DNA from: a virus
Reading direction: 5' to 3' (one strand)
IMG/VR virus record: IMGVR_UViG_3300045988_150026
Location: 1 to 64,000 of that record
Length of the DNA: 64,000 nucleotides
Positions 1 to 64,000 of the stretch are shown here, in pieces. Every line of letters begins with the position of its first letter. The first letter of the stretch is position 1. The notes below the pieces were generated by a model, which saw only the letters and a list, made by a program, of their open reading frames with translations, searched no databases and was not told the origin of the DNA. The position numbers and the translations under genes are program-made.

Positions 1-183
1 ACAAGTCTGCCTGCTTATAGGCAATAAAAAATATGTGGTAGCTTGCGACATTGTAATAGTTAGGTCTGTTCAATCCTTCATAGTGTGTATAAAGCACACT
101 GTAAAAATCAAAAAAAAATAAGAAATAAGGGCGAACTGTACGATTCTCGTCCAATAATACAAGGTACAGAGGAAGGAGCCACC

Positions 184-774
184 ATGGCAAACAATCAGAT
201 TAATTTCAGTAAAATAACAAAAGAGGCAATGAGCCTCGTAAAAACTTTTAAAGAAACCGCCTTGAGAATGGCAGAGGAAGACATCCGGTATAAAGCTGAA
301 ATAAAACCCTTAAAAATAAAATTAGAGAAAATTCTGGCAGACCGCCAAAACGATCTCGATCAGGGCTTAGACCCTGACGAGGTAGCTCAAAAATACCCAC
401 GTCTTGAGGTGGATAATGCCCTTCGTAGGGCGGAACTCCGCCATAAAGAGGTTGTAGAACCTCTTAATAAAGCACTCCGGGATACATATGTTTTCATCCC
501 GGAAGGTCTTTATGAGGCTTATTGCCTCAAAATAAGAGAGGGTAAAAGGGGGGATTTTTTAAATTGCATTAAGCAGTTCCTCGAATCCCTCGGAATAGAG
601 GGCTGTCGACAGGGGCAAGTTTCCAAGTTTGCGGAATCAATGTCCGATAAACTGGGAGCAAAGTATGCCTCCAGTAAAAAAATTGTAAACGACGGTGTTT
701 TTGTCGTCGCCATGAATAAGAACGGTTTCAATAAACTGTTCATGGCAATCTTCTGTGACACGTTTGTAAAATAG
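184..774 (+). CDS. hypothetical protein
   Basis: 196 aa. ATG 184 preferred to track start 85 because GGAAGGAG lies just upstream. No motif recognised. Locally higher GC. Confidence 0.6.
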   Translation: MANNQINFSKITKEAMSLVKTFKETALRMAEEDIRYKAEIKPLKIKLEKILADRQNDLDQGLDPDEVAQKYPRLEVDNALRRAELRHKEVVEPLNKALRDTYVFIPEGLYEAYCLKIREGKRGDFLNCIKQFLESLGIEGCRQGQVSKFAESMSDKLGAKYASSKKIVNDGVFVVAMNKNGFNKLFMAIFCDTFVK

Positions 775-815
775 CGTGTCGCAATGAAAACTCCTAGGTA
801 CGAGTATAAACTGCC

Positions 816-869
816 TTTTCTGTCTTGCGGTGGAAGTCCGCAACTGATGAGCATAAGCGAAACAGAAAG
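816..869 (+). ncRNA. type III hammerhead ribozyme, predicted cleavage after C824
   Basis: TTTTCTGTC|TTGCGG-TGGAAGT-CCGCAA-CTGATGA-GC-ATAA-GC-GAA-ACAGAAAG. GUC site, CUGAUGA and GAA cores, G10.1-C11.1 and A15.1-U16.1 are present. Stem I 6 bp, stem II 2 bp, stem III 8 bp. Confidence 0.8.
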
Positions 870-946
870 CCTGGAGAATCAAGGGTTTGAAATAGAATAA
901 AAATATGGTAAAATAAAGAAAGGAGATGAAAAAAGGAGGAAAAGAG

Positions 947-1231
947 ATGATCGTATATTATAAGCTTAAAAAAGTCCTGGAATCACAGGGGAAAAGTTTC
1001 TCTGATTTATGTGAAGCAGGACTTTCCATAAATATGCCAAAAAGGTTGGAGACAAATAAGAACGTAAGTATGGATACAATAGACAAAATCTGTACTTATT
1101 TAAAAGTCCAGCCAGGGGATATTATGGAGTGGATTGATGAGAGCAAAGCAGAAGAGTCAAAAATTCAAAATGAGATTCAAGCTCTTCAGGCAAAAATAAA
1201 AGAACTTGAAAGAGCAAAAGGAAAGTTATAA
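947..1231 (+). CDS. XRE/Cro-type HTH protein with C-terminal coiled coil
   Basis: 94 aa. RBS AAAGGAGG before ATG 947. HTH-like DTIDKICTYLKVQPGDIMEWI. Paralogous to 1440..1724. Confidence 0.65.
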   Translation: MIVYYKLKKVLESQGKSFSDLCEAGLSINMPKRLETNKNVSMDTIDKICTYLKVQPGDIMEWIDESKAEESKIQNEIQALQAKIKELERAKGKL

Positions 1232-1244
1232 GGAGGAGAGGATT

Positions 1245-1421
1245 ATGACAGAAAAAGAAATCAGAATTTTTAAATCTAATGCAGAAGCAATCTGCAATAT
1301 ATATAAACGCATTGTAGAAGACCCTGTAATTAGAAAGGAGTGTATAGACTCAGAACTTGAGTCTATAAATCACCTTGTTAAGGTGAATGAAGCCTTGGCA
1401 TTGGGAAAGGAATTGAAATAA
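1245..1421 (+). CDS. hypothetical protein
   Basis: 58 aa. GGAGGAGAGG RBS before ATG 1245. Confidence 0.5.
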   Translation: MTEKEIRIFKSNAEAICNIYKRIVEDPVIRKECIDSELESINHLVKVNEALALGKELK

Positions 1422-1439
1422 AATTAAAGGAGGAAAATT

Positions 1440-1724
1440 ATGAAAACAAATTTTTCTCGCCTTTTTTCAAAGATAACTTCTGAGGGCTTAACCCAAAAGG
1501 AGTTTAAAGAAGAGGCGTGTATAAGTTCTGGGACTCTTATGAAAATGCTTCACAACGAGTCCGTGACTACAGATAGTATCTGTAGGATTTGCGATTTCTT
1601 CAAGTGTATGCCGGAAGAAATTATGGAATGGATTCCGGATGAAAACTATGAAGAAATCACAAGAGAGAAAGAGGCGGTTCAGGCACAAATAGCCGAACTG
1701 CAAAAGAAACTGAAAAAGATGTAA
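1440..1724 (+). CDS. XRE/Cro-type HTH protein, paralog of 947..1231
   Basis: 94 aa. AAGGAGG RBS. DSICRICDFFKCMPEEIMEWI matches the paralog. Coiled-coil tail. Confidence 0.65.
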   Translation: MKTNFSRLFSKITSEGLTQKEFKEEACISSGTLMKMLHNESVTTDSICRICDFFKCMPEEIMEWIPDENYEEITREKEAVQAQIAELQKKLKKM

Positions 1725-1727
1725 AAA

Positions 1728-1770
1728 ATAGCACCAGCAGATAGAAAAATCTGTTTAGGTGCTATTTTTA
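1728..1770 (+). terminator. rho-independent terminator
   Basis: ATAGCACC (1728-1735) pairs with GGTGCTAT (1758-1765), followed by a T run. Confidence 0.7.
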
Positions 1771-1808
1771 TACCCAAAAAACAAAAAAAGATAAGGAGAA
1801 TAAAAATT

Positions 1809-2045
1809 ATGAAGAAAAAAATTACAGAGTTATACTACACATTCAAGAACCATTTAAACAAAGAAGAAAAAGCAGAAATTAAATGCATGCTTTTTCAGTT
1901 CAAAGGAAAACAACGGATAACTCACCGCCCATATATCACGGGCAGTGAGAGAGTCCGTGACACAGCCTATGAATTAGGCTATCAAGTCACAACAAAAAGA
2001 AACAATCTCGGGTACTATGAAGTATATCCGAACACAGTATTTTAG
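1809..2045 (+). CDS. hypothetical protein
   Basis: 78 aa. AAGGAGAATAA RBS. Confidence 0.6.
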   Translation: MKKKITELYYTFKNHLNKEEKAEIKCMLFQFKGKQRITHRPYITGSERVRDTAYELGYQVTTKRNNLGYYEVYPNTVF

Positions 2046-2062
2046 GAAGGGAGAACAGCATT

Positions 2063-2248
2063 ATGGAAAGTCTGACACTCATATATTCCCGGTCAAGAAC
2101 ACCGAGAAAACACCCAAAGCCGAAATCAGAAAAATACTATTTCCGGAAAGCGGCAAGAGAAATGGTCAAATATTTTTTAATCTTTCTTTTGTTTATTGGA
2201 TTGTATATTGTATTGCTGATTCTACTTTCAGCATTCAATGTGCTGTAA
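2063..2248 (+). CDS. small basic protein with C-terminal transmembrane helix
   Basis: 61 aa. GGGAG RBS. Hydrophobic stretch YFLIFLLFIGLYIVLLILL. Overlaps an alternative-frame ORF 2017..2280. Confidence 0.4.
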   Translation: MESLTLIYSRSRTPRKHPKPKSEKYYFRKAAREMVKYFLIFLLFIGLYIVLLILLSAFNVL

Positions 2249-2339
2249 ACAGAACTGATAAAATAAAAAACAAAACATAAGATTCAAAGGGAACTGTGCA
2301 AATTCTCCCAACGCAAAGGCACAGAGAAAAGGAGATATT

Positions 2340-2684
2340 ATGAAGAAAATGAAAAAGGTGTTCTGGTTCAGCAGACATGAAATGACAGAAGAACAGAGAG
2401 CAGCACTTGGAGACTGCGAAATTATCCAGTGCAACCGCTCAATTAATTCTGCCTTTGAGGTACAGGAAGAAGCAAGGGAATGTGACATTTTAGCGATTGT
2501 TGCACCTATAAATTTACAGAAGCAATTTTTAAAAATTGCAGAAGGCAGACCTGTAATAATGGCTGTTAATGACCGGGTTCTGATTCCGCAGGAAGACGGA
2601 AGCGAAGGCAAGGTTGCTTTCCGTTTCGTAAAATGGGAACAACTTATTAAGATCGAAGTTGTAAAGAAAGACTTCAAGATTTAA
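2340..2684 (+). CDS. hypothetical protein
   Basis: 114 aa. AAAGGAG RBS. Confidence 0.6.
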   Translation: MKKMKKVFWFSRHEMTEEQRAALGDCEIIQCNRSINSAFEVQEEARECDILAIVAPINLQKQFLKIAEGRPVIMAVNDRVLIPQEDGSEGKVAFRFVKWEQLIKIEVVKKDFKI

Positions 2685-2704
2685 AAGGGAAAGGAGCAAG
2701 GGAA

Positions 2705-2953
2705 ATGAAAAAAGAACGGATCTTTATTATTTCAAACGCAAAGGCAGACTTGTTCAAAGAGTACTGTCGGCAGTTGCAGATTGATACAATAACTACTGCA
2801 TATGATGAGAAGAATAGATATTTTTCTTGTCTTATGACAGATCAGGAACTTTCGGAAGCGAAAGCGTTCTGTGATATGTGGTGTAGACCGGAACGGAAAG
2901 AAAACCCGTGTTTGATTTACATTATTATAGAAGAAACTCGGATTCTTCTGTAA
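2705..2953 (+). CDS. hypothetical protein
   Basis: 82 aa. AAAGGAG RBS. Confidence 0.55.
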   Translation: MKKERIFIISNAKADLFKEYCRQLQIDTITTAYDEKNRYFSCLMTDQELSEAKAFCDMWCRPERKENPCLIYIIIEETRILL

Positions 2954-2960
2954 ATACATA

Positions 2961-2989
2961 TTGAAAATACAACAAATATGATGTATAAT
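2961..2989 (+). promoter_or_regulatory. sigma-A-type promoter of the toxin-antitoxin operon
   Basis: TTGAAA (2961-2966), 17-nt spacer, TATAAT (2984-2989), about 30 nt before the HigB-like gene. Confidence 0.6.
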
Positions 2990-3020
2990 ATGTATATACA
3001 AAAGAGAAAGGTAAAAGAAT

Positions 3021-3356
3021 ATGAATAGAACTTTTATTGAAATACCAGCGTTTACTAAAAAATGGCGTGAACTTGGATTAACTGATGAGAATTTAAGAGC
3101 ATTGGAGAATATTTTATTAGAAGATCCAAAGGCAGGAGATGCAATTAAAGGAACTGGTGGATTAAGGAAATTACGTGTGCCAATGGAAAGCAAAGGAAAA
3201 GGCAAGCGTGGAGGAGCAAGAGTGTTATATGTAGATATTGAACTAAAAGAAAAAATCTATTTTATCAATGTATACAGCAAGGATGAAAAATCCGACATTA
3301 CGCCAGATGAGAAAAAAGCATTTAAAGCAGTAGTTAATTTCTTAAAGGAGGAGTGA
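3021..3356 (+). CDS. higB: RelE/ParE-superfamily toxin, HigB / Gp49-like
   Basis: 111 aa. GTGGLRKLRV...KGKRGGARVLY...INVYSKDEKSDIT pattern typical of HigB/Gp49-like killer proteins. Toxin-first order with the XRE gene downstream. Confidence 0.75.
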   Translation: MNRTFIEIPAFTKKWRELGLTDENLRALENILLEDPKAGDAIKGTGGLRKLRVPMESKGKGKRGGARVLYVDIELKEKIYFINVYSKDEKSDITPDEKKAFKAVVNFLKEE

Positions 3357-3359
3357 ACT

Positions 3360-3689
3360 ATGAGTAAATTTTTTGAAGAGACAATGAGAGGCTTGCTTGA
3401 AGCTGTTGAAATTGAAAAAGGAAATGTAAAACTCACAGAAAGAAAAGGAATGCCAGCTCCTACTTATTATGTAGCAGAAGATAATAATGAACTCATTGAT
3501 AAAATTATTGAGATTCGTAAAAGCGAAAACATTTCTCAAGCGGAACTTGCAGAAATGACCGGAAATAGTCAACAGGCAATATCACGATTTGAAAAAAAAT
3601 CTCATAATGCATCAATGAATATGTTTTCAAGCATTATAAATGCTTTAGGGTATGAAGTTCAACTTGTAAAGAAGGCAAATGCAAATTAA
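3360..3689 (+). CDS. higA: XRE-family HTH antitoxin, HigA-like
   Basis: 109 aa. HTH ISQAELAEMTGNSQQAISRFE. Starts 4 nt after the toxin stop. Confidence 0.7.
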   Translation: MSKFFEETMRGLLEAVEIEKGNVKLTERKGMPAPTYYVAEDNNELIDKIIEIRKSENISQAELAEMTGNSQQAISRFEKKSHNASMNMFSSIINALGYEVQLVKKANAN

Positions 3690-3704
3690 AACAAGGAGGC
3701 GATT

Positions 3705-3953
3705 ATGCCATTTATACAGGTAAATGTAAAACAGCAGATTGAAGAGAGAAAACAGAGTAATCCTGAATTTAAAAAATTATGGGATGAAATGAAAAGCGAA
3801 AGGGAAGAGAATAAAAGAACATTGGAACCAAGTGAATTTCAAAAATTTCTTGAAGAACAGTTAAATGATCCTGAATTTAAGAAGGAATGGGATTTATTAG
3901 AACCTGAGAGAATCAAAGTCAGAAAAGAAATTGAGTCTCAAAAAATTAAATAA
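3705..3953 (+). CDS. hypothetical charged protein
   Basis: 82 aa. AAGGAGG RBS. K/E-rich. Confidence 0.55.
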   Translation: MPFIQVNVKQQIEERKQSNPEFKKLWDEMKSEREENKRTLEPSEFQKFLEEQLNDPEFKKEWDLLEPERIKVRKEIESQKIK

Positions 3954-3963
3954 CTGAAAATCA

Positions 3964-3996
3964 ATAACACCTTACACAAGTAGGGTGTTATTTTTA
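3964..3996 (+). terminator. rho-independent terminator
   Basis: ATAACACC pairs with GGTGTTAT, followed by TTTTT. Confidence 0.7.
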
Positions 3997-4012
3997 TGCA
4001 GAAAATTCTGCA
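3997..4012. promoter_or_regulatory. inverted repeat TGCAGAA-AA-TTCTGCA, candidate operator
   Basis: Perfect 7-bp arms, 45 nt upstream of the HTH-ParB-like gene. Confidence 0.35.
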
Positions 4013-4057
4013 AGAGAAACACAAAACAAAATAAAAAAGAAAGAAGAGGTAGATATT

Positions 4058-5173
4058 ATGTGTAGAATCAACGGAAAGAAACTGGAAGAAGCTAGAACAA
4101 ATGCAGGAATGAGCCAGAGAAAACTGGCTGAATTGTCAGGAGTTTCACAGAATGTGATCTCACGTTATGAAACTGGAAAGACAAACCCATCTGACGAAAC
4201 TGTAGAACGGATTTGTATGATCTTAAAGGTTTCTAAGGATTCAATAGAAATCAAAAATGTAGGTTATGACTTCCTGAATGGTGAGGGAAATACAACTGCA
4301 AGAGTAAGAAAGGAAAAAGGATTTCAGCGGTATATGTCTCCGATTGAAACAGAAAAATGGATTGAAAGTAGAAGAGATTCAGAAAAAGAGTCAACGGAAA
4401 TTGCAAATGCTTTGAACAGTGCAATTACTTTCGGATCAAAGAAATATATCATTATTGATCCAACATATATTCATGTTCCGGTATGGCAGAGACATACAGA
4501 TATAGCGAAAGCAACGGAAATTGCGGAGAACTATGAAGAACGCAAATTCGACCCAGTAAAAGCTTATATTTCAGATGGCAAATTAATGGGAACGGACGGA
4601 ATGCATAGAACAGTTGCCCGGATTAAGAGAAACGAAAGTCTGAAAGAAAAAGGAATGCCAACGGAAAAAGTCCTTGTAGAAATCTTAAACTGCACAGAAG
4701 AAGAGGCAATTAATACTTTTCTTGGTCAGCAGTCAGGAAGAAAAACTATGACAATCGGAGATACATACAGAGCTGCGATTAAAGCAGGACTTCCGGAATA
4801 TATAAAATTCAAACAGATTTTTGAAGATAATCGGATTCAGATTTCGGAGGAATTAACGGAAATCAAAAATCCTATTGGTGTAGTAAGACCATCAGGAACC
4901 ATGTTAAGGCTTTCAAACAGAAAAGAGGAGGTTTTAAAAGAAGCATTGAATCTTATTAAAGATCTTAATTGGTGTGGATCGACAAGCAAAAACGCTTACA
5001 CACTTAGGAACGTAAACGTACTGATCAGAATGATCACAGTTTATGGTTCGGATGTAAAAGCGAAACTGTTAAAGCATTGTAGCGGTGCAGTTTATTTTGA
5101 AAGTAGCGTTGCACCGATTAAGAGCAATGCAGAATTGTACGATTTCCTTATAAGCGAAATTAACAAGAAATAA
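4058..5173 (+). CDS. XRE HTH fused to a ParB-like nuclease domain
   Basis: 371 aa. N-terminal HTH MSQRKLAELSGVSQNVISRYE. Central KLMGTDGMHRTVA resembles the ParB/Srx DGxHR motif. Confidence 0.55.
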   Translation: MCRINGKKLEEARTNAGMSQRKLAELSGVSQNVISRYETGKTNPSDETVERICMILKVSKDSIEIKNVGYDFLNGEGNTTARVRKEKGFQRYMSPIETEKWIESRRDSEKESTEIANALNSAITFGSKKYIIIDPTYIHVPVWQRHTDIAKATEIAENYEERKFDPVKAYISDGKLMGTDGMHRTVARIKRNESLKEKGMPTEKVLVEILNCTEEEAINTFLGQQSGRKTMTIGDTYRAAIKAGLPEYIKFKQIFEDNRIQISEELTEIKNPIGVVRPSGTMLRLSNRKEEVLKEALNLIKDLNWCGSTSKNAYTLRNVNVLIRMITVYGSDVKAKLLKHCSGAVYFESSVAPIKSNAELYDFLISEINKK

Positions 5174-5181
5174 TACATACA

Positions 5182-5240
5182 TAATAGTTAGACAGTGCAG
5201 ACAAGAGAATAAAATCTTGTCTGTATTAATGTAACTATTA
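5182..5240 (+). terminator. nested hairpin, probable terminator
   Basis: Outer arms TAATAGTTA/TAACTATTA (5182-5190/5232-5240). Inner arms CAGACAAGA/TCTTGTCTG (5198-5206/5215-5223). No clean T run. Confidence 0.45.
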
Positions 5241-5279
5241 GTTGCAAATTCAAAAACAGAAAGGTAGGTAGATACAATA

Positions 5280-5462
5280 ATGAGACAGACAAAGAACACA
5301 AGACATTTTGTGAAACGGTTAGAAAAGAACGGGTATAGATATGACCGTTCAAACGGTTCACACAGAATCTATGTGAACGCAAACGGTGAAATCATCAGCG
5401 TTCCTAGATCTGGAAATAAGATGGTGTTAAAAAGAGAAGCGAAAAAGCACTGCTTAAGATAG
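5280..5462 (+). CDS. hicA: HicA-family toxin, no recognisable HicB neighbour
   Basis: 60 aa. FVKRLEKNGYRYDRSNGSHRIY....ISVPRSGNK fits the HicA/YcfA pattern with the GSH motif. Confidence 0.7.
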   Translation: MRQTKNTRHFVKRLEKNGYRYDRSNGSHRIYVNANGEIISVPRSGNKMVLKREAKKHCLR

Positions 5463-5493
5463 CAAAAGGAAAGTATTGAAGGGAGAATGAAAA

Positions 5494-5769
5494 ATGTTAA
5501 AAGTAAATAACAAAATTATAGTTCATATCTTTGGAACTGACGGAAAAGAAATTAAAACACTAGATTCCAATACTGCATATACAGTATGCGAAAAAAATGG
5601 AAAGCTTGGAATCAATTACAATACAGAACGGAAACAGACAACTTCTGACGGAGATGTGTTTGTTCCGTTTGAATCATTCTCATATACAGTTGTATTTGAA
5701 AATGTAGAAAATGGAAAGAAGTATTATTGGAGCAACGCAGAGAATGCGATCGTAGAAAAGGAGGTGTAA
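5494..5769 (+). CDS. hypothetical protein
   Basis: 91 aa. GGGAG RBS. Does not resemble HicB. Confidence 0.6.
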   Translation: MLKVNNKIIVHIFGTDGKEIKTLDSNTAYTVCEKNGKLGINYNTERKQTTSDGDVFVPFESFSYTVVFENVENGKKYYWSNAENAIVEKEV

Positions 5770-5771
5770 TT

Positions 5772-6041
5772 ATGGCTTGGTTATATGATCCTAAGACAGA
5801 TGAGCGGAACGGAAAAGAATTTGAGTACAATCTGCCAATTCATGAGAATGACACATTATTATATGGATTCTCATATAGAGAAGTTATGGATGTTATGATT
5901 GCAAATTATGGACATGACATCACAGAAAAGCAGTTTGATAAAACACTTAAAGAATTGCTCAATGAGAGCGTCGAAAACATGAAAGAAAACTTAATGTTAT
6001 GCAAGAAGGGAATGCTGAAAGAAATCAGAAAGGAACGGTGA
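5772..6041 (+). CDS. hypothetical protein
   Basis: 89 aa. AAGGAGG RBS before ATG 5772. Track start 5727 rejected. Confidence 0.6.
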   Translation: MAWLYDPKTDERNGKEFEYNLPIHENDTLLYGFSYREVMDVMIANYGHDITEKQFDKTLKELLNESVENMKENLMLCKKGMLKEIRKER

Positions 6042-6045
6042 TAAT

Positions 6046-6318
6046 ATGACACGGGCAGAATTTGAACGGAAATCTTTCCCGGAAGTTATGATGCAACTTA
6101 ATGAAGAATTCGACGAAATAACAACCCTTGAAACTTTGCGGGAATATGCAAAGCAGCAGATAGAAGAGGGGAGATATTTTATTGCAAAGAACATTATTGA
6201 TGCTCTGAATAATGGAAATGAAGAAGAATGGTGGGATTATGATTTCTGTCTCGGAACATTGGACAAACCAACTCCGATTATAGAAAAGAAAGACGTTGAA
6301 CACTTGATTGAAAATTAG
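6046..6318 (+). CDS. hypothetical protein
   Basis: 90 aa ORF in the gene train. Confidence 0.55.
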   Translation: MTRAEFERKSFPEVMMQLNEEFDEITTLETLREYAKQQIEEGRYFIAKNIIDALNNGNEEEWWDYDFCLGTLDKPTPIIEKKDVEHLIEN

Positions 6319-6337
6319 AAAGGCAGGTAGATGGAAT

Positions 6338-6781
6338 ATGTTAAGAGTAAAATACATTGGATTTGGCGGAGTCTTTATTGAATATCCGTGTTATGAAGAT
6401 GAAAAAGGGAAAATTTATTTTGACTTAAATGATGGTCGAAACAGATTAGATCTTCATACAGGAGCTTACAGAGATGAATGTGATGAAATCTGTGGAGAAC
6501 CTTGCAAGAGAATTACAGAAGAAATCGAATGTGAAAATCCATTTGTCCGTCATCCAAGAGAATTTGATTATATGCTTTTGGGTAGAATGAAAAGTGATTG
6601 TAACTATTTCCTCGGAAATGGAAATGGTTACGAAGGTCATCTGTATGGTGGAAGCGTAGAAGTGATTTGTGACGAAATGGAACGGATTTTGAACTCATTT
6701 GCCGAAGACGAAAAGCCGGAATGGTTGACAATGGAACAAATTAAAGACTATAGAAAAAGAATGATGGAAGCGAGGAGATAA
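6338..6781 (+). CDS. hypothetical protein
   Basis: 147 aa. ATG 6338 follows AAAGGCAGG. Cys-rich N-terminus. Confidence 0.55.
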   Translation: MLRVKYIGFGGVFIEYPCYEDEKGKIYFDLNDGRNRLDLHTGAYRDECDEICGEPCKRITEEIECENPFVRHPREFDYMLLGRMKSDCNYFLGNGNGYEGHLYGGSVEVICDEMERILNSFAEDEKPEWLTMEQIKDYRKRMMEARR

Positions 6782-6783
6782 TT

Positions 6784-7305
6784 ATGTTACCACAGATTAA
6801 TTATGACAGAAAGTTTCTTGCAAAGTTAAAAAGCAATTACTTCAATGCAAAAGCATTATATGAAACGGTAAAAGAAAATGCAGAAGAGATCGAAAGAAAG
6901 ATTCTTGCAGAAAATGAATTCTACGAAACGGAAGAAGTTGCAGAAATGATGGAGAAAAGAGGTGGGAATGGAAAGCCAAAACGGATTCTTGAGCCAAGTA
7001 TGACTTATATGATGGATTTGGATAATGAGTTACCACGATTTATTGATTTATGTTATCCAGAATATGTCAAAGCAGGAATTGCAGATCCAAGAGGAAAGGG
7101 ATATTGTCCTGATGCACAGTCAAGAGAATTGTTACTTGAAGCAACAAAGCAGCTTGTAGAATATGGGATTGAAATTATTCCAGATGAACTTGAAGAAAAG
7201 AAAACGTTGCGAAAGGCAGTTCAATATATCAAATGGAGAGATAAAGTACTTGATTTAGTATTAAGTTTAGAAAGCGATGAGGTGGAAAGTTATGCAGATT
7301 ATTGA
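6784..7305 (+). CDS. hypothetical protein
   Basis: 173 aa. GAGGAG RBS. Confidence 0.6.
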   Translation: MLPQINYDRKFLAKLKSNYFNAKALYETVKENAEEIERKILAENEFYETEEVAEMMEKRGGNGKPKRILEPSMTYMMDLDNELPRFIDLCYPEYVKAGIADPRGKGYCPDAQSRELLLEATKQLVEYGIEIIPDELEEKKTLRKAVQYIKWRDKVLDLVLSLESDEVESYADY

Positions 7306-7636
7306 TAGAACAGTAATGGCAGATGGAACAAAGATACAGCTTGAAGATTGGCATAGTGAAAATTCAGAAAAATATCCAGATTTACATGGATATACAATTG
7401 GTGCTTATCCGATAGCTAAAAATACAAGTAGGTTTGGTTGGATAAGAAAAGGTGAAACGTTCAGACTTGGTATTGCCAGAAGTGAATTTGCAAATTACAC
7501 AGATGATATGGTGCTTGCAGATTATGAAGCGTTGAAGAATGGAACTAAATCGCTTGCTGATTTGCGAGAACATTTTTGGAACAGAGAAAAAGATGCGTTT
7601 TACTTAGGTTTGACTGATAAAGAACCTGAGTGGTAA
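7292..7636 (+). CDS. hypothetical protein
   Basis: 114 aa. GAGGTGG RBS before ATG 7292. Confidence 0.6.
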   Translation: MQIIDRTVMADGTKIQLEDWHSENSEKYPDLHGYTIGAYPIAKNTSRFGWIRKGETFRLGIARSEFANYTDDMVLADYEALKNGTKSLADLREHFWNREKDAFYLGLTDKEPEW

Positions 7637-7672
7637 TTAAGAGAAATTGTAATTTCAGAATGGAGAATTATC

Positions 7673-7867
7673 ATGTGGATATTTATAGCGACATATGAAA
7701 ATATGGATCTCGATAGTTCTATCAAATCGGTAAAACGGAAAATCGAATTTGATGGTGATAACTTTTTTAATACCGGAGATGAATGTTACCGTTATGCGTT
7801 AGAACAAGCATTGAAAATGAAACAGGAAAATGAATGTTTGGGTTGTTTGGAATTTATAGCATGTTAG
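7673..7867 (+). CDS. hypothetical protein
   Basis: 64 aa. TGGAGAA RBS. Confidence 0.5.
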   Translation: MWIFIATYENMDLDSSIKSVKRKIEFDGDNFFNTGDECYRYALEQALKMKQENECLGCLEFIAC

Positions 7868-7883
7868 AAGGGAAGGCAAAAAA

Positions 7884-8030
7884 ATGAAGAAAAATAAACC
7901 ACGGTGGAAAAATCTTGATATGTGGGAACGGTTAGCAAGAAGATGCAAGCAGAACGGAGCTTCTGAAGATACTGTCGAACGTATCAGAGAGCATGGAAAA
8001 CAGAGAGAAATCGAAAAAAATAGCAAATGA
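7884..8030 (+). CDS. hypothetical small basic protein
   Basis: 48 aa, below the track cutoff. GGGAAGG RBS. Fills an otherwise empty gap. Confidence 0.4.
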   Translation: MKKNKPRWKNLDMWERLARRCKQNGASEDTVERIREHGKQREIEKNSK

Positions 8031-8044
8031 AATATTAGTTTCAA
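8027..8044 (+). repeat. intercistronic motif copy ATGAAA-TATTAG-TTTCAA
   Basis: Overlaps the TGA stop of ORF 7884..8030. RBS follows. Confidence 0.5.
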
Positions 8045-8068
8045 TTTAAGAAAGGATGGTTGATTTAT

Positions 8069-8443
8069 ATGTTAAAGGCAATAAATATTAAATGGGATAC
8101 AGATGGAGACAAGGATGTATACAATGAACTCCCAACAGAACTTATTGTTCCTGATGAATTTGAGGAAATGTATAAAGAAGACGAAGAATATGTACTTGAT
8201 GAGATTTCAGATTGGTTATCAGATGAAACAGGATTTTGTCATGCAGGATTTGAGATTGAAAAGGTAATTACAAAAGAATCTGTTGAGAATGATTTATATG
8301 ATTTCTTTAATGACAAAATGGAAACTGGAGATGCACCTGAAATTGAAAGTGTGTGGAAACAATACGATCCTACAAACGGTAATATTATTACTATTGATTG
8401 TGTAGGTGGAAAGCAGATCAGATTGATTATTCAAGTAGATTAA
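8069..8443 (+). CDS. hypothetical acidic protein
   Basis: 124 aa. ATG 8069 after AAAGGATGG. Track start 8060 is a TTG. Confidence 0.6.
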   Translation: MLKAINIKWDTDGDKDVYNELPTELIVPDEFEEMYKEDEEYVLDEISDWLSDETGFCHAGFEIEKVITKESVENDLYDFFNDKMETGDAPEIESVWKQYDPTNGNIITIDCVGGKQIRLIIQVD

Positions 8444-8456
8444 GGAACGATGAGAA

Positions 8457-8612
8457 ATGTTAAAAATTAAGTTCAAATACAGAGATGAAATGAGCAACTG
8501 GAAATGGAGAACGTAAAGCTGTGTGGTTGAATCCGTAGAAGAATGTAAGAGAATTTATGGTCTTGGAATTGATTGTGACTATGAAATTCTTGAAGTAACA
8601 GAAACTAAATAA
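8457..8612 (+). pseudogene. small Cys-containing ORF interrupted by in-frame TAA at 8514
   Basis: MLKIKFKYRDEMSNWKWRT-TAA-SCVVESVEECKRIYGLGIDCDYEILEVTETK in a single frame. Reading checked codon by codon. Confidence 0.45.
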
Positions 8613-8620
8613 AGAGAATA

Positions 8621-8656
8621 ATAAGACAGATGCAGAAATGTATCTGTCTTATTTAT
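8621..8656 (+). terminator. rho-independent terminator
   Basis: ATAAGACAGAT pairs with ATCTGTCTTAT, followed by a T-rich tail. Confidence 0.65.
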
Positions 8657-8672
8657 TAGGAAGGAGAGCAGA

Positions 8673-9311
8673 ATGGGACTTGTATATTTGAAGAACGAAG
8701 AGAAACGGATTTATGAAGCGTATGGAATGATTGTGTATGGAATACAAGATAGATACACATGGAGTATTTACACAGATAGACCGGATGAAAATGTATATAC
8801 ATCATTACGGATTGAAAGAGATGAAAAGAACATTTTAGACGTTCATCTTGGAAATTTGTGTATTTTTGAAGAGAATTTTAATAGAACGATTGATAACTTT
8901 TTATGGTGGATTGATAAAGATAATCCAAATTCCTACGACATTAGACATGCTGTGTTTAAAAGTCTGACGAAAACGGATTCATTATTCAATCATCTGATTG
9001 GAAATCGTAAGCGAAAAGAACAGGCAGAAGCTAATGAAAAGGCAAGAGTTGCAGCAATAAGAGAAGAGGAACAGAGACAGATCGACTTGATCAAGCAGTA
9101 TTGCGAAAAGGAAAATCTTTTATTCAAACAGTATTATGAGAAAGCTTATCTGATTAAGTTGTATAACGAAAATGTAAAACAGATGATTGAAAATGCAGAC
9201 AACAAGCAGTTTGAAGGATTGAGAGATTTTATGAATGAACATCCTGACAATACAGATGCAGTGATTGTAATGAATGGAAATATTGAAGATATAGCAAGGC
9301 AGATAGCGTAG
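8673..9311 (+). CDS. hypothetical protein
   Basis: 212 aa. GGAAGGAG RBS. Confidence 0.65.
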   Translation: MGLVYLKNEEKRIYEAYGMIVYGIQDRYTWSIYTDRPDENVYTSLRIERDEKNILDVHLGNLCIFEENFNRTIDNFLWWIDKDNPNSYDIRHAVFKSLTKTDSLFNHLIGNRKRKEQAEANEKARVAAIREEEQRQIDLIKQYCEKENLLFKQYYEKAYLIKLYNENVKQMIENADNKQFEGLRDFMNEHPDNTDAVIVMNGNIEDIARQIA

Positions 9312-9324
9312 GAGGTTGATTGAT

Positions 9325-9687
9325 ATGAGAGATAACATTAAAGAGATTAGTAAGGCAGAATTTGTTAGAAGAATTACAAGTGGTAAGTCATTATTCATTG
9401 GGATTAGCCCTGCTATGGATGATGGAGAAATTGGTGCTGTAAGACAGAGAAGGCTTGAAAATTATAAATCACATGCAAGAACATGTGTGGCAAAATCAAA
9501 TAATCATTTAGTATTTGATGGAGATAGTCATTTGGAACTCAAAGATGTAAAACCACATACCTTTATAAAGTGCTATGCAACAGATGACAATATCCTAGTT
9601 GTAGAACAAAAATGGCTTGATATTGATTGGAATGGAAATGTGGATGATACAAGATACAAATATTTGTATTACACAATGGAGGAATAG
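9325..9687 (+). CDS. hypothetical protein
   Basis: 120 aa. TAGGAGG RBS before ATG 9325. Confidence 0.6.
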   Translation: MRDNIKEISKAEFVRRITSGKSLFIGISPAMDDGEIGAVRQRRLENYKSHARTCVAKSNNHLVFDGDSHLELKDVKPHTFIKCYATDDNILVVEQKWLDIDWNGNVDDTRYKYLYYTMEE

Positions 9688-9689
9688 TT

Positions 9690-9938
9690 ATGATAATTGA
9701 AAAATTATCTGGCGATTTTATCAGAGGATATACTAAGGCAATTCAAGATATTTCTGAAGTGTTTGACTATGTTAACAATGATTTGAAATGTCATAAAAAA
9801 CGACTGAATGACAAGTTAGCAAAAGAATTGCTCAAATGTATATTAGAAAATCGTGAAAATATAAGAGAAGATAAAAATGGATTTATTAGATGGAATTGTG
9901 TAACAAATAAATTTGAGTGGTTTAAAAGGAGCGAGTGA
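9690..9938 (+). CDS. hypothetical protein
   Basis: 82 aa. GGAGG RBS. Confidence 0.6.
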   Translation: MIIEKLSGDFIRGYTKAIQDISEVFDYVNNDLKCHKKRLNDKLAKELLKCILENRENIREDKNGFIRWNCVTNKFEWFKRSE

Positions 9939-9940
9939 AT

Positions 9941-10210
9941 ATGACATATAAATTTGCTTTTGAAAAGAGAGATTATGCGAGAATTGATAAACTTACAAAT
10001 GCTGAAACATTTTATGATGAAGCTCGTAAACTTGTTAAGAATGTAAAGAGTGACCACGGAATTAAAAGCTGGCAAGTTTTGGCAGATCAGAGATATGCAG
10101 AACTTATTACAGGTTGCGAAGATGTTAGAAGAAATATTGATTATGTGGATGGAAAATTTCACGAAAGATATTTTGATACAAATGGAAATGAAGTATTTGT
10201 GACAGCATAA
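9941..10210 (+). CDS. hypothetical protein
   Basis: 89 aa. AAAGGAG RBS. ATG 9941. Confidence 0.6.
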   Translation: MTYKFAFEKRDYARIDKLTNAETFYDEARKLVKNVKSDHGIKSWQVLADQRYAELITGCEDVRRNIDYVDGKFHERYFDTNGNEVFVTA

Positions 10211-10223
10211 AGGAGTGATGTAA

Positions 10224-10493
10224 ATGGAAGGCAACTATATTATAGTTGATTTTAATGGCACAACTCATGTATTAATATTGACAAAGACAAAAGAACTTTT
10301 GGGAAAGGTAAAACCAAAGGGTTGTCCATTCTGTAATTATTCGATGTTTAACTTATTAAGTGATTGGATACAGATGTACTCATGGCAAATGGAAAGAAAT
10401 AAAAGAATTCCACTTGTAGAATTTGTAAAAGAAATAAGAACAGACGGAAAACAGATTTATAAGGATTCAATGATAAATATTTTGGAATTATAG
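10224..10493 (+). CDS. hypothetical protein
   Basis: 89 aa. AAAGGAG RBS. Confidence 0.6.
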   Translation: MEGNYIIVDFNGTTHVLILTKTKELLGKVKPKGCPFCNYSMFNLLSDWIQMYSWQMERNKRIPLVEFVKEIRTDGKQIYKDSMINILEL

Positions 10494-10508
10494 ATTGTAC
10501 AACATCTA

Positions 10509-10526
10509 ATGAAAGAACGATTTCAA
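10509..10526 (+). repeat. intercistronic motif copy ATGAAA-GAACGA-TTTCAA
   Basis: Intergenic, 16 nt after stop 10493. Confidence 0.5.
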
Positions 10527-10568
10527 GAATTGAAGATGGGAAATATATAAATAGAAAGGAATAAAAAT

Positions 10569-10763
10569 ATGGAAGAAAAAGATATGAGAATTTGTCCAGT
10601 GTGCGGAAAAGAAGTAGAAAGAAATGATATGAATTTTACAAGAGACTGTCACGGGATTACTTTTAGATTGGTATGCTATAGTTGCTGGGAGAAATTAATG
10701 GAAAAAGGATATGATGGTCAATATTATAGTGAAGCAGACGAATGTATTGATGAAGACTATTAG
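10569..10763 (+). CDS. zinc-ribbon protein
   Basis: 64 aa. CPVC...CYSC cysteine pairs. Confidence 0.55.
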   Translation: MEEKDMRICPVCGKEVERNDMNFTRDCHGITFRLVCYSCWEKLMEKGYDGQYYSEADECIDEDY

Positions 10764-10775
10764 AAGGTGAAAAAT

Positions 10776-11090
10776 ATGATTAGTACATTGGAAAGAGAAA
10801 ATAGCATTGATGGAATGTTGTTTGGAAAAATGAAAGAACTTCCGAACTGGTATGGAATTGATGGCATCGGATTTACATGGCATGGCGAATGGAGTGATCC
10901 TGAAATTGAATATAAAGGAAAGCGAATCAACGCAAATATCATTGAAGATTCAATGTGGGATCGTTGGATTCGTGATGATGACGGAAAATTAATTGACGGA
11001 AGAGAAAACGATGATGATGGATTTACACAGTTTATGTTAGATAACAAGGATGAAGTTTATGAATTAATTGAATTAGCAATGGAGGAATAA
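10776..11090 (+). CDS. hypothetical acidic protein
   Basis: 104 aa. AGAAGGTG RBS before ATG 10776. Confidence 0.6.
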   Translation: MISTLERENSIDGMLFGKMKELPNWYGIDGIGFTWHGEWSDPEIEYKGKRINANIIEDSMWDRWIRDDDGKLIDGRENDDDGFTQFMLDNKDEVYELIELAMEE

Positions 11091-11092
11091 AA

Positions 11093-11284
11093 GTGGGAAT
11101 TAATGTATTGAGAGTTGAACTGGTAAGAGAAATTGGTAATTTAAAGACGTATAAAATTACATACCAAGAAGAAACAGAAGTTGAAACAACACTTGTTGGA
11201 AATACATTCAATTACAGTGAAGAACCTAACCTTCCTGAAGCTGTACTTGATTTTGCAGAGCAATGGATTCTTGGAAATATTTAG
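11093..11284 (+). CDS. hypothetical protein
   Basis: 63 aa. GTG start preceded by GGAGG. Confidence 0.5.
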   Translation: MGINVLRVELVREIGNLKTYKITYQEETEVETTLVGNTFNYSEEPNLPEAVLDFAEQWILGNI

Positions 11285-11296
11285 AAAGGTGGTTTT

Positions 11297-11524
11297 ATGA
11301 AGACGGTCGTAAAAGTATATAGGAATAAACGGAATAATAATAAGTATATTGAGGTTCATAATGATGGACATTATCACAATTCTGTTCGTCAGTATATAGA
11401 ACATAATCAGAAGGTTGCAGGTCGAAAGGTTGGAGTTGTGCGGAACTACACTGGTGATGGATCGTTGCATCGGTGGAGAAAATACAATTTGAAAGAATTG
11501 TTGGAAGACTATAAAGAGGTGTGA
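11297..11524 (+). CDS. hypothetical basic protein
   Basis: 75 aa. AAAGGTGG RBS. Confidence 0.55.
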   Translation: MKTVVKVYRNKRNNNKYIEVHNDGHYHNSVRQYIEHNQKVAGRKVGVVRNYTGDGSLHRWRKYNLKELLEDYKEV

Positions 11525-11525
11525 T

Positions 11526-11726
11526 ATGAAACTGCATGGAGAAAGTTTTATATTAAAACAAGATTTAATGGATACAATAGCATCCTATATGGATGATGAT
11601 ATAAGAGAGGATTTACATTTCAGGATTGCGCCATGCAGTCCTGATTTATTTTTAAGAGAATATATAAAGAGAGATCCTGATTTTGTTGATCTTCTCAAAA
11701 GCGAATTTGGTATAGAAATGGAGTGA
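11526..11726 (+). CDS. hypothetical protein
   Basis: 66 aa. AGAGGTG RBS. Confidence 0.55.
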   Translation: MKLHGESFILKQDLMDTIASYMDDDIREDLHFRIAPCSPDLFLREYIKRDPDFVDLLKSEFGIEME

Positions 11727-11731
11727 TCAGA

Positions 11732-11860
11732 GTGGACACAAGGGAACTTGTAGAAAAAGTTGTTGATTGCTTATCTGATGGATATGACGATGAAGAGAAC
11801 AGAGATGAAACTGAAAATCTTCTTTATGATAGCTTTCCTTATAGTGAATTGGAATTATAG
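11732..11860 (+). CDS. hypothetical small acidic protein
   Basis: 42 aa. GTG start 8 nt after GGAG. Below the track cutoff. Confidence 0.3.
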   Translation: MDTRELVEKVVDCLSDGYDDEENRDETENLLYDSFPYSELEL

Positions 11861-11879
11861 AAAGTTAGGAGGATTGAAT

Positions 11880-12062
11880 ATGTGCAGAATAGCAGGGATT
11901 GTATTTGAACATGGTAATGATGATTTTGGATATTGGAATGGATTTACGTTAACAGAAGAAGAGGAAAATATTATTCAAGAAATCCTTTTACGGCACGATA
12001 CAGAGGGATGTTCTGTAAGAGGAAGTAAAGAAGAAATTTTAGAAGATTTGTTGGCAATTTAA
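11880..12062 (+). CDS. hypothetical protein
   Basis: 60 aa. TAGGAGG RBS before ATG 11880. Track start 11760 rejected. Confidence 0.55.
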   Translation: MCRIAGIVFEHGNDDFGYWNGFTLTEEEENIIQEILLRHDTEGCSVRGSKEEILEDLLAI

Positions 12063-12106
12063 AAGAACGGAAAGGAAAAATTATTAAAGAAAAGAGGTTG
12101 TCGAGT

Positions 12107-12361
12107 ATGAATAAGAAAAAATATTATGCAATTACAACGGAAATGGTTTTTAAGAAAACTGTTTTAGTTCCAATTGAAGAAGCAAAAGATATTGAGCAAG
12201 CAGAAAGAATTGTAGATGCTGCTGTAGAAGATTGTACTGTTATGGTACTTGATGAAGATGCAGAGTGTAACACATATACAAGTGAATATGCAGATGAAAA
12301 CGGAATGTACGAATTGACAGAAAAAGAGTCCGAATGTTATCAGATTATTTGTGAAAATTAA
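12107..12361 (+). CDS. hypothetical acidic protein
   Basis: 84 aa. AGAGG RBS. ATG 12107. Confidence 0.55.
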   Translation: MNKKKYYAITTEMVFKKTVLVPIEEAKDIEQAERIVDAAVEDCTVMVLDEDAECNTYTSEYADENGMYELTEKESECYQIICEN

Positions 12362-12400
12362 TGAAACAAGATTGCAGAATTGGAAATGTGGGAGGTACAT

Positions 12401-12625
12401 ATGGATATTACAAATTTATACGCATACAGAATTGATGAATTGGCTATTGGTATGGTAAAGGCAGAATCTTATGAAGATGCAAGAGAAAAAGTAAAAACAG
12501 CTTATTTAAAACACAATGATTGTTTCAATTCTGAAAGAGATTCCATCGAATTGAAAAAGATTATGGAAAATGATTCATGGTTTAGTGATAATCCAGACAT
12601 AATTGAGATTGATGATTTGATATAG
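12401..12625 (+). CDS. hypothetical protein
   Basis: 74 aa. GGGAGG RBS before ATG 12401. Confidence 0.55.
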   Translation: MDITNLYAYRIDELAIGMVKAESYEDAREKVKTAYLKHNDCFNSERDSIELKKIMENDSWFSDNPDIIEIDDLI

Positions 12626-12644
12626 AAATGGAGATGTAGAAATT

Positions 12645-12926
12645 ATGAAAGAATTTATAGTTAGATGGACAGCAGACGGATATTGTGTTGAGTTTCATTA
12701 TCTAGTTATTGCTGAATCGTTAGATAATGCAAAAGAATTATGGGATGAATATATAAAAACACATGAGAAAATTCAGTATTCATGGGATAAAGCGGTAAAA
12801 GCAGTTAAGCATCATTATGGTGGATATATTTCATGGAAAGATAATGGAGATACGAATAGATCTAAAGGTTGTTATGAAATGGAAAGTGAGAATATCTTTA
12901 CTGGTAGCGACCATTTAAGAGATTAA
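12645..12926 (+). CDS. hypothetical protein
   Basis: 93 aa. TGGAGA RBS. Confidence 0.6.
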   Translation: MKEFIVRWTADGYCVEFHYLVIAESLDNAKELWDEYIKTHEKIQYSWDKAVKAVKHHYGGYISWKDNGDTNRSKGCYEMESENIFTGSDHLRD

Positions 12927-12943
12927 TGAAACAAGATTTTCAT
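12926..12943 (+). repeat. intercistronic motif copy ATGAAA-CAAGAT-TTTCAT, perfect arms
   Basis: Overlaps TAA 12924-12926 as TAATGAAA. A degenerate copy with the same spacer lies at 12361-12378. Confidence 0.6.
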
Positions 12944-13102
12944 TGAGAAGAATGGAGAAAGATATGGAAAATCTAGCTAATGAATGGTGTAAAAAGCATC
13001 ATGCAATATTACTTAGATGTTGCAAGAACGGGTTTTTATTATATGAATGCAAATGGAGATTGGTATATCTCTTATAATGAAATGTAGAAAGTAGGTAAAA
13101 AA

Positions 13103-13318
13103 ATGTCAACTATTGAAAAGTCAAAAGAGGACGCATGGAACTTAAATGAACTTATGGATCATTTGATCAAATTGATTGAATCAGATGACAAGCGGTTTTC
13201 ATTTGAATTTTGTGCAGGTGGTACAATGGAAATTTACGACAAAGAAAAAGAAATCGGGTACGCCGTTCATATTGCATCGATTGAATATGACGAGAACGGA
13301 AACGCAACAAATTTATAA
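13103..13318 (+). CDS. hypothetical protein
   Basis: 71 aa. Weak RBS. Confidence 0.5.
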   Translation: MSTIEKSKEDAWNLNELMDHLIKLIESDDKRFSFEFCAGGTMEIYDKEKEIGYAVHIASIEYDENGNATNL

Positions 13319-13396
13319 AGAAGACGAAGTGAATTACTTGTGGCAGTCATGCTTCGTGTGAAAGAGAAGATATCTAATTGAATGGAGAAAAGATAC

Positions 13397-13573
13397 ATGG
13401 AAAATATTTGTGTAATAATTACATACAAAACAGGGAGATATGTACCTATTCATGAAAATAAAGAAACAGTTATATCATGTTCAATTGAACAGGCAATACA
13501 TGATCTTGCTGTTAGGTTTTTACATAATAACCCAGGAATGAAAATAGAAATTGTAAAAGCAGAATCAGTATAA
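13397..13573 (+). CDS. hypothetical protein
   Basis: 58 aa. GGAGAAAAG before ATG 13397. Confidence 0.5.
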   Translation: MENICVIITYKTGRYVPIHENKETVISCSIEQAIHDLAVRFLHNNPGMKIEIVKAESV

Positions 13574-13609
13574 CAATGAAATAATGATTTCAGAAACGGA
13601 GGAAATATT

Positions 13610-13807
13610 ATGAGAGAAGAATTAAAGCGGTTAATTAGAAATTATTTTAATGAAAACGGTTTTGATGTATCAAAGGCAGATGATTTGATTGACGAGTACG
13701 AATCAGAACAGACATTTACAGAATTAAAAGATGGAAATTTTGAAATGGTCACAGGAAATACATACGAAGAAGTATCAGAATGGTTGCATAAGAAGGGTAT
13801 CAATTAG
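13610..13807 (+). CDS. hypothetical protein
   Basis: 65 aa. ACGGAGG RBS. Confidence 0.55.
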   Translation: MREELKRLIRNYFNENGFDVSKADDLIDEYESEQTFTELKDGNFEMVTGNTYEEVSEWLHKKGIN

Positions 13808-13808
13808 C

Positions 13809-13826
13809 ATGAAACGTAGATTTCAA
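13809..13826 (+). repeat. intercistronic motif copy ATGAAA-CGTAGA-TTTCAA
   Basis: Starts 2 nt after stop 13807. Same CGTAGA spacer as the copy at 15128. Confidence 0.55.
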
Positions 13827-13847
13827 AAGTGGATTGGGAGATGCAAA

Positions 13848-14135
13848 ATGAGATTACCACAAGAAATATTTGCAGAAGCATTATGGGTAGAATGGTTTGT
13901 TAATTACGGTAATATTTGTAAAAAGAAATTGCCGGATTTATTGAGGCGGTATAATTTAAAACTCAAAAAAGAGAAAATCTTAGATGATGTTAAATTATCA
14001 ATAGGTAGAGCTTTTAAAAATACTCCTTGTGTTTCTTCTAAGCAAATAGAACGCATTGCAGAGGAAATAGACAAGGTTTGTATCATAGCTAACTGGAAAA
14101 TGCAGTTGCAAAATATAAGGTATGATTGTCTGTAA
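13848..14135 (+). CDS. hypothetical protein
   Basis: 95 aa. GGGAGA RBS before ATG 13848. The upstream part of the track ORF is the hairpin motif. Confidence 0.5.
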   Translation: MRLPQEIFAEALWVEWFVNYGNICKKKLPDLLRRYNLKLKKEKILDDVKLSIGRAFKNTPCVSSKQIERIAEEIDKVCIIANWKMQLQNIRYDCL

Positions 14136-14171
14136 CGATAATTTCTTAGTTTAGAAAGGTAGGCAAATAAT

Positions 14172-14372
14172 ATGAAAGTATTAAGTGATGATTTAATGAC
14201 TAGAATGGAATATCACAAATATATATTATCTGAATGTGAAAGACAGTGGAAAAAATGTCAAGAAGAAAAATATGGATCTTGGGATAGTCAGTCCGATGAT
14301 GAAAAAGCCGATTATTATAATTCGCTTTATAGCGAATATGCAGACTTACTTGGCAAGAAATCGAGAGAATAA
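14172..14372 (+). CDS. hypothetical protein
   Basis: 66 aa. AAAGGTAGG RBS. Confidence 0.55.
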   Translation: MKVLSDDLMTRMEYHKYILSECERQWKKCQEEKYGSWDSQSDDEKADYYNSLYSEYADLLGKKSRE

Positions 14373-14544
14373 CACCATTAAACAATGCAATAGAAATTAT
14401 ATTGAAATGGCACTTTTAAAAAGGAGTAGATAAGGATGTTTAGAAAAAAGCATAGTAAAGGAGAGTAATTTCAAGAATGGGAATTTAAGGTTAAATGTAC
14501 TTGGATTCCTGTTCTTTTTATCTTTGTAGAAAGGGTGGTGTTAT

Positions 14545-15015
14545 ATGGGTATATTTTTACAAGATACAGAATTAGTTCATTTAATGAATAAACGAGACAT
14601 TATGTTAGACGAGTGTGTAAGTTCATATGTCAACGGTGATTTTCCAAATTTGAGAAATCAGCTTGAAGAATCTAAGGATATTAGGAAAGAATTTAGAGAA
14701 ACATCACATTCCTGTTCTGATTCCGACAGGCTCGTCATATTAGCAAGTCAATTTGTAGAAACTTGTGATATTTTTGAAAGGCTGTTGCACGAAGAATTAG
14801 TTAGAAAGGAAATGAGATAGATATACAGAAAAATAAAAGAATTACTACAAGGTCTTAAAAGGCGATATTTATACGACGCATGTTACACTCAGCGAGAAAA
14901 AGAGGGTTATGCTATATTTGAAAAGTGTGGTGGATGGGTAGGAGGTACATGGACGACAGGCTATTTATCTGAGAGATGTATAGATTGCCCATACTACATT
15001 GAACTGGAGGATTGA
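14545..15015 (+). pseudogene. ORF with in-frame TAG at 14818: nonsense-interrupted or read-through gene
   Basis: A 91-aa ORF ends at TAG 14818-14820. The same frame stays open for 64 more codons (IYRKIKELL...KCGGWVGG...CIDCPYYIELED) with no in-frame ATG, GTG or TTG. Confidence 0.5.
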
Positions 15016-15022
15016 TATTTTT

Positions 15023-15166
15023 ATGAAATACATAGATAAAGTAGAAGCGTGGTTATATCGGTTTGTTGATGGGGAATTGAGAAATTTACACCGGATTTAT
15101 ATGATGGTGTCTTATGTTTTTATTAGGATGAACGTAGATTTCAAAATTAGGAGTGGTATTATATGA
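15023..15166 (+). CDS. hypothetical small protein
   Basis: 47 aa. GGAGG RBS 10 nt upstream. ATGA overlap with the next gene. Confidence 0.4.
   Translation: MKYIDKVEAWLYRFVDGELRNLHRIYMMVSYVFIRMNVDFKIRSGII
15128..15144 (+). repeat. intercistronic motif copy ATGAA-CGTAGA-TTTCAA
   Basis: Immediately before the TAGGAG RBS of 15163. Confidence 0.5.
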
Positions 15167-15528
15167 GAAATAGTTATGAAAGATTGAAGAGTGTTCAAAC
15201 ATCATTGTCTGAATTATCAAACAGTCTTGAGGAACAGTATTATAAAATGCGTCAGGAATGTATGGATGAAATTATTGAAGATAAAAAAGAACGGACGATA
15301 AAGAAAAATGAAATGTACTTGCTTTATGAGAAAATTTTAGATAGCGATTCTATGAGAATGACATGGATTAAGAATAAGCTGCCATGGTATATTACAAGAT
15401 TTTGTAAAATTACAAGCACAGAAATGTCTTTAAGAGATACAAGTATTTTTATTGGTGTAAATTTCGGTAAATCATGCAAACCAAATTGTTATGTAGAAAT
15501 TACGCCTAGAGATATTGGATGGATATAA
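15163..15528 (+). CDS. hypothetical protein
   Basis: 121 aa. TAGGAG RBS. Confidence 0.6.
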   Translation: MRNSYERLKSVQTSLSELSNSLEEQYYKMRQECMDEIIEDKKERTIKKNEMYLLYEKILDSDSMRMTWIKNKLPWYITRFCKITSTEMSLRDTSIFIGVNFGKSCKPNCYVEITPRDIGWI

Positions 15529-15560
15529 CCGTGAAACAGAAAGTATCAGGAGGAAATGTT

Positions 15561-15863
15561 ATGGCAGTATATCAGTTAAATAGACCAAGTATTGATACAG
15601 TTATTGATTATTGTAATGACCTTGCTGCAAATGAAAAACTTGAGGTATATGAGTTTGGGAAAAACAATGATTTGGTATTACATATCTATAAGGATGAAGA
15701 ATTTAACCCATTATCTGATAAAGACAGTTTTAACATTGTAACAGTTAGTACGGCACAAAATGGAAATTGGGTAGATGATACTGGTGATGCATATGTGACA
15801 GATGGTTCTCTCTTAAGAGAATTGGAAAGAATTAATAATTACGAAAAATTTTCTATATTATAA
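15561..15863 (+). CDS. hypothetical protein
   Basis: 100 aa. CAGGAGG RBS before ATG 15561. Confidence 0.6.
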   Translation: MAVYQLNRPSIDTVIDYCNDLAANEKLEVYEFGKNNDLVLHIYKDEEFNPLSDKDSFNIVTVSTAQNGNWVDDTGDAYVTDGSLLRELERINNYEKFSIL

Positions 15864-15878
15864 ACGGAGGTAGATTTT

Positions 15879-16145
15879 ATGAAAAAATATGCAGTAGTTG
15901 TTTATTACACATTTGATTCTGAAACGTGTGTATATTTATTTGATACATATGAAGAAGCTTGTGATTATTTACAGAGAATGTGGCAATATTGTTTCAATTC
16001 AGAATTTTCAAGTGATGAAAGTGAAATTGATTTCGAGATGACGTATCATGAAGATGATTATGCACAGATTAAGTGGATCGGAAATGATAACCCAATGAGG
16101 ATATGGCAAGTAACAGCAGTAAGCGAGCCAATGAAAATTAATTAG
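15879..16145 (+). CDS. hypothetical acidic protein
   Basis: 88 aa. ACGGAGG RBS. Confidence 0.6.
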   Translation: MKKYAVVVYYTFDSETCVYLFDTYEEACDYLQRMWQYCFNSEFSSDESEIDFEMTYHEDDYAQIKWIGNDNPMRIWQVTAVSEPMKIN

Positions 16146-16178
16146 ATGAAAAGCACATTTTATCAGGAGGTAAAAATT

Positions 16179-16439
16179 ATGAATAAAAGTGGTTTTAATA
16201 AAAGGGAACTTGAATTGATTGAGAATATACAAGCTGCTGAAAGCTATGTATCAGGAGACAATGATTTAGAAATTGATTCTTATAATGATGGATGGTATGC
16301 ATGTGAATATAATGGGGATGAATCAAGAATAATGGATAGTTATTCTAGTGAACCATTAATTACAGAAGAAGAAATAGAAAAACATAATGTGAATATCTAT
16401 AAGGTACTTGACTACTGCAATGTGTACTATTGTGGATAG
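16179..16439 (+). CDS. hypothetical acidic protein
   Basis: 86 aa. CAGGAGG RBS before ATG 16179. Confidence 0.6.
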   Translation: MNKSGFNKRELELIENIQAAESYVSGDNDLEIDSYNDGWYACEYNGDESRIMDSYSSEPLITEEEIEKHNVNIYKVLDYCNVYYCG

Positions 16440-16456
16440 AACAGAGGTGATTAATT

Positions 16457-16870
16457 ATGCTAGAAATGAGAAATGGATTTGTAGTAACAGATAATGATTG
16501 TATGCAGTGCCGGAAAGATTTAGGAGAAAGAAAATTTTTATTCATTCAGTCAATTTTGATGGATGGAGATAATAAATATTGTGTAGTAGCCAATGCGGAA
16601 GATTTAAAAGAAATGTCATTGGACGATATTAAAATGGCAATTTGTGGTTACTACGGCAATATAAATGCAATGGAAGAATCTTGCAAGTTGCCGTTAGGAC
16701 AATTGGATGAACTTGTTGCAGAATGTTCTTTTGAGAATCATCCATATTGTGATTGGGAGTATGAAAGCGAAATCGTAACATGGGAAAGAGCAGAAGAAAT
16801 TATTCAGAAGTTTATTGATACAAATGGAGAAGCCTTTGAGGAAAATAATATGGAAAATATTAAAGATTGA
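16457..16870 (+). CDS. hypothetical protein
   Basis: 137 aa. AGAGGTG RBS. Confidence 0.6.
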   Translation: MLEMRNGFVVTDNDCMQCRKDLGERKFLFIQSILMDGDNKYCVVANAEDLKEMSLDDIKMAICGYYGNINAMEESCKLPLGQLDELVAECSFENHPYCDWEYESEIVTWERAEEIIQKFIDTNGEAFEENNMENIKD

Positions 16871-16886
16871 TTGGAGGTTAATGAGT

Positions 16887-17126
16887 ATGAAGATTGTAGA
16901 AGTAGAACTTAATTCGGAAGAATCAAAAAAATATAACTTTGAGATGTACGCAGAATATAAGGATGGGTATTCATGTTACATATACGGTGAGGATGAAGAA
17001 GAGTGTATGTATAAAATTGGAGTGTTAGTTGATAGACACAAAGAATGTATATATTATACCGCTGTTAATGATGAAGATAGAACAGATGGAGAATGGATTG
17101 GAAGAGAAAATTATATTTATGAGTAG
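16887..17126 (+). CDS. hypothetical protein
   Basis: 79 aa. TGGAGG 9 nt before ATG 16887. Confidence 0.55.
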   Translation: MKIVEVELNSEESKKYNFEMYAEYKDGYSCYIYGEDEEECMYKIGVLVDRHKECIYYTAVNDEDRTDGEWIGRENYIYE

Positions 17127-17144
17127 ATGAAAACCGAATTTCAA
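17127..17144 (+). repeat. intercistronic motif copy ATGAAA-ACCGAA-TTTCAA
   Basis: Directly follows TAG 17124-17126. Confidence 0.55.
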
Positions 17145-17157
17145 AGGAGTTTAAAGA

Positions 17158-17340
17158 ATGAAGATTAAAGACTTGTTAGAAAAATTTTATGGTAATGATG
17201 TGTGGATAGAAATCAGAGACGAGAGGTTATGTCAAATCAATGCATGGAGAAAAGGCACGGCAATAGAAAAGTACGGATATTGTCATGTGATTTGTTGGAC
17301 GGTTAAGGACAATAATATTATTATCAATACGCGTTCTTAA
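17158..17340 (+). CDS. hypothetical protein
   Basis: 60 aa. AAAGGAG RBS. Confidence 0.5.
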   Translation: MKIKDLLEKFYGNDVWIEIRDERLCQINAWRKGTAIEKYGYCHVICWTVKDNNIIINTRS

Positions 17341-17384
17341 TTTCAAATAAGATGAAAATCGTATTTTATGATTGGAGAGTAAAA

Positions 17385-17600
17385 ATGAAAAAATCAACAA
17401 CTGTAAAAACAAGAACAATGGGATATGTATGGATTGATACTTGTAACACATTCGATCGTGGATGGGAAACAATGGTATTCCGTTGTGATGAAAATGGAAA
17501 AGTATTAGATTAGATGGATTTAGACAGTGAACTTTACATAAACGAAAATAATGCAGCTAAAGGACATGATAAAATGGTTGAAAAATGGAAATTTATGTAA
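17385..17600 (+). pseudogene. small ORF interrupted by in-frame TAG at 17511
   Basis: MKKSTTVKTRTMGYVWIDTCNTFDRGWETMVFRCDENGKVLD-TAG-MDLDSELYINENNAAKGHDKMVEKWKFM in one frame. TGGAGAG RBS before ATG 17385. Confidence 0.45.
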
Positions 17601-17616
17601 ACAAGGAGGGGAAACA

Positions 17617-18015
17617 ATGATTACATTAAAAGAATCAGTACAAGAGCAAGCATGGAACAATGCGACAGACCTTCAGATAATCAAGGCATATTTTGAGTTA
17701 AATGACTTAGAAGCTGATGGAATTGATATTATTAGCAAATTAACAAAGTCAAAAATAAACAAAATAAAAAATAAATATGCAGTAGCAGAAACATGGGTGT
17801 GTATGTTGCCATCAAAATATCTGTATGAGAATTATAGTTTGGATATAGCTGATCGATTACACGGATTGGAACTAGATTATCTGATGAATGGCTGCGAATT
17901 ATCTGATAAACAGCTTAAGTGGGCGGAAGAAAATGTTCCTAATATTAAAATGCCAAAGTGTTATTTCCATCCATTGATTGTATGGTTGGAAGAAAAAGGA
18001 ATTAAGTTCAAGTAA
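17617..18015 (+). CDS. hypothetical protein
   Basis: 132 aa. AAGGAGGGG RBS before ATG 17617. Confidence 0.6.
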   Translation: MITLKESVQEQAWNNATDLQIIKAYFELNDLEADGIDIISKLTKSKINKIKNKYAVAETWVCMLPSKYLYENYSLDIADRLHGLELDYLMNGCELSDKQLKWAEENVPNIKMPKCYFHPLIVWLEEKGIKFK

Positions 18016-18063
18016 CAATAATGTCAATATTACAAACATAATTGAATATACGAAGAGAGAATA

Positions 18064-18095
18064 AAGAGTTAGGAGATATCCCTAGCTCTTTTATA
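18064..18095 (+). terminator. rho-independent terminator
   Basis: AAGAGTTAGG pairs with CCTAGCTCTT (one G-U), followed by a T-rich tail. Confidence 0.6.
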
Positions 18096-18129
18096 TTACA
18101 ACAAAAAAGGCAAACGAAAGGAGAAAAAT

Positions 18130-18330
18130 ATGAAAGTATTAGCGGATTTTGGAGATTTTCAAGTAGTAGAATCAAAAACAGGAATTGACTTGATCGATAT
18201 TAGAAGAAGTTATAAATTGGAGGAATACAAAGAAATGAAAAAGCGAAAGAATAATCGAGAAAGAAAAGAAATTGTTTATACGATATTAATATTAGGAATT
18301 TGCATAGTTTATCATTATTTTAGATTTTAG
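18130..18330 (+). CDS. hypothetical protein with C-terminal transmembrane helix
   Basis: 66 aa. AAAGGAG RBS. Hydrophobic stretch IVYTILILGICIVYHYF. Confidence 0.55.
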   Translation: MKVLADFGDFQVVESKTGIDLIDIRRSYKLEEYKEMKKRKNNRERKEIVYTILILGICIVYHYFRF

Positions 18331-18341
18331 AAAGGGAAATT

Positions 18342-18527
18342 ATGGACAGTAGATTAAATCCGCTTCTAGTTTCCGGCACATTTAAGCCGGGGAAGGAAGT
18401 AATTGTTAGTTATAATAATGCATTATATCAATGTATTGTGTTTTGGAATAAAGAAAAAGAAAAGTCTTATATAAGTATAAACGGAAATCAATTTGATCAG
18501 TTTGACTGTTTATTGAGAGGTTGGTGA
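18342..18527 (+). CDS. hypothetical protein
   Basis: 61 aa. AAAGGGA RBS. Confidence 0.5.
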   Translation: MDSRLNPLLVSGTFKPGKEVIVSYNNALYQCIVFWNKEKEKSYISINGNQFDQFDCLLRGW

Positions 18528-18531
18528 TATT

Positions 18532-18699
18532 ATGAATTGGATAAAAGGAAAATGCCCGAACCGATCTGCGGTAGTTGTCGTTAAAGAAATGCATGGGAAT
18601 ATAACAAAACTTTCTGTAGCAGTTTACGATGAATACGAAAAGGTATTCTTTAAAAATGGAAAAGCTATTAAAAATATACAGGCATGGCGATACAAATAA
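18532..18699 (+). CDS. hypothetical protein
   Basis: 55 aa, below the track cutoff. GAGGTTGGTG upstream. Confidence 0.45.
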   Translation: MNWIKGKCPNRSAVVVVKEMHGNITKLSVAVYDEYEKVFFKNGKAIKNIQAWRYK

Positions 18700-18710
18700 T
18701 GCTATAATAA

Positions 18711-19013
18711 ATGCAAATGAGGAGGTATGCGAGGGTGCGAAGAAGTAAGATTGGAAAACCTAAAAATGCAAGTAAATTTATCTGTCTAAAATGCCTAAGT
18801 TCAACAGGAACTATTCCAGGAATACAAAGGTATTTTGGATTAAAAGAAGAAAACCATGTCAAAGATTTATGGTGTTGTAATTGTAAGGAGACAACAAAGT
18901 GTCTTGAGGTAAGAAGCAAAGATCTTTTCTATGAAAAAATGGAAAAGGCAAAAGAGATTCGGGAAAATTATTATTCAGGTGGTGACAATAATGTTGATTG
19001 TAAAGAAGATTAG
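18711..19013 (+). CDS. zinc-ribbon protein
   Basis: Up to 100 aa. The more likely start is GTG 18735, 8 nt after AGGAGG. Cysteine pairs CLKC...CCNC. Confidence 0.55.
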   Translation: MQMRRYARVRRSKIGKPKNASKFICLKCLSSTGTIPGIQRYFGLKEENHVKDLWCCNCKETTKCLEVRSKDLFYEKMEKAKEIRENYYSGGDNNVDCKED

Positions 19014-19155
19014 TGATTTTAAGCTACAAGATGGAACGAAAATGATTACGTTCCGATCAGAACATGGAATCCATTCGGTTCCTAAAACGGAGTTTCGGTG
19101 GATGCAAGAAAAAGACCGAAAAGAATTAAAAAGATTAGTACGTCAACAGATGTGA
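18991..19155 (+). CDS. hypothetical protein
   Basis: 54 aa. GGTGGTGA RBS before ATG 18991. Confidence 0.45.
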   Translation: MLIVKKISDFKLQDGTKMITFRSEHGIHSVPKTEFRWMQEKDRKELKRLVRQQM

Positions 19156-19209
19156 TATTTATGGTACAGCAAATATTGTATCATATATAAAAAGAAAGGA
19201 GATTTTAAC

Positions 19210-19290
19210 ATGAAAGCAATGATTATTTTAACAATTTTAGTAGGAGTTATCCCAGCAACAATTAAAACATTAAATGATTGGTTTGGCTAA
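19210..19290 (+). CDS. 26-aa hydrophobic peptide
   Basis: MKAMIILTILVGVIPATIKTLNDWFG. AAAGGAG RBS 8 nt upstream. Confidence 0.4.
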   Translation: MKAMIILTILVGVIPATIKTLNDWFG

Positions 19291-19330
19291 GATTATGAAA
19301 GAATTGTAAATGCAAAGGAGGTGTAGATGT

Positions 19331-19393
19331 ATGTATGGACCGTTTTTAGCAATTTGCTTCATTTTTTGGCTTTTCTTTGGTAATAAAAAATAA
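19331..19393 (+). CDS. 20-aa hydrophobic peptide
   Basis: MYGPFLAICFIFWLFFGNKK. AAGGAGG RBS upstream. An alternative ATG lies at 19327 in another frame. Confidence 0.3.
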   Translation: MYGPFLAICFIFWLFFGNKK

Positions 19394-19449
19394 GAAAAAC
19401 TATTAAAATAACTGAAAATCATGTATAATTATAGAGAAGGAACTGAATT

Positions 19450-19674
19450 ATGAATAAGGAAAGAAGAAATAGAATATCTGTTGTAAACAGTAGATTGAAT
19501 GTTCTTGCAGAGGAGCTTGAACATATAAAGGAAGAAGAGGGATATTATTATGACAACATTCCTGAAAATCTACAAGGGTCAATGAGAGCGGAAGAATCAG
19601 AAGATATTATTGATATTTTAGATGAGGTCACAGAACATATAAGAGAAGTTGTAGATCAATTAAGAGAAATTTAG
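19450..19674 (+). CDS. hypothetical acidic coiled-coil protein
   Basis: 74 aa. Confidence 0.55.
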   Translation: MNKERRNRISVVNSRLNVLAEELEHIKEEEGYYYDNIPENLQGSMRAEESEDIIDILDEVTEHIREVVDQLREI

Positions 19675-19690
19675 ATTGGAGGTAGATATT

Positions 19691-19936
19691 ATGACAAATT
19701 ACGAAAAAGCAAAAATATTGCTTGATGACGGGGTTGCAGAAAAACATTACAGCTATGATTATGCCGGAGTCATAGTGATCAATCTGGAAGATGATTTGTG
19801 TGGCTATGCGTATCCAAAAGAAAAGCGAATTGAAGTGGTTAAAAATGGATCATGTATTTGGCATGGTGATATTTCGGATGATTTGAAAAAAATTATCAGA
19901 AAAGATTTAAAAGAATTTGATATTTTACAGTGGTAA
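19691..19936 (+). CDS. hypothetical protein
   Basis: 81 aa. TGGAGG RBS before ATG 19691. Confidence 0.55.
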   Translation: MTNYEKAKILLDDGVAEKHYSYDYAGVIVINLEDDLCGYAYPKEKRIEVVKNGSCIWHGDISDDLKKIIRKDLKEFDILQW

Positions 19937-19956
19937 CAAAAAAAGGAGGTAACATC

Positions 19957-20244
19957 ATGTTTGAGCTTAAAAAAAATACAGTGGAAGTAAAACCGAATGA
20001 TTTAAAAGAAGGGTGTGCTGCCGTAGACGATATGAATGCAGATCCTGAAATAATAAAAAGTTTTGATAATAAAGAAGATGCGTTAGAAGAGCTTGAAAAA
20101 TATAAAACAGAAATTCGTAAATTTTCCTCCTCAATTGGAAGTATGTACTCTGTTACAGAGTACTATATTCAGGAAGTTGAATATGACGAAGACGGAGATT
20201 GGATTTCTGGCGGAGACGTTTGGGAAATTAGTAAGATGGAATGA
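19957..20244 (+). CDS. hypothetical acidic protein
   Basis: 95 aa. AAGGAGG RBS before ATG 19957. Confidence 0.6.
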   Translation: MFELKKNTVEVKPNDLKEGCAAVDDMNADPEIIKSFDNKEDALEELEKYKTEIRKFSSSIGSMYSVTEYYIQEVEYDEDGDWISGGDVWEISKME

Positions 20245-20274
20245 AAGAATTGATTCATTGGAAAGGAGAGCAAT

Positions 20275-20694
20275 ATGGAAGTCAAGGAACTTAAAGAATT
20301 AAACTATTATGCCGAAGTTACGCAGTGGAATGAAGATGGTATATGTGAAGCACACTGGGGCTTTCATGTTAGAAAAGAAGGCAGAGATATTTTTACGTTT
20401 CAATTAGCAAATGAATTAATTGATTTTGCGAATAAAGAATATGAAAAGAGATTTAACAAAAAAGTAGATTTTAATGTTGTAAAATTAGATATGACAAATT
20501 CTTATGAGGATGAAGATTATGTTTTAGATGATGGAGTCTCACATCCTTGCTATACTGTTGGAAAGAGAAAGATTGGCAAGTACGATAAAAGAAAAAATCT
20601 ACTTAGGATTTTCGAAGATGGGATTCCGGTATATGAGAACAATGATGGAAAAATTTGTAGAGATTCTGCTGCATTAGCAGACAGTTTAATGTAA
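20275..20694 (+). CDS. hypothetical protein
   Basis: 139 aa. AAAGGAGAG RBS. Confidence 0.6.
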   Translation: MEVKELKELNYYAEVTQWNEDGICEAHWGFHVRKEGRDIFTFQLANELIDFANKEYEKRFNKKVDFNVVKLDMTNSYEDEDYVLDDGVSHPCYTVGKRKIGKYDKRKNLLRIFEDGIPVYENNDGKICRDSAALADSLM

Positions 20695-20754
20695 ATAATT
20701 AATGGAATAATAGATCCATTTGGAATGGAATTGTCACAAAGGCAGTTCCATTTC

Positions 20755-20763
20755 TGGTATAAT
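20755..20763 (+). promoter_or_regulatory. extended -10 element TGGTATAAT
   Basis: TGnTATAAT match, 28 nt before ATG 20791. No good -35. The AATGGAA/TTCCATT inverted repeat lies just upstream. Confidence 0.4.
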
Positions 20764-20790
20764 AGAGAATATAATATTGAGGTGACATAA

Positions 20791-20991
20791 ATGTATTACA
20801 TAAAATGTGGAACAGATTATATTTGCAAAGGCTCTAATATTGCAAATGGCGAAAAATATAAAGTCGTTGGAACAATTGAAGAAGCGAGAGCATTTAAAAC
20901 ATATTTGGGCGCACAAATAGCATTGGATGTACTTGAAGATGCTAATGCTTACGACAATATAATTGATTGTGAAATAATTGAGGTGATATAG
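20791..20991 (+). CDS. hypothetical protein
   Basis: 66 aa. TGAGGTGA RBS. Confidence 0.55.
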   Translation: MYYIKCGTDYICKGSNIANGEKYKVVGTIEEARAFKTYLGAQIALDVLEDANAYDNIIDCEIIEVI

Positions 20992-21186
20992 ATGAACAAG
21001 TTACAAAAAGTATGGAATGATTTGGATAAAGCATATGAACATATGGAAAATGCAATTGAGACATTATCAAAAATGAATGCAGTGACAACTGAATTAGAAA
21101 ATGCGATCGAAAAATTTGACATGTCGGAGATTTCATATATGAAGCAACTTGTGGAAGAGATGATGGAGAATATAACATTGAGGTGA
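20992..21186 (+). CDS. hypothetical protein
   Basis: 64 aa. TGAGGTGA RBS. Confidence 0.55.
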   Translation: MNKLQKVWNDLDKAYEHMENAIETLSKMNAVTTELENAIEKFDMSEISYMKQLVEEMMENITLR

Positions 21187-21193
21187 TAATTGA

Positions 21194-21616
21194 ATGGGAA
21201 AGTATTTGGATCAGTGTGCTGATGATGCATGGGAAGTTATTAGTGGCAGAAAAAAGATTGTTGGAAATAAAATCATTGATTCTGAGATAAAAATAAACAG
21301 AGAAGATTATGGTTGGCTTGCGCCAAATGGAGAATTCTTTCTTGTCGAATTTGGTAATCACCAAGCATGGGCATCAAAATATCTTTTAGATGAATATAGA
21401 AAGGGAAAACTTGAATTAGCATGTGGCAAAAATCCAGGAGATAAATTATGCGAACTTGGATTCATCCTTATTCATAATCCACATGGATATCATTTATCCA
21501 TTACAAGAGATTCGTCAAAAAGAATAACACTTAGACAGAAGGATTTTTTATTAGATTACTTTGAGAAAAATGGATTAACAGAGTGGAGTTATAAGTTGTT
21601 AGAAGACAAAATGTAA
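21194..21616 (+). CDS. hypothetical protein
   Basis: 140 aa. TGAGGTGA RBS. Confidence 0.6.
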   Translation: MGKYLDQCADDAWEVISGRKKIVGNKIIDSEIKINREDYGWLAPNGEFFLVEFGNHQAWASKYLLDEYRKGKLELACGKNPGDKLCELGFILIHNPHGYHLSITRDSSKRITLRQKDFLLDYFEKNGLTEWSYKLLEDKM

Positions 21617-21633
21617 TGAAACCAAGTTTTCAT
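21616..21633 (+). repeat. intercistronic motif copy ATGAAA-CCAAGT-TTTCAT, perfect arms
   Basis: Overlaps TAA 21614-21616. Confidence 0.6.
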
Positions 21634-21708
21634 AAAACGGTAACGATGTCCGTAGGCAGAAAATCTCTGATGTGTTATAGTTAATTAAAAACACAAGGAG
21701 AATTTAGT

Positions 21709-21951
21709 ATGAAGAATATTGATAGAATGAAGCTGGCTCTTATAGATCAGATTACAAATATGACGACGGAACAATTCAAAAGATTGAACGATATATTGTG
21801 TGAAGAATATGACTTTGATCCTAGGTATATTAATAAAGCTGCAATATTTACTTGTGAAGATTGCAGGAGATTATATGGGAAATGTATTAAATCTGAACAA
21901 ACAAAAGAATGTGATGAGCGATTTATGAAGTATTTGGAAAGCGAAGTGTAA
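21709..21951 (+). CDS. hypothetical protein
   Basis: 80 aa. AAGGAGA RBS. Confidence 0.6.
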   Translation: MKNIDRMKLALIDQITNMTTEQFKRLNDILCEEYDFDPRYINKAAIFTCEDCRRLYGKCIKSEQTKECDERFMKYLESEV

Positions 21952-21956
21952 TTTAA

Positions 21957-21974
21957 ATGGAATCTAAGTTTCAA
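21957..21974 (+). repeat. intercistronic motif copy ATGGAA-TCTAAG-TTTCAA
   Basis: 6 nt after stop 21951. One arm mismatch. Confidence 0.45.
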
Positions 21975-21996
21975 AAACGGAACGGAGAATGATATT

Positions 21997-22479
21997 ATGG
22001 AAAATAAAAATTTAAACTGTTATGGATATTTATTAAATTGTCCAGAAGAAATGCTCGTAGATATCAATGAAACAATGAAAGATAAACAAACAACTATAAA
22101 TTGGAACAATTTTAAGGCGGGTAATGCTTTTTATGCAGAAAATACTTACAGATGTGTAATGGTAGATCACGTCATGAAAAGAATCGTATTTACAACAGAA
22201 GAAGAATATAAAAATGAGTTAGAGTTAAAACACAATGACAAATCAGTTGATGAATTGAAAATAAATTATAGAATAAGTAAAAATGCAATTGAAAATATGA
22301 TGTTGGCATACATTGATCATAAACAAGTTCTTATTGAATATGAATCAGAAATGGATGAACAAGAAATGGAAGAAGATGCAAATTATAATTTTCATAAAGG
22401 ATGTTGTGAAACAGCGGAGTGCTGGATGAGATCAATCGGTGTTAGTCCAGATTGTGAGTTTATTAGAGAAAGGTTATGA
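21997..22479 (+). CDS. hypothetical protein
   Basis: 160 aa. ACGGAGA RBS. Confidence 0.6.
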   Translation: MENKNLNCYGYLLNCPEEMLVDINETMKDKQTTINWNNFKAGNAFYAENTYRCVMVDHVMKRIVFTTEEEYKNELELKHNDKSVDELKINYRISKNAIENMMLAYIDHKQVLIEYESEMDEQEMEEDANYNFHKGCCETAECWMRSIGVSPDCEFIRERL

Positions 22480-22483
22480 TTAT

Positions 22484-22906
22484 ATGAAATATGGAGATAT
22501 CGTTGTATATAATAATCAAATTGGAACGGTAGTAAAAAGTGAAAATGATTTTAAATTTCATTCTTGTAATCGTGGATGCTGTTCGTTTAGTCTATTGGAT
22601 ACAATTACAGATAACGATGTAAGAGAAGCGACACATGATGAGAAATTGGAGTTAATAGAGAAAGAATTTACATGGGGCAATGTGTTTCAAATTCATTGCA
22701 TTGGAGAATACCAGATTGTAGAATATATTGGTAAAAGGGATAGTAAAAAACATTATCATGGATACATTAATTATAGTGATACAAATCATTCGTATTATTC
22801 TTTGGATTCTGCATTGATTGGATGTATCGGATATAAACATGAAGGTTGTAACGGAAAAGCAGCAATGTATTTTGAGAAGATGATTGGTATGGGTAATGAA
22901 ATCTAG
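22484..22906 (+). CDS. hypothetical protein
   Basis: 140 aa. ATG 22484 after GAAAGG. Confidence 0.55.
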   Translation: MKYGDIVVYNNQIGTVVKSENDFKFHSCNRGCCSFSLLDTITDNDVREATHDEKLELIEKEFTWGNVFQIHCIGEYQIVEYIGKRDSKKHYHGYINYSDTNHSYYSLDSALIGCIGYKHEGCNGKAAMYFEKMIGMGNEI

Positions 22907-22913
22907 GTTTACT
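22896..22913 (+). repeat. intercistronic motif copy ATGAAA-TCTAGG-TTTACT, degenerate right arm
   Basis: Spans the stop codon of 22484..22906. Confidence 0.4.
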
Positions 22914-22929
22914 ATGGAAGGATGATATT

Positions 22930-23139
22930 ATGAAAAAAATGAGTGGATGGAACATATATTCAAAAGAAGAATTAAAGAATTTGGATAATACAGTAATGGT
23001 TATAACTGAAATGATTCAAAACAACCATCAGGAATTAACAAGATGGAAAAAAGATAGTGGAATGTACGAATTAATTGAATGTCAGACAAATGCTTTGTAT
23101 AATGCTTTGTCAGCACTTAGAAAAGCAGTTGAAATTTAA
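22930..23139 (+). CDS. hypothetical protein
   Basis: 69 aa. GGAAGGA RBS. Confidence 0.55.
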   Translation: MKKMSGWNIYSKEELKNLDNTVMVITEMIQNNHQELTRWKKDSGMYELIECQTNALYNALSALRKAVEI

Positions 23140-23162
23140 CTTTCATGGGTAATAAGATGATT

Positions 23163-23268
23163 GTGGGTACAAGGTGTTTTCTTTATGCATATAAGAAGTC
23201 TGATTTCGAGAATCAGTTTGATAGTGCTGGACTACTGGTAAGAATGGGTTCGAGTCCCATCGCCCACA
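23163..23268 (+). tRNA. tRNA-like element, non-canonical length; candidate anticodon loop TTCGAGA (CGA, Ser)
   Basis: Canonical T-arm ATGGG-TTCGAGT-CCCAT (23244-23260). Acceptor GTGGGTA/CGCCCAC has 5 Watson-Crick pairs, a G-U and one mismatch. 5-7-5 stem-loop CTGAT-TTCGAGA-ATCAG (23200-23216). The D region (about 30 nt) and variable region (27 nt) are too long for a standard tRNA. Confidence 0.4.
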
Positions 23269-23344
23269 ACACACTGAATCAAGATTGAATGCAATAATCG
23301 AAGTAAGGAATGATTTACTTGGTAGATTGGAAGAGGTGATATAA

Positions 23345-23512
23345 ATGGCAAGAATAATAGATAAGCCAAATAAAATAAAAGCGAAACTCATTGTAGAAGT
23401 AGAAGCAGAATTCTATGATGATGAGTCATCAGAAGAAACATTAAGATATTGTGTTGAACAAGACTTAGAAGATGCAGGATTCAATGTTATTGATGTTTCA
23501 GTCATGAATTGA
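23345..23512 (+). CDS. hypothetical acidic protein
   Basis: 55 aa, below the track cutoff. AGAGGTGA RBS. Confidence 0.5.
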   Translation: MARIIDKPNKIKAKLIVEVEAEFYDDESSEETLRYCVEQDLEDAGFNVIDVSVMN

Positions 23513-23536
23513 CGATTTCATCATAGTTTATAATCT

Positions 23537-23586
23537 ATATATAGTGTATCAATGCTAATGCACATACTATATATAGTATTTTTATG
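23537..23586 (+). terminator. AT-rich hairpin, terminator or operator
   Basis: CTATATATAGT (23537-23547) pairs with ACTATATATAG (23568-23578), followed by TATTTTTA. Confidence 0.4.
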
Positions 23587-23598
23587 GAGGCGTAAAAT

Positions 23599-24294
23599 AT
23601 GGAAAATGAATATAAAGTAGAAGAGACAGATTTTGGAACAAGAACAAGTCATCCGGCGTATGGAACGATCATGTTTAATAGATCTAACGGTTGTAGAAGA
23701 AGTTTATTTGGAAGCAGTATTGAACATAGTAATGTAATTACAATGGAAGTAAAACATGCTGATATAGAACGTGGATTAAATAGCGATTGGGTTTATGGTA
23801 AAAGTCCTATTGTAGAAATAGAGATGAGTTATTCACAGTTTGCAGAAGCAATTATATCTTTTGGTCAAGGAAGTGGAATACCTTGCACTATTAGATATAC
23901 AGAAAAAGATGGTAAAATTCCTGAATGTGATTTTATCAGTAAAAGGAAACAGTTCACTGATGAATTCAAAAGTAAAACAGAAGATACGATGAATGAGTCG
24001 CAGCAGTTAATCCAAGATGTAACCGATTTATTTTCTCAGAAAAAAGCACTAACAAAGGCAGATAAAGAATCTATAATATCTAAGCTTAGAAAATTAAGCA
24101 TGGATCTTGGATGTAATTTGGATTTTATTGCAGAACAGTTTAATGTACAGATGGATAAAACGGTTATGGAGGCAAAGGGAGAAATCGAATCGTTCTGCCA
24201 GAACAAAATAAACTCTATTGCTAGTGCAGCATTAGCAGAAAATAGAAAAGAGTTTTTAAAATTGGAAAATCCAGTTGATATTGAACAAGAATAA
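23599..24294 (+). CDS. hypothetical protein
   Basis: 231 aa. TGGAGG RBS. Confidence 0.65.
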   Translation: MENEYKVEETDFGTRTSHPAYGTIMFNRSNGCRRSLFGSSIEHSNVITMEVKHADIERGLNSDWVYGKSPIVEIEMSYSQFAEAIISFGQGSGIPCTIRYTEKDGKIPECDFISKRKQFTDEFKSKTEDTMNESQQLIQDVTDLFSQKKALTKADKESIISKLRKLSMDLGCNLDFIAEQFNVQMDKTVMEAKGEIESFCQNKINSIASAALAENRKEFLKLENPVDIEQE

Positions 24295-24298
24295 ATAA

Positions 24299-24637
24299 AT
24301 GAAAAATTGCTTTCAAGCAGATTGGGATGAGAATATGAGTAACATGGGATATAGACCGAAAGTTTATGATTGTACTATAGACGGAATAAAAAGTGTCAAA
24401 GGTAAAAATTTATTTGTCTTACATTGGAAAGATTCAAAAGGTGATGGAAGTATGCCGATTAAGGTAGATCAACCATCAGAATTAATTCTTAATAGAATGA
24501 AAGAGATTGTAAATGGAAAGCGAGATAAATTATACTTAACAAGAGGAATGAGAGATATTGATGTTTTGTATCTCGGTGATAATAAATGGCAACTATATGA
24601 TGAATTTGATTTTTATGAATTTGAAATGGTGGTGTGA
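24299..24637 (+). CDS. hypothetical protein
   Basis: 112 aa. No clear RBS, so the start is uncertain. Confidence 0.5.
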   Translation: MKNCFQADWDENMSNMGYRPKVYDCTIDGIKSVKGKNLFVLHWKDSKGDGSMPIKVDQPSELILNRMKEIVNGKRDKLYLTRGMRDIDVLYLGDNKWQLYDEFDFYEFEMVV

Positions 24638-24640
24638 AAC

Positions 24641-24793
24641 ATGGTAGAAAAATGGAAAGCACAGGAGATTGTACAATATCTGGAAGAACAGCTTTCTAAT
24701 TCATTACTCAATGATGATCTTTTTGAAGCTATGGAAAATGGATATAGATGTGCAATCAATGATATTAAAGAGAAATATATTGAAGAGGATTAA
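24641..24793 (+). CDS. hypothetical protein
   Basis: 50 aa, below the track cutoff. Tight packing between neighbouring genes. Confidence 0.45.
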   Translation: MVEKWKAQEIVQYLEEQLSNSLLNDDLFEAMENGYRCAINDIKEKYIEED

Positions 24794-24795
24794 TT

Positions 24796-25077
24796 ATGAT
24801 TTGCTTAGATTGTGGTAATAGAGATATTAGATATGACGAAAAAGAGAAATCATATCATTGTAATAACTGCGGATCACGGAATCTTGGATCAATTACTTAT
24901 TCTTTCAGAAAAGGAGATAGAGTAAGGAAATTTTTTAATGATGGATGTAAAGACGGAATTGTAATTAAAGGTGCAAGTGATAAATCTGACATTCCAGTAT
25001 ATGTAAAATGGGATGATTCAGATATTATTGATATGAATGTGAAAGTTATGGAAATTGTAAAGTTGAAAGGGATGTAA
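24796..25077 (+). CDS. zinc-ribbon protein
   Basis: 93 aa. Cysteine pairs CLDC...CNNC. AGAGGA RBS. Confidence 0.6.
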   Translation: MICLDCGNRDIRYDEKEKSYHCNNCGSRNLGSITYSFRKGDRVRKFFNDGCKDGIVIKGASDKSDIPVYVKWDDSDIIDMNVKVMEIVKLKGM

Positions 25078-25079
25078 TT

Positions 25080-25286
25080 ATGAAATATAAAGTACAAATG
25101 TTAGTCACAGGGACAATAACAAAAACAATTGATGGTGCTAATTCACCTGAAGAAGCAAAAGAACTTGCAAGTGAAGAATATGGTGATAGAAGCATTGCGT
25201 TATGTTCGTATTGTGCAGGAGAAGTTGGAGGTTTATCAATTTCTGAAGATCCGGATACCTATGAAGTTGAGTTAGTGGAAGAGTAA
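25080..25286 (+). CDS. hypothetical protein
   Basis: 68 aa. AAAGGGA RBS. Confidence 0.55.
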   Translation: MKYKVQMLVTGTITKTIDGANSPEEAKELASEEYGDRSIALCSYCAGEVGGLSISEDPDTYEVELVEE

Positions 25287-25304
25287 ATGAAAGATTGTTT
25301 TCAA
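25287..25304 (+). repeat. intercistronic motif copy ATGAAA-GATTGT-TTTCAA
   Basis: Directly follows TAA 25284-25286. Confidence 0.55.
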
Positions 25305-25324
25305 TAGAAAAATGAGGTGATAAT

Positions 25325-25468
25325 ATGCAGCTTGTAACATTTAATACACAAGAAAAAGCAGAGAAATGTATCTTTGCTCTTGGAAAGAGAAAGAAAAGTT
25401 GGAGAAAGATTGAGAGCCAATTTACAGATGAAGTAAAATATCTGGTTTGGTATGAGCCTATAATGTAG
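25325..25468 (+). CDS. hypothetical protein
   Basis: 47 aa. TGAGGTGA RBS. Confidence 0.45.
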   Translation: MQLVTFNTQEKAEKCIFALGKRKKSWRKIESQFTDEVKYLVWYEPIM

Positions 25469-25483
25469 AAAGGGTGATATTTT

Positions 25484-25687
25484 ATGGACAAATCAGAAAT
25501 GACAACAAATGAAGTTGTAAATCTTCTAATGAATAAAGGAAACGAGATTGATAACAAAATTATTAATACTATATCAGAAGTTCTTAGACTTGGATATGAA
25601 ACTGATAGAGGCAAGGAATGCGTAAAAAACCTAAGGGGTTCGATAGAGTATAGTCTTGATGAAATGACAAGGATTCTAAATCGATAA
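25484..25687 (+). CDS. hypothetical protein
   Basis: 67 aa. AAAGGGTGA RBS. Confidence 0.55.
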   Translation: MDKSEMTTNEVVNLLMNKGNEIDNKIINTISEVLRLGYETDRGKECVKNLRGSIEYSLDEMTRILNR

Positions 25688-25700
25688 GGTGGAAGAAATT

Positions 25701-25922
25701 ATGGAAATTAAAAAAGATACTATGGTATTTTGTAAGAAAAATAAAAAGGTTGGAAAGTTTGTTGGATATGCTGACGAATCAAAAGAAAAATGTTTTATAG
25801 ATTTTTCATCGTCAGGTGATAATAGAGAATTGTATTGTATATTTGTGAAAGAGTTAAAAATTGAACCAACGAGGGAAGAAACAAACAGACTTGTCAAAAC
25901 GTATAACACAATGAAAATTTAG
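25701..25922 (+). CDS. hypothetical protein
   Basis: 73 aa. AAGGTGGA RBS before ATG 25701. Confidence 0.55.
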   Translation: MEIKKDTMVFCKKNKKVGKFVGYADESKEKCFIDFSSSGDNRELYCIFVKELKIEPTREETNRLVKTYNTMKI

Positions 25923-25928
25923 TTTCAT
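25911..25928 (+). repeat. intercistronic motif copy ATGAAA-ATTTAG-TTTCAT, perfect arms
   Basis: Contains the TAG stop of 25701..25922 in its spacer. Confidence 0.6.
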
Positions 25929-25940
25929 TAATTATAATAG

Positions 25941-25971
25941 AAGGAATTAGTTAAATGCTAGTTCCTTTTTT
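25941..25971 (+). terminator. rho-independent terminator
   Basis: AAGGAATTAG pairs with CTAGTTCCTT (one G-U), followed by TTTTTT. Confidence 0.7.
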
Positions 25972-26014
25972 GTTGCAAAAATTTATGAGAATAATATGTT
26001 AGGAGGTTGATTTT

Positions 26015-26845
26015 ATGAACACAAACTTAGCAACAGTAATTCCGTTTTATAAGAAAAAGAATAACGGCTTACATGTAGCAAATTTTGATAAAGCAAATGT
26101 AAAAGATTTTATAAAGAAACCACCAGTGTCAACAAAAATGGAATGCTTAAGATCACGAGACGAAATATTATCTGTATATAAGATTTTGCTTCAGAGAGTA
26201 AAATCTGCACAAACAGAAAATAAAGAAAAGAATGCAATGCGTAATCTAACGATGTATTTATGTGCAATCAATATTGGATTGAGAGGTGGGGACTTCTGTA
26301 AGCTAAAATGGAAAGATGTGTATGACGATAATTGGAACATCAGAAAGCAACAACAGTTTGTTCCAGAAAAAACAACTTACAGAGATAATGAAGGACATGT
26401 TATAAAAAGAAAATATATAACACTAAGATATGACGGAGATTTTCGGTTCGCAATATCAAATTGGAAAAGGTGGTTAGATTCACATAACATGAGTCCAAGT
26501 TTAAATGACTTCTTATTCCCGTCAAACAAACAAGATGCAATATCCGAAAAATCATGGTATGATATTGTGGAAGAAGTAAGAATTGAAGCCGGCATCAAAA
26601 GAAAGATAGGAACGCATGGACTCAGGAAGACGTATGGACATTCCTATTATAAAGCGTCTTCGGACAAAGAAAAGGCACTGATCCAATTAATGCTTATCTT
26701 TGGACATTCCGATATGAGAATTACATTAAGGTATATTTGCATATCAGATGAAGAGATTATGGAAGCACAGGAAAGAATGTGTATTTTTTCAAATGAGTCA
26801 AATTTTTCTGAAGATGTGGAAATAATAACTGGAAACGGAGATTGA
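26015..26845 (+). CDS. tyrosine recombinase / phage integrase
   Basis: 276 aa. GLRGGD (Arg box), HGLRKT (HxxR), GHSDMRITLRY (His...Tyr) catalytic pattern. Confidence 0.85.
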   Translation: MNTNLATVIPFYKKKNNGLHVANFDKANVKDFIKKPPVSTKMECLRSRDEILSVYKILLQRVKSAQTENKEKNAMRNLTMYLCAINIGLRGGDFCKLKWKDVYDDNWNIRKQQQFVPEKTTYRDNEGHVIKRKYITLRYDGDFRFAISNWKRWLDSHNMSPSLNDFLFPSNKQDAISEKSWYDIVEEVRIEAGIKRKIGTHGLRKTYGHSYYKASSDKEKALIQLMLIFGHSDMRITLRYICISDEEIMEAQERMCIFSNESNFSEDVEIITGNGD

Positions 26846-26848
26846 AAA

Positions 26849-27016
26849 ATGGAAGGATTTATGAACGAGCCTGAAAATATAAAATGGAACGATGAAGATA
26901 TTATAAAAGATCTTGGCGTATACAACGACAAAAGGATTGTAGCAAAGAGATATAATATCACGGTGAAAGAAATAACAGAAATCATACGGAGGCACGAGAA
27001 TGTTTCAAAGAGGTGA
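26849..27016 (+). CDS. small HTH-like protein, possible excisionase or recombination directionality factor
   Basis: 55 aa. IVAKRYNITVKEITEIIRRH looks helix-turn-helix. Sits immediately after the integrase. The function is inference only. Confidence 0.35.
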   Translation: MEGFMNEPENIKWNDEDIIKDLGVYNDKRIVAKRYNITVKEITEIIRRHENVSKR

Positions 27017-27278
27017 TGTTGTTTACATTTTGGAAAACAACTTAAGTGTGAAGCAAGCAAAGGTGATGAACAGACAAGGGGATTTATATACGATTCAACT
27101 AATTGGCTCCTGTGGAGCATTCAGGGTTTCAGAAAGCAGATTGTTTGAATCTGAAGATGCAGCCATAAAAAGTAAAAAGATATATGACAGAGTAAATGCG
27201 GACGAGGTTGGATATTTGGATTCTCAGAAAAATCAACATCCAACTTTATATGATTATGATACAGGGAAGAAAAAATAA
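27000..27278 (+). CDS. hypothetical protein
   Basis: 92 aa. CGGAGG RBS. Confidence 0.55.
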   Translation: MFQRGDVVYILENNLSVKQAKVMNRQGDLYTIQLIGSCGAFRVSESRLFESEDAAIKSKKIYDRVNADEVGYLDSQKNQHPTLYDYDTGKKK

Positions 27279-27284
27279 TAAAGC

Positions 27285-27320
27285 AAAGACGATACTTATT
27301 TTGTATCGTCTTTTTTATTT
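27285..27320. terminator. bidirectional terminator between convergent genes
   Basis: AAAGACGATAC pairs with GTATCGTCTTT, flanked by A and T runs. Overlaps the stop of the minus-strand repressor gene. Confidence 0.7.
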
Positions 27321-27619
27321 TCCAGATCTTCAATTGTGTTCTTGATTAATTCAATAAACTCATCAGAGGAGATAAGAGAATTAAGATAAATCTGTGTCTT
27401 TCTGAGATCCACGCCATTAGAAGCATTTTCAAATTTAAATAAATCATTTGGTGTGCAATCTAATATGATACATAATTTTTCAAGAACATCAAAATTAATG
27501 CTATTTGCTGTGCCATTGCATAATTTCAAAACTGTCGGTTTGGATACTCCTAACAGTTTTGCAAGACTTGATTTGGAAATATGCTTGTCTTTTAATGCAT
27601 CGTTTAATAAAAAATCCAT
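27296..27619 (-). CDS. XRE-family CI-like repressor; only credible minus-strand gene
   Basis: 107 aa. HTH ISKSSLAKLLGVSKPTVLKLCNG. AGGAGGA RBS. Divergent from the operator-rich region. Confidence 0.75.
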   Translation of the reverse strand: MDFLLNDALKDKHISKSSLAKLLGVSKPTVLKLCNGTANSINFDVLEKLCIILDCTPNDLFKFENASNGVDLRKTQIYLNSLISSDEFIELIKNTIEDLENKKDDTK

Positions 27620-27678
27620 GAAAGTTATCCTCCTTGTTGTATATGTAAAGGATATAATATATCATATCATAAAATATA

Positions 27679-27748
27679 TTTTACTGGTAGTAAAAAATAA
27701 TTTACCAAAATGTAAAAATAACTTGACTTATGGTAAAAGATATTTTAC
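27679..27748. promoter_or_regulatory. three operator-like inverted repeats sharing TTTAC/GTAAA half-sites
   Basis: TTTTACT-GGT-AGTAAAA (27679-27695), TTTAC-CAAAAT-GTAAA (27701-27716), GTAAAA-GATA-TTTTAC (27733-27748). Confidence 0.6.
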
Positions 27749-27751
27749 AAT
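27723..27751 (+). promoter_or_regulatory. rightward early promoter
   Basis: TTGACT, 17-nt spacer, TACAAT. The third operator lies in the spacer. Confidence 0.6.
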
Positions 27752-27797
27752 AAGAGCATAAAAGGTTAGCAATACATAAGAGAAAGGAGGTATACAT

Positions 27798-28202
27798 ATG
27801 GAAAAAGCAAAAAATTCTTTACATCGGTACGATGTAGTAGAGGCAGAAATAGTTTTACAAGAACCTACTGGTCATAGGCAGAAAAAGAAACGTCCATATG
27901 TAATTGTTGGCAATGAGTTAGGCACAACAACAGCTCCTACAGTGATTGCAATGCCTTTAACTCATGTGATTAAAAGAAAGAATATGCCAGTTCACGGTTG
28001 CATTCAAGCTAGAAGCGAAACTGGTTTGTCTCTATATTCAATGGTATTGGGCGAGCAACCTTGTACCCTAGATAAAGAGCATGAGATTCTTCGAAAGCTT
28101 GGAACAATTGAAAATAAAGAAGAAAGGAATCTTGTAAATCGAGTTTGCTTCAATACAATGTTCTATGGTGAAAATATTGATTGGAAGGAGGTACTGGCAT
28201 GA
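27798..28202 (+). CDS. MazF/PemK-family toxin-like protein
   Basis: 134 aa. YDVVEAEI...KKRPYVIVGNE...VIAMPLTH...MVLGEQPCTLDK fits the PemK/MazF pattern. Confidence 0.65.
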   Translation: MEKAKNSLHRYDVVEAEIVLQEPTGHRQKKKRPYVIVGNELGTTTAPTVIAMPLTHVIKRKNMPVHGCIQARSETGLSLYSMVLGEQPCTLDKEHEILRKLGTIENKEERNLVNRVCFNTMFYGENIDWKEVLA

Positions 28203-28474
28203 AGGTAATAGGAATCACTGTTAGTAAGGAAACGGCAAAGAGAATGATTGACGAAGCTCCTGGAGATACAGTCAAAATTTTTTATATGAACCGTGATAAT
28301 TATGTTCATAAAGAGACAATTACAAAAGAGAAATCAGAGGGGAAACGTCTGGTGGATCTTGCAAAAGACATTTCTTATGATGATATGGAAATGTTTGGGA
28401 TACTGTCGCTTTATGGAGAGATTACAAGCGAACGTGATATTTTGAGGAATATTGCATTCCCCAAAATAGAATAA
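28199..28474 (+). CDS. hypothetical protein translationally coupled to the MazF-like gene, candidate antitoxin
   Basis: 91 aa. ATGA overlap and GGAAGGAGG RBS. No motif recognised. Confidence 0.5.
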   Translation: MKVIGITVSKETAKRMIDEAPGDTVKIFYMNRDNYVHKETITKEKSEGKRLVDLAKDISYDDMEMFGILSLYGEITSERDILRNIAFPKIE

Positions 28475-28483
28475 CAGAACGGA

Positions 28484-28526
28484 TGTTCGTAAAGATATTG
28501 ACACGAACAAATGTTTGGAATATAAT
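28484..28526 (+). promoter_or_regulatory. consensus sigma-A promoter bracketed by an inverted repeat
   Basis: TTGACA (28498-28503), exactly 17 nt, TATAAT (28521-28526). TGTTCGT (28484-28490) and ACGAACA (28503-28509) flank the -35. Confidence 0.7.
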
Positions 28527-28532
28527 TGGTTA

Positions 28533-28866
28533 ATATAAGGGAATAAAAAAAGAAGAAAGTTGATAAGGACGGCAATCCACAACTTTCTTCCCAATACATA
28601 TATCACATAGAGAAGTCGGCAAACTTAACTATGCGACTACATTATTACATAAATGTATAAGCATAGTCAAGTTATTGTTGGTGTTTCTACCAATATTTCC
28701 CTGTAACTACAAACAACAGAATATGGGTCGATTCTTGTTCTATAGACATAGAGCATACATCAAAAACCATTTTATTTTGAAATGAGAATTTCAAGGTCTT
28801 TTTTGTGTACCCTTTTTTACAAACTCATGAGAATAAGTTGGTATCAGGAGAAAGGAGTGATCAATT
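28533..28866 (+). ncRNA. long untranslated leader or candidate ncRNA
   Basis: About 330 nt after the promoter with no convincing ORF. 11-bp perfect hairpin GAAGAAAGTTG/CAACTTTCTTC (28552-28562/28580-28590). TGAAAT-GAGA-ATTTCA hairpin (28778-28793) followed by T runs. Confidence 0.4.
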
Positions 28867-29466
28867 TTGGATTACATGATTTGCAACCACAAAAATGTGT
28901 ACATCAAGCTTTCGCCCAACGGAAGACCAGATACATGTGGCGAAAACGAAAAGGGAGAATTCGAATATTCAAAAGCCAGAAATATTTTGGACAATCTTCC
29001 AAAGACTCTCAAGAAGTTAAATTTTAAAGTAGAGGCAATTCCACAGATAGAAAATAAAGCAACACATAACCTAATAGATAAAGCCGTTATTAAAGATTTA
29101 TCTTCAAATATTACTTGCTGGATAGAAAAATTTGGAACTTGTGAAGACGTGCTGAATGAAGCACAGCAGCGTTATACAGAATTAATTAAAAGGCTTAAGA
29201 ATGTAGACAACGATATTCTCAATATCTTGCATACAATCGAACTAGAGAAGACAAAGGATATGTACAAAGGATGGTTGCTATACAAAGATATTAAAATTAA
29301 TCGAGAAAAGAGAAGAGAAATCAAAGATGAGTTATTGATTATTGAGAATGTAATTTCCGAAATAAATCCAAAATTAGTCTCAAGAGAACGAACAAGAAAA
29401 GCAATCGCTGGGTTATTAGGAAGAAAGTATAAATTTAGAATTGTAGAAGATGAGGAAGAAAGTTAG
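28867..29466 (+). CDS. hypothetical coiled-coil protein
   Basis: 199 aa. TTG start 8 nt after AGGAGTG, or ATG 28876. Confidence 0.55.
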   Translation: MDYMICNHKNVYIKLSPNGRPDTCGENEKGEFEYSKARNILDNLPKTLKKLNFKVEAIPQIENKATHNLIDKAVIKDLSSNITCWIEKFGTCEDVLNEAQQRYTELIKRLKNVDNDILNILHTIELEKTKDMYKGWLLYKDIKINREKRREIKDELLIIENVISEINPKLVSRERTRKAIAGLLGRKYKFRIVEDEEES

Positions 29467-29477
29467 AGGTGGTAACG

Positions 29478-30164
29478 ATGTATTTCACACAACAACAGTA
29501 TGACAGGATGATCATGACGCAAGAAGAAGCTGAAAAGATTGGGGAGAAATATCTGTCAAATAACATGGCAGAACTTAACAGTATTTTAAATGAGTTGATT
29601 AAGAAAAAACGGATGCCTAGGTTTTTTAATGATGATTTAAAAAGTCTTGGGTATTTAGTATTTACTCAGAGCATTGATACATACGATCCAAACCAAACTG
29701 CCTCTTTCAAAACCTATTTATGGGGAAATATTTGGAAAAAATTTTGGACATACTCAAGAGATTTAACAAATCCTATGAGATGTGCAAGAGAAATGCAATG
29801 GAACGAAGATGAAAAACGTTGGGAAGAAACCCCCGTATTTGACATTTCAATATTCGCTAGAATAAATGAGGATGATTCAAAGGAACTTTGGGAAAATTTC
29901 TCGGAAGACGTATCAATCGAAGACGAAGTAATGCAAGACCTTTTTTCAGATAGCTATAATGACTTCTCAAATGAAATGAAAACTTATTTGGATGGTCTTT
30001 CTGGTCTACAAAAAGAAATATTATACATGCTTGCGGATGGCTTTTCGCAAACAGAAATTGAGGATATCTTACATATTAATAAGGATATATACAATGACAG
30101 CACAAGTGCGATTAAAAATAATATAAGAACAAGAGAATTAAGGAGAAAATACAATGTTAAATGA
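29478..30164 (+). CDS. sigma-70-family RNA polymerase sigma factor
   Basis: 228 aa. Region 2-like SLGYLVFTQSIDTYDPNQTASFKTYLWGNIW. Region 4 HTH LSGLQKEILYMLADGFSQTEIEDIL. Confidence 0.6.
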   Translation: MYFTQQQYDRMIMTQEEAEKIGEKYLSNNMAELNSILNELIKKKRMPRFFNDDLKSLGYLVFTQSIDTYDPNQTASFKTYLWGNIWKKFWTYSRDLTNPMRCAREMQWNEDEKRWEETPVFDISIFARINEDDSKELWENFSEDVSIEDEVMQDLFSDSYNDFSNEMKTYLDGLSGLQKEILYMLADGFSQTEIEDILHINKDIYNDSTSAIKNNIRTRELRRKYNVK

Positions 30165-31635
30165 ATACAGATTAGAAACACTAAATATATCACAGTATAT
30201 GGAATCAGTAGAAGACGGTGACATTAAAGTAGATCAGGCAGTACAGCGTGCCTTCTGCTGGAGCAATGAAATGATTAACAATCTAATTTACTCAACAGTT
30301 GCAACGAAGAGAGTGTATATCCCAAATATAATTCTCGCAGAAGAAAACCATGACGATGGAACAACTCAAACTTATGTAGTGGATGGTGGTCAAAGAACAG
30401 AAGCAATCAGACGTTTTATTTTTGACGGATATAAAATTACCAGATCGATTAGAAATCGTTACATTGAATATCAGGATAATAAGATTGATGAAAATGGAAA
30501 AGTAGTTCGTGATGAAAATGGTGACATTGTAAAAGAGATTAAGGTTTTTGACCTCGTAAATAAGACGTATGATGATTTTCCAAAAGAGTTAAAGAAAAGG
30601 ATGGGCAAATGCAAGCTTGCTGCGGCAGTTTATCAGGACTGTACCCCAGAAGAAACTAGTGATCTCGTACTGTTATACAACTCAACTGTGAGCATGTCAC
30701 CGTCACAGAAAGCATTGACATATATTGGTGCTTTCGCTGAAAGAATTAAGAATATTACAACTCATGACTTTTTAATTAATGGGACAACCCTTTCCGAGAC
30801 AGATAAAAAGAAAGGAAACTGGGAGCGAACAATATCCGAGTGTGTTATGGCAGCGAGATATTTTGACGACTGGAAAAAGAACCCAAAAGATATTTGTAAA
30901 TATTTAAACGACAATGCGAAAGAGAAAGATTTTTCTGTGGTTGAAGGGTATTTTGATAAACTTAGTCGGTTTTCTAATAAGCTTCAGAATATGAAGATCG
31001 TAGAACTATTCTCGGCAAAAAATTTGCCAGCATGGATGTTGGTGATGAAAGAATTAGAGAATAAGGAAGTATCAGATAAAACATTTAGAGAATTCTTGTT
31101 GTCATTTGATTCAGCCAAAGGAACAGAAATAGATGGAAGCACGTGGTATGAATTAGAAAATAATAAACATACAAAAGACAAAAAGTTAATTTTAGCAAAA
31201 GCAAATTACATAAACAAACTCCTTTCAGATTACATAAACGGAAATCCTGAAGTTGACGAAGAAAAAAATTTTGAAAAAATAAATTCAGATGATTCTGAAA
31301 TGGAAACCATTGATTTTGTGAAACAGTTCGTTGATCCGGATTGTACAGACGAAGATATTGATGATTATTTTGGATATCTTGAATCATGCATAAAAGATCT
31401 CAGAATTGTGAAGGCTGATTCTCCTGTAGTTGCACCAGAAAATGAAAATGCAATTATCGCAGTTGTTGCTTATGCATATAAACATGATATTGATATGGAT
31501 TTGTGGTTGCAGAGGTATTCAATTAGCCATAAAACTTTCCCAGAAGAAATGTCGCAAGGAGATAGATATAAAACTATGTTACATAGTCTAGTAAATTTTC
31601 TTAAAATGCAAAAGAAAGTGGGTACAAAAGTATGA
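30154..31635 (+). CDS. DUF262 (ParB-like / GmrSD N-terminal-type) domain protein
   Basis: 493 aa. VDQAVQRAFCWS...YVVDGGQRTEAI corresponds to the QR...DGQQR motifs. No HNH or DUF1524 motif seen in the C-terminus. Confidence 0.65.
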   Translation: MLNEYRLETLNISQYMESVEDGDIKVDQAVQRAFCWSNEMINNLIYSTVATKRVYIPNIILAEENHDDGTTQTYVVDGGQRTEAIRRFIFDGYKITRSIRNRYIEYQDNKIDENGKVVRDENGDIVKEIKVFDLVNKTYDDFPKELKKRMGKCKLAAAVYQDCTPEETSDLVLLYNSTVSMSPSQKALTYIGAFAERIKNITTHDFLINGTTLSETDKKKGNWERTISECVMAARYFDDWKKNPKDICKYLNDNAKEKDFSVVEGYFDKLSRFSNKLQNMKIVELFSAKNLPAWMLVMKELENKEVSDKTFREFLLSFDSAKGTEIDGSTWYELENNKHTKDKKLILAKANYINKLLSDYINGNPEVDEEKNFEKINSDDSEMETIDFVKQFVDPDCTDEDIDDYFGYLESCIKDLRIVKADSPVVAPENENAIIAVVAYAYKHDIDMDLWLQRYSISHKTFPEEMSQGDRYKTMLHSLVNFLKMQKKVGTKV

Positions 31636-32264
31636 GTTATTGGACATACATACAAGGAACAATAGTTGTTTCTCCTATGGGAAGAACACAAGCAGAGAAA
31701 ACTTACATATTAAATACTGTGCTTGATCATCTTCCTAATGTTACAGGATCAGAAAGAGACATGCATATTACCTTCATGCAAATGCCAGGAACTAATAGCA
31801 GCTCATCCCGAGATGAATTCGGAATGAGAACGAATAATCTTAGAACAAGATATGGAAATCGGTCGTATGAAAAAGGTTGGTTGGAAGTACAGGATGACTA
31901 CATGATTATTGTAAACGGCAGTCTCAGAGATAGAGAACTTGAAGAAACGTATAGAGAATTCATGAACTGGATCTGTCGGTTAGCAAAGAGAGTGGATGTC
32001 TGGAATGTTCTTGTGAGAATCAAAGGATATGAAAAGGAAAAGGTCATCAATTATAGTGATTCTAACAATCCATTCTTACAGATGTTTGAAGATACTAGCT
32101 GGGTAAAATGTAGAAATGGAGAAGAACATCCTGAACCTAACTGGTGTGAATATCTCATGTGGAATCGAGGTAAGAACACAGATATGCCAGCATTATTAGC
32201 ATATAAGTATTACGAAGATGAAGAAAATGACAAATATGTGGAATCAATTTTGAAAGGAGAATAA
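31632..32264 (+). CDS. hypothetical protein
   Basis: 210 aa. ATGA overlap with the DUF262 gene. Confidence 0.6.
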   Translation: MSYWTYIQGTIVVSPMGRTQAEKTYILNTVLDHLPNVTGSERDMHITFMQMPGTNSSSSRDEFGMRTNNLRTRYGNRSYEKGWLEVQDDYMIIVNGSLRDRELEETYREFMNWICRLAKRVDVWNVLVRIKGYEKEKVINYSDSNNPFLQMFEDTSWVKCRNGEEHPEPNWCEYLMWNRGKNTDMPALLAYKYYEDEENDKYVESILKGE

Positions 32265-32269
32265 AAGAC

Positions 32270-32569
32270 ATGCGGAAATATTTTAATACTCAGTTCGACA
32301 TTGGTGATGCTGTTTGGACAGTAGAGCTTGGAAGTCATTCCGGAAGATATCATGTATGTAAAAGATATGTGGAATATTTCAAGCTGGTCACAGGCGATGT
32401 GCTTTATGGATTTACTTACAATATTGAAGTTTCAAAATGTCAGTGTTTTCATACAGAAGAAATGGCAGAGCATTGTGCTGAAGTTTGGAATAAGAAGTTA
32501 GAAAAGATCGAAGAACAACACAATTCGGAGAATAAAGACTTGGAAGAAAGGAGTGGCTGTTATGCCTGA
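32270..32569 (+). CDS. hypothetical protein
   Basis: 99 aa. GGAGAATAA junction RBS. Confidence 0.6.
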   Translation: MRKYFNTQFDIGDAVWTVELGSHSGRYHVCKRYVEYFKLVTGDVLYGFTYNIEVSKCQCFHTEEMAEHCAEVWNKKLEKIEEQHNSENKDLEERSGCYA

Positions 32570-32786
32570 TATTACAATGTGTTTATGTACAGAATGCAAA
32601 ATGAAAGCTACTTGCTACAGAGCAAGGGCTAATCCAGATTTCTTCTATCAGAGCTATGCGGATTTTACGGAGTTCTGCAAGAGGGAAGAATATAAATACT
32701 ACATAGAAGATCGTAAAAAAGAAACAAGCTGTTGGAGTGTTGTGAAGAAATCGATCTTTCATAAAACGGAAAAGAAGGTGAATTAA
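32562..32786 (+). CDS. Cys-rich hypothetical protein
   Basis: 74 aa. AAGGAG RBS before ATG 32562. Confidence 0.55.
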   Translation: MPDITMCLCTECKMKATCYRARANPDFFYQSYADFTEFCKREEYKYYIEDRKKETSCWSVVKKSIFHKTEKKVN

Positions 32787-32798
32787 TTAAGTGATTGG

Positions 32799-33065
32799 AT
32801 GCTAATTTTATTGATTACATACGCTATGATCAGTCTTTGCTTGTCACTTTGTTGGCTCATTCTCCATGGAGGAGAATTCATTTCTTTTATCAAGAGTTGG
32901 ACGAGTAATAAAAATTGGTTTGGCAAGTTATACATGACACCTATAATTATTTTCTGTCTTCCGGCAATTATTTTGACATTTTTATTTGAAATAATTGTAC
33001 TGATTGTAGCAGAAATTGCTTTACTCGGAATAAAGAAAGAATATAGGAATGATAAAAAAGGGTGA
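32799..33065 (+). CDS. membrane protein, about 3 transmembrane helices
   Basis: 88 aa, strongly hydrophobic. Confidence 0.55.
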   Translation: MLILLITYAMISLCLSLCWLILHGGEFISFIKSWTSNKNWFGKLYMTPIIIFCLPAIILTFLFEIIVLIVAEIALLGIKKEYRNDKKG

Positions 33066-33073
33066 TGAAAACA

Positions 33074-33238
33074 ATGATTCAAACGAAAATTTTACAGGCG
33101 GTGCTGTATGCACTTACAACAATTTTTAGTGTAATATTCATGATTAGAACAAAAGAGAAGGAAAATAAATATATTTGGTTTGGCATGGCTTTATGTTGGA
33201 TCGGAGCATTTATTGGAAAGATTGGAGAAATAATCTAG
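33074..33238 (+). CDS. small membrane protein
   Basis: 54 aa. Two hydrophobic segments. Below the track cutoff. Confidence 0.45.
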   Translation: MIQTKILQAVLYALTTIFSVIFMIRTKEKENKYIWFGMALCWIGAFIGKIGEII

Positions 33239-33304
33239 ATTAAAGCAAGCAAATTAGCCAATTAGAAGAAAGTCACATTTCAAATGAGAAAGGAGAATAA
33301 AATA

Positions 33305-33688
33305 ATGGCAACATTGAAAAATTATTACGCAGTAGCAGAAACAGTACAGAGATACGGAGGTAGGTATTATTACGCAATTTACAATGATGGTAATACATAT
33401 ACAGTAGGAGATAAGGTGATTGTGTCTGGAGCTTGTGATGATGTTCTTGAGATTACTAATATTCTTACACCAGAAGAAATTTCAAGAAATATCACAGCCG
33501 AAGGAATCTGTAAAGTCGATACGTCAGCTTATGATGCCCGTGTTCAGAGACGTAAAAAAGCAGATAAGCTTAAGAAAGAAATGGACAAAATGATCAAGGC
33601 AATGGATGAATCTAAGAAATACGAAATGTATGCAGAAGAGAGCCCTGCTTTAGCGGAGAAGCTGAATGAATATAAGACACTTGTGTAA
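33305..33688 (+). CDS. hypothetical protein
   Basis: 127 aa. GGAGAATAA RBS before ATG 33305. Confidence 0.6.
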   Translation: MATLKNYYAVAETVQRYGGRYYYAIYNDGNTYTVGDKVIVSGACDDVLEITNILTPEEISRNITAEGICKVDTSAYDARVQRRKKADKLKKEMDKMIKAMDESKKYEMYAEESPALAEKLNEYKTLV

Positions 33689-33702
33689 GGAGAATATTAT
33701 AT

Positions 33703-34647
33703 ATGAAGTATAAAGTTGGAGATAAAGTTAGAGTCAGAAGCGATTTGACAGAAGGTAAAGAATATGGTGGAGTTTTTGTTATTTCGGATATGTCTGAATT
33801 GCGTGGAAAAATAGTAACCATTGCACGAATATTATATGATGATTGTACGCCTTTAAAGTCGTGCTATACAATTAAAGAAATGGAATGTTGTTGGACAGAT
33901 GACATGTTTGAACCTGTGCCTTATGATGGCATAATGGATGCTATTAGATATAGTGAAGATATACAGAAAATGATCGATGATATGCATAAATTCTTTTTTC
34001 ATAGCGTAATTAAAGATTTGACAAATGAGATAAAAGGAGAGGGCAAAAATAAAATGAACGACAAGAAGACGAATAATAAGAAAAAGAAGATGACACAGAG
34101 AGAAAGACTTGAAATGAAACTTGAAGAGTGTAGAAATAAATCTATTGTACATTCAGTGGAAGTTGTCGTGCCAGACAAAGTTGTAAAGGTTGCAATTGAA
34201 AGATGGTATGAATTGGAAGAATATAAACTTGTATGTGATCCACAGGACACATTTAGTGTTGAAAGAGCTGTAATCCTTGCTTTAGTAAAAAACGATAATT
34301 CAGATCTTACGGCTGAAGGTATTGAGCATGAAGCTGATCAGTTTAAATTCTACAAGAGTAAGATGGAAGTTCTTAAAAATGCAATGAAAGTATATAAAGC
34401 ACAGCTTGCCATTAAAGAATATGATGAAAAAGAAAAAGTCGAGAGGGAAAGAATCCGAGAGAATAAGAAAAAAAATAAAATTGCTCAGAAGAAGAGAAGA
34501 GCTGAAAGACTTGCGGAAGAAAAACTGAAAGAAACAAAGGAAGCAGCGAAGATTTATGCTGAAGCACTGAAATCAGCTTTGTGTGGTTATGAAATTTCAG
34601 AAGATACGGTTGAGAACATGGCAAAAGATATGAATATAAGAGTGTAA
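33703..34647 (+). CDS. hypothetical protein with K/E-rich coiled-coil C-terminus
   Basis: 314 aa. AAGGAGAA RBS. Confidence 0.65.
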   Translation: MKYKVGDKVRVRSDLTEGKEYGGVFVISDMSELRGKIVTIARILYDDCTPLKSCYTIKEMECCWTDDMFEPVPYDGIMDAIRYSEDIQKMIDDMHKFFFHSVIKDLTNEIKGEGKNKMNDKKTNNKKKKMTQRERLEMKLEECRNKSIVHSVEVVVPDKVVKVAIERWYELEEYKLVCDPQDTFSVERAVILALVKNDNSDLTAEGIEHEADQFKFYKSKMEVLKNAMKVYKAQLAIKEYDEKEKVERERIRENKKKNKIAQKKRRAERLAEEKLKETKEAAKIYAEALKSALCGYEISEDTVENMAKDMNIRV

Positions 34648-34654
34648 GTGGTAG

Positions 34655-34696
34655 CAGGTGCGTAGAGAATAAGTAATATACAACTCTGCGCACCTG
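34655..34696 (+). terminator. GC-rich hairpin, probable terminator
   Basis: CAGGTGCGTAGAG pairs with CTCTGCGCACCTG (one mismatch). Weak T tail. Confidence 0.5.
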
Positions 34697-34748
34697 TGTA
34701 AAAATGGATGTATTAATTATAGCATGTATTACAGCAGAAAGGAAGTAG

Positions 34749-35006
34749 GTGATTACTATAGAATTCGTTTATGTTTTGATTATTTTGGCATATATTTGTG
34801 TCATTATGATTAGCTTCGTGGACTTTATGAATTGTAATTTCACATACTTTAGTTATAAGGCAAATTATGAAAGATGGAATAAACTAAATTGGTTTGGCAT
34901 CGTATTTATAACTTCTGTGATTTGTATTTTGTTCTTTCCGTTGTCGATCGGATATGGTATTTGCAGATTTATTCGTTGGGTTTTCACGGTTGGAAGGAAA
35001 GATTAA
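34749..35006 (+). CDS. membrane protein
   Basis: 85 aa. GTG start after AAAGGAAG. Two hydrophobic segments. Confidence 0.5.
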   Translation: MITIEFVYVLIILAYICVIMISFVDFMNCNFTYFSYKANYERWNKLNWFGIVFITSVICILFFPLSIGYGICRFIRWVFTVGRKD

Positions 35007-35008
35007 TT

Positions 35009-35221
35009 ATGAAAATCAAATTCTCAAATGGAAGTAGTTTGGAATCAATCGAATCAACAGATAGTAAAAGAAGTAAACGTGCAGAAAAGATTTTGTATTA
35101 CAAAAAGAATCCATATAAATTAATAAAATATTTATACGGAGAGAACTTACATTTATATCAAAAGTTATGGATAAAATTTATTATACTTGCAGAGAAATGG
35201 AGACAATTATGGAAAATGTAG
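35009..35221 (+). CDS. hypothetical protein
   Basis: 70 aa. GGAAGGAAAG RBS before ATG 35009. Confidence 0.5.
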   Translation: MKIKFSNGSSLESIESTDSKRSKRAEKILYYKKNPYKLIKYLYGENLHLYQKLWIKFIILAEKWRQLWKM

Positions 35222-35469
35222 AAGAGAAGACTGTAGAAGTAAAAAGAAAAATTCATAAATTCTATTGCGATAAATGTGGAGAATATTTAGGTGAGAGTGA
35301 AGAGTTTGATGATGAATATTATGAGGAAATCGGATATGTTACTCAACGTGTTGTTGTAAATGGAAAACAATACATCTATAAAAGACATCTGTGTAGCAAA
35401 TGTAAAGAAAATTTCTATAAAGATCTAGGCAATGTTTTGGAAATTGTTGGTTTTGTAAATGTTGGATAA
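35209..35469 (+). CDS. zinc-ribbon protein
   Basis: 86 aa. Cysteine pairs CDKC...CSKC. GGAGA RBS before ATG 35209. Confidence 0.55.
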   Translation: MENVEEKTVEVKRKIHKFYCDKCGEYLGESEEFDDEYYEEIGYVTQRVVVNGKQYIYKRHLCSKCKENFYKDLGNVLEIVGFVNVG

Positions 35470-35471
35470 TT

Positions 35472-35780
35472 ATGCAGATTATTAGTATGCCAAGATGTTC
35501 TGGAAAAACAATGCTTGCAATTAAGAGGACGAGAGATATGAAAAGAAGAGAAAGGATACAGTTGACCAAATGGGCAGATAAATTGTCTGATAAAGACTTG
35601 GAAGATGCATATTATGATGCAGTTTATGACTGTTTAGGAAGTGAAACAGAAGAAATGTATGAACTAGGTTATGATCCAATAGATATTGCAGAACAAGAAA
35701 AATGTGAAAAGTATCTTAGCGAAAAGGCTGATGTGTTGGAAGAACTATGTGAAAGACGAGGAATTAAGTTATGGGAATAA
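35472..35780 (+). CDS. hypothetical protein
   Basis: 102 aa. N-terminal PRCSGKT looks like a P-loop remnant. Confidence 0.5.
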   Translation: MQIISMPRCSGKTMLAIKRTRDMKRRERIQLTKWADKLSDKDLEDAYYDAVYDCLGSETEEMYELGYDPIDIAEQEKCEKYLSEKADVLEELCERRGIKLWE

Positions 35781-35801
35781 AGAATAAAGGAGTATAGACC
35801 A

Positions 35802-36362
35802 ATGGGAACTAAAGATAATACTTATGCAAACACAGGAAAGAGATTATATTTTCTATCAGACGATGTAGATAATGAATCAATTGGACAACTTACATGGAAC
35901 ATATTGCATCAGCTTGCAGAAGATGATGAGAAAGATAAGAAAGAAAAGGATTATAAACGTGAACCAATTAAAATCTACATCAATTCGTATGGTGGAGTAG
36001 TTTATGACATGTGGGGATTGATTGACATTATTGTAAATAGCAAAACACCAATTTATACATATTGTACCGGTTATGCCATGAGTGCAGCTTTCAAGATTTT
36101 CTTAGCAGGGCATAAGCGATATTGTTACAAGCACTCCACATTCATGATTCATCAACCTGTTTGTTGGATTAGTGGAAAATATACAGATATTAAAGAAAAC
36201 ATGGCAGAACATGATCGAATGAATGAATATATTATCCAGTATATTCTTGATAGAACATATTTTAAAAAAGAAGAACTGGATAATATTTGGGAAAAGAAAC
36301 AAGACTTTTATATTAATTCAGAAGATGCTGAGAAATATGGAATTGTTAATGAAGTTTTGTAA
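35802..36362 (+). CDS. clpP: ClpP-family serine protease
   Basis: 186 aa. INSYGGVVYDMWGLIDII...CTGYAMSAAFKIFLAG...MIHQP matches the ClpP Ser/His core. Confidence 0.8.
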   Translation: MGTKDNTYANTGKRLYFLSDDVDNESIGQLTWNILHQLAEDDEKDKKEKDYKREPIKIYINSYGGVVYDMWGLIDIIVNSKTPIYTYCTGYAMSAAFKIFLAGHKRYCYKHSTFMIHQPVCWISGKYTDIKENMAEHDRMNEYIIQYILDRTYFKKEELDNIWEKKQDFYINSEDAEKYGIVNEVL

Positions 36363-36380
36363 AACGAATGTGGTGATTAA

Positions 36381-37511
36381 ATGAGAGTATATAAAGATAA
36401 ACAATTTCTTGTCTTTGATTTTGAAGACGGAAGAAATGTTAAGTATGATTTTGCGACCAAGACAGCGATCGGAATCAAAGGAAAACCTGTAAAAGATTTG
36501 CGAAGTCAGTTAAGTGGAATTTCAATGAACCGAGTAATTGAAAATTGTGACGATAAGAAGTATGCAAAATTCTTGAATTTTGTAATGAGAGCAGAATCTT
36601 CATATCATGAAATTTGGAATATCGGAACTGTACTTGATAGAGTTCCATTTTATTCAAGATTTGAGCAATTATTTTCTGCTGGTATAGATGATATTGTTGA
36701 CGTAAGAGAACAAAACTTGAAAAGTTTTAAATATTCTATTGAAGACATTCCAAAATCACTTCTTAAAATATGTAGAAAATATTCTATAAAAATTTCCAAC
36801 GACACTATTAGATTTTATAAAGAAAACCCAAACGCATATTGTATTGCCTATAAGTTAGATTATTTAAGTTTGGATTATTACGACATCTATAAAATATGGA
36901 AAACATCAGAAAACATGTATGATGCAAACGCAAAATCATATTTTAACATCCTTGTAAATGAGTACGGATATAATGCAAAAGATTTATGGCTATACATAGA
37001 TAGAATAAAGACATTTGAAGCAATTGAAGATATGGCTTTTCTTATTCGTGAATTATGTGATTATGCGGACATGATGAGGCAGCTTAGTAATAAGTACGAC
37101 AAGTATCCAAGACATTTTCTTACAACTCATAAAATTGCATGTAGAAATTATGACAGAATGAAGAAAGAATTTTCAGAAGAGTTATTTAGAAAAAGAATTA
37201 AAAAAGAATATGAATGTTCATTTGGAGAATATGTATTTATTTATCCTAAGTCTACTCAAGATATCAAGGATGAGGCAGCCTGCCAAAGTAATTGTGTTAG
37301 TTCTTATATAGATAAGGTTATTGATGGATACTGTCATATATTATTCTTGAGAAAAAAGAACAGTCCAAAAGAAAGTCTTGTAACAATAGAGGTTAGAAAT
37401 GATCAGATTGTCCAGGCTAAAAGAAGATTCAACGATGATGTAACAGAAGAACAGAAAGAAGTAATTGATAAGTTCAATAAGAAATTTGGAAAGGAGATTA
37501 AGGCAGCATGA
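36381..37511 (+). CDS. PcfJ-like protein
   Basis: 376 aa. C-terminal CQSNCVSSYIDKV..GYCHILFLRKK...LVTIEV resembles the PcfJ-like family, from memory. Confidence 0.5.
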   Translation: MRVYKDKQFLVFDFEDGRNVKYDFATKTAIGIKGKPVKDLRSQLSGISMNRVIENCDDKKYAKFLNFVMRAESSYHEIWNIGTVLDRVPFYSRFEQLFSAGIDDIVDVREQNLKSFKYSIEDIPKSLLKICRKYSIKISNDTIRFYKENPNAYCIAYKLDYLSLDYYDIYKIWKTSENMYDANAKSYFNILVNEYGYNAKDLWLYIDRIKTFEAIEDMAFLIRELCDYADMMRQLSNKYDKYPRHFLTTHKIACRNYDRMKKEFSEELFRKRIKKEYECSFGEYVFIYPKSTQDIKDEAACQSNCVSSYIDKVIDGYCHILFLRKKNSPKESLVTIEVRNDQIVQAKRRFNDDVTEEQKEVIDKFNKKFGKEIKAA

Positions 37512-37963
37512 TTAAGGGTGATAAGATAAGACTTAAAGCAAAAATGGGTGTGTTTGATAACATCGGAGAAATCTGTGAAGTAATAGATATAAGTGATGGT
37601 GGAGTGATTTGTTTTAAATTTGGTAATGGAAGTCATCTTGGTTGTATGTCATTCGATGAATACGAGAAGTATTTTGAATTGGTTGAGGAAGAAAAAGAAC
37701 CAGTAAAAAGAGTTTGGAGTAAGTGGAAGCTTGGTTATATTACTTTTTATAACCAAACTGGAGAATGTATTGAAGAGGATATTTATTATAGAGAAAACAG
37801 AAAACGTGTGCAAGTAAAACTAAAAGATGGAAGTTTAAGAGCGAATGCATCTTGTTGTAAAGAAGACGAGTTCGATTTTTCCAAGGGAAGAGAATTAGCG
37901 GAAAAACGACTGATTATGAAATATCTTGCCAGAGAAGTAAAGGAATATGCAGATTCATTGTAG
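37508..37963 (+). CDS. hypothetical protein
   Basis: 151 aa. ATGA overlap with the upstream gene. Confidence 0.6.
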   Translation: MIKGDKIRLKAKMGVFDNIGEICEVIDISDGGVICFKFGNGSHLGCMSFDEYEKYFELVEEEKEPVKRVWSKWKLGYITFYNQTGECIEEDIYYRENRKRVQVKLKDGSLRANASCCKEDEFDFSKGRELAEKRLIMKYLAREVKEYADSL

Positions 37964-37983
37964 AAGATAGGAGAATAAAATAA

Positions 37984-38445
37984 ATGATTATATTACTTAT
38001 TATAATTTCAATCATAGGATTTATTATAGCTTATGTAATTGATGAAGATTTTGCTGGTTTTTTCTCAGTATGTTTCTGTGTATTACTTGTCATTGGTATG
38101 TTTTTAGGGATTTCTGTAAGTAATGGAAAAACCATAGACGAAAAAATTGTAATGTACCAAGAAGAGAATAACAAAATAGAGAAACAAATCGACACATTGG
38201 TTTCTAATTATATGAACTATGAATCTGATACATATGAAAAAATAAAATCAGAAAGTTCTATTACATTAGTTTCTATGTATCCAGAACTGAAATCAGATAA
38301 ATTAGTAGAAGAACAAATTTCCGTATATGAAGAAAACAATAAAAAGATCAGAGAATTCAAGGAAGATAAGATCAACCTGAAAGTTAAGAAGTGGTGGTTG
38401 TATTTTGGAGGTCGAATGAAATCGAACTTTCATAATGGAGAATAA
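37984..38445 (+). CDS. membrane-anchored coiled-coil protein
   Basis: 153 aa. Two N-terminal transmembrane segments. Confidence 0.6.
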   Translation: MIILLIIISIIGFIIAYVIDEDFAGFFSVCFCVLLVIGMFLGISVSNGKTIDEKIVMYQEENNKIEKQIDTLVSNYMNYESDTYEKIKSESSITLVSMYPELKSDKLVEEQISVYEENNKKIREFKEDKINLKVKKWWLYFGGRMKSNFHNGE

Positions 38446-38447
38446 CT

Positions 38448-38777
38448 ATGTGTAAGTATTGTGATGAAAATTCATACGAATGCGAAGTCTTTCGTGGAGA
38501 TAATGGCTATTACCTGGATGTAGAAACGTTGGAATGGGATAATTACTATGATGAAATTGTACATATCAGGTTGGATATAAACTATTGTCCGTACTGTGGA
38601 AGAAAGTTGGATGAAGAAGATGTAAAACCAATTATTCTGGATCAATCAAACGGAGATATCGAATATGAGTGTCCTATGTGTGGAATACAGGTTGTATCTA
38701 ATATTGGAACTAAAAGTAACTGTTGTGGCGAATGCGGTTGTAAATTTGATTGGAGTGAGATTGATGAGACCAATTGA
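38448..38777 (+). CDS. zinc-ribbon protein
   Basis: 109 aa. Several CxxC pairs. Confidence 0.6.
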   Translation: MCKYCDENSYECEVFRGDNGYYLDVETLEWDNYYDEIVHIRLDINYCPYCGRKLDEEDVKPIILDQSNGDIEYECPMCGIQVVSNIGTKSNCCGECGCKFDWSEIDETN

Positions 38778-39051
38778 TGCAGATTTATTAATGGAAAATT
38801 TAGGTTTTGATGATACAGAAGAAGAAAGAGAAGAAAATGTCGGAGAAATCATCACATGGGAAGGTGTTGATAGTCTGCCGACAGCGTTTGACGTGGAGCA
38901 AGTTGTAAGAGAGCTTAAAGAATTAAAAATGCGTTACTATATGACAATAGCAAACACAGGTGATGCGGATAAAGATTGTGCTTATCTCAATACTGCAAAT
39001 GCTATTGATAAAGCTATTGAAATTGTTAAGAGAGGTGGAAGAGAATGTTAG
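38764..39051 (+). CDS. hypothetical protein
   Basis: 95 aa. GGAGTGAG RBS before ATG 38764. Confidence 0.55.
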   Translation: MRPIDADLLMENLGFDDTEEEREENVGEIITWEGVDSLPTAFDVEQVVRELKELKMRYYMTIANTGDADKDCAYLNTANAIDKAIEIVKRGGREC

Positions 39052-39533
39052 TTCCGGCAATTTTATACAAAGAGCAAATCCAAAAAGAATTTCAAAAATA
39101 TTACTACACAACAGATATGATGTACGAGACAGGCTGCTTAGACAATTGGAGTCCAAACATAGAAGAAAACCCAGATGAACAAACATACCAATATGCAATT
39201 ATAGGAAATGATAATAAGTTGATTGGCTTTCTTGCTTTCAGAATAGATTGGTATTGCTCACGTGTTTATAATTTTGGCTTGTTTTCATTCGACAGAGGAA
39301 ATGCATTGATTGGAAGAGAAGTCTTTAAAAAATTAGATAAACTTGTTAATAGATTTCATAGAGTGGAGTGGAGAGCTGTTAGCGGTAATCCTGCTTGCAA
39401 AAGTTACGACAGTTTTATAGAAAAATATGATGGAAATAAGCACGTTCTTAAAGATGCAATTAGAGATAGAGCTGGTAATTATCACGATGATATTATTTAT
39501 GAGATTGTGAAGCGAGGCGGAAGAGATGAATGA
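39045..39533 (+). CDS. possible GNAT-fold acetyltransferase-like protein
   Basis: 162 aa. HRVEWRAVSGNPACKSYDSF weakly resembles the GNAT core. Low certainty. Confidence 0.45.
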   Translation: MLVPAILYKEQIQKEFQKYYYTTDMMYETGCLDNWSPNIEENPDEQTYQYAIIGNDNKLIGFLAFRIDWYCSRVYNFGLFSFDRGNALIGREVFKKLDKLVNRFHRVEWRAVSGNPACKSYDSFIEKYDGNKHVLKDAIRDRAGNYHDDIIYEIVKRGGRDE

Positions 39534-39747
39534 AAAAGAGTTATGTCTAATGTGCGAAAGTTACCAAGAAGACACAAAATGTGAACAACGTGATAACTGT
39601 AAGCTCATGGCAATACTACAAGAAAACATAGAACTAAAGAAAAAAGTAAGTCGATTAAAACATCAATTGGACGAATCGGAATTAAAACGATCATATATGA
39701 TAGATCCGAATGCAATTGGTGATAGACACGAAATGGGTTGCTGGTAG
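39526..39747 (+). CDS. hypothetical Cys-containing protein
   Basis: 73 aa. Conserved GGCGGAAGAGATG junction. Confidence 0.55.
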   Translation: MNEKELCLMCESYQEDTKCEQRDNCKLMAILQENIELKKKVSRLKHQLDESELKRSYMIDPNAIGDRHEMGCW

Positions 39748-39760
39748 AGGGGTGGAAGAG

Positions 39761-39910
39761 ATGAGGAATAAACTGGATGATGTGTTAAGCCGAATACAGT
39801 TATATTCATACTTGTTGCCAACAGTAAAAATTGGAAATGCGATCATGGATTTCAGAGAAAAGTATACACTTCTGGATTGTAAGAAAGAGAGATGTCGAAG
39901 AGATGATTGA
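39761..39910 (+). CDS. hypothetical protein
   Basis: 49 aa. Conserved GGTGGAAGAGATG junction. Confidence 0.45.
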   Translation: MRNKLDDVLSRIQLYSYLLPTVKIGNAIMDFREKYTLLDCKKERCRRDD

Positions 39911-40187
39911 AATTGTAAAAAACATTTTAATAGTGGTTGGGATGGTAACAATCGCTTGTGTAATTATATGTTTTGCAATTGAATTTAAAGAAAAATTCAA
40001 GAGTTGGAGAAAAAATGGCTGTAAGATTAAGTTCCTATGCAGGCATGAATATGATGTTGAATTTACAAGCAGTTTATTTGGCGAAATATCATTGAAATGC
40101 AGAAAATGCGGAAAGAAAAAAATAATCAAGAATTTGAGTAGTGAATTGGTAGATAAACTTTGGTGGGGTGGAAGAGATGAAGAATAA
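39903..40187 (+). CDS. membrane-anchored zinc-ribbon protein
   Basis: 94 aa. Transmembrane helix, then C..H...CRKC. Junction GTCGAAGAGATG. Confidence 0.5.
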   Translation: MIEIVKNILIVVGMVTIACVIICFAIEFKEKFKSWRKNGCKIKFLCRHEYDVEFTSSLFGEISLKCRKCGKKKIIKNLSSELVDKLWWGGRDEE

Positions 40188-40638
40188 AGAGAAGTACGCA
40201 AGTGAGATTGTTGAAATTGCTTGTAATGGTGATAGCATTGCAATAACAAGCGATGGTGGTAAGTTGGTGCAGTGTAATCATATTAGCTGTTGTGAATGCT
40301 TGTTTGAGAATAGTAAAGATTGCCATGAGAAAGTAAAAAAATGGGCAGAATCCGAATACATAGAAAAGCCAGTGATTTCTAAAAAAGATAAAGCTTTTTT
40401 GGAGTATATCAAAGAAGAGTTTAAGTATATTGCAAGGGATGGTAGAAATGAGAATTTGTTTGCGTGGAGTGCAAAGCCCGAAAGAGGACTTACCATAAAC
40501 GAATGGCTGGATACGGGAAGTGATGCGATAGGACTTTACGGATTTAACCTAGACCTCCCAATGGTTAAATGGTCAGACTCCGAACCGTGGCTTATCGAGG
40601 ACTTGAAGAAGTTGGAGGTAGTGGACAGTTATGAGTAA
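40177..40638 (+). CDS. hypothetical protein
   Basis: 153 aa. Junction GGTGGAAGAGATG. Confidence 0.6.
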   Translation: MKNKEKYASEIVEIACNGDSIAITSDGGKLVQCNHISCCECLFENSKDCHEKVKKWAESEYIEKPVISKKDKAFLEYIKEEFKYIARDGRNENLFAWSAKPERGLTINEWLDTGSDAIGLYGFNLDLPMVKWSDSEPWLIEDLKKLEVVDSYE

Positions 40639-40909
40639 AATTCCAAAAGAAATAGTAGACAAAATTGAGCAAAGAAATAAACTCAACGAAGAAATAGAGG
40701 CATGGTGCAAAGAAAACCTTGATATGGATGGAATGTGCTCGGACTGTGCCGATATCACAGACCATCACACCGGCAAGGAGCAAGGAAATGATGAATGCAA
40801 AGAATGGTGCGAGCAGTGGACAGGATATTGTGAAGATGACTATTACGGTCATTATTACTGGGAAACAGAGTATCCAGAAAAGTATTTGCATATGGATTTT
40901 TGGGTTTAA
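40631..40909 (+). CDS. hypothetical Cys-rich protein
   Basis: 92 aa. TGGAGG RBS. Confidence 0.55.
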   Translation: MSKIPKEIVDKIEQRNKLNEEIEAWCKENLDMDGMCSDCADITDHHTGKEQGNDECKEWCEQWTGYCEDDYYGHYYWETEYPEKYLHMDFWV

Positions 40910-40930
40910 AGGTGGAGGAATCATAGAAGC

Positions 40931-41434
40931 ATGAATAGAGAAATACTTTTTAGAGGGAAACGTGTAGATAATGGCAAGTGGATAGATGGATATTTGTTTG
41001 ACGATGGCTACCCAAAACCTAGGCACGTTTTTGTAGGTGGTTTGGTGATTAATGAATACAAAGGAACGGCTTGTGATGAATGGGATATTAATGCAATTGA
41101 TTTTGCGGATGTTAAACCGGATACGATTTGCCAGTACACAGGATTAACCGACAAGAACGGAAAGAAAATCTTTGAGGGAGATATATTAAGAGGATTTCAA
41201 TATCCATTCTGTCATGATGAAGAATACAACTATTACGCAGAGATTATTTTTGTGAATTGTTCTTTTATGACTTATACACACAAAAATCCATCATCTTGTG
41301 TTAGAGGAATATCTGATGGGAATACAGAATTGATGGAGTGTTGGGTAAGTGAGGATTGGGAAGTTATTGGCAACATCTATGACGATCCTGAACTGTTAGA
41401 AGATAAGGAGAATAGCAATGGCAAAGATATTTAA
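40931..41434 (+). CDS. YopX-family protein
   Basis: 167 aa. REILFRGKRVDNGKWIDGYL...QYTGLTDKNGKKIFEGDIL is the typical YopX pattern. Confidence 0.7.
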   Translation: MNREILFRGKRVDNGKWIDGYLFDDGYPKPRHVFVGGLVINEYKGTACDEWDINAIDFADVKPDTICQYTGLTDKNGKKIFEGDILRGFQYPFCHDEEYNYYAEIIFVNCSFMTYTHKNPSSCVRGISDGNTELMECWVSEDWEVIGNIYDDPELLEDKENSNGKDI

Positions 41435-41567
41435 AGTAAGCGGATATTTTGTGGATACAAATGGTAATTACTCAACGGAAGCTATCTATAATTTGATTTT
41501 TAATGGATGGGCAGAGCTTGAACTACGGCATGGACATACAGAACTGGAAGAAATATCCGATAGCTAA
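41418..41567 (+). CDS. hypothetical protein
   Basis: 49 aa. AAGGAGAA RBS. Overlaps the YopX gene end. Confidence 0.45.
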   Translation: MAKIFKVSGYFVDTNGNYSTEAIYNLIFNGWAELELRHGHTELEEISDS

Positions 41568-41597
41568 GCAAGTCGCAAGAATCGAATCAATAAGTCA

Positions 41598-41852
41598 ATG
41601 TATGATAAGACAAATGTTCCGAATCCATTTCAGGACACATTAAGATATGGAACGCTTGATTTGAAAGATTTATATGTTCGATGTGCTACGGATGTGATGA
41701 ATTTTGGAGACAAGAAATCAATTGCTATAACACACTGTAATGAATACAAAATTGATGTTAAGGAACTGGAAAATATCTTTGAAGGATGGAATATTTATTA
41801 TTCTAACGGAGAAACGCACGATGATATGAGGGAGGGTGATATATGGAATTAA
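41598..41852 (+). CDS. hypothetical protein
   Basis: 84 aa. No clear RBS. Confidence 0.45.
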   Translation: MYDKTNVPNPFQDTLRYGTLDLKDLYVRCATDVMNFGDKKSIAITHCNEYKIDVKELENIFEGWNIYYSNGETHDDMREGDIWN

Positions 41853-41952
41853 ATCAGGTAGTGTATGGTCTACGATTCGCAAAGTGCAGAAAGCCGGGAA
41901 GCAGATTATTTATGTGTATAAAAATAGAGAATAAATATTGGAGGATAAAAAA

Positions 41953-42246
41953 ATGAAATTATATGTGATGTCAGGAGCAGTTAATGGAATAGATAGTATT
42001 GATGGAATGTATTATCTTATAGCAGAAACAGGTGAATGCTTGGCAAGTCATTTTTGTTCCTGTAAATATTTTGCAAAAGGTGATTTATACGAAAGAAGAC
42101 CAGAAAGAATTGAAGAATTTACAAAAAGATTTGGCGACATCGAAGTGTTATATCTTGGAGAAGATGATATGACCGTTGATAAACTTCTGAATCTTAATAA
42201 AAAATGGGCTATAGAAAACGGTCTTTGCGAAGAAGATGGAGAATAA
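41953..42246 (+). CDS. hypothetical protein
   Basis: 97 aa. TGGAGGA RBS before ATG 41953. Confidence 0.55.
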   Translation: MKLYVMSGAVNGIDSIDGMYYLIAETGECLASHFCSCKYFAKGDLYERRPERIEEFTKRFGDIEVLYLGEDDMTVDKLLNLNKKWAIENGLCEEDGE

Positions 42247-42251
42247 TAATT

Positions 42252-42482
42252 ATGAAAAACGAAGAAATTATTGACTATCTAATGTCAACTAGGTTATATG
42301 AAAATACAGACGTTGATATGTTTTATGAAAAGAAAATGCTTGACGAAAATAAAACAGTCCCAATCAGAGATTTAATAGAGAGATTTGTTGATGTAGATAA
42401 AGAATTTCATGGAGAACCTTGGAACATTAGACAAATTCTAACGAACATAGATATGATTATTCCGGTAGAGGATAGAAATTAA
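42252..42482 (+). CDS. hypothetical protein
   Basis: 76 aa. GGAGAATAA junction. Confidence 0.55.
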   Translation: MKNEEIIDYLMSTRLYENTDVDMFYEKKMLDENKTVPIRDLIERFVDVDKEFHGEPWNIRQILTNIDMIIPVEDRN

Positions 42483-42486
42483 ACAG

Positions 42487-42504
42487 ATGAAAGCCGTGTT
42501 TCAT
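42487..42504 (+). repeat. intercistronic motif copy ATGAAA-GCCGTG-TTTCAT, perfect arms
   Basis: 5 nt after stop 42482. GGAGG RBS follows. Confidence 0.6.
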
Positions 42505-42521
42505 TAGTGGAGGTGATAGGC

Positions 42522-42791
42522 GTGGATCAGCTAAATAAAATAGATTACATGATTAAGTCATTATATCTTGCGAAAGATGAGATTAAGTATGCACAAGAAT
42601 ATAACTTGCGAAAAGAAAATGATAAAACAATGGGACGTGATTTCTATTCAAGTTATGTGGATAATCATAGAACTCCGAATGGAACTATTATCAGAGAGTC
42701 ATTGAGAATGGTATCAAGACTTGCTGCACAGGTTGCAAATGAATGCACGTTGAGTGTGTATTGTGATGAGGTATTCAGAGAAAAGGGTTAA
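42522..42791 (+). CDS. hypothetical protein
   Basis: 89 aa. GTG 42522, 8 nt after GGAGG. Track start 42507 is also a GTG. Confidence 0.5.
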   Translation: MDQLNKIDYMIKSLYLAKDEIKYAQEYNLRKENDKTMGRDFYSSYVDNHRTPNGTIIRESLRMVSRLAAQVANECTLSVYCDEVFREKG

Positions 42792-42793
42792 AT

Positions 42794-43039
42794 ATGGGTA
42801 AATCAGTATTAGTTATTAACACGCCAGATAAATGTATACATTGTCTATTATTAAATAGTGAAGATGAATGTATGGTACAAGATGACGATGCAAATTTCAA
42901 TGCTAATGATTCGTGGGATGAGTTAATGAAAGGGTGTCCATTAAAAGAAGTTCCAGAAAGAAGAAAATATGGCGAAGAATTTTTCAATGGAGATGTAAAA
43001 GGTTGGAATGACTGTTTAAAAACAATTTTAGGAGAATAA
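42794..43039 (+). CDS. hypothetical protein
   Basis: 81 aa. Confidence 0.55.
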   Translation: MGKSVLVINTPDKCIHCLLLNSEDECMVQDDDANFNANDSWDELMKGCPLKEVPERRKYGEEFFNGDVKGWNDCLKTILGE

Positions 43040-43041
43040 AG

Positions 43042-43647
43042 ATGTATAGATATATTGCAGATTTACATATTGGCTGCACAAACTCTTTTGAACATCGTAC
43101 TTTAGAGTATGATGAGATTCTTATTAAGAACTGGAACTCTGTAGTTAAGAATAATGATACAACATTCATTCTAGGTGATATTGGTAGATGTGGCAATAAT
43201 AAAGATAATGAATATTTGTGTTCTGTTATTTCAAGACTCAAATCTAAGAAAATTTTAGTGGTCGGAAACCATGATGAAGTTGGTCTAAAAGATTACAGGG
43301 TGAAACAACTATTTGAAACTGTGGTTGATTATTTTGAACTTACTGATAATTACAATGGAATCAGTCAAAAACTTGTGCTTTCGCATTATCCTATCTTTTC
43401 ATGGAATGGTTGTTACAAAGATACAGTTCTTCTCTATGGTCATACACATGGCAACTTCGATGATGTCATCTATCAGGAATCCCTGGAAAAACTCAGATAT
43501 AAGGTAAGACAATTAAATACGGAGAATAAAGAAGTGAAGAAGTTTAAGAATCTTCCTTATGCTTATAATGTTGGTGCAATGATGGATTGGATTAATTATT
43601 GTCCGAGAACGTGGGAAGAGATTAAGGATATTTATATTTTGAGGTAG
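43042..43647 (+). CDS. calcineurin-like metallophosphoesterase
   Basis: 201 aa. ADLHIG, GDIG, GNHD and GHTHG motifs in the canonical order. Confidence 0.75.
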   Translation: MYRYIADLHIGCTNSFEHRTLEYDEILIKNWNSVVKNNDTTFILGDIGRCGNNKDNEYLCSVISRLKSKKILVVGNHDEVGLKDYRVKQLFETVVDYFELTDNYNGISQKLVLSHYPIFSWNGCYKDTVLLYGHTHGNFDDVIYQESLEKLRYKVRQLNTENKEVKKFKNLPYAYNVGAMMDWINYCPRTWEEIKDIYILR

Positions 43648-43654
43648 GAGAATT

Positions 43655-43879
43655 ATGTTTGAGAGAATTATAAAATCAGAACCATTCAAGAGTGCAGCTA
43701 GAAAAACTGGTAATGTGGTCAAAGTAACATTATTAGTATATTTTGTTCCTATTATTATATCTGTTGCGCTGATTCCGGTGATACACGAATGGTTCTTTAT
43801 CTTAGCGATTGTTATGTTGTTTTCGACTTATCCATTTTCGAGATGGTTAATTAAGTTGCTAGAAGATGGGAGATTGTAA
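43655..43879 (+). CDS. membrane protein
   Basis: 74 aa. Two transmembrane segments. Confidence 0.55.
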   Translation: MFERIIKSEPFKSAARKTGNVVKVTLLVYFVPIIISVALIPVIHEWFFILAIVMLFSTYPFSRWLIKLLEDGRL

Positions 43880-43885
43880 CGTTCT

Positions 43886-44251
43886 ATGAAAATTGAGAAG
43901 TATCATTTTGCTAAAGGTGAAGCTCTAGTTGTTAATGGAAGTATCCATTTTGATTATAATTTTGCATTTTGTGGAAGACCCTATATTCATTTGAATGCTT
44001 ATTGTGGACGGAAATATCAAATTGGTGTAGGAATTCGTGACAATGATGACTTTGATATTGGTTGTATCTACACAGCAGAAAATGAAGAACAGTTTTTCAA
44101 TGTTCTACATGAGTTGATCAATTGGATGAATGACTTAGAACATGGTGTATGTTTTTGGGAAGAATTTATAGACGATATTAAAGGATTCTTTCCAGAGTTA
44201 GGATGTGAAAAAAGATATCAGTTTGGAGTGAAAAAGAGATGGAAAGGGTAA
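43886..44251 (+). CDS. hypothetical protein
   Basis: 121 aa. Confidence 0.6.
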   Translation: MKIEKYHFAKGEALVVNGSIHFDYNFAFCGRPYIHLNAYCGRKYQIGVGIRDNDDFDIGCIYTAENEEQFFNVLHELINWMNDLEHGVCFWEEFIDDIKGFFPELGCEKRYQFGVKKRWKG

Positions 44252-44406
44252 AGAGTAAAAGCAATTCTCCGGGAAACGTTGTTGGTTATGGTGACAAAGT
44301 TCATGATGGCATAGATTTTGATTGGATTAAAAAATTATCAGATAAAATGCAAAAGACAGTTAATGAACTCGCAGAAGCTATCGAATTAGCTAGTAATGGA
44401 GAATAA
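44239..44406 (+). CDS. hypothetical protein
   Basis: 55 aa. Below the track cutoff. Ends in the GGAGAATAA junction. Confidence 0.45.
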   Translation: MERVKSKSNSPGNVVGYGDKVHDGIDFDWIKKLSDKMQKTVNELAEAIELASNGE

Positions 44407-44409
44407 AAT

Positions 44410-44802
44410 ATGTTAGTTAGTTTTAGCAAAAACATCTTTTTGCAGTTGTATTGCAGAATTGAAAATAAAATCATAAACATAGACGGTAAAAGATGGAGAA
44501 ATGGCAGACATAAATGTAGATGTCATGTATGTGGCAAGGTTTTGGATTCTAAGAAAGACAAGTATAGTCCAAAAGAATGCGGTTGGATGAGATTAAAAGA
44601 CAGGAAAATTTACGATCCGTGGATTTGTCATTCATGTTTGGAACATTACAAACATGGCAAATGGAATGTTTTAGATAATTGTAGTAATGCTGGTGTATAT
44701 TGTTCTGAATGCGGAAAGAAAGTGTACAGGTCTGATTATGCAAATCAGAAAGTAAAATCAAACTTCTGTCCGAATTGTGGAGCAAAAATGGATGTGAATT
44801 GA
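44410..44802 (+). CDS. multi-CxxC zinc-finger protein
   Basis: 130 aa. Cysteine pairs CHVC, CHSC, CSEC, CPNC. Confidence 0.6.
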   Translation: MLVSFSKNIFLQLYCRIENKIINIDGKRWRNGRHKCRCHVCGKVLDSKKDKYSPKECGWMRLKDRKIYDPWICHSCLEHYKHGKWNVLDNCSNAGVYCSECGKKVYRSDYANQKVKSNFCPNCGAKMDVN

Positions 44803-44951
44803 TTGGAGGAATAACGATGGAGATCAAAGAGACAATTAGTCTTCTTAAGGGCATTCAAAAAAGAGCTGCAAGGAATCCCATTAGCTTTAGCTGATAGATA
44901 AAGAGCTGTACAAAACAGCGAATATACAAATGAAAGTGAGGTGATAAGTAA

Positions 44952-46067
44952 ATGTTAAAAGCTTACAAATATAGATTACATCCTAATAAACAACAGGAAA
45001 TTCAAATACAAAAAACTTTCGGATGTTGTAGGTTTGTTTACAATTATATGCTTAATTATAAACAGGAGTTGTATGAAACGAAGAAAGAATTTATGAGTAA
45101 GTTTGATTGTAATAATTATGTGAATCGTGTTCTTAAGAAAGAATATGAATGGTTAAAAAATGTAGACAAATTCGCTCTTACAAATGCAATTTATAATATG
45201 GATTCAGCTTATCAGAAATTTTTCAAAGAACATACTGGTTATCCAAGATTTAAAAGTAAAAAAGATAATAAAAAGTCTTATAAAACAAATAACAATGTAA
45301 ATAAGGGAATAGCAACTATTCGTATTGAAAAGAATAGATTAAGACTTCCTAAAATTGGAATGGTAAGAATTGTTTATTCAAGAGAAATAACAGAAAGGAT
45401 AAAATCTGCAACTATTTCACAAGATCCATCTGGAAAATATTTTGCATCAATATTATTTGAAGCAGAATACGAATATTTACCAAAGAGCAATAATTCAGTC
45501 GGTGTTGATTTAGGAATTAAGGATTTACTTATCACTTCGGATGGTGAGAAAATTAAAAACATTCTTACTACAAAGAAATATGAAAATAAATTAACAAAAG
45601 AGCAAAGAAAACTTGCTAAGAAACAAAGAGGTAGTGTCAACTATGGGAAACAGAGAATAAAAGTAGCTAAAATATATGAAAAAATTCGTAATATCAGACT
45701 ATATAATTTACATCAAATTTCTCACAAACTTATAATCGAAAACCAAGTGATAGTGAGTGAGAATTTAAATATAGAAAGTATGCGACAGAATCATAATCTT
45801 GCAAAATCTGTATCTGGTTGTAGTTGGTACGAATTAACTAGACAGTTATTTTATAAGGCTGAATGGTATGGAAGAGAATATATAAAAATAGATAGATTTT
45901 TTGCAAGTAGTCAGTTATGTAATTGTTGTGGTTATCAAAACAAAGAGGTTAAAGATTTATCTGTTAGAGAATGGATATGTCCGGAATGTGGAACTGTTCA
46001 TGATAGAGATGTAAACGCTGCGATTAATATTCTTAATGAAGGATTGAGATTGCTAGAAGTAGCTTAA
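44952..46067 (+). CDS. tnpB: TnpB (IS605 OrfB-type RNA-guided nuclease)
   Basis: 371 aa. N-terminal [13 protein letters not shown]. RuvC residues VGVDLGI, VSENL and [11 protein letters not shown]. Zinc finger CNCCG...CPECG. Confidence 0.9.
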
Positions 46068-46160
46068 ATATAAAACATACGGCAATATCTGTCGGAATTT
46101 ACGCCTGTGGAGATAGTAGGTTACGAGGTTTATGAAGCAGGAAGGTTTATAAAAACCAGA
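46068..46160 (+). ncRNA. putative omega-RNA scaffold / right end of the first element
   Basis: ACGGCAATATCTGTCGGAATTTACGCCTGTGGAG...GAAGCAGGAAGG is homologous to the 3' coding and right-end region of the second element. Extent not determined. Confidence 0.4.
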
Positions 46161-46222
46161 TAAAAACAATATTTCAAGTGGAGAATAAATAATATGTAGC
46201 ATATATAAAGGGAGGTAGTTTT

Positions 46223-47080
46223 ATGGATAGAAGTGATCTCGCAGAAAGAATGAAAGGCTATGAAAAAAGGAATAGATATTATCTTCAGCGAAGGATGCCA
46301 GTAATTTTGAGGCTAGACATGAGAGCTGGACATAGCTTCACAAAAGGATTTGAAAGACCGTTTGATGAAGTTTTTATTAAAGCAATACAAGAAACGGCAA
46401 AATATTTATGCGAAAATGTTCAAAATTGTAAGTTATCTTATCAACAAAGTGACGAAATTACATTATTACTTGTTGATTATGAAAAAATAAATACAGATTG
46501 TTTCTTTGAATATAGAGTAGATAAACTTTGTAGTATTGCAGCAAGTATGGCTACGATGAAATTTAATCAAGTTTTTAAAGAATTATCTTATAGAGAGTCA
46601 GAAAATTTGGAAATTATTTGTAGAAAAAATCCATATTTAGAAAACAGAGATTGTTTAACTAAAATTCCTAATGTACATACCAATTCAGCAGATAAAGGTG
46701 CAATGTTCGATTGCAGATGTTTCAATATTCCAAAGGAAGAAGTAACTAATAGCATTTATTGGCGACAACTTGACGCTACACGAAACTCTATTCAGATGGT
46801 AGGACAAGCTAATTTTTCGCACAAAGAATTGCAGAACAAGTCTTGCAACGATATTCAGGATATGCTTATGACTCAGAAAGGTATTAATTGGAATGATTTG
46901 CCGCTATATCAAAAACGTGGATCTTGTTGTATTAGAAATCATATGATTTCACTACCATATGGCGATTACCTGCTAGATGAAACCGCAGGTGAAAACGAAT
47001 GGATTATTGATAAAGATATTCCAATCTTCAAAGGTGAAGGTAGAAAATATATTGATAATCTTGTTTTCGTAGGAGAATAA
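46223..47080 (+). CDS. Thg1-like protein (tRNA-His guanylyltransferase family, 3'-5' nucleotidyl transferase)
   Basis: 285 aa. PVILRLDMRAGHSFTKGFERPFDE and YQQSDEITLLL correspond to the Thg1 RxDG..F...F.KP.D and SDE metal-binding motifs. Confidence 0.7.
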   Translation: MDRSDLAERMKGYEKRNRYYLQRRMPVILRLDMRAGHSFTKGFERPFDEVFIKAIQETAKYLCENVQNCKLSYQQSDEITLLLVDYEKINTDCFFEYRVDKLCSIAASMATMKFNQVFKELSYRESENLEIICRKNPYLENRDCLTKIPNVHTNSADKGAMFDCRCFNIPKEEVTNSIYWRQLDATRNSIQMVGQANFSHKELQNKSCNDIQDMLMTQKGINWNDLPLYQKRGSCCIRNHMISLPYGDYLLDETAGENEWIIDKDIPIFKGEGRKYIDNLVFVGE

Positions 47081-47085
47081 ATGTA

Positions 47086-47493
47086 ATGGATATTTTAAGG
47101 CGAGAAATTAAAAAGCAAATCGAATATTGCATAAAATTTGACAGATACAAAGCAGGATTTTTTGTTTCAGATGTGTCAAAGATTAACAAGATAAAAGAAA
47201 TCTTAGACGGAGTAAATAAAATAGTTGGGCAAATGATGCATGTTGTCAAATTAAAAGAGAATGAGTTGTATGTGGAGTTTTGGAATGGTAGTAGTATGAA
47301 AGTATTTGTACCTTCTGATAATTGTCGAGGATATAAGATCAATGGTTGTCTTATAGATGAAAATATAGCACAAGATGTAAAAGATTGTATTATATATCCA
47401 CGGATTATGCAGAGATATGTTGAAGTTGATGGCGTTCTTAAATTTGAAGATAGACTCGAAACAAATAAACGTATCGTGGAAGTAGAAATATAG
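47086..47493 (+). CDS. hypothetical protein
   Basis: 135 aa. FWNGSSMKVF....RGYKINGCLIDE is reminiscent of a terminase ATPase fragment, but the ORF is far too short. Confidence 0.55.
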   Translation: MDILRREIKKQIEYCIKFDRYKAGFFVSDVSKINKIKEILDGVNKIVGQMMHVVKLKENELYVEFWNGSSMKVFVPSDNCRGYKINGCLIDENIAQDVKDCIIYPRIMQRYVEVDGVLKFEDRLETNKRIVEVEI

Positions 47494-47505
47494 GGGAATA
47501 AACAG

Positions 47506-47781
47506 ATGAGTGTATACGAATTACAACAGCATGACGTTATTTCTTACAAGCCTCCACAGCCACATAAACAAAAGTATAAGATTGGAAAATATATTTCTGT
47601 TTACGAATTAGTTGAAGCAACATCTGGTTCACCTGCTTTAAGGTTGGAAAGAGATAAAAATGAAGACAAAATGCTTAGAGTTAATGGAATAAAATATGTA
47701 AAATTCCCGTGGTGGAAGTTTTGGAAGAAAAGAAAATATGTTGCTAAATATTATCTAGAGGTTATGTGGGGAAATAGATGA
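47506..47781 (+). CDS. hypothetical protein
   Basis: 91 aa. Confidence 0.55.
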   Translation: MSVYELQQHDVISYKPPQPHKQKYKIGKYISVYELVEATSGSPALRLERDKNEDKMLRVNGIKYVKFPWWKFWKKRKYVAKYYLEVMWGNR

Positions 47782-48128
47782 ATAAAGAAAATTTAATTCC
47801 GAATGTTACATATTCTTCCGAAGATGTTGGAAAAGCATTAAAACTAATTGTAAGAAGACTGAATGAAAGAAAAAATGAAAAAATAAAAATTTCGCACATA
47901 TGTAGTACGTGTAAACACAGATGTACAGAAACGTATTTGACGCAGGATTGGATGGTTGAAAAAGTTTGGCATAATTGGTGTGGTCTTAATAAAAAATATA
48001 TGGAAACAGAATATGGTCATGGCAATAACAAACATTTTTTAGAACCTTGCGAATATTGGGAAATGTCAGATTATTATAAAGATAAGGAAGATAGATATGA
48101 ACAATCGACAGAAAAAGAAATTTATTAA
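47778..48128 (+). CDS. hypothetical Cys-containing protein
   Basis: 116 aa. ATGA overlap with the upstream gene. Confidence 0.55.
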   Translation: MNKENLIPNVTYSSEDVGKALKLIVRRLNERKNEKIKISHICSTCKHRCTETYLTQDWMVEKVWHNWCGLNKKYMETEYGHGNNKHFLEPCEYWEMSDYYKDKEDRYEQSTEKEIY

Positions 48129-48381
48129 TAAAAACATGATTAAGCTGAAAAAGATTCATCCAGATGAAGGCGATGTAGTTATTATTCAGTTTGATCCTGG
48201 CAATGAATATATGAGTATTGGTACTGTTCTTGAGTTCTACGAAGCATGGGAAGGTGCTGGGATTTTTGATAACTGTAGAGTTGCTATTGTTCCATGCAAT
48301 GTAAAAGTTTTGGGCAAAGAAGCTGCACAAAAATGTTGTGATGCTTTGCAAGAAGTAATTAATGAGATGGATGACGATTGA
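48097..48381 (+). CDS. hypothetical protein
   Basis: 94 aa. N-terminal MNNRQKKKF is shared with 57253..57657. Confidence 0.55.
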   Translation: MNNRQKKKFINKNMIKLKKIHPDEGDVVIIQFDPGNEYMSIGTVLEFYEAWEGAGIFDNCRVAIVPCNVKVLGKEAAQKCCDALQEVINEMDDD

Positions 48382-48401
48382 TGAAAATGGATGGATAAAA
48401 A

Positions 48402-48679
48402 ATGATTAAAGAATATTGTGATATTTGTGGTAAAGAAGTTGTAACAGATAAATATTTTCTTCCGGTTATGAAAGACAGTTATGTAAGAGCAAACATGGCA
48501 TTCCTATGGTTGCAACAAAAGTAATGTCGTCTGAAAGAAAAGATGTGTGTCAAGACTGTGCAAGAAAAATACAATTTCTAATTGATTGCATTTTACTTGA
48601 TAAAGATATTTCAATAACATTTGAATCATCAGAAGCAGGTAAGTCATGTCGCATTGAGTATGTAGGAGACAAGTTATGA
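48402..48679 (+). pseudogene. zinc-ribbon gene split by a frameshift near 48489-48496
   Basis: Frame A gives MIKEYCDICGKEVV...YVRA, then stops at 48522. The frame shifted by one base continues KHGIPMVATKVMSSERKDVCQDCARKIQ... to TGA 48677-48679. The CxxC halves lie in different frames. GCAAACATGG could be a shortened A run. Confidence 0.5.
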
Positions 48680-48867
48680 TAATTGACGGTTTAGTGTACG
48701 GACTTGTAAGTGCGATGATATTATCAATATTCGGAGTAGATGATATTTTTATAGATTCATTACAACCATTTGTACATGGTATTAAATTAACTTCGGATCA
48801 TTTCTATCTCGCATTTGCATGTCTTGGGGCGATAGGAGCTATCTTAAAAGAGCTTGTAAGTTTATGA
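48676..48867 (+). CDS. small membrane protein
   Basis: 63 aa. Two hydrophobic segments. Confidence 0.5.
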   Translation: MIIDGLVYGLVSAMILSIFGVDDIFIDSLQPFVHGIKLTSDHFYLAFACLGAIGAILKELVSL

Positions 48868-48881
48868 AAGTTTTGTTTCAT
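48864..48881 (+). repeat. intercistronic motif copy ATGAAA-GTTTTG-TTTCAT, perfect arms
   Basis: Contains TGA stop 48865-48867. TAGGAGG RBS follows. Confidence 0.6.
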
Positions 48882-48903
48882 TAGGAGGATAAAAAAATAA
48901 ATA

Positions 48904-49065
48904 ATGACTACAAAAGAAAAAGAACTTAAAGAAAAATACGAAAAATTCATACAAACAAAAGAAGGTAAGGAATGGATAAATCATTGGCAGAAAATAATTG
49001 GTTCTGATACTGGCGGAGACTTTGGAGATTATTTATATGATTTCTATCCTGAAATGATTTCTTAG
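48904..49065 (+). CDS. hypothetical protein
   Basis: 53 aa. TAGGAGGA RBS. Below the track cutoff. Confidence 0.5.
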   Translation: MTTKEKELKEKYEKFIQTKEGKEWINHWQKIIGSDTGGDFGDYLYDFYPEMIS

Positions 49066-49077
49066 AAGGTAAATATT

Positions 49078-49584
49078 ATGAAGAAAACAAAAATTATTAG
49101 TGCATTTCCTGCTTGTGGCAAGACATATGCTTTTAAAAAATTAAACGAAAAAGGTTATAAGATTCTCGATAGCGATAGCAGTCAGTTCAGTTGGTGTTAT
49201 GATTATGATCCAACCAATTCAGATAAAATTGAAAAGTATCGTAATCCAGAATTTCCAAGTAATTATATTCAGCACATTAAGGAGAATATTGGAAAAGCTG
49301 ATTATATTTTTGTAAGCAGCCACAAAGAAGTAAGAGATGCTTTAATTGAAAATGGAATCTCTTTTACATTGGTTTATCCTGACAGAAGTATGAAAGCTGA
49401 GTGGATCGGTAGAATTTTCTTGCGTGGAAGCGGAGAAAAATTCTGTCAGCTCATTGCAAATAATTGGGATAGTTGGATTGATGAGATGGAAGAAATTGAG
49501 TGCGACAAATGGATTCTTGGAGATAAAGAATCAATTGACAAATACTATTACATTGGCGAATTGATAGAGAATAAATTGATTTGA
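49078..49584 (+). CDS. P-loop NTPase / kinase-like protein
   Basis: 168 aa. The N-terminus IISAFPACGKTY is Walker A-like. Confidence 0.5.
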   Translation: MKKTKIISAFPACGKTYAFKKLNEKGYKILDSDSSQFSWCYDYDPTNSDKIEKYRNPEFPSNYIQHIKENIGKADYIFVSSHKEVRDALIENGISFTLVYPDRSMKAEWIGRIFLRGSGEKFCQLIANNWDSWIDEMEEIECDKWILGDKESIDKYYYIGELIENKLI

Positions 49585-49599
49585 TAGGATGTGAAGATT

Positions 49600-50031
49600 A
49601 TGTATCAAAATTGTTGTAAAAAGTGTGGAGGTGCATCATTACATACAGAAGTAAAAGGAAGTAATACAGGATTATATTGTGATGATTGTGGAGCATGGCA
49701 ACGTTGGCTTGGGAAAGACGAATTGAGAGCGTTTGAATATTCGATGAGAGAAGCAACAAAAGAAGAAAAAGACTCTGTAAATAAATACATTGAAAGTATT
49801 TCTAAGCCAACAGGTGTAAATTTCTATGATAAAGAAGATGACGTTGCAAAAATTATTTATGATAATCTGAACTATATGTACTGTGACAACTGTAGATGTA
49901 ATAGTGAAATCAAAAAAGACAGTGATGAATGTGGTTGTGAAGATTGCCACAGAAAATATAATGGCTGGGGAATTTCTATGCAGACAAGTAAGCGTATTGC
50001 AAAAGAGATTCTTGAGAGTATTGGAGAATAA
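49600..50031 (+). CDS. zinc-ribbon protein
   Basis: 143 aa. Cysteine pairs CKKC...CDDC plus a C-rich C-terminus. Confidence 0.55.
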   Translation: MYQNCCKKCGGASLHTEVKGSNTGLYCDDCGAWQRWLGKDELRAFEYSMREATKEEKDSVNKYIESISKPTGVNFYDKEDDVAKIIYDNLNYMYCDNCRCNSEIKKDSDECGCEDCHRKYNGWGISMQTSKRIAKEILESIGE

Positions 50032-50033
50032 AT

Positions 50034-50249
50034 ATGTGTAAGTTACCTAAGACAAGTTGCGATATTCCGATGCCAGAAGTTGTAACAGTTAGCAAACCAA
50101 AAACAATTGCAAGAATTAAACTATGCGGTGGAGCGATGACTCTCACTGTCACAGATTACACGTCATGGGAAAAACCAACGGAAGAACAGATTAAAAATCT
50201 GCATGAGATGTTGTGTATTGATGTTGAAATTTTGGAAGATGGAGAATAA
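50034..50249 (+). CDS. hypothetical protein
   Basis: 71 aa. GGAGAATAA junctions on both sides. Confidence 0.55.
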   Translation: MCKLPKTSCDIPMPEVVTVSKPKTIARIKLCGGAMTLTVTDYTSWEKPTEEQIKNLHEMLCIDVEILEDGE

Positions 50250-50254
50250 GTATT

Positions 50255-50533
50255 ATGCGTATATGTAATATGGGATATGAAGTCGAAGAAGATTTAATAC
50301 CACCTGAAAGATGTCATTCTGATGGTCGCCCAGATTCTTGCAAAGAATGTCGTAATTATAACAGAGAATATGATCTTATAGAACAAGCTATTGAGTCTGC
50401 TAAATGCCGTATATATCGGTTAAAAGCTAATCCTGGCAGTACAGAAGCACATCAAAAGAAAGCAGAAAATCAGCAGGAATTAATGGAGATTACAATTAGA
50501 GCGTTGGAGTTTTATAGAGATGAGTACGAATAA
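50255..50533 (+). CDS. hypothetical protein
   Basis: 92 aa. Confidence 0.55.
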   Translation: MRICNMGYEVEEDLIPPERCHSDGRPDSCKECRNYNREYDLIEQAIESAKCRIYRLKANPGSTEAHQKKAENQQELMEITIRALEFYRDEYE

Positions 50534-50711
50534 TATTAAAAAAGATTCGAGAGGACTTAGGGCGGAGTTGAAATTTTACGACGATTTCATGTTTGACAAA
50601 GAAGAACTCGACAATGTTATAGAGATATTTGCGAACATACCTGAGAAGTATATTGTACCATGTGAAACATTGTTATATGCGAGTTCTGCATGGAAAGAGG
50701 GTGAAGAATAA
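50520..50711 (+). CDS. hypothetical protein
   Basis: 63 aa. Confidence 0.5.
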   Translation: MSTNNIKKDSRGLRAELKFYDDFMFDKEELDNVIEIFANIPEKYIVPCETLLYASSAWKEGEE

Positions 50712-51143
50712 ATGGAAGTATTAGCAAACACGGAGTATCAAGATGTTTATAGAATTGTAGATGGTGTGCTGCTTATTGTAAATAAATTTTTGTATAAGGA
50801 CTATTCTAAGAAAACAAATCGGACTGTGCATGTTCGTGATAGAGGAAGAGACTATTGTAAAACCTATCATAAAGGCTGTCAAAAATGGTTAAAAGAATTG
50901 AAGAAAGATTATCTCGACACATCTGCTACAGTTACAATTCCTAAAGGTACAGTTCTGTATCATGGTTATCCAGTAGAACCTACAAATAAACCAGAGAATT
51001 ACATTTACGAGATCAAAACCACAGGTGATGCATTTAGTGGTGATTATAATGAAGTAATGGATATGATTAAGAATATCCGTGAAGTTATGGATGGTAATAA
51101 TTTTGCAGATGATTCTTGTATGAGAGGTGAAAATAATGTCTGA
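50712..51143 (+). CDS. hypothetical protein
   Basis: 143 aa. Confidence 0.6.
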   Translation: MEVLANTEYQDVYRIVDGVLLIVNKFLYKDYSKKTNRTVHVRDRGRDYCKTYHKGCQKWLKELKKDYLDTSATVTIPKGTVLYHGYPVEPTNKPENYIYEIKTTGDAFSGDYNEVMDMIKNIREVMDGNNFADDSCMRGENNV

Positions 51144-51687
51144 TTTATATGTCTACTTAATTCGTTCAAGAAACAAAGACAACAAGGATGTTCCTAATTT
51201 CAAAGAACGAGCAAAGACTATCTTAGAATACAAAGAAAATGAAGAAAAAGTATTTGATGAATTTTATAAATTTGCAGCAGATGGAGTTCCTGGCGAACAG
51301 ACAAGATTGTATCGGTCTGTAAATTCTAGGAATGAAGAAAAGATAAGAGAAGAACTTATTATTAGATTGCTTAGAAATAAACCAAGTATGACAAAGCTGA
51401 ATCGTATATTGGCTTCAGTTACGCAGCAGGTGGAAAATCGTGATGAGGGTAAATGGTTATTTGATTTTGATGTGGATGATGAGATTATCGCAGATGATTT
51501 TATTGATGACATTTTTATCCAAACAGATATGGATTATCCAATAGAAAAAATTAAACGTTATAAAACTCCGCATGGTTATGCAATTGTAGTTCCACATGGA
51601 TTTGACACTAGAAAACTCATGGAGAAGTGGAAAGATTACGATATCACATTAAAGAAAGATGGATTGTTATTTTTGGATATGATTTAA
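51136..51687 (+). CDS. hypothetical protein
   Basis: 183 aa. GAGAGGTGA RBS before ATG 51136. Confidence 0.6.
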   Translation: MSDLYVYLIRSRNKDNKDVPNFKERAKTILEYKENEEKVFDEFYKFAADGVPGEQTRLYRSVNSRNEEKIREELIIRLLRNKPSMTKLNRILASVTQQVENRDEGKWLFDFDVDDEIIADDFIDDIFIQTDMDYPIEKIKRYKTPHGYAIVVPHGFDTRKLMEKWKDYDITLKKDGLLFLDMI

Positions 51688-51811
51688 AGGGTTTTGTCAG
51701 AAATTCCATTAACTTTAGCTGATGGGATGAATGACAGAGAATAACTGTATATGAGTAATAATTAGAAATCTAAAAAACAGAGAATATACAAATGAAAGGA
51801 AGTGATTGTAG

Positions 51812-52915
51812 ATGTTAGTAGCATATAAATATAGATTATATCCAAACAAAGAACAGCAAGCATACTTTGCGAAGTGTTTTGGATGTGTACGATTCATCTA
51901 CAATCGTATGCTTTCAGATAAGATTGATTATTATAAAGAAACAAAACAGAAATTAAACAATACACCAGCTCAATATAAGAAAGAATTTGAATGGTTAAAA
52001 GAGGTTGACTCTCTTGCATTGGCAAATGCACAGATGAATCTACAGGCAGCTTACAATAATTTTTTCAAAAGACCAGAAGTGGGCTTTCCTAAATTTAAAA
52101 GTAAGAAAAGTCATAAATTTTCTTATACAACTAATAATCAAGGTGGAAATATTTATGTATCTGATAGGTATATAAAACTTCCTAAAATTGGTTTGGTTAG
52201 AGTAAAGAAACATAGAGATTTTGATGGATTAATTAAGTCTGTTACTGTTTCTCAAAACCCTTCTGGTAAATATTATGTCTCTGTTTTGGTTAGCCAAGAA
52301 GACAAAGAAAAACTACCTATTAACAATAACGAAATAGGAATTGATCTTGGTATTAAAGAATTTGCAATTACTTCTGATGGAGAAATGATTGAGAATCCAA
52401 AATATCTTAGAAAGTCTGAAAAGAAATTAAGAAAATTACAAAAGAATTTATCTCGTTGCAAAAAAGGAAGTAAAAACAGAGAAAAATGTAGAATTGAAGT
52501 TGCAAAACAACATGAAAAGATTACAAATCAAAGAAAAGATTTTTTACATAAATTAGCTACGAGAATTATTCGTGAAAATCAAACAATAGTTCTTGAAGAT
52601 TTAAAAGTAAAAAATATGATGAGTAACCATAAATTAGCAAAATCAATTGCAGATGTATCTTGGAGTGAATTTGTAAGGCAATTGGAATATAAAGCTGATT
52701 GGTATGGACGAGAAATTATAAAAATTGATACTTGGTATCCATCTAGCCAGATATGTTCTAATTGTGGTCACAGAGATGGAAAGAAAGCATTGTCTATAAG
52801 AGAATGGACATGTCCTAATTGCGGAACGCATCATGAAAGAGATATTAATGCAGCAATAAATATTCTCAATGAAGGTTTGAGAATGAGAACGGCAGGAACT
52901 GTCGAGATAGCCTAA
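51812..52915 (+). CDS. tnpB: TnpB (IS605 OrfB-type RNA-guided nuclease)
   Basis: 367 aa. [13 protein letters not shown]. RuvC residues IGIDLGI, VLEDL and [11 protein letters not shown]. Zinc finger CSNCG...CPNCG. Confidence 0.9.
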
Positions 52916-52981
52916 GTAAACTTATCTCATTAGAGATATTGATTAGGAAGCCCAACGAGCTTTAGCTCGTGGGTAGTTCAC
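52916..52981 (+). ncRNA. putative omega-RNA 3' scaffold / right end of the second element
   Basis: GGAAGCCCAACGAGCTTTAGCTCGTGGGTAGTTCAC hairpin, as seen at IS605-family right ends. Confidence 0.45.
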
Positions 52982-52997
52982 AGATAATATTCCAAAG

Positions 52998-53234
52998 ATG
53001 CTAAAAGTAATTAGAGAATATATAGAAGAGTCTGAGTTATACAGGGAATGCATGGATAGAGTTGATAAGCTTCATTTCGACTCACAGAAAACAGCAATGA
53101 TAAACGGAGCGCACAGTCATCAAGAAAAAGCAGATGAACTGGCAGAAATTATGAATGATGGAATTAGTCCTTATGCTTGGTATTATCATGATGCTATGCA
53201 GTATGGGTATGTTGTGTATTTGGATAATATTTAA
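52998..53234 (+). CDS. hypothetical protein
   Basis: 78 aa. No RBS; the start lies 16 nt after the IS right end. Confidence 0.45.
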   Translation: MLKVIREYIEESELYRECMDRVDKLHFDSQKTAMINGAHSHQEKADELAEIMNDGISPYAWYYHDAMQYGYVVYLDNI

Positions 53235-53248
53235 GGAGGGAACTAATA

Positions 53249-53431
53249 ATGGCAGAAGTAACAAGATTATGTCCTGTTTGTAGGACAATTATGAAATCAG
53301 CAGCTTATAAAGTTGGAAAACAAGATGGTACTGAAAGATTAGAAAATAAGATTTTTACACCTGATGGTATTGGTATTATTGGAAAACTTTTAGTATGCCA
53401 GAAATGTGGAAATTTAGCAGTGGTGAAGTAG
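53249..53431 (+). CDS. zinc-ribbon protein
   Basis: 60 aa. Cysteine pairs CPVC...CQKC. AAGGAGGG RBS. Confidence 0.55.
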   Translation: MAEVTRLCPVCRTIMKSAAYKVGKQDGTERLENKIFTPDGIGIIGKLLVCQKCGNLAVVK

Positions 53432-53433
53432 TT

Positions 53434-53853
53434 ATGGAGAAAGTAATTAAGTATAAATGCGATGAATGTGGAGAATTATTTGACACACCTGAAATGGCAT
53501 TAGCACATGAAATAAGACACGAAAGAATTGAAAAAGCCAATGAAATGCTTAACGAAGGATGTACATTAAAACAAATAAATGATGAGTGTGAGATTTGGGC
53601 TTACGTACCAGAACATTTAGAGAATATAAATAAGGACAACTGTTTCAAAATAAGTTATTGGCAATGTTGTGACAAGCCAGCTTATCAAATTATTCGTATT
53701 TATTTCGATGGATATGTAAACGTAAGAGGATGTGGTTCGTGGAGTGGATATTATGGCAATCGGCTTAGAATAGACGATAGTGATTTAAGAAACCCAAGAC
53801 CAAAAGAAGAGTTATTTGTAGATCCGAGATATGAAGATTTATATAGATTTTAG
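53434..53853 (+). CDS. C2H2-type zinc-finger-like protein
   Basis: 139 aa. CDECGELF...LAHEIRH pattern. Confidence 0.5.
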   Translation: MEKVIKYKCDECGELFDTPEMALAHEIRHERIEKANEMLNEGCTLKQINDECEIWAYVPEHLENINKDNCFKISYWQCCDKPAYQIIRIYFDGYVNVRGCGSWSGYYGNRLRIDDSDLRNPRPKEELFVDPRYEDLYRF

Positions 53854-53865
53854 GAGGAAATAATT

Positions 53866-54276
53866 ATGGAATTAGTTAATATAAATTTATTCGCTGAAGG
53901 ATATTATTCAGGAAGAACATATGAAGATAATATTTGGATCAAAAAATCTTCATATGAAAAATTAATGGATATATTCCCAGAAGAAATATCATGTGGTGAA
54001 TTAGATGGAAAACACAGTGAAGTAATGGGAGAAGTTGATGTACAAGATTATTCCTATACAGATGAATATTACGCAAAGAATGCAGATATTGCGCACGATG
54101 GAGATTATCTTGAATGGTCTTTACGTGATTTGTACGAATCAAATGGACTTGATTGGGTTGAAGAACAGAATGAAATCAACGAATATTTAAGTCGTCTTGA
54201 TTTGCATGAAGAAGTAACTGTGTCAGTTCCGCATAGTAAAGTTAAAGAACTGATGAAGTTTGTTGATAATTTATAA
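53866..54276 (+). CDS. hypothetical acidic protein
   Basis: 136 aa. TAGGAGGA RBS. Confidence 0.6.
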   Translation: MELVNINLFAEGYYSGRTYEDNIWIKKSSYEKLMDIFPEEISCGELDGKHSEVMGEVDVQDYSYTDEYYAKNADIAHDGDYLEWSLRDLYESNGLDWVEEQNEINEYLSRLDLHEEVTVSVPHSKVKELMKFVDNL

Positions 54277-54375
54277 TTTGAAATTTTTCTTTCATTCAGT
54301 AGTCATGAATGCTGCGTGAAAGAAGAAAATAATCAACTACATATGGAGGAAAAGTAAAGTAATTCTAGATAATAT

Positions 54376-54387
54376 GCTTACGTAAGC
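54376..54387. promoter_or_regulatory. 12-bp perfect palindrome GCTTACGTAAGC upstream of the first methyltransferase gene
   Basis: Lies 6 nt after AATTCTAGATAAT and 18 nt before the start codon. Same position as the palindrome at 55430. Confidence 0.4.
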
Positions 54388-54404
54388 CTTGAAAATAAGG
54401 CAAT

Positions 54405-55334
54405 TTGAGCAATACAAATGAAAGAAAAACTTCTACAGATGGACTTAGAGTGTTAAGTCTCTGTGGTGGTGTAGAAACTGGATTATACGCATTACAGCAA
54501 TTGGATATTCCGGTGAAAGAGTATCATACATATGAGATTCTGCCTGAAGCTATTGCAGTTTCTCAGTACCATTTTCCGTTTGTGATACATCATGGTGATT
54601 TATATGAAGCGGATTTTAATCAATTCAAAGGATTTGACTTGTTATTAGCAGGAACTTGTTGCCAAAGTTTGAGTAAAGTCAGAATAGAAAATAAACAAGT
54701 CAACAATGGTTTAGATGGCAAATCAGGTATTTTCTTTAAAGCCATCGAATGTCTTAAGGTAATTCAGCCAAAATATTTCATGTTTGAAAATGTAATACCG
54801 AGTAGAGAAGAGGATCTAAATACAATGACAGAATGCATTGGTGTTGACCCCTTGCTTATTGACTCTGCAATTTTTAGCGCACAGTCGAGAGAAAGATATT
54901 ATTGGACAAACATTCCATTGGGTGAATTACCGGAAGAATCTCCATTAGTTTTAAAAGACGTGATGGAGAATAATGTAAATGAGAAATATTTCTATAAAAA
55001 AGATTTTGAAATCATCGACATGAATAAACGTGTTTGTGCAGAGTTAAAGGTTAATACGATGGAGATGGGTAGACGTATCTATAATCCTGAGTTTAAGTGT
55101 TGTACATTAACGTGTGTTGGTGGTGGATACAACGAAAAGAAAGTTATGGATCATGACAGACCACGAAAATTAACACCTGTTGAATATGAAAGATTACAGG
55201 GACTACCGGATAGATATACGGATGTATTAATAAATGGAAGAAAAATAAGTGATACGAAACGATATTCTATGATGGGTAATGGTTGGAATGAACCGACAGT
55301 AGAGTGGATATTAAGTGGATTGAAAAAAGTGTAA
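54405..55334 (+). CDS. DNA (cytosine-5) methyltransferase
   Basis: 309 aa. TTG start. Motifs LSLCGGVETG (I), GTCCQSLS (IV, PCQ variant), MFENV (VI), RERYYWTN, QGLPDRY, GNGWN (X). Confidence 0.8.
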   Translation: MSNTNERKTSTDGLRVLSLCGGVETGLYALQQLDIPVKEYHTYEILPEAIAVSQYHFPFVIHHGDLYEADFNQFKGFDLLLAGTCCQSLSKVRIENKQVNNGLDGKSGIFFKAIECLKVIQPKYFMFENVIPSREEDLNTMTECIGVDPLLIDSAIFSAQSRERYYWTNIPLGELPEESPLVLKDVMENNVNEKYFYKKDFEIIDMNKRVCAELKVNTMEMGRRIYNPEFKCCTLTCVGGGYNEKKVMDHDRPRKLTPVEYERLQGLPDRYTDVLINGRKISDTKRYSMMGNGWNEPTVEWILSGLKKV

Positions 55335-55429
55335 GAAATTTTCTTTTTACAGGCGTTTGCAACCGCCTTGAAAGCAAGGAGTTTTTTAAAATCAAGAAAG
55401 GTGAAAACAGGTAAATTCTAGAATAAAGA

Positions 55430-55441
55430 GATTGCGCAATC
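55430..55441. promoter_or_regulatory. 12-bp perfect palindrome GATTGCGCAATC upstream of the second methyltransferase gene
   Basis: Lies 8 nt after AATTCTAGAATAA and 25 nt before ATG 55466. Confidence 0.4.
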
Positions 55442-55465
55442 CCCTATAGATAAAGGATTTAAATA

Positions 55466-56443
55466 ATGATAAAAAGCATAAATTCATTCGGACTAACGGT
55501 ATTAAGTTTATGTGATGGAATGTCGTGTGGACAGATAGCGTTAGAACAGGCAGGTTTTAAAGTCGATAAATACTTTGCGTCAGAGATTAAAGACATTGCA
55601 ATTAAAGTAACCAAAGAAAATTATCCAAACACAATTCATATTGGTGATGTAAATAAAATTTTCTATAAAGATGGAATATTACATACTGAAGTCGGAGATT
55701 TTGAAACAAATATTGATGTAGTTATGTTTGGAAGTCCTTGTCAAAGTTTCTCGAGAGCAATGATTAAAGAAAGAAAAATTGGTTTGGATGATCCAAAGCG
55801 TTCAGGTTTGTTTTATGAATGTAATAGAGTACTAAGAGAAGTAAATCCAAAATATTTTCTCATGGAAAATGTTGTTATGAAAAAAGAAGATGAAGAAGTT
55901 ATCAGTAAAATGATTGGAGTAAAGCCTATTAGAATCAATTCTTCTCTTGTTGTTGGTCAACTTAGAGATAGGTATTATTGGACTAATATTCCAGAAGTTA
56001 CAGTACCGGAGGATAAGAAAATAACATTGCAAAGTATTTTAAATGATGGTTATACGCCTGACAAGAAAGCAAAATGTCTTCGTAGAAATGATTCACATGG
56101 ATTTTACAACGGATGCGGTTGGACTCCGATCAAAAGATTCCATAGGTTTTACTATAAATCTTTTGGAACAATGGTATTTCCATCAAAGGAATATTTTGAA
56201 AATTGTTTGGAAGTAACTAAGAAAATATTAAATGGGAGAAAGTCGTCAGCAAAAATGTATGATGATTACAATGGTCATGATTTTGATGATGCAAGATATT
56301 TATGGAAAGAAGAAAGAGCAAGGTTGCAGGGAGTTCCTGAAGAATATGTGAAATATATGTCTGAAAAAGACGCTGCTGACGTTCTTGGAGATGGTTGGAC
56401 AGTACCAGTAATTGCTCATATCTTTAGTTTTATGAAGTTTTAA
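55466..56443 (+). CDS. DNA (cytosine-5) methyltransferase
   Basis: 325 aa. Motifs LSLCDGMSCG (I), GSPCQSFS (IV), MENV (VI), RDRYYWTN, QGVPEEY, GDGWTVPV (X). Confidence 0.85.
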   Translation: MIKSINSFGLTVLSLCDGMSCGQIALEQAGFKVDKYFASEIKDIAIKVTKENYPNTIHIGDVNKIFYKDGILHTEVGDFETNIDVVMFGSPCQSFSRAMIKERKIGLDDPKRSGLFYECNRVLREVNPKYFLMENVVMKKEDEEVISKMIGVKPIRINSSLVVGQLRDRYYWTNIPEVTVPEDKKITLQSILNDGYTPDKKAKCLRRNDSHGFYNGCGWTPIKRFHRFYYKSFGTMVFPSKEYFENCLEVTKKILNGRKSSAKMYDDYNGHDFDDARYLWKEERARLQGVPEEYVKYMSEKDAADVLGDGWTVPVIAHIFSFMKF

Positions 56444-56459
56444 GGAGAGAATAAACATT

Positions 56460-56654
56460 ATGACAATTAAATTCATCAAAGATGTTATCTTCAAAGACCA
56501 AAAAGAAGACAGTGTAAAGATTAAAAAAGGAAAAATTCTTACAGCAAATGTTATAAGAAACGAAGATGGAAAAGAAGAATATGAGATTACTCATAAGAAA
56601 AATACGTTCATGATTCCATATTCTATGAAAGATGTAATGTTTGAGATTTTGTAA
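56460..56654 (+). CDS. hypothetical protein
   Basis: 64 aa. Confidence 0.55.
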   Translation: MTIKFIKDVIFKDQKEDSVKIKKGKILTANVIRNEDGKEEYEITHKKNTFMIPYSMKDVMFEIL

Positions 56655-56716
56655 ATTTATTCAGATTCTTTTGGAGAATAAGTAAATGTACAAATAATGA
56701 TTGAGAGGTATAAACA

Positions 56717-57226
56717 ATGCTTAACGAAAAACAAAAGAATCTGGTAGAAGAAAATTATAATCTAATCTACAAATATGCAAAAGACCACAAGTTAGATATA
56801 GAAGAATTCAGTGGATTGCTTTCTATTGGTTTGTGCAAAGCTGCATTAAATTATGATTCAGATAAAACAAAGTTCTCAACATTTGCTTTCAGATGTATGG
56901 GAAATGAAGTGAGTAATTATTTGAGGAAGATTAATGCAGGTAAGTATTTAAGACATGATGAAGTGTATTCTATGGAAGCATTAAGCGAAGATAACGATAG
57001 ACCTATTAGCGAAACTACATTAATGGTTTCTTCAGAGAATATTGAGGGAGAATATATATTTAAGACTAAGTTTCAAAAAGAATATGACAAGCTGAAAGAT
57101 CAAGTAAAAAATATTATTGCTCTCAAATATCGTGGTTACACAAACAATGAAGTTGCGGAGATTCTGGACATGAAAGCGTCCACTGTAAGTATGGCGTTAA
57201 AGAAATTCAAAATGGCTTTGGTATAG
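56717..57226 (+). CDS. sigma-70-family sigma factor, compact with regions 2 and 4
   Basis: 169 aa. LLSIGLCKAALNYDSDKTKFSTFAFRCMGNEVSNYLRK (region 2). YTNNEVAEILDMKASTVSMALKKF (region 4 HTH). Confidence 0.7.
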   Translation: MLNEKQKNLVEENYNLIYKYAKDHKLDIEEFSGLLSIGLCKAALNYDSDKTKFSTFAFRCMGNEVSNYLRKINAGKYLRHDEVYSMEALSEDNDRPISETTLMVSSENIEGEYIFKTKFQKEYDKLKDQVKNIIALKYRGYTNNEVAEILDMKASTVSMALKKFKMALV

Positions 57227-57252
57227 TGGAAGTATAGAAGTGGTGGTGACAA

Positions 57253-57657
57253 ATGAACAATCGACAAAGAAAGAAATGGCTGAAGAAACAGAATTCATAT
57301 GTAAATCCAAAGGAAACATGGTGCTTAGATGTTAATTTAGCCAAATATATCATTCCAAGATTGAAAAAATTCAAGAAGCTTAACAATGGTTATCCTGGCA
57401 GAGAAGAAATGGATACACCAGAAAAATGGGATGATGCATTAGATAAGATGATTCAAGCGTTTGAATACGTAATAGATTTTGATGAATATTGGTTAGATGA
57501 TCCAAGATATGACTATACGGATATTATGTTTGGCGATAACAAAGAACTTTACGAAAGTATAGTAGAGAATAAAAGAATGGAAGATATTCGCAGGCTCGAA
57601 GCAATTAATGATGGGTTACAGTTATTTGCTAAGTATTATATGAGTTTGTGGTGGTAA
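57253..57657 (+). CDS. hypothetical protein
   Basis: 134 aa. N-terminal MNNRQRKKW. Confidence 0.6.
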   Translation: MNNRQRKKWLKKQNSYVNPKETWCLDVNLAKYIIPRLKKFKKLNNGYPGREEMDTPEKWDDALDKMIQAFEYVIDFDEYWLDDPRYDYTDIMFGDNKELYESIVENKRMEDIRRLEAINDGLQLFAKYYMSLWW

Positions 57658-57745
57658 GAGAATAAATGGCGAGTTTCGTTGGAGAATGTTTCTTAGGAGG
57701 TAATGAAAATGTGCAAAAAAAAGTAACAAATCAAGATATAAGGGG

Positions 57746-58354
57746 TTGAGATTTAATTACAAGATAGATGGAAAAGTATTAATGGATAAATATCAAACGA
57801 TTGATGATTTTCTATCAACAGAATTTCCCAAGAACAATAATCCATTGTCTCCAATAGACGAAACAATATTGTTCAATATTAAGTGGAATAATAATCCAAT
57901 ATTATCGTGTTCTGGTGAACATAAATTAAGTGAAATAAAAAATATTTTAAAGAATTTTGATCCAAACCAACTGGAAAGAAAAGAGATTTATTCAATTGAA
58001 GAAGTTGAAGAAAAAGTAAAAGATGTGTTGTTTGAGAAAAAACGTAATTTGTCTAAAGTGGATTTTGATGGAGATATGATTAAGGGCAACAGTCAGAGGT
58101 ATCAGACATTCTTTACCAAAGGTTGTAGATGTGTAAAGTGTGGAATCGAAGGCAAGTATTTTGTAAAAGAGAAACATTTAAAAGATATAAGTTTCCATCT
58201 TAATCTATATGCCATTGATGAAAACGAAAAAGAAATCTTGATGACAAAAGACCATATTATCCCAAAATCAAAGGGTGGAACTAACGATATTAGCAATTAT
58301 CAGACAATGTGTAAAAAATGCAATGAAGCAAAAGAAAATAGATTAGAAGATTAA
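57746..58354 (+). CDS. HNH endonuclease
   Basis: 202 aa; start uncertain (TTG 57746 or ATG 57782). CVKCG...KDHIIPKSKGGTNDISNYQTMCKKCNEAK is the HNH motif. Confidence 0.75.
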   Translation: MRFNYKIDGKVLMDKYQTIDDFLSTEFPKNNNPLSPIDETILFNIKWNNNPILSCSGEHKLSEIKNILKNFDPNQLERKEIYSIEEVEEKVKDVLFEKKRNLSKVDFDGDMIKGNSQRYQTFFTKGCRCVKCGIEGKYFVKEKHLKDISFHLNLYAIDENEKEILMTKDHIIPKSKGGTNDISNYQTMCKKCNEAKENRLED

Positions 58355-58372
58355 AGAAAGGAAAAATAGAAA

Positions 58373-58420
58373 AGTTCCTATAGGATAAAACGTGCGTTAC
58401 TTACTACGGTAAGAGGAACT
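58373..58420 (+). promoter_or_regulatory. structured leader pairing with the RNA ligase RBS
   Basis: AGTTCCT (58373-58379) pairs with AGGAACT (58414-58420), which overlaps the AAGAGGA RBS. Inner hairpin CTTAC-TACG-GTAAG (58400-58413). Confidence 0.4.
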
Positions 58421-58421
58421 T

Positions 58422-59729
58422 ATGTATTGTGCTTATGTTACAACATTAAAAGGATTAAGAAAACATAGTAATGCAGATAGATTACAGTGTGTTGAAGTTT
58501 TTGGACAAAATGTAATTGTTGATTTGAGCTATAAAGATGGACAAAAGGTAGTTTTCTTTCCATCTGACGGACAATTATCAGAAGAGTATGCAAAAGATAA
58601 TAATCTCGTAAGAATGAAAGATGAAAATGGTAATAATATTGGCGGATATATGGACGCTGAAAAAAGAAATGTTACTGCGATTAGACTCAGAGGTGAAAAA
58701 TCAGAGGGTTTAGTATTGCCTATAGAATCACTTTCTAAGTATGTGGATGTTACAAAATTAAAAGATGGAGATCAGATTACCGTCATTGGTGGTCATGAAA
58801 TCTGTAGAAAATATATTCCAAAAAGTAGTAGAAGAAGCAACAACTCAAGAAAAAGTAGTGATAAGAAGAAAAAAGATAACTCGATTTCTTATCCATTCTT
58901 CGAAGAACACAAAGATACTGCACAGCTTGCGTATAATATGTCTGCGTTTAAACCCGGTGATACTGTATATATTACCCGTAAGCTTCACGGCACGTCAGCT
59001 CGTACCATGAAGACAATTAAAGTAACAAAGAAGAATAATGTATTTAGAAGATTTTTACATATGAAACCTAAATACGAAAAAGAAGTTTCTGTAGTTACAG
59101 GAAGTAGACGAGTTGTATTAAAAGATATGAATAGTACAGATGGTTATTATTCAGATAATACATTCAGAAAGAAATATCACGATTTGTTAAAAGACAAACT
59201 TCCGGAAGGATTTGAAATTTTCTATGAGATTGTTGGTTATGTAAACGAGACAACACCAATCATGGGAACTGTGTCAAACAGCAAAGTAAAAGATAAAGAA
59301 TTCAAGAAGAAATTTGGAGATACAACTGTATTTTCTTATGGCTGCAAACCAGGTGAAAACGAAATGTATGTGTATAGAATGACTGCAACAACAGCAGATG
59401 GTACAGTTGTGGAAATTCCTTGGGAGAATATAAAAGTATGGTGTGACAAACTTGGTGTAAAACATGTACCAGAATTGGAAAAATTTATCTATACAACGCC
59501 TGAAGACTTAAAAGAAAGAGTAAATAAGTATCTTGATGGTATGCCAGTTGATGAGATTGGTAAAACACATATTGCAGAAGGTGTAGTTGTTCGTATTGAC
59601 AATAGAGATTCATTTACTGCATATAAAGATAAAGTGTTCGAATTCAAGGTATGTGAAGGAATTATTAAAGACAATTCAGACGCACCAGACATGGAAGAAG
59701 CAGAAGAATTGCTTAAGGAGATTGTATAA
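58422..59729 (+). CDS. ATP-dependent RNA ligase, Rnl2/Rnl5-like with N-terminal OB-like domain
   Basis: 435 aa. Motif I RKLHGTS (KxHG lysine). The N-terminus NADRLQCVEVFGQNVIV...GQKVVFF resembles a tRNA-binding OB fold. Confidence 0.7.
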   Translation: MYCAYVTTLKGLRKHSNADRLQCVEVFGQNVIVDLSYKDGQKVVFFPSDGQLSEEYAKDNNLVRMKDENGNNIGGYMDAEKRNVTAIRLRGEKSEGLVLPIESLSKYVDVTKLKDGDQITVIGGHEICRKYIPKSSRRSNNSRKSSDKKKKDNSISYPFFEEHKDTAQLAYNMSAFKPGDTVYITRKLHGTSARTMKTIKVTKKNNVFRRFLHMKPKYEKEVSVVTGSRRVVLKDMNSTDGYYSDNTFRKKYHDLLKDKLPEGFEIFYEIVGYVNETTPIMGTVSNSKVKDKEFKKKFGDTTVFSYGCKPGENEMYVYRMTATTADGTVVEIPWENIKVWCDKLGVKHVPELEKFIYTTPEDLKERVNKYLDGMPVDEIGKTHIAEGVVVRIDNRDSFTAYKDKVFEFKVCEGIIKDNSDAPDMEEAEELLKEIV

Positions 59730-60619
59730 TGAATAAGCCAACATTATGGGTTATGGTCGGTTTGTCTGGAAGTGGTAAATCAAGTGTAGCAAAAGAAATC
59801 GCAGAGAATAATTCTAACACAATTATCGTATCATTAGACAATATTTGTGAAGAATTGACTGGTAAAGTAGAAGATCAATCTAAAAATGAAGAAGTATCTA
59901 AAGTATTTCACAAAAGAATTCGTGAGACATTGGAGAATAATACTAATGTAGTTGCTGATGCGACAAATATTACAATGAGGTCGAGACGAGCAATTATTGA
60001 AAATGTCAAAAGTATTGAATGTCATAAAATCGTTTATCTGATTCCAAAACCATTTAGACAATGCAAAATTGATAACCTGAATAGACAACATCCTGTGCCT
60101 GAAGAAGTATTAAATGGGCAGCTTAGAAAATTCCAGATTCCGTTCATGGAAGATGGTTTTGATGAAGGAATTATTTATTACATACATAATAAAAATAGAT
60201 TGGATGCGTTAAAAATGTTTGATAATATGGAAGGTTTTAATCAACAAAATCCGCATCATACTTCAACACTTGCAGACCATTGCAAGAATGCGCATGAATT
60301 GTTTTCAAGACATGGTTATCCGTCAAAATATAATTTGGCAGCGTTATTTCATGATTATGGGAAATTGTACTGTAAAGAATTAGATGATGATGGAATTGCA
60401 CGTTTTTACGGACATGATTCAATTGGTTCATATATGATTTTAGAAAATTTTGCAGAAATATTTTATAAAGATGTTGCCGATATGTGTTTTTTAATTAACT
60501 ATCACATGATGCCTTTTGATTGGACAACAGAAAAATCTAAGGAACGTTGGAAGAAAAGGTTTGGAGAATATAAATATCAGATGCTTTTGGATTTTCATGA
60601 ATGCGATAAAGCGAGGTGA
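59729..60619 (+). CDS. P-loop polynucleotide-kinase-like domain fused to an HD phosphohydrolase domain
   Basis: 296 aa. Walker A GLSGSGKSS. C-terminal NPHHTSTLADH...LFHDYGK (H..HD). ATGA-type overlap with the ligase stop. Confidence 0.7.
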   Translation: MNKPTLWVMVGLSGSGKSSVAKEIAENNSNTIIVSLDNICEELTGKVEDQSKNEEVSKVFHKRIRETLENNTNVVADATNITMRSRRAIIENVKSIECHKIVYLIPKPFRQCKIDNLNRQHPVPEEVLNGQLRKFQIPFMEDGFDEGIIYYIHNKNRLDALKMFDNMEGFNQQNPHHTSTLADHCKNAHELFSRHGYPSKYNLAALFHDYGKLYCKELDDDGIARFYGHDSIGSYMILENFAEIFYKDVADMCFLINYHMMPFDWTTEKSKERWKKRFGEYKYQMLLDFHECDKAR

Positions 60620-60625
60620 GACAAA

Positions 60626-60973
60626 ATGAGATGCAATACAGATTTAGAAACTTGGCTGCATGATTTCGAAGATGATATATTTCGTATCTTAATTTACAGA
60701 AAACCTGGTCAATATACTCCATACGAGATAGAGAATAAGTTTAGTGATGAATCATTGTATGTAGATAATGAGTACAAAAAAGTATTTATTGAAGATGTAA
60801 TAGAACTACCTGACAAAGATGTTCTGATTGGATTCAGAGAAGTTCTTGATGTGAATCAAAACGAAGATGGAGAATATGAATGCGAACTTGCAGATAGCAT
60901 TGAATATTATAAGTTATCAGAAATCAAACTGGAATGTTTCAAGTGTGATCAAGTGACAGGAGGTGAGTTTTAA
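60626..60973 (+). CDS. hypothetical acidic protein
   Basis: 115 aa. Confidence 0.6.
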   Translation: MRCNTDLETWLHDFEDDIFRILIYRKPGQYTPYEIENKFSDESLYVDNEYKKVFIEDVIELPDKDVLIGFREVLDVNQNEDGEYECELADSIEYYKLSEIKLECFKCDQVTGGEF

Positions 60974-60974
60974 T

Positions 60975-61397
60975 ATGGTATCAAGTCAAATTATTGATGT
61001 GATTAACGAATTATGTAGTAAGTTCGGAATTGCAATCGATTGGTCACAGAAAAACGTGCAGCCTTATTTGGAAAGTCTTGTGATAAAAGCTGTAAATTAT
61101 GAATTATATACGTCTATTATGTGGATTGTAATCGGAGCAATTCTATTCGGAATAGGTTTATTTTATTTATCAAAAGCCAACGAGTGTAAAAAGAGATATA
61201 TAAAATATAAAAGAGATTCTATGGTTGACACTGAAAGTGATTATATATGTAAAGATTTATACAGAATATTAGGTTGGTCTTTATTTATAGCTGCTATCCT
61301 TCTTATTATATACAATACAAATGATGTTATTAAATGTATTATATTTCCAGATAAAGTTGTGTTTGATATGATTTATAGTTATTTACCAACTAATTAA
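60975..61397 (+). CDS. membrane protein, 2 transmembrane helices
   Basis: 140 aa. CAGGAGGTGA RBS before ATG 60975. Confidence 0.6.
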   Translation: MVSSQIIDVINELCSKFGIAIDWSQKNVQPYLESLVIKAVNYELYTSIMWIVIGAILFGIGLFYLSKANECKKRYIKYKRDSMVDTESDYICKDLYRILGWSLFIAAILLIIYNTNDVIKCIIFPDKVVFDMIYSYLPTN

Positions 61398-61410
61398 ATG
61401 GAGGATGAAC

Positions 61411-61671
61411 ATGGAAGTATTTCAAAATATTATGATTATTTTCTTGACTGCACTACTACTAGGAATTTTAATTGCATTTTCAATTCTATTAGAGAAGTTC
61501 ATGAAGTTATCAGATGAAGTACATAAGAAACTCTTTGAAATGTCAGTAGAGAATAATACAAATGCGGATGACGGATTCATTCTTGGAGATGAGTTCTTGA
61601 CAGAAGACGAATTGACAAATAAAAGCGATGAAGATTCAAGAGAAGAATTCGGAATTTATTCTGAACGATAA
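61411..61671 (+). CDS. single-pass membrane protein with acidic tail
   Basis: 86 aa. TGGAGGA 7 nt before ATG 61411. Confidence 0.55.
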   Translation: MEVFQNIMIIFLTALLLGILIAFSILLEKFMKLSDEVHKKLFEMSVENNTNADDGFILGDEFLTEDELTNKSDEDSREEFGIYSER

Positions 61672-61837
61672 AAGAGTAATAGTATTATGGTTATACGTCA
61701 GATATGAGGACAAATTCTTGCCGTAATCGTTCAAGATTAACAATTGGATATTGAAAAATAAAGAACTGAATTTGCTCTTTATACATATCAAATAGTAAGC
61801 AATATATGATGTATTTTTAGATTGGTGGTGAGATTTT

Positions 61838-61981
61838 ATGTGGGTGATTTTCTTATTAAGTGCAATCGCATTTGGGCTGGTTGCAATGCTATTCACTTGG
61901 TTAGGGAATAAAATTTTTCTTAGTATGAAGAAGGATGAAGAAAAAACAAAAAGAGAATTAGAAAAGGAGAATAACAAATAG
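61838..61981 (+). CDS. small membrane protein upstream of the SPFH gene
   Basis: 47 aa. Transmembrane helix VIFLLSAIAFGLVAMLFTWL. Its stop overlaps the GTG start of the SPFH gene by 1 nt. Confidence 0.45.
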   Translation: MWVIFLLSAIAFGLVAMLFTWLGNKIFLSMKKDEEKTKRELEKENNK

Positions 61982-62841
61982 TGAAAAAAGGATTATTTAT
62001 TGGAATCATTGCAGTCGTAGCTGTAGTTGGAGGAATTTTTACAATCAAATCTTGTAAATTGATTGATACAGGAAAGGTTGGAATTGTTTATAGCTACAAA
62101 GGTGGAGTAGAAGATAAGGTATTACAGCCAGGATTAAACTTCATTTCACCAATTAAGAAAGTAAAACAGTTCTCAACAAGCAATGAGATTCTGGTTTTAT
62201 CAAAAGACAAGCGTGATGGAAGTGAGGATGACGATTCATTCAAAGTTGCAACGTCAGATGATGCAAGTATTGCATTGAGTTTTCAGATGTCTTACAGATA
62301 TGATCCAGATACAGTCATTGACACATACAAGAAATTCCGTGGAATGGACGGAGATGATATTGTAGAAAGTCGTGTAAAAACAGTTCTCAAATCAAAGATT
62401 TCTGAAGTCACAACAAATTATTCTATGATGGATATCTATTCCGGTAACAGATCAGCAATCAACAAAGAAATTACGGATGCTCTGAATACAGAATTCCATG
62501 AAAAATATGGTATCGAAGTTCTTGATGCTTCTATTATTGATGTTCATCCAGACAAAAAACTGAAAGAATCTATTGATAATCGTGTAAAAGCACTTCAGGA
62601 AAAGCAACAGGCAGAAGCAGAACAGCAGAAAATTCAGGTTCAGAAAGAGACTGAAAAGATGCAAGCTGAAGCAGATGCACAGATTGAGATTACGAAAGCA
62701 AAGGCTGAAGCTGAGTCGAACAAAATTGTCAGTGAATCAATCACTGATGAGCTTATCAGAATGAAAGAGGCAGAAGCAAGAAACAAATTCGGATGGGTTA
62801 CTGTTCAGGGAGCAGACACGGTTGTAACAGGCAATAAGTAA
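61981..62841 (+). CDS. SPFH / band-7 (prohibitin-like) membrane protein
   Basis: 286 aa. N-terminal transmembrane helix, then GKVGIVYSYKGGVEDKVLQPGLNFISPI and a Q/E/A-rich coiled coil typical of SPFH proteins. Confidence 0.75.
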   Translation: MKKGLFIGIIAVVAVVGGIFTIKSCKLIDTGKVGIVYSYKGGVEDKVLQPGLNFISPIKKVKQFSTSNEILVLSKDKRDGSEDDDSFKVATSDDASIALSFQMSYRYDPDTVIDTYKKFRGMDGDDIVESRVKTVLKSKISEVTTNYSMMDIYSGNRSAINKEITDALNTEFHEKYGIEVLDASIIDVHPDKKLKESIDNRVKALQEKQQAEAEQQKIQVQKETEKMQAEADAQIEITKAKAEAESNKIVSESITDELIRMKEAEARNKFGWVTVQGADTVVTGNK

Positions 62842-62870
62842 TCCATACATATAAAATAATATACATTTAA

Positions 62871-62905
62871 CTTTGCGTAGTGTCACAGCTACGCAGAGTA
62901 TTTTA
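62871..62905 (+). terminator. rho-independent terminator
   Basis: CTTTGCGTAG pairs with CTACGCAGAG, followed by TATTTTA. Confidence 0.65.
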
Positions 62906-62929
62906 AAAATATGATTGGAGAATATGTAC

Positions 62930-63148
62930 ATGGGAAAGAGGTTTAGATGGATTGATGCAATTAGAACAATGAGTATTGAGGAACTTGCGTCATATCTCAT
63001 AAAAGAGGACTTTACATTCAAGGACGGAATTTATTGGAAATCCCCAAGTGGAGAAAAATTTGATTATTACGATCTTGCTTTAGAAGATTGTATTAAATGG
63101 TTGAATTCTAAATATGACGGGAAGGAGAAATTTAATGGGATGGTATGA
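62930..63148 (+). CDS. hypothetical protein
   Basis: 72 aa. TGGAGAA 9 nt before ATG 62930. Confidence 0.5.
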   Translation: MGKRFRWIDAIRTMSIEELASYLIKEDFTFKDGIYWKSPSGEKFDYYDLALEDCIKWLNSKYDGKEKFNGMV

Positions 63149-63506
63149 GGAATACATGTCGAATACATATATAACAAATCTTGAGTCAGTTATAAAAGGT
63201 ATTAAAGAAAAAGATAAGCTAATTGATTTTTTACAAGAAGAGAATAAAAAATTGGAAAACGAACATTACAAAGACAATAAACTGAAAAAATTACAATATA
63301 AGATTGACCAGTTACAGGGTGATTGTAATAGAGGATTTCCGATTAGTTATAACGAGCAAGAAGTAATTGATGAACTTCGTGAAAAACATAAAAAGGTATG
63401 TCCTCGTTGCAGTTTTAAGTATGTGTTCGAACAATTTTCTATTGTGGAATTTGGGTATTTAAAATGCAATGTTTGCGGTGAAGAAATAAAATTTGCAGAA
63501 CGGTGA
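63135..63506 (+). CDS. coiled-coil / zinc-ribbon protein
   Basis: 123 aa. AAGGAGAA RBS. Cysteine pairs CPRC...CNVC. Confidence 0.55.
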   Translation: MGWYEEYMSNTYITNLESVIKGIKEKDKLIDFLQEENKKLENEHYKDNKLKKLQYKIDQLQGDCNRGFPISYNEQEVIDELREKHKKVCPRCSFKYVFEQFSIVEFGYLKCNVCGEEIKFAER

Positions 63507-63520
63507 TGGAGAATAATTAG

Positions 63521-63781
63521 ATGAAGGAACTATTGTTAGAGTATATGGATAGCATTAATGCTGAAGGAATAGACTTTGTTAGTCTTGGTTTTCCGCTTGA
63601 TGGTATTGTTTATAAGTCATACACAAGAGACGACTTTGAAAAGAATGGAATAATCCTTAAAACAAACAGAGTCATATGGAGAATAATCAATGGTGAGAAA
63701 CATTATTATTGTGGCGAGAATGATTCGGGACATGTGACGTGGAAAGATTTAGAAGGTTATAGAAAGGAATTTGCGAAATGA
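63521..63781 (+). CDS. hypothetical protein
   Basis: 86 aa. GGAGAATAA junction. Confidence 0.55.
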   Translation: MKELLLEYMDSINAEGIDFVSLGFPLDGIVYKSYTRDDFEKNGIILKTNRVIWRIINGEKHYYCGENDSGHVTWKDLEGYRKEFAK

Positions 63782-64000
63782 GATTTTCTGAAGCAATCGA
63801 ACATCTTCTTAACGGAGAATATATAAGAAGATCAGAATGGCGTAAAGATTTTTATATCAAACTTGAAGACGATGCAATTGTAGATTGTGATGGATCAGCA
63901 GAAGTGTTCTATAGCAAAGACATTTTTGCTAATGATTGGGAGATATATCAGCCTAAATTAGATGTAGGTACAGTTATTCAACATCATGACGGTACAATCG
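63778..64000 (+). CDS. DUF2829 (Tad2-like) domain protein, 3'-truncated by the window end
   Basis: MRFSEAIEHLLNGEYIRRSEWRKDFYIKL...IFANDWEIY matches the M.F.EA...L..G..v.R..W....yi....l.a.DWei pattern of DUF2829. The ORF continues beyond 64000. Confidence 0.6.
   Translation, partial: MRFSEAIEHLLNGEYIRRSEWRKDFYIKLEDDAIVDCDGSAEVFYSKDIFANDWEIYQPKLDVGTVIQHHDGTI

Follow-up and report, generated by a model that had tools for sequence, protein, structure and literature searches.

A type III hammerhead motif of a mainly phage-borne subfamily, predicted to self-cleave, at a gene boundary in viral DNA

The 64,000-nucleotide stretch of viral DNA analyzed here (the window) contains, at positions 816–869 of the + strand, a genuine type III hammerhead motif, and the RNA made from it is predicted to self-cleave. 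The motif is a member of a mainly phage-borne subfamily of hammerheads, and its position between two genes points to a function at their boundary. We consider it likely, given the arrangement of genes and signals around the motif, that this ribozyme splits the upstream cistron from the HTH unit that follows it, by a cleavage that is predicted to fall in the spacer between the two.

The motif, as read from the window, is TTTTCTGT-C-TTGCGG-TGGAAGT-CCGCAA-CTGATGA-GC-ATAA-GC-GAA-ACAGAAAG, and three helices radiate from its core: stems I and II end in hairpin loops, and stem III is open. Stem III is made of the 5′ arm at 816–823 (UUUUCUGU) and the 3′ arm at 862–869; a pair-by-pair check gives 8 bp, one of which is a wobble (U816-G869), and U823 and A862 are the U16.1 and A15.1 that pair next to the core. 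Stem-loop I (825–843) has six Watson-Crick pairs, between UUGCGG at 825–830 and CCGCAA at 838–843, and a 7-nt loop, UGGAAGU. The catalytic core strand C3-U4-G5-A6-U7-G8-A9 is the CUGAUGA at 844–850, which is followed by stem-loop II (851–858), with the pairs G851-C858 (G10.1-C11.1) and C852-G857 (C10.2-G11.2) and the loop AUAA, and then by G12-A13-A14 (GAA, 859–861). Alignment of the core makes C824, a non-G H17 at the end of a GUC triplet, the C17 of the hammerhead and thus places the predicted cut between 824 and 825. A hammerhead cut leaves a 2′,3′-cyclic phosphate and a 5′-OH, which would here be on C824 and U825, respectively. All 16 pairs of the motif are standard. Every core position and every pair was verified in the sequence, as the original prediction of a complete type III core had claimed, and the flanking ORFs that it placed at 184–774 and from 947 are both there as described. 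We also considered the hairpins of stem I and stem III as intrinsic terminators, but this was ruled out, since neither is followed on its 3′ side by a T-run on either strand.

The core (C3U4G5A6N7G8A9, G12A13A14 and A15.1-U16.1), the GUC triplet and the topology are the same in the window as in the type III family RF00008. The window motif differs from that family in its stem II, which is 2 bp with a 4-nt loop as compared to ∼12 nt, in its 6-bp stem I with a conserved 7-nt loop, and in being carried by a DNA phage or mobile element instead of a viroid, a satellite RNA, or a plant or animal genome. Searches with Rfam reflect the difference in stem II. The whole 64-kb window has no match at the gathering level and nothing relevant at E ≤ 1, with no twister or pistol in the window, and a search of 700–1000 (301 nt) at E ≤ 10 returned only noise. 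However, a search of 74 nt (806–879) aligned the full length of RF00008 (Hammerhead_3, model positions 1–54) with 33.5 bits and an E value of 2.8e-6. We therefore attribute the misses in the longer searches to a filter effect rather than to absence of the motif. The covariance check proposed with the original prediction was thus borne out in the full-length alignment but not in the score, which falls short of the gathering score of 48.5 bits. The low score is due to the short stem II, with a 4-nt loop in place of ∼12 nt in the model, not to a missing core. Similarly, two other members of the subfamily score 28.1 bits (L177) and 24.6 bits (L216) under RF00008. Because the subfamily scores below the gathering level, standard annotation misses it.

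The match at 816–869 is the only one that a type III descriptor finds on both strands of the window. The rate expected by chance was obtained from 300 first-order Markov, composition-matched simulations of the window: a relaxed descriptor (stem I ≥3, stem II ≥2 and stem III ≥3) gave 0.24 matches per window, while one that required ≥5 for stem I and ≥6 for stem III gave 0.003. A further hammerhead-like match, at 62720–62792, was rejected as chance because it falls within a CDS, its stems are poor and its E value is ∼1. The folding energy of the region 810–875 does not set it apart from shuffled sequences (z-score −0.05), and its MFE fold (−15.8 kcal/mol, compared to −12.2 kcal/mol for the hammerhead fold) retains stem III and rearranges the interior, thus differing from the hammerhead fold. 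For the trimmed motif, the hammerhead fold is 1.9 kcal/mol above the MFE in the window, and the median of this gap in the subfamily is 1.45 kcal/mol. Since the gap in the window is near the median of the subfamily, we do not take the folding result as a mark against the window copy.

Motifs built like that in the window are frequent in IMG/VR. A first, loose pattern (CTGATGAGC-N3-10-GCGAAAC) gave several such motifs among its matches with a gap of 4, and a second pattern (AGTC-N5-CTGANGAG-N6-CGAAA) gave at least 119 loci. Among the matches listed for the second pattern, 114 of 120 combine U16.1 and a non-G H17 with at least 4 bp in stem I and at least 3 bp in stem III, although the pattern asked for none of these features. 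We aligned the 71 unique 58-nt segments among the matches listed with the window, and this alignment of 72 sequences is nearly gap-free. The shared build consists of the GUC site, a 6-bp stem I, a 7-nt loop I (U....AGU), a GC/GC stem II and an A..A tetraloop; stem III is variable (3–10 bp) and free in sequence. The core strand is invariant except at N7, at positions that were fixed by the search pattern. At positions that the pattern left free, the pair C10.2-G11.2 is present in 71 of the 72 sequences drawn from the matches listed, loop II begins with A in at least 90% of them and it ends with A in all 72. A stem II of 2 bp, described in the original prediction as unusually short, is the rule in this subfamily and is common in bacterial and phage hammerheads (PMC3088659).

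The helices of the subfamily are maintained by paired changes. Across the 72 sequences among the matches listed, 85.5% of the cells are paired on the hammerhead structure, with stem I paired in 99.8%. Changes on both sides are found in 12 of the 16 pairs in these sequences, namely in five of the six pairs of stem I and seven of the eight of stem III; stem II is invariant and is therefore uninformative for covariation. The covariation score is 0.498, compared to 0.124 for shuffled alignments, none of 500 of which reached the observed value, and to at most 0.158 when the partners were slid out of register. A covariance model (R2) built from the 71 other phage sequences, with the window left out, finds the window motif over its full length (positions 1–58 of 58) with 68.5 bits, and has no other match in the window at E ≤ 1. 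The E value of ∼2e-21 is rough, as are all those from R2, due to a short calibration that leaves the bit score unaffected.

Two loop positions also vary together. Position 2 of loop I and position 3 of loop II are A and G in 58 of the 72 sequences among the matches listed, G and A in nine, and G and U in five, with zero exceptions. The window belongs to the G/A class (G832 and A855) and obeys this rule. Two further loop nucleotides, the first U in loop I and the last A in loop II, do not vary in the alignment. Natural hammerheads need docking between loops for fast cleavage (PMC3088659), and the covariation suggests that loops I and II make a tertiary contact, although shared ancestry could inflate the signal. 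The sequences with G at position 2 of loop I include several different stem I sequences, and one type of stem I is found in both classes.

The subfamily was also sought in genomes of cellular organisms. A tighter pattern, which also fixed C10.2 and G11.2, found only 29 loci in 596 Gb of species-representative genomes, and 15 of these 29 contain true members (16 matches, 62–75 bits), most of which come from gut or rumen MAGs of Bacillota and Bacteroidota. This small number of matches indicates that the subfamily is mainly phage-borne. Standard annotation thus passes over more than 100 IMG/VR loci and, in cellular assemblies, at least 15, a gap which the model built here could close.

The window's own lineage is known only from metagenome assemblies in ENA, Logan and NCBI. 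Look-ups of the exact proteins found 20 loci in gut metagenome assemblies from these sources, including contigs of 88–236 kb. In all 20 of these close relatives, which come from independent metagenomes, the motif is identical and the 172-nt spacer between the genes essentially so; this near-identity means that the lineage itself provides no covariation. We found no match in IMG/VR for an exact 20-mer covering the core and stem II, none in species-representative genomes for a 42-mer, and none among GenBank phages in a BLASTN search with positions 1–3000 of the window. The next relatives of the 196-aa protein encoded at 184–774 have at most 66% identity, with homologues of 58–66% identity in gut phage contigs.

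We examined the junction in these more distant relatives from both of its sides. In ten IMG/VR loci with homologues of the 196-aa protein (L001–L010, 58–64% identity), the DNA directly after the gene differs, and none of the ten has a hammerhead directly after it. In L001 and L002 a hammerhead is present one gene further on, with a U4-to-C change in the core; the strict descriptor had missed it. From the side of the XRE gene, 4 of 35 IMG/VR loci with a homologue have a subfamily member upstream on the sense strand (L266, L264, L265 and L292). The hammerhead of L266, in which the XRE protein has 59% identity to that of the window, lies 56 nt before the start codon, and shares the 5′ flank of the window (AAACTCCTAGG.A.GAGTATAAACTGCCTTTTCTGTC); its stem I is 7 bp long and shows compensatory changes, A9 is followed by an additional U, and stem II has 3 bp. 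L264 and L265 are the same contigs as L001 and L002 and carry the copy with U4-to-C, while L292, which shares its contig with L159, carries a copy of the consensus type that lies 465 nt upstream. The XRE junctions of L263, L297 and a group at 47% identity have no hammerhead, and indeed most relatives at 47–59% protein identity lack one at this junction, which indicates that the element is dispensable. The original prediction had named a sub-threshold covariance score together with absence of the motif from this locus in related genomes as evidence against a ribozyme; the score is indeed sub-threshold, yet the homologous hammerheads that precede XRE homologues in L266, L264/L265 and L292 show that related genomes do carry the motif.

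These observations also bear on whether the window motif might be a chance match, or a decayed and inactive relic that has no present function. The RF00008 score below gathering, the MFE fold that differs from the hammerhead fold and the absence of the element from many relatives would all fit such an origin, as would the copy in L001/L002, which the U4-to-C change may inactivate and which indicates that copies can decay. We nevertheless regard a chance match or relic as very improbable, because the core is intact, all 16 pairs are standard and the loop rule is obeyed, because the model built with the window left out gives 68.5 bits, because ∼0.003 descriptor matches of this stem quality are expected per window by chance, and because the motif is identical in 20 of 20 copies from independent metagenomes.

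The neighborhood of the motif suggests what a cleavage would separate. The upstream CDS (184–774, +) encodes the 196-aa protein, which has no Pfam or PHROG match. A 9-bp hairpin lies over its stop codon at 754–783 (+; TGTGACACG, 12 nt, CGTGTCGCA) and has no T-run after it; we infer that this hairpin could act as a 3′ stabilizer of the upstream cleavage product. The conserved 5′ flank of the ribozyme (790–815, +) consists of an ACTC-N8-GAGT hairpin (790–805) followed by ATAAACTGCC, and has been kept in the window, L266 and L292 despite their differing upstream genes. Downstream of the motif is a promoter-like site of the sigma-70 type at 887–914 (+), TTGAAA and TGgTAAAAT separated by a 16-nt spacer, which has 10 of 12 hexamer matches and the TG; it is a match to the consensus only. 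The downstream CDS (947–1231, +) encodes a 94-aa Cro/C1-type HTH protein (PF13443 HTH_26, E 4.2e-13), with GGAGG 7 nt ahead of its ATG at 947. In the 172-nt spacer between the 184–774 gene and the HTH gene, no terminator-like site was found on the + strand. The window has no tRNA, and hence no tRNA association like that of theta/HDV-like ribozymes.

According to the original prediction, the ribozyme lies in the leader of a repressor-like gene. If the ribozyme is the true 5′ leader of the HTH (XRE-like) gene, most HTH mRNA would start upstream of it and be cut at 825, and the 5′-OH and the hairpin at the new end would set its stability or translation. Several observations are in keeping with this: read-through RNA would carry both genes, as there is no terminator between them, XRE homologues are preceded by hammerheads in L266, L264/L265 and L292, and in many members of the subfamily the ribozyme directly abuts the next SD. 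However, the strong promoter-like site at 887–914 separates the ribozyme from the start codon at 947, and the relatives are alike. In every XRE-homologue locus that we inspected, a promoter-like TAGAAT box and a palindrome (TCACAAAA..TTGTGA), both recognized by eye, lie downstream of the position of the ribozyme, and both are also present in the ribozyme-free L263, L297 and the 47% group. In addition, the downstream genes of the subfamily are mostly small and without domains, and only a few of 61 encode HTH proteins, so that a subfamily-wide tie to HTH genes is unsupported. We thus find the leader assignment unlikely. Given a putative promoter on the downstream side of the ribozyme, we regard the element rather as the end of the upstream transcript, or as a cutter of read-through RNA.

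The positions of the other members are consistent with a function at gene boundaries. Among the matches listed, 57 of the 72 members have, on their own strand and within 60 nt downstream, an SD and a start codon (2 of 72 do so on the antisense strand), counting ORFs of at least 45 codons, and 47 of the 72 have the end of an ORF within 60 nt upstream. For these 72 members among the matches listed, the gap has a median of 20 nt on the upstream side and 19 nt on the downstream side. In 25 of the 72 (again among the matches listed), the SD is in or next to the 3′ arm of stem III, usually within ACGGAGG, and the start codon follows 4–12 nt on. Most of the neighboring proteins are small and lack a Pfam match, with a few HTH or DnaJ-domain proteins. 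The window copy is similarly in the sense orientation, with the upstream stop 41 nt before it and the next start codon 77 nt after it, a spacing at the long end of the subfamily range and with a promoter-like site in the downstream gap. Due to this distance and the intervening promoter-like site, the effect of the ribozyme on the HTH gene may be small.

In the reading that we prefer, the ribozyme at the boundary would act as follows. Transcription of the 184–774 gene would read through the 172-nt spacer, which is without an intrinsic terminator, and the RNA would fold into a three-way junction in which stems I and II are probably docked by a contact of their loops. The RNA would then cut itself between C824 and U825. 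The upstream mRNA would end in a 2′,3′-cyclic phosphate ∼50 nt past its stop codon, preceded by the hairpins at 754–783 and 790–805, while the downstream read-through RNA would start with a 5′-OH at U825, a nucleotide that would already be paired in the stem I hairpin. The upstream cistron would thus be physically parted from the HTH unit, which apparently has its own promoter at 887–914, and the two RNAs could have independent fates. The transcript map, the cleavage and the effects on RNA stability and translation are all inferred here, and the direction of such effects is uncertain; those on stability and translation are argued from decay that depends on the 5′ end and from the action of 3′ exonucleases.

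The original prediction also linked the ribozyme to end-processing enzymes encoded at the far end of the window. Both of the genes named exist: an RNA ligase (PF09414 RNA_ligase) is encoded at 58422–59729, and an AAA_33 kinase with a weak HD match at 59729–60619. The ORF at 57746–58354, however, encodes an HNH endonuclease. The chemistry of the ends would be compatible in principle with an action of the ribozyme together with the ligase and the kinase/HD protein (58.4–60.6 kb) that heals and seals RNA ends, for example to circularize or re-join RNA, since repair of the T4 Pnkp/Rnl type acts on such ends. Tandem action of this kind nevertheless seems to us extremely improbable, and the proposed functional link is unsupported. 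The genes are 57 kb distant from the ribozyme, and no homologue of the ligase or the kinase was found in 2.27 Mb around 260 loci, most of which had been retrieved via hammerhead patterns. Moreover, a Thg1-like tRNA-His guanylyltransferase is encoded at 46223–47080 and points to a toolkit for tRNA repair, which is the usual role of such sets of enzymes in phages. For prophage hammerheads, a search by Perreault et al. for products that had been spliced or circularized gave none (PMC3088659).

Hammerheads at gene boundaries of phages are a kind that is already known, to which the window adds a member. De la Pena & Garcia-Robles 2010 and Jimenez et al. 2011 reportedly described hammerheads of bacteria and prophages. 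Intergenic hammerheads in bacteria and prophages, often beside small genes, have been known since 2010–2011 (PMC3088659; PMC6155905). Perreault et al. 2011 described hammerheads between genes of prophages and phage operons, flanked by varied small genes and with a stem II of ‘often only two base-pairs’, and found that prophage hammerheads whose stem II has 2 bp cleave while they are being transcribed in vitro (PMC3088659). Many of their examples with a short stem II use a pseudoknot with loop I, whereas none is evident in the window. The role proposed for such elements is the processing of polycistronic RNA (PMC3088659; PMC6765202), although the role of bacterial and phage self-cleaving ribozymes is still debated (PMC6765202). 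The sequences of the subfamily were not found in the searchable literature or in the supplements of Perreault et al. 2011. What may be new is a sharply defined subfamily, its loop rule and its sub-threshold position in Rfam, for which we claim no priority.

A more far-reaching interpretation, which we put forward only as a tentative possibility, is that these hammerheads form a distinct subclass outside the curated families, marked by a phage-borne type III fold and an invariant 2-bp stem II. Such a subclass would be a boundary module that is swappable with twister or pistol ribozymes, in which stem III masks the SD in about one-third of members and the loops are joined by a contact of a single pair (A-G, or G-A/G-U). 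Engineered RNA devices provide a parallel: RiboJ-type insulators and the SD-masking aptazymes of Hartig and of Ogawa/Maeda are said to create a defined 5′-OH end with a hairpin. About one-third of the natural members among the matches listed have the SD in the 3′ arm of stem III, as in the engineered SD-masking designs, although the engineered parts are synthetic and the window copy overlaps no SD. If the interpretation is true, cleavage would unmask the ribosome-binding site of the next gene, which would make these members the natural equivalents of engineered insulators and switches. In the window, the 3′ terminus of the upstream mRNA would be set by this module, which would also keep read-through away from an autoregulated Cro-like promoter unit. 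The subfamily offers two regularities that can be tested, namely the rule linking loop I and loop II and the SD within stem III in many members. For the window itself, the annotation gains one ribozyme, with a predicted cleavage at 824/825.

Finally, ribozymes of other classes occur at the same junction in related phages. In L001, a Twister-P5 element is found right after the homologue of the 184–774 gene (45 bits, above the gathering score of 37.6), and a twister-P1-like element before that homologue scores 46 bits, which is below its gathering score; twister-P1-like elements also precede the homologue in L004 and L007. Twister (P1 and P5) and pistol ribozymes share the junction type of the subfamily but have unrelated folds and active sites, and unrelated classes of self-cleaving ribozymes are known to occupy equivalent phage sites (PMC6765202). 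The swapping of classes at one junction argues that cleavage itself is the property under selection. Related gut phages with a hammerhead, a twister-P5 or nothing at one junction thus provide a natural comparison set, of the kind needed for testing what cleavage does to the flanking genes. Similarly, in L161 two pistol ribozymes are found ∼1 kb from a subfamily hammerhead.

In alignment A1, which comprises 72 unique sequences of the mainly phage-borne type III hammerheads with a 2-bp stem II (the window's hammerhead and 71 others from the IMG/VR pattern matches listed), the second position of loop I (column 20, window 832) and the third position of loop II (column 43, window 855) covary without a single exception. 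The combinations are A/G in 58 members, G/A in 9 and G/U in 5, in raw counts that ignore kinship. Such strict covariation suggests that one tertiary pair joins loops I and II. Among natural variants of the subfamily, the copy at L001:3955-4012 (the same element as L264:1318-1375), from a relative with a homologue of the window gene 184-774, carries C in place of the catalytic-core U4, and as read from its sequence may be weak or inactive; in the copy at L266:1383-1445, an additional U follows A9, stem I is 7 bp long and stem II 3 bp. Type I hammerheads, in which stem III is capped and stem I is open, also occur with a stem II of 2 bp (GC/GC), capped by a tetraloop that is either A-rich or GAAA (L044:453-472, L058:12390-12409 on the minus strand, and L142), and therefore the short stem II is not confined to the type III subfamily.

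The Shine-Dalgarno sequence of the downstream gene, mostly ACGGAGG, lies in or adjoins the 3′ arm of stem III in 25 of the 72 unique members among the matches listed, with the start codon 4-12 nt further on; examples are L062:3037-3094(-) and the copies in L156, L161, L167 and L181. Thus, in such members, the predicted cleavage could unmask the ribosome-binding site of the next gene. The window's hammerhead (816-869) differs from these 25 members in that no Shine-Dalgarno sequence lies in or beside its stem III 3′ arm.

The 5′ flank of the window's hammerhead (790-815) consists of an ACTC-N8-GAGT mini-hairpin and ATAAACTGCC. This flank is kept in the window and in two loci that encode XRE (HTH) homologues, L266 and L292, even though their upstream genes differ, and the ribozyme may be mobile as a somewhat larger module that includes the flank. 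The downstream HTH gene (947-1231) has a promoter-like site of its own at 887-914. In relatives, the spacer contains a conserved palindrome, TCACAAAA..TTGTGA (L263, L264, L266, L267, L290 and L297, at ~1440-1490), which looks like an operator; this palindrome is absent from the window's promoter region (887-914).

Other ribozymes are found at related junctions. In related phages, the homologue of gene 184-774 is flanked by twister ribozymes (L001:2881-2947 and 3594-3669, L004:2882-2948, L007:2886-2948, L263:392-453, and L159:2027-2086, the same element as L292:142-201). Twister-P5, which exceeds the Rfam gathering score, is found at the junction equivalent to the window's hammerhead site; the twister-P1-like matches (44-56 bits) fall short of that score. 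L161 carries two pistol ribozymes, one at 139-206(-) with 68.4 bits and one at 528-595(-) with 56.3 bits, against a gathering score of 34.5; a family hammerhead with the same orientation is ~1 kb away from them.

Rfam cmscan with filters missed the window's hammerhead in searches of 301 nt (700-1000) or 64 kb, even at E≤10, but scored it at 33.5 bits on 74 nt. Negative long-window Rfam scans should not be read as showing that hammerheads with a short stem II are absent. A hammerhead-like stretch at 62720-62792 (GUC...CUGAUGA...GAAAC; 9.7 bits, E ~1) lies within CDS 61981-62841, has poor stems I and II and was judged a chance match; a weak Gut-1 RNA match at 3574-3652 (-) (27.3 bits versus a gathering score of 50, E 0.38) is probably noise.

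Mobile-element, defence and RNA-repair genes are intermixed in 26015-37511 and 46223-60619: an integrase (26015-26845), GmrSD_N (30154-31635), a PcfJ-like gene (36381-37511), a Thg1-like gene (46223-47080), two DNA methyltransferases (54405-56443) and, also within 46223-60619, HNH, RNA ligase and kinase/HD protein genes. Two paralogous transposase-like genes (44952-46067 and 51812-52915; PHROG 506, E 1e-132 and 1e-148) encode proteins of ~370 aa, a length that suggests TnpB-like proteins, in which case guide-RNA regions would be expected at the 3′ ends of both genes. Phage structural proteins had no match among the 17 window ORFs scanned; the source may be a phage, but a phage-plasmid or some other type of large mobile element may also be the origin.

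Just 5′ of gene 184-774, window positions 1-94 and ~49 nt further upstream form a very stable long hairpin (L012:2005-2148), to which no Rfam family matched. Its arms comprise a perfect 19-nt pair and a 14-nt pair (MFE -60.5 kcal/mol, z-score -7.65), and in L012 it is preceded by ~1.6 kb without called genes.

Follow-up and report, generated by a model that had tools for sequence, protein, structure and literature searches.

Tyrosine recombinases such as Xer and Cre act at core sites (dif and lox, respectively) in which inverted arms of 9–13 bp surround a 6–8-bp centre that must be identical in both partners; recombination fails between sites that differ in the centre, which is why engineered heterospecific lox or FRT pairs allow a cassette to be swapped without deletion. 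The attC sites of integrons, 57–141 bp long, are read by the integrase as folded single-stranded DNA, and each is part of the cassette upstream of it. For lambdoid phages, Botstein in 1980 and Clark et al. in 2001 reportedly proposed "linker" or "boundary" sequences in modular phage evolution, short conserved gene-boundary sequences said to guide module exchange, of which the examples are few and share no common motif. The closest precedent for the elements described here is the promoter-early stem-loops (PeSLs) of T4-like phages, composites in which a strong sigma-70 promoter is joined to a functional terminator stem-loop; any two PeSLs that lie close together can recombine to give mini-circles (Arbiol et al. 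2010, PMC2839356; Comeau et al. 2014, PMC4122927). Cluster A mycobacteriophages carry stoperators, asymmetric sites of 13 bp that lack a variable centre and to which the repressor binds as a monomer (PMC3029335, PMC9283540).

We analysed a 64,000-nt stretch of viral DNA (IMG/VR record IMGVR_UViG_3300045988_150026, positions 1 to 64,000; hereafter the window) from a large gut phage, in which approximately 25 copies of an 18-base palindrome with the general form A-N-GAAA-N6-TTTC-N-W separate small accessory genes. A preliminary description had reported a recurrent intercistronic palindrome, and the pattern was counted against dinucleotide shuffles: ATGAAA-N6-TTTCAW has 20 strand matches at 14 sites (0.26 expected), and TGAAA-N6-TTTCA has 16 sites (0.52 expected), a count reached in 0/100 shuffles. 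Two relatives gave 14 sites vs. 0.44 expected (L025) and 16 sites vs. 1.28 expected (L022). All but one of the 16 exact TGAAA-N6-TTTCA sites lie in gaps separating plus-strand ORFs. The intercistronic palindrome is confirmed as real; most element-bearing gaps are 30–45 nt long and contain a stop codon, the element and an RBS. The stop of the upstream ORF is often the element's own TGA (positions 2–4) or a stop within the spacer, and on the sense strand the element always stands after the upstream stop codon and before the next Shine–Dalgarno (SD) sequence, from which it is 0–10 nt away. The conserved arms are only 4–6 bp long, the centres of the half-sites GAAA and TTTC are 10 bp apart, and the element is asymmetric, with A at position 1 in 85% of copies and T at position 18 in only 53%. 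Elements are restricted to the variable small-gene region, away from promoters.

These features both recall and depart from the described systems. As with PeSLs, repeated intergenic elements occupy hyperplastic regions of small non-essential genes and bracket inserted or deleted ORFans; unlike PeSLs, the element here is 18 bp long, lacks promoter and terminator, forms at best a marginal hairpin and carries slot-specific spacers, with exchange apparently confined to the same slot. Stoperators are likewise short intergenic sites present genome-wide in dozens, often overlapping stops and in one orientation to transcription, whereas the present elements are dyad-symmetric (6-6-6) with conserved slot-specific centres. 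Lambdoid linkers are also short conserved gene-boundary sequences tied to module exchange among related phages; in contrast to them, the elements here form a single family, alike in the arms and each with a centre of its own, at more than 20 junctions per genome. Our search found no literature description of these slot-marking elements.

All copies in the window are on the plus strand, and we refer to the 6-bp spacer of each as its address. The copies previously listed with perfect arms were all correctly placed: ATGAAA-CAAGAT-TTTCAT (12926–12943), ATGAAA-CCAAGT-TTTCAT (21616–21633; right flank common with L016, left flank not), ATGAAA-ATTTAG-TTTCAT (25911–25928; 86 nt upstream of a recombinase gene), ATGAAA-GCCGTG-TTTCAT (42487–42504) and ATGAAA-GTTTTG-TTTCAT (48864–48881). 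The list of copies ending in TTTCAA stands for ATGAAA-TATTAG-TTTCAA (8027–8044; its TGA is the stop of the upstream ORF), ATGAAA-GAACGA-TTTCAA (10509–10526), ATGAAA-CGTAGA-TTTCAA (13809–13826), ATGAAA-ACCGAA-TTTCAA (17127–17144; ACCGCA in relatives) and ATGAAA-GATTGT-TTTCAA (25287–25304), but not for the degenerate ATGGAA-TCTAAG-TTTCAA (21957–21974) or for 15128–15144, where 1 nt of the left arm is deleted (ATGAA-CGTAGATTTCAA). Among the copies called degenerate, ATGAAA-AGCACA-TTTTAT (16146–16163; address intact in L013–L016) and ATGAAA-TCTAGG-TTTACT (22896–22913; address TCTAGG) indeed have degenerate right arms, but 12361–12378 is a half element consisting only of left arm and spacer CAAGAT, with its right arm replaced (ATGAAACAAGAT followed by TGCAGA). 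The sites described as shorter N4 variants (7643, 13577 and 28778) have the standard geometry, having been read one base further in: GAGAAA-TTGTAA-TTTCAG (7641–7658; address TTGTAA also in L021–L023 beside other flanking gene clusters), ATGAAA-TAATGA-TTTCAG (13576–13593) and TTGAAA-TGAGAA-TTTCAA (28777–28794). Absent from the earlier list were TTGAAA-TTTAAC-TTTCAT (23129–23146; TAA in the spacer is the stop of the upstream ORF), ATGAAA-AATTGC-TTTCAA (24299–24316), AAGAAA-GTCACA-TTTCAA (33266–33283), ATGAAA-TCGAAC-TTTCAT (38416–38433), TTGAAA-TTTTTC-TTTCAT (54278–54295) and the degenerate TTGAAA-TGGCAC-TTTTAA (14402–14419), ATGAAA-ATCGTA-TTTTAT (17352–17369) and ATGAAA-GAATTG-ATTCAT (20241–20258; address GAATTA in relatives). 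The 38416 element is the single exact site outside a gap: it lies within the final 10 codons of one ORF, just 5′ of the next RBS, and is also found in L003 and L004. The 14402 element has its left flank and left arm in common with L013 (6137) and diverges from the spacer onward. The spacers CGTAGA and CAAGAT had been noted as shared; both are, but one copy of each pair is crippled, 12361 duplicating the address at 12926, and 15128 that at 13809, with which it brackets four ORFs.

Comparison of the elements across 13 related contigs, with flank homology judged over 300 nt, identified 39 addresses, 23 of which are common to at least two contigs. Slot spacers are conserved and collinear (428 concordant pairs, 0 discordant), and the 116 intact sites include no same-spacer duplicate within one contig; repeated addresses within a genome are always altered, as at 12361 and 15128. 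For positional orthologues with flanks 90–99.5% identical, spacer mismatches were found at 0/210 positions, compared with flank mismatches of 5.7% (90–97% class) and 1.8% (97–99.5% class). Counting against fixed addresses, the spacers of the oldest positional orthologues (70–90% identity) diverge like their flanks (7/42). The earlier statement that arms are conserved and the spacer varies thus applies within one genome, but between genomes the spacer of a slot is conserved.

The genes beside these addresses differ between contigs. Among 215 same-spacer pairs between contigs, neither flank is homologous in 131, the left flank only is common in 26, the right only in 12 and both in 46. Per-position identity drops from 0.95–1.0 to ~0.3–0.5 at positions 0/1 and 17/18, exactly the element edges. 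At the AATTGC joint, an identical left flank in four contigs meets three unrelated right flanks; at the GATTGT joint, L022 combines a window-type left flank with an L020-type right flank, and this address (25287 in the window) is found in nine contigs beside seven upstream and four downstream gene clusters, all different. The outer arm bases track the neighbours (position 2 the upstream gene, positions 17–18 the downstream gene), the spacer tracks neither, and cassette boundaries resemble "right arm – RBS – gene – left arm". When exact islands of 15 nt or more between unrelated flanks were sought without bias, the elements emerged as the top class, and cassettes beside a dissimilar spacer are nearly absent (0 right-flank and 2 left-flank cases). 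Of the operator, RNA hairpin and recombination boundary first put forward, the relatives favour the last, because identical elements separate genes that are unrelated from contig to contig, with homology ceasing at the element edges. Exact breakpoints inside an island are expected for any short identity between unrelated flanks and are no proof of a dedicated enzyme. Over half of the element-free junctions also show broken gene order, so the elements are not the only joints, and element junctions are only modestly enriched in breaks (odds ratio 1.6–3.2, p 0.24 to 0.001).

More distant relatives show the same behaviour. In MT835469, the order GAGATA, CAAGAG, TTTAAC, AATTGC, AATTGT, GATTGT is kept; homology was detectable in neither flank of CAAGAG and GATTGT, and the other addresses there gave none or short weak matches. 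Cultured C. difficile phage-plasmids of the phiCD211 family carry an analogous, similarly behaving element (WTAAAA-N6-TTTTAA). Arms differ between the phage families, GAAA/TTTC here vs. TAAAA/TTTTA in the cultured phages phiCD211 and ES-S-0107-01, both of which share the behaviour, and the sense-orientation asymmetry is found in both families. In ES-S-0107-01, GCTTAA and TCTTAA (an altered duplicate) flank a 1.2-kb insert, and phiCD211 has an "empty slot".

The fixed order of the addresses and the swapping of neighbouring genes give the copies the appearance of fixed connectors for cassette exchange, and we assign a probability of about 0.6 to their being DNA connectors for address-restricted exchange. 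The elements would mark the borders of exchangeable slots within a long array of small accessory genes, all on one strand, with arms common to all copies and the slot-specific spacer serving as the address of each. On an encounter between related genomes, crossover would occur inside an element and would require the same spacer in both partners, replacing the genes on either side and leaving slot order unchanged. The 10-bp distance between the GAAA and TTTC centres suggests that a dimeric protein reads the arms as two half-sites on a single DNA face, and the spacer would supply the homology that limits exchange, either as the overlap within which a tyrosine recombinase exchanges strands or as the core of a 14–18-bp microhomology used by a phage annealing/recombination system. 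By analogy, tyrosine-recombinase core sites share the inverted arms and the short identity-requiring centre. No such multi-address system is known to us from nature.

A candidate for the first option is an Xer/invertase-like tyrosine recombinase gene (276 aa, 26015–26845, plus strand) at the end of the densest element array, whose product matches PF00589 (62 bits) and, weakly, XerH, XerA and XerD, with motifs GLR..HGLR..GHS..RY. The gene is syntenic in MT835469 (65% amino acid identity). As a reader of the arms it remains a candidate, tied to the elements by position alone; in a phage-plasmid it could instead serve dimer resolution, and conserved arms of 4–6 bp, against the 9–13 bp of known sites, are a point against the recombinase-site reading.

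Other explanations must be weighed against these observations. That the motif is an artefact of chance or of the composition of an A+T-rich genome, in which ATGAAA starts and TAA/TGA stops are frequent, has next to no probability: although start codons often occur as ATGAAA and stop codons overlap with the motif, both the shuffles and the conservation among relatives refute this reading, the ATG of the motif is unused as a start, and the arms of other clades (ACGAAA, AAGAAA or TTAAAA) contain no ATG. Possible, though on balance unlikely, is a dispersed operator set through which a dimeric Cro/C1-type HTH protein or a ParB/KorB-like protein silences or tunes the accessory operon, recombination at the elements being incidental, since nothing else between the variable genes is conserved. 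Stoperators act in this way in mycobacteriophage L5. Half-site spacing and family-specific arms would suit such an operator, as would the many HTH proteins that had been noted in this phage and are confirmed, e.g., at the window start (947–1231, 1440–1724, 3360–3689 and 4058–5173). The cultured relatives are phage-plasmids, whose lytic genes must stay silent (PMC5786514), and ~25 intergenic copies are similar to stoperator numbers (24 in L5, 34 in Bxb1; PMC3029335). However, a protein that reads the arms leaves the kept slot spacers, the conserved order and the missing intact duplicates unexplained, and the elements avoid promoters, with no excess of promoter-like sites at them.

Doubtful, and more so than the operator, is an RNA hairpin between stop and SD on the polycistronic transcript, which some phage or host factor binds or cuts or which insulates the RBS from any gene upstream of it; roles considered for it were processing site, 3′ or 5′ stabiliser and translational operator. 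Sense-strand placement, the asymmetry in both families and a left arm whose positions 2–4 (TGA or TAA) also serve as the stop codon agree with it, but the predicted 6-bp-stem hairpins are marginal (−1 to −3 kcal/mol), G·U pairs are not favoured among degenerate copies (at position 16, 12 changes of C to A and 10 of C to T), inner spacer positions are unpaired, and slot-specific spacers in fixed order are given no reason. The idea of an RNase-target hairpin is accordingly unsupported. The preliminary view of sequence conservation rather than covariation was largely right, in that core GAAA/TTTC is conserved and positions 2/17 pair no more than by chance in clade B (Watson–Crick in 6/21). An Rfam search with the element gave no match, and no terminator signal was found at the elements, as supposed, although T runs, said to be lacking, do follow 28778. 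An integron-like system, in which each gene is a mobile cassette with its own site, excised as a circle and inserted by the neighbouring integrase at any element, is highly improbable. It would account for the one-strand, promoter-less array of small genes with imperfect palindromes between them, the adjoining tyrosine recombinase gene, the cassette boundary pattern, the inserted genes bracketed by crippled duplicates and the empty slot of phiCD211. Yet the spacer is a property of position and moves with neither neighbouring gene, cassettes hardly ever occur at dissimilar spacers, the sites are 18 bp long rather than folded attC of 57–141 bp, and the recombinase scores 39.7 bits against the XerA/integron-integrase model, far under its cut-off of 220.

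Returning to address-restricted connectors, the asymmetry and the sense-strand placement between stop codon and SD leave room for a role in expression, which the element may also have. Selection for exchangeability is second-order unless seen at the level of the cassette; at that level, addresses would persist because a cassette needs standard connectors on both sides in order to spread.

Searches of the 64-kb window for ATGAAA-N6-TTTCAW returned 20 strand matches at 14 sites, against 0.26 expected in dinucleotide-preserving shuffles, and TGAAA-N6-TTTCA was found at 16 sites against 0.52 expected, a count that none of 100 shuffles of the window equaled. The motif enrichment proposed in the preliminary description is thus borne out; its site coordinates were correct overall, with small corrections needed for some sites. 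Fifteen of the 16 exact sites lie within gaps between plus-strand ORFs. The window has 32% G+C and positive GC skew all along; every ORF of 180 aa or longer (23 in total) is on the plus strand, where a rough gene call gives ~160 densely spaced ORFs whose GGAGG-type ribosome-binding sites are strong. Element-bearing gaps, typically 30–45 nt, hold a stop codon, the element and an SD, and the distance from the end of the element to the SD is mostly 0–10 nt, too short for a promoter to fit. The core is an 18-bp dyad-symmetric unit of 6-6-6 geometry, in which two arms enclose a variable 6-nt centre (the spacer, or the address of the array slot that it marks). A PWM built from the sites added only an A before TGAAA; information is confined to positions 1–6 and 13–17, with none in the flanks. 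There is a slight asymmetry, position 1 being A in 85% of copies and position 18 T in 53%. The left arm also serves as a stop codon (TGA/TAA, positions 2–4) used by many upstream ORFs, and many intergenic copies share a single orientation relative to transcription.

Megablast of 10 kb against INPHARED found no close DNA match among deposited phages. Relatives came from IMG/VR, where contigs of 95–205 kb encode proteins related, closely or more distantly, to two proteins of the window. The element is enriched there too, with 16 GAAA-N6-TTTC sites against 1.28 expected in contig L022. What stays invariant across clades is A-N-GAAA-N6-TTTC-N-W. Position 2 is T in the clade of the window, varies among T, C, G and A in a second, and in a third is usually A or G. 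Identical spacers recur in one order in the window and 12 related contigs: TTGTAA, TATTAG, GAACGA, CAAGAT, CGATGA, CGTAGA, CGGAAA, AGCACA, ACCGCA, GTTTGC, GAATTA, then TAATAG, CCAAGT, TCTAGG, TTTAAC, TTCGAC, TGACGA, AATTGC, GATTGT, CAGACA and ATTTAG. Present in at least two contigs are 23 of the 39 spacers; all 428 pairwise comparisons of relative order were concordant and none discordant, and among the 116 intact sites no spacer occurred twice within a contig. We measured spacer conservation at positional orthologues picked by their flanks rather than by the element, in alignments that are not phylogenetically independent. Where flanks are 90–97% identical, spacers carried 0/138 mismatches and core arms 0/184, as against 5.7% in the flanks, and where flanks are 97–99.5% identical spacers carried 0/72; the oldest class (flanks 70–90%, seven alignments) carried 7/42, so that conservation is strong but not absolute. 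The distant deposited relative MT835469, a 176-kb genome from human faeces whose recombinase is 65% identical to that of the window, has 25 TGAAA-N6-TTTCA sites, almost all within a same-strand small-gene region at 10–90 kb. It retains the order GAGATA, CAAGAG, TTTAAC, AATTGC, AATTGT, GATTGT, and the recombinase gene comes next. No homology to any fetched locus was detectable in the 250 nt on either side of CAAGAG or GATTGT, and at its four other shared addresses flank homology is absent or limited to short weak matches.

The genes around one address are frequently unrelated. At GATTGT in nine contigs, the upstream ORFs fall into seven unrelated clusters and the downstream ORFs into four, in mixed combinations, and the spacer of an element is independent of both adjoining genes. 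Contigs were compared in 215 same-spacer pairs. In 131 of these, blastn found no homology in the 300 nt on either side; the remainder share the left flank only (26), the right only (12) or both (46), and shared flanks are nearly identical (median 99.6%). In one-sided pairs, per-position identity of 0.95–1.0 extends as far as the element and falls to background at position 18; in pairs of the opposite kind, the rise comes at positions 1–2. In four contigs, for example, the left flank is identical as far as ACGAAAAATTGCTTTCA, beyond which three unrelated right flanks follow, and L022 at GATTGT joins a window-type left flank to the right-flank type of contig L020. Polymorphic outer arm bases go with the neighbouring gene (upstream cluster 72 always has ‘AC’, downstream cluster 128 always ‘GA’), which places the joints within positions 3–16. 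When exact islands of 15 nt or more between unrelated flanks were sought without bias, the elements were the most frequent class, the others being mainly chance A+T-rich strings and RBS-plus-start strings. The elements are conserved islands at which related genomes were joined in register, slot by slot. They are not the sole sites of synteny breaks, which are also common at element-free junctions. The RBS-plus-start strings, such as ATTGGAGGTTGAT(N)ATG, form a second class of short conserved island between unrelated flanks at several loci (for example L013 8697–8720, L014 10402–10425 and window 16857–16879) and may be joints at junctions that have no palindrome.

A second phage family carries an analogous array. 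The PcfJ-like protein of the window (36381–37511) lies with a ClpP/head-maturation-protease-like ORF (35802–36362) within the accessory region. It is the best anchor for relatives, with 314 phage records, most of them from phages of Bacillota, and has 47% identity to a protein of the C. difficile phiCD211 family, whose members are large siphoviruses, extrachromosomal and ‘plasmidial’ (PMC5786514). We examined phiCD211 in LN681537.2 60001–110000 (L029) and a second cultured phage-plasmid in CP067347.1 4500–54499 (L030). TAAAA-N6-TTTTA occurs 16 times in the 50 kb of phiCD211 against 1.8 expected, all 16 between annotated CDSs; in sense orientation the element of this family reads WTAAAA-N6-TTTTAA and abuts the SD. 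phiCD211 and ES-S-0107-01 have nine spacers in common, collinear, whose flanks are both unrelated in three cases, shared on the right only in three, on the left only in two and on both sides in one. phiCD211 has an empty slot (~86139–86181) where two different elements lie 6 nt apart; in ES-S-0107-01 a small ORF stands between the same two, and a 1.2-kb insert is flanked by GCTTAA and TCTTAA. Assembly chimeras are an unlikely source of the mosaic joints, since assembler k-mers exceed 18 nt and the pattern recurs between these two complete genomes of cultured phages, where assembly artefacts can play no part. Palindromes and intergenic repeats go unmentioned in the paper on this family (PMC5786514), and our full-text searches found no description of such elements.

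Where an address is present twice in one genome, one copy is altered. At window 12361 the left arm and spacer are retained and the right arm is lost, and at 15128 the left arm has a 1-nt deletion; each brackets inserted ORFs with its intact partner. Some neighbouring addresses form one-step series, namely AATTGC, AATTGT and GATTGT (MT835469.1 23548, 23753 and 24320; L020 17432–17982), and this pattern suggests that new slots may arise by element duplication followed by one spacer change. Contigs L020, L022 and L023 contain the arrangement [AATTGC] gene50 [AATTGT*] gene243 [GATTGT] and its two single-gene derivatives, those of L022 and L023 looking like possible deletions between one-step neighbour addresses. 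The inferred joints fall in 5-nt arm tracts and not in the longer identical tract that contains the spacer, which in these two events only hints at exchange at arm/spacer borders. Cassettes hopping between dissimilar addresses are essentially absent: we found no right-flank case and two left-flank cases of a cassette beside a dissimilar spacer, indicating that exchange is address-restricted rather than free transposition.

A promoter or terminator role of the element is rejected, since neither class of site is in excess: promoter-like sites in 7000–26900 numbered 107 against 111.9 expected, and terminator-like sites 4 against 3.8, none coinciding with an element. Weak hairpins (6-bp stem, −1 to −3 kcal/mol) and the lack of a following T run also agree with the earlier view that these are not intrinsic terminators, which have a G+C-rich stem and a U tract. 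The one departure is the element at window 28777–28830, which, unlike other copies, has two T runs after it (aggtcttttttgtgtacccttttttac) in an 81-nt gap after the block downstream of the recombinase gene, and may be a real transcript end. In L020 15223–15310 (also in L021 and L023) a perfect TTGACA-N17-TATAAT promoter lies 3′ of the TAATAG element, and internal promoters may lie in the few cases where the gap between element and start is long (~75 nt). A stable RNA hairpin is rejected both on energy and on pairing: G·U-compatible changes are not preferred in degenerate copies, in the clade in which positions 2 and 17 vary, only 6 of 21 distinct elements have them paired, and inner spacer positions pair less than by chance. 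Apparent compensatory arm changes (ATGAAA/TTTCAT, AAGAAA/TTTCTT, AGGAAA/TTTCCT) were an artefact of the perfect-arm search and have no support in an unbiased table; mixed arms are better explained as putative recombinant elements. A mini-ORF starting at the ATG of the element is likewise rejected, its frame being inconsistent and the ATG absent in other clades. Over the whole window, Rfam gave no match at gathering score and a tRNA search no match.

Immediately after the densest array, and in the same place in MT835469, lies a gene (26015–26845) for a 276-aa PF00589 protein with Xer/invertase-like motifs; at 39.7 bits against NF040815 (cut-off 220) it falls outside the IntI type, and as a query it found no prophage or plasmid copies in GTDB representative genomes. 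We consider, at a probability of about 0.2, that the array is a natural system of multi-address site-specific cassette exchange, in which a phage recombinase, for example this Xer-like candidate encoded beside the array, would bind the common arms and use the 6-bp centre as a heterospecific overlap. GAAA and TTTC, centred 10 bp apart, would suit a dimeric DNA-binding protein, and a centre whose identity restricts exchange would correspond to the overlap-region requirement of a simple tyrosine recombinase. The arms are short for a dedicated system, synteny also breaks at many element-free junctions, and the recombinase could be a mere dimer resolvase of a phage-plasmid. Alternatively, the engine might be short-homology recombination by phage annealing proteins, of which phiCD211 encodes one of the Erf family; the arms would then be conserved for another function, such as an operator. 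Most simply, addresses would persist at the cassette level, where only cassettes flanked by standard connectors could spread.

By analogy, the nearest precedent is the PeSLs of T4-like phages, repeated intergenic sequences of hyperplastic regions that act as exchange points between unrelated sequences (PMC2839356, PMC4122927). The present elements have the same location and are likewise joints between unrelated sequences. However, PeSLs are promoter-plus-terminator composites of which any pair can recombine, whereas the present elements lack a strong sigma-70-type early promoter and a terminating stem-loop and add a slot-specific centre. The stoperators of Cluster A mycobacteriophages are similar in copy number, location at stop codons and single orientation (PMC3029335, PMC9283540), but they are asymmetric 13-mers without a variable centre, as opposed to an 18-bp dyad with a 6-nt one, and are defined by immunity repressor binding and an elongation block. 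Tyrosine-recombinase core sites (Xer/dif, lox) also have inverted arms around a 6–8-bp central region, here 6-6-6, and engineered lox/FRT variant pairs, with their heterospecific overlap, are the proposed analogue of the 6-bp centre. Their specifically recognised arms are, however, longer (~9–13 bp). In such sites a cognate enzyme cleaves the borders of the central region; here the PF00589 protein is the candidate enzyme, and two inferred deletion joints lie in arm tracts. Integron attC sites (57–141 nt, R''/L''/L'/R' boxes, specific to the upstream cassette) differ in size and linkage, and REP/BIME sequences are 20–40-nt G+C-rich imperfect palindromes with a GTAG/CGTC tag and a RAYT transposase, while the present arms are A+T-rich and show no tag on direct reading. 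We rate the finding as guided modular shuffling at intergenic repeats with an unusual, testable property, address-restricted exchange.

Several other genes of the window were noted. Two IS200/IS605-type TnpB (RNA-guided endonuclease) genes (44952–46067 and 51812–52915) score 488 and 519 bits with the NF038281 model, share 65% DNA identity, have no TnpA, and are each preceded by the conserved left-end-like sequence AATYCCATTARCTTTAGCTGAT. A link between the two TnpB elements and the 18-mers was rejected, their ends being unrelated to these; the TnpB genes, the only transposase-like genes that the scan covered, do not adjoin the 18-mers. An RNA-repair-type set of Thg1-like tRNA-His guanylyltransferase (46223–47080), RNA ligase (58422–59729) and polynucleotide kinase (59729–60619) suggests a counter to host tRNA- or RNA-cleaving defences. 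A GmrSD_N (DUF262) domain protein (30154–31635) is syntenic in MT835469, a 371-aa protein (4058–5173) fuses an N-terminal Cro/C1 HTH to DUF6551, and more Cro/C1 HTH proteins are encoded at 947–1231, 1440–1724 and 3360–3689.

How phages shuffle their fast-evolving accessory genes for host takeover and anti-defence is a long-standing question, with two classical answers: illegitimate joining at random, on which selection then acts, and exchange guided by linker sequences. With more than 20 junctions per genome sharing one motif of common arms, unique centres and fixed order, the array makes an unusually clean case, from nature, for exchange that is guided and preserves register, and it is testable in cultured phages, since the C. 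difficile phiCD211-family phage-plasmids carry an analogous element. If multi-address exchange holds true, related phages would swap accessory cassettes slot by slot without deletion or reordering, keeping a standardised ‘socket’ architecture for their anti-host gene repertoire. Should an enzyme read the arms, heterospecific recombinase-mediated cassette exchange would have a natural counterpart here, which might also serve as a tool. Were short-homology recombination the mechanism instead, the addresses would still provide a coordinate system for mapping gene flux in a gut-phage group that is abundant.

Follow-up and report, generated by a model that had tools for sequence, protein, structure and literature searches.

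A stretch of viral DNA of 64,000 nt, referred to as the window, carries a gene at positions 46223–47080 whose product is an intact, selected Thg1-like protein (TLP) of the bacterial type, as judged by its functional residues, its predicted fold and the dN/dS values of its relatives. We think that this TLP is probably an active enzyme that restores 5′-truncated acceptor ends of tRNAs by templated addition and would act within the dispersed RNA-repair set of the phage.

Identity, active site and fold of the phage TLP

The gene and its leader are located as follows:

46223..47080, + strand: TLP gene, encoding a bacterial-type Thg1-like protein of 285 aa (Pfam, PHROG and PDB matches; residue conservation; AlphaFold2/Foldseek; dN/dS)
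46160..46222, + strand: TLP leader of 63 nt with a GGGAGG ribosome-binding site (homology to the sibling loci L006, L007, L009 and L012 resumes at 46160)

The open reading frame begins with an ATG, and the strong ribosome-binding site GGGAGG lies 7 nt upstream of this start. A search with the Pfam model of Thg1, which the preliminary description of this DNA had suggested as a check, assigned the family with 95.9 bits against a gathering cut-off of 29.2 bits (PF04446; E=2.3e-27; profile positions 2–130 of 130). The C-terminal Thg1C domain gave a weak Pfam score of 20.2 bits, under its cut-off of 26.3. PHROG 4717 (phrog_4717, “tRNA-His guanylyltransferase”) matches with E=1.1e-83, and no NCBIfam model matched the protein. 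Among solved structures, the closest by sequence is BtTLP (4KGK, E=1.2e-60); archaeal MaTLP (5AXK) gave E=1.3e-11 and the eukaryotic Thg1 structures of yeast, Candida and human E=8.7e-8 to 8.9e-4. By these E-values, the phage protein is nearer to the characterized TLPs than to eukaryotic Thg1. The three Thg1 motifs that had been noticed from the letters alone are located at residues 30–32 (RLD; R30-L31-D32), 43–49 (F.RPFDE; F43-E-R-P-F-D-E49) and 76–78 (SDE; S76-D77-E78). A HINNLYN segment is diagnostic of eukaryotic Thg1, as known from the Jackman-laboratory literature; where yeast Thg1 has this segment, EEVTNSIY is found in the alignment with TLP.

The catalytic carboxylates, whose loss had been named in the preliminary description as evidence against the assignment, are all present. 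D32, D77 and E78 align with D30, D75 and E76 of BtTLP and with D29, D76 and E77 of hTHG1, and they are conserved in 119–122 of the sequences in an alignment of 124 diverse TLP relatives. The NTP-contacting residues are E14, R30, K101 (the equivalent of ScThg1 K96), R165 and R181, and the activation site contains S76 and R45, the latter at the position of BtTLP Lys43. In BtTLP, roles in nucleotidyl transfer or activation have been assigned to E12, R28, R131, R147, K43 and S74 (PMC3701042). Ten residues of TLP (E14, R30, D32, S76, D77, E78, K101, R165, R181 and N188) match functional residues of BtTLP/Thg1, each of them kept in >95% of the 124 relatives. The arginine that replaces the activation lysine was rejected as a sign of inactivity: of the 124 relatives, 47 likewise have Arg at this position, and only the use of ATP depends on the lysine, since the BtTLP variant K43A loses ATP-dependent activation, keeps the GTP-dependent reaction and shows normal guanylylation (PMC3701042).

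AlphaFold2, supplied with a 46-sequence alignment, modelled the protein with a pLDDT of 92.7 and a pTM of 0.90. All 32 significant Foldseek matches of this model in the PDB are Thg1/TLP structures, the best being 4KGM (chain 4KGM_B; E=4.5e-28, target-normalised TM 0.93), and the model thus predicts the polymerase-palm-like fold of the solved Thg1/TLP structures. The linker at residues ~118–162 is modelled as a helical hairpin. Its length of 44 aa is typical, and the 39-aa insertion relative to BtTLP is not a novelty, because the linker ranges from 6 to 81 aa in the 124 relatives. Pairwise dN/dS among the TLP relatives amounts to 0.15–0.38, indicating that the gene is under purifying selection.

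The best reference for the phage protein is BtTLP (PDB 4KGK/4KGM; Hyde et al. 2013, PMC3701042), to which it is ~45–50% identical over two conserved blocks. Both share the three carboxylates, the NTP-contact residues, the fold (TM 0.93) and membership in the bacterial-type repair clade. They differ in the linker, which comprises 44 helical residues in the phage TLP and ~12 in BtTLP, and in Arg45 replacing Lys43, two differences that are common among the relatives; furthermore, BtTLP is encoded on a bacterial chromosome and the TLP studied here by a phage. Eukaryotic Thg1 (yeast 5XOX, human 3OTB, Candida 3WBZ) belongs to the same superfamily and has the same two-metal active site and two-step chemistry. 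It is specific for tRNA-His, to which it adds an untemplated G-1 opposite A73; repair by TLPs, in contrast, depends on a template.

Carrier phage, related phage genes and flanking insertion sequences

The window has a G+C content of ~31–37%, a strong positive GC skew and genes nearly all on one strand. The identical TLP occurs on a 176-kb metagenomic contig. For a protein listed with 100% identity, 47 contigs are recorded, which reach up to 240 kb and come from numerous human-gut samples; one of them carries the label vOTU and one has been binned as Coprobacillus sp. Relatives sharing ~74% identity bear the name Caudoviricetes, NCBI already has a near-identical protein under a Thg1-like name, and no close relative of the window was found among deposited phage genomes. 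This suggests that the carrier is a phage of ~160–240 kb infecting human-gut Bacillota, by binning Coprobacillaceae. In this phage, TLP is an accessory gene. Other accessory genes in the window encode YopX, PcfJ, a ClpP-like protease, two C5 DNA methyltransferases and a sigma-factor-like protein, as well as an HNH endonuclease, a GmrSD-like protein, a tyrosine integrase and an SPFH protein; such an accessory set is typical of large phages. No structural genes lie inside the 64,000 nt.

Phage-encoded TLPs are numerous. Using tblastn, we found homologues in 161 GenBank phage records, including 46 from Bacillus, 15 from Prevotella Lak megaphages, 13 from Caulobacter and 11 from Mycobacterium; among the matches listed, nearly all of these records are 88–551 kb in size, and the annotation of most phage homologues already reads tRNA-His guanylyltransferase or Thg1. 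In IMG/VR, a TLP relative is found on at least 580 viral contigs. An exhaustive search of 1.84 billion cluster representatives retrieved 5214 clusters with E≤1e-3, of which 1049 reach E≤1e-30. The Bc431v3 genome paper of 2013 flagged the gene as possibly modifying phage or host tRNAs (PMC3601020), and Iyer et al. (2021) regarded Thg1 as the member restoring 5′-end nucleotides in a predicted jumbo-phage RNA-repair arsenal (PMC7824862, section 3.4.9) that also holds RNA ligases, Pnk, RlaP and a CCA-adding enzyme. In the literature, we found no experimental test, neither assay nor knock-out, of any phage TLP. The initial impression that Thg1-like proteins are not a standard component of phage RNA repair has to be corrected in view of PHROG 4717, the 161 phage records and PMC7824862. 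A TLP in a phage is not unusual, and the gene described here is an ordinary addition to a known and widely annotated class.

Members of PHROG 4717 are found in the Bacillus phages Bcp1 and Bc431v3 (gp143), Staphylococcus phage PMBT8, Fusobacterium phage Fnu1 and Pseudomonas phage 201phi2-1 (“putative Thg1”). They share with our TLP the family, the large genome size (88–551 kb) and a site among small early or accessory genes. However, identity to the TLPs of cultured phages is only 30–43%, the best match (50.7%) being an unannotated faecal phage fragment, and the immediate neighbours are not conserved. The annotated neighbourhoods of the Bcp1 and PMBT8 genes consist mostly of hypothetical proteins. 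A gene of 135 aa abuts TLP downstream and was considered as a conserved partner, but homologues were present in only 8 of the 80 related loci surveyed below; it shows no similarity to the gene 3′ of the Bcp1 TLP. A scan for promoters and terminators around the TLP gene revealed nothing beyond shuffle expectation.

Two insertion sequences (IS) flank the TLP gene:

~44805/44865..46159, + strand: IS200/IS605-family TnpB-only element 1, tnpB at 44952..46067 (NCBIfam IS200_TnpB, 488 bits)
~51692..~52981, + strand: IS200/IS605-family TnpB-only element 2, tnpB at 51812..52915 (NCBIfam IS200_TnpB, 519 bits)

The bracketing of TLP by two TnpB elements had been put forward from the sequence. Both elements are genuine, since 488 and 519 bits exceed the NCBIfam cut-off of 425 bits, but the arrangement carries no functional meaning, as either of them is absent from near-identical siblings that keep TLP. 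Element 1 is missing from five sibling loci with TLP (L002, L006, L007, L009 and L012) and element 2 from seven (L004–L008, L011 and L012); in the window, the latter takes the place of the 5′ part of a gene whose sibling copies are intact and encode 128 aa. Comparison with empty sites places the right end of element 1 at ~46159, 63 nt before the TLP start codon, in good agreement with the estimate of about 60 nt made beforehand. The left end of this element is uncertain and falls between about 44805 and 44865. The 63-nt leader is kept in genomes both with and without the upstream IS, and the position of TLP is invariant across siblings despite varying flanks. Because each IS is absent from some near-identical siblings and TLP is always there, the bracketing is incidental; by this comparison, it arose from two IS that entered a mosaic accessory region independently of each other and is not a mobilisation unit.

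These data also bear on the idea that TLP has no role for the phage and is a relic or a passenger, mobilised by the TnpB elements on either side. The two elements do flank a 5.5-kb segment containing TLP. However, the IS copies share only ~65% DNA identity and are lost independently of each other from near-identical genomes that have TLP in the same place, which is not the behaviour of insertion sequences and cargo moving as a unit. In addition, TLP is intact and under purifying selection, and TnpB is found near TLP in only 3 of 80 loci. We therefore regard passenger status as extremely improbable and, as far as empty-site comparisons can tell, refuted. Elsewhere, the slot just upstream of TLP is occupied by a LAGLIDADG gene (L095) or a NUMOD-type homing endonuclease gene (L047), and this junction seems prone to invasion by selfish elements.

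RNA-repair genes and tRNA sequences in the neighborhood

Three genes of the window were considered in connection with RNA-end repair:

43042..43647, + strand: calcineurin-like metallophosphoesterase, 201 aa (Pfam Metallophos 30.5 bits; PHROG 547 E=3e-31)
58422..59729, + strand: ATP-dependent RNA ligase (Rnl), 435 aa (PHROG 968 E=3e-68; Pfam RNA_ligase PF09414 43.6 bits, cut-off 27)
59729..60619, + strand: kinase-HD protein, 296 aa, with a P-loop polynucleotide-kinase-like domain and an HD phosphohydrolase domain (Pfam AAA_33, KTI12, weak HD)

The ligase and the kinase-HD gene had already been mentioned in the preliminary description and are indeed encoded in the same genome. The ligase also shows a weak match to the OB-fold model PHA02142 and no sequence match in the PDB. 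The kinase domain of the kinase-HD protein matches the kinase domain of C. thermocellum Pnkp (4MDE, E=2e-9) and also Pnkp1 (4XRP), making it a candidate end-healing enzyme. Its start overlaps the stop codon of the ligase gene by 1 nt, and the two proteins plausibly form a heal-and-seal pair. They are located ~11 kb (11.3 kb) and ~25 genes downstream of TLP and share no operon with it. In the sibling L012, RlaP and a CCA-adding enzyme are encoded 4 kb downstream of TLP, at the place of element 2 in the window. The metallophosphoesterase gene lies 2.6 kb upstream of TLP and keeps this position in the siblings L003–L012; a role in RNA-end healing would be speculative.

We surveyed the 10 kb around TLP in 80 IMG/VR loci, the TLPs of which are 49–75% identical to the query. 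tRNA genes were present within this distance in 22 loci, five of them with arrays ending no more than ~2 kb upstream. An RNA ligase was found in 10 of the 80 loci, a kinase-HD-like gene in 17, RlaP in seven and a CCA-adding enzyme or HD match likewise in seven. A single-copy gene placed at random in a 150-kb genome is expected within 10 kb ~13% of the time. Since the 10 loci with a ligase are about what random placement gives, the frequencies do not prove a linkage between TLP and repair genes, which would appear to be weak except in a few genomes. The clearest signal of TLP clustering with tRNA-end enzymes comes from three loci, all confirmed by Pfam: in L047 and L037, TLP is followed by RlaP, a CCA-adding enzyme and SIR2 within ~1–3 kb, and in L049 RlaP is directly downstream of TLP.

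The inventory of this phage lineage resembles the jumbo-phage toolkit (Iyer, Anantharaman, Krishnan, Burroughs and Aravind 2021, PMC7824862) in that ligase, kinase plus phosphoesterase, RlaP, CCA-adding enzyme, tRNAs and Thg1 all occur in it, with the phosphoesterase being of the rarer HD type and Thg1 being a sporadic member of the toolkit. In contrast to the latter, the components are scattered over >15 kb, RlaP and the CCA-adding enzyme are found only in some siblings, and the phage may fall under the jumbo threshold of ~200 kb.

ARAGORN and Rfam called no tRNA in the 64,000-nt window. Sibling genomes carry tRNA-Ile(UAU), tRNA-Gln(UUG) and tRNA-Leu(UAA) genes 3.7–4.6 kb past the position of its right end, without an encoded CCA. 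We looked for phage tRNAs with mismatches in the 5′ acceptor that might need editing, and only G1·U72 wobbles were observed.

A tRNA-like element at 23.2 kb had been proposed as an RNA that TLP might mature. ARAGORN and Rfam call nothing at this site; when the ARAGORN settings are relaxed, the resulting calls contradict each other. The fold of the element is no better than that of shuffled sequences (z=-0.86). A T-arm and acceptor-like ends that are complementary to each other can be recognised, and the 19 nt of the 3′ part occur identically in tRNA-His genes from various bacteria. The same sequence, with the A discriminator, forms the end of a genuine phage tRNA-Leu(UAA) in L152, and the element shows no alignment to tRNA-His in its D and anticodon arms. 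The full element is restricted to the window's own contig and six IMG/VR contigs. At sibling loci sharing the identical neighbouring gene, it is absent in 8 of 10, and the ninth (L161) retains a 48-nt fragment. To us, the element looks like a decaying remnant of a class-II tRNA. We rejected it as a tRNA-His-like substrate on the grounds that the 3′ part fits tRNA-Leu, the body does not align and most siblings lack it; as a decayed remnant missing from most siblings, it is presumably no TLP substrate, and the maturation proposal is unsupported. Likewise, nothing supports a function as attP core for the nearby integrase (0 of 52 exact genome matches in Erysipelotrichales).

Proposed role of TLP in tRNA 5′-end repair and alternative functions

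By analogy to characterized enzymes, TLP would contact a tRNA at its acceptor stem and elbow and leave the anticodon unread. A 5′-monophosphate end would be activated with GTP or ATP, with D32 and D77 holding two Mg2+ ions, and nucleotides would then be added in the 3′-5′ direction, with the 3′ strand of the stem serving as template for each of them. Addition should stop as soon as position +1 has been refilled or, on tRNA-His, G-1 has been placed opposite C73. During infection, host or phage tRNAs short of 5′-terminal nucleotides could be rebuilt in this way, and TLP would complement the ligase and kinase-HD pair as well as the RlaP and CCA-adding enzymes encoded near TLP in some relatives. 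In line with this scheme, templated 3′-5′ repair of tRNAs truncated at the 5′ end has been demonstrated for BtTLP and MaTLP. BtTLP repairs such tRNAs much faster than it adds G-1 (PMC3701042, Table 2), and tRNA binding by the archaeal MaTLP does not depend on the anticodon (PMC4820378). The same role has been predicted earlier for phage Thg1 (PMC7824862).

Enzymatic activity and tRNA substrate are what we infer for TLP, and so is any purpose in counter-defence. Phage TLPs might act against undescribed host immune nucleases that remove 5′-terminal nucleotides of the acceptor stem. Here, TLP would rebuild the 5′ end from the 3′ strand, CCA-adding enzyme and RlaP would handle 3′ ends and gaps, and ligase and kinase would handle breaks in the anticodon loop. 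This idea is plausible and not new; we put it forward only tentatively and consider it doubtful at present. A defence nuclease trimming the 5′ acceptor ends of tRNAs was not identified in this analysis. The counter-defence idea, if true, would give bacterial-type TLPs a physiological role for the first time. A further uncultivated gut phage among hundreds with a Thg1-like gene has little weight alone, but the class deserves attention: its confinement to large phages and the occasional tight clustering with RlaP and CCA-adding enzymes would fit tRNA-end repair in an arms race. The repair role can be tested directly in culturable carriers of TLP such as Bacillus phage FADO with its host B. subtilis BEST7003.

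Taken literally, the annotation of the family describes a dedicated tRNA-His maturation enzyme, which would add G-1 to phage or host tRNA-His for charging by histidyl-tRNA synthetase. TLPs are indeed able to add G-1 opposite C73 through a second, anticodon-dependent binding mode (PMC4820378), and three related phages encode tRNA-His(GTG) 5.7–6.2 kb upstream of TLP. These three genes, however, already encode G-1 opposite C73, as in bacteria, so its addition would not be required. Moreover, only Ile, Gln and Leu tRNAs, and no tRNA-His, were found in the window and in the sibling stretches that extend ~10 kb past its right and <5 kb past its left end. The phage protein also resembles BtTLP, a repair-type enzyme, much more than it does eukaryotic Thg1, and G-1 addition by BtTLP is much slower than repair of truncated tRNA. 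We therefore judge this function to be rather unlikely and less likely than tRNA 5′-end repair.

It is also unlikely, in our view, that TLP acts on something other than tRNA, by rebuilding or NTP-activating the 5′ ends of transcripts or structured RNAs, or by forming cap-like adducts. The chemistry would allow for it: activation produces App- or Gpp-RNA as an intermediate, and reviews of non-canonical capping have discussed enzymes of the Thg1 type (PMC8131947). Furthermore, most of the TLP neighbourhoods in the 80 loci are devoid of tRNA and repair genes, and the hypervariable linker (residues 118–162, 6–81 aa) could tune the choice of substrate. On the other hand, all characterized members of the family use tRNA-shaped substrates, and the strands at residues ~241–250 of the AlphaFold2 model may be equivalent to the tRNA-binding β-hairpin of MaTLP. 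Finally, the conserved neighbours of TLP, where present, are the tRNA-end enzymes RlaP and CCA-adding enzyme.

Variable RNA-end repair genes in the neighborhood of the TLP

A sibling genome carrying the same Thg1-like protein (TLP), L012, harbors three genes at the site that is occupied in the window by TnpB element 2, an IS200/IS605-family insertion sequence. The same two tRNA-end enzymes, RlaP and the CCA-adding enzyme, are followed by a further gene in two other TLP-bearing viral contigs:

L012 14863-17257: RlaP, CCA-adding enzyme and a 306-aa unknown protein
L047 14371-15111 and L037 15642-16382: SIR2-family protein, directly 3′ of the RlaP and CCA-adding genes

The CCA-adding enzyme of L012 contains a PolyA_pol head, an HD and a tRNA_NucTran2_2 domain. 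Since L012 encodes RlaP and the CCA-adding enzyme where the window carries an insertion sequence, the RNA-end repair complement differs within one phage population, in which this gene set is variable. The order RlaP, CCA-adding enzyme, SIR2 is found in both L047 and L037, and the SIR2-family protein, an NAD-dependent enzyme, might be a member of the RlaP/CCA-adding module.

Insertions and accessory genes flanking the TLP

TnpB element 2 took the place of ∼154 bp (window 52982-53234 compared with 14637-15023 of sibling L005). The lost stretch included the initial ∼45 codons of a gene for a 128-aa protein. Siblings have this gene intact; what the window retains of it is no more than a remnant ORF of 60 aa. 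The slot directly 5′ of the TLP holds a TnpB insertion sequence in the window (44805-46159), a LAGLIDADG endonuclease in L095 (9043-9999) and a NUMOD/I-HmuI-like endonuclease in L047 (8893-9921). These differing selfish elements in different relatives suggest that the slot is a recurrent insertion hotspot.

Two other genes are located further away from the TLP:

L003-L005 and L007-L012, ∼4-6 kb away on the 5′ side of the TLP: adenylosuccinate-synthetase homologue (PF00709), 369-371 aa
Window 49078-49584, + strand: protein of 168 aa carrying a P-loop (GKT) at its N-terminus, phrog_4182 (E=1.8e-51), unknown function

The adenylosuccinate-synthetase homologue is present in most siblings but not in the window, where other genes (YopX and others) are found instead. 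Its short length raises the question whether it could be of the PurZ type, with a role in 2-aminoadenine DNA. The P-loop gene follows the TLP at a distance of 2 kb; it is also found close to the TLP in 5 of the 80 related loci.

tRNA-like remnant and phage tRNA genes

23161-23272, + strand: tRNA-like remnant with T-arm GGGTTCGAGTCCC and an acceptor-like stem of 7-8 bp
L096 and L097 13735-14611 (∼65715-66591 in window coordinates, just outside the window): phage tRNA genes Ile(UAU), Gln(UUG) and Leu(UAA)

The remnant, carried by some sibling genomes only, has an aberrant body of ∼80 nt, U at position –1, A as discriminator and no CCA. Its last 24 nt at the 3′ side match exactly the terminus of a genuine tRNA-Leu(UAA) encoded by a phage in IMG/VR locus L152; bacterial tRNA-His genes share 19 nt with it at full identity. 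All three tRNAs of the siblings L096 and L097 decode A-ending codons and none of their genes encodes CCA; in tRNA-Ile and tRNA-Leu, a G1·U72 wobble tops the acceptor stem.

Possible DNA modification and conflict genes

30154-31635, + strand: GmrSD-N-like (DUF262-type) protein
54405-56443, + strand: two adjacent C5 cytosine DNA methyltransferases
∼63778-64000 (running off the window end), L097 11798-12232 and L096 16632-16886: Tad2-like (PF11195) genes

The GmrSD-N-like protein and both methyltransferases fit functions in DNA modification or restriction conflict. The Tad2-like genes, whose family takes its name from an anti-Thoeris protein, are found a short distance 3′ of the SPFH gene. Upstream of the left end of the window, a RelA/SpoT-domain gene is found in L098.
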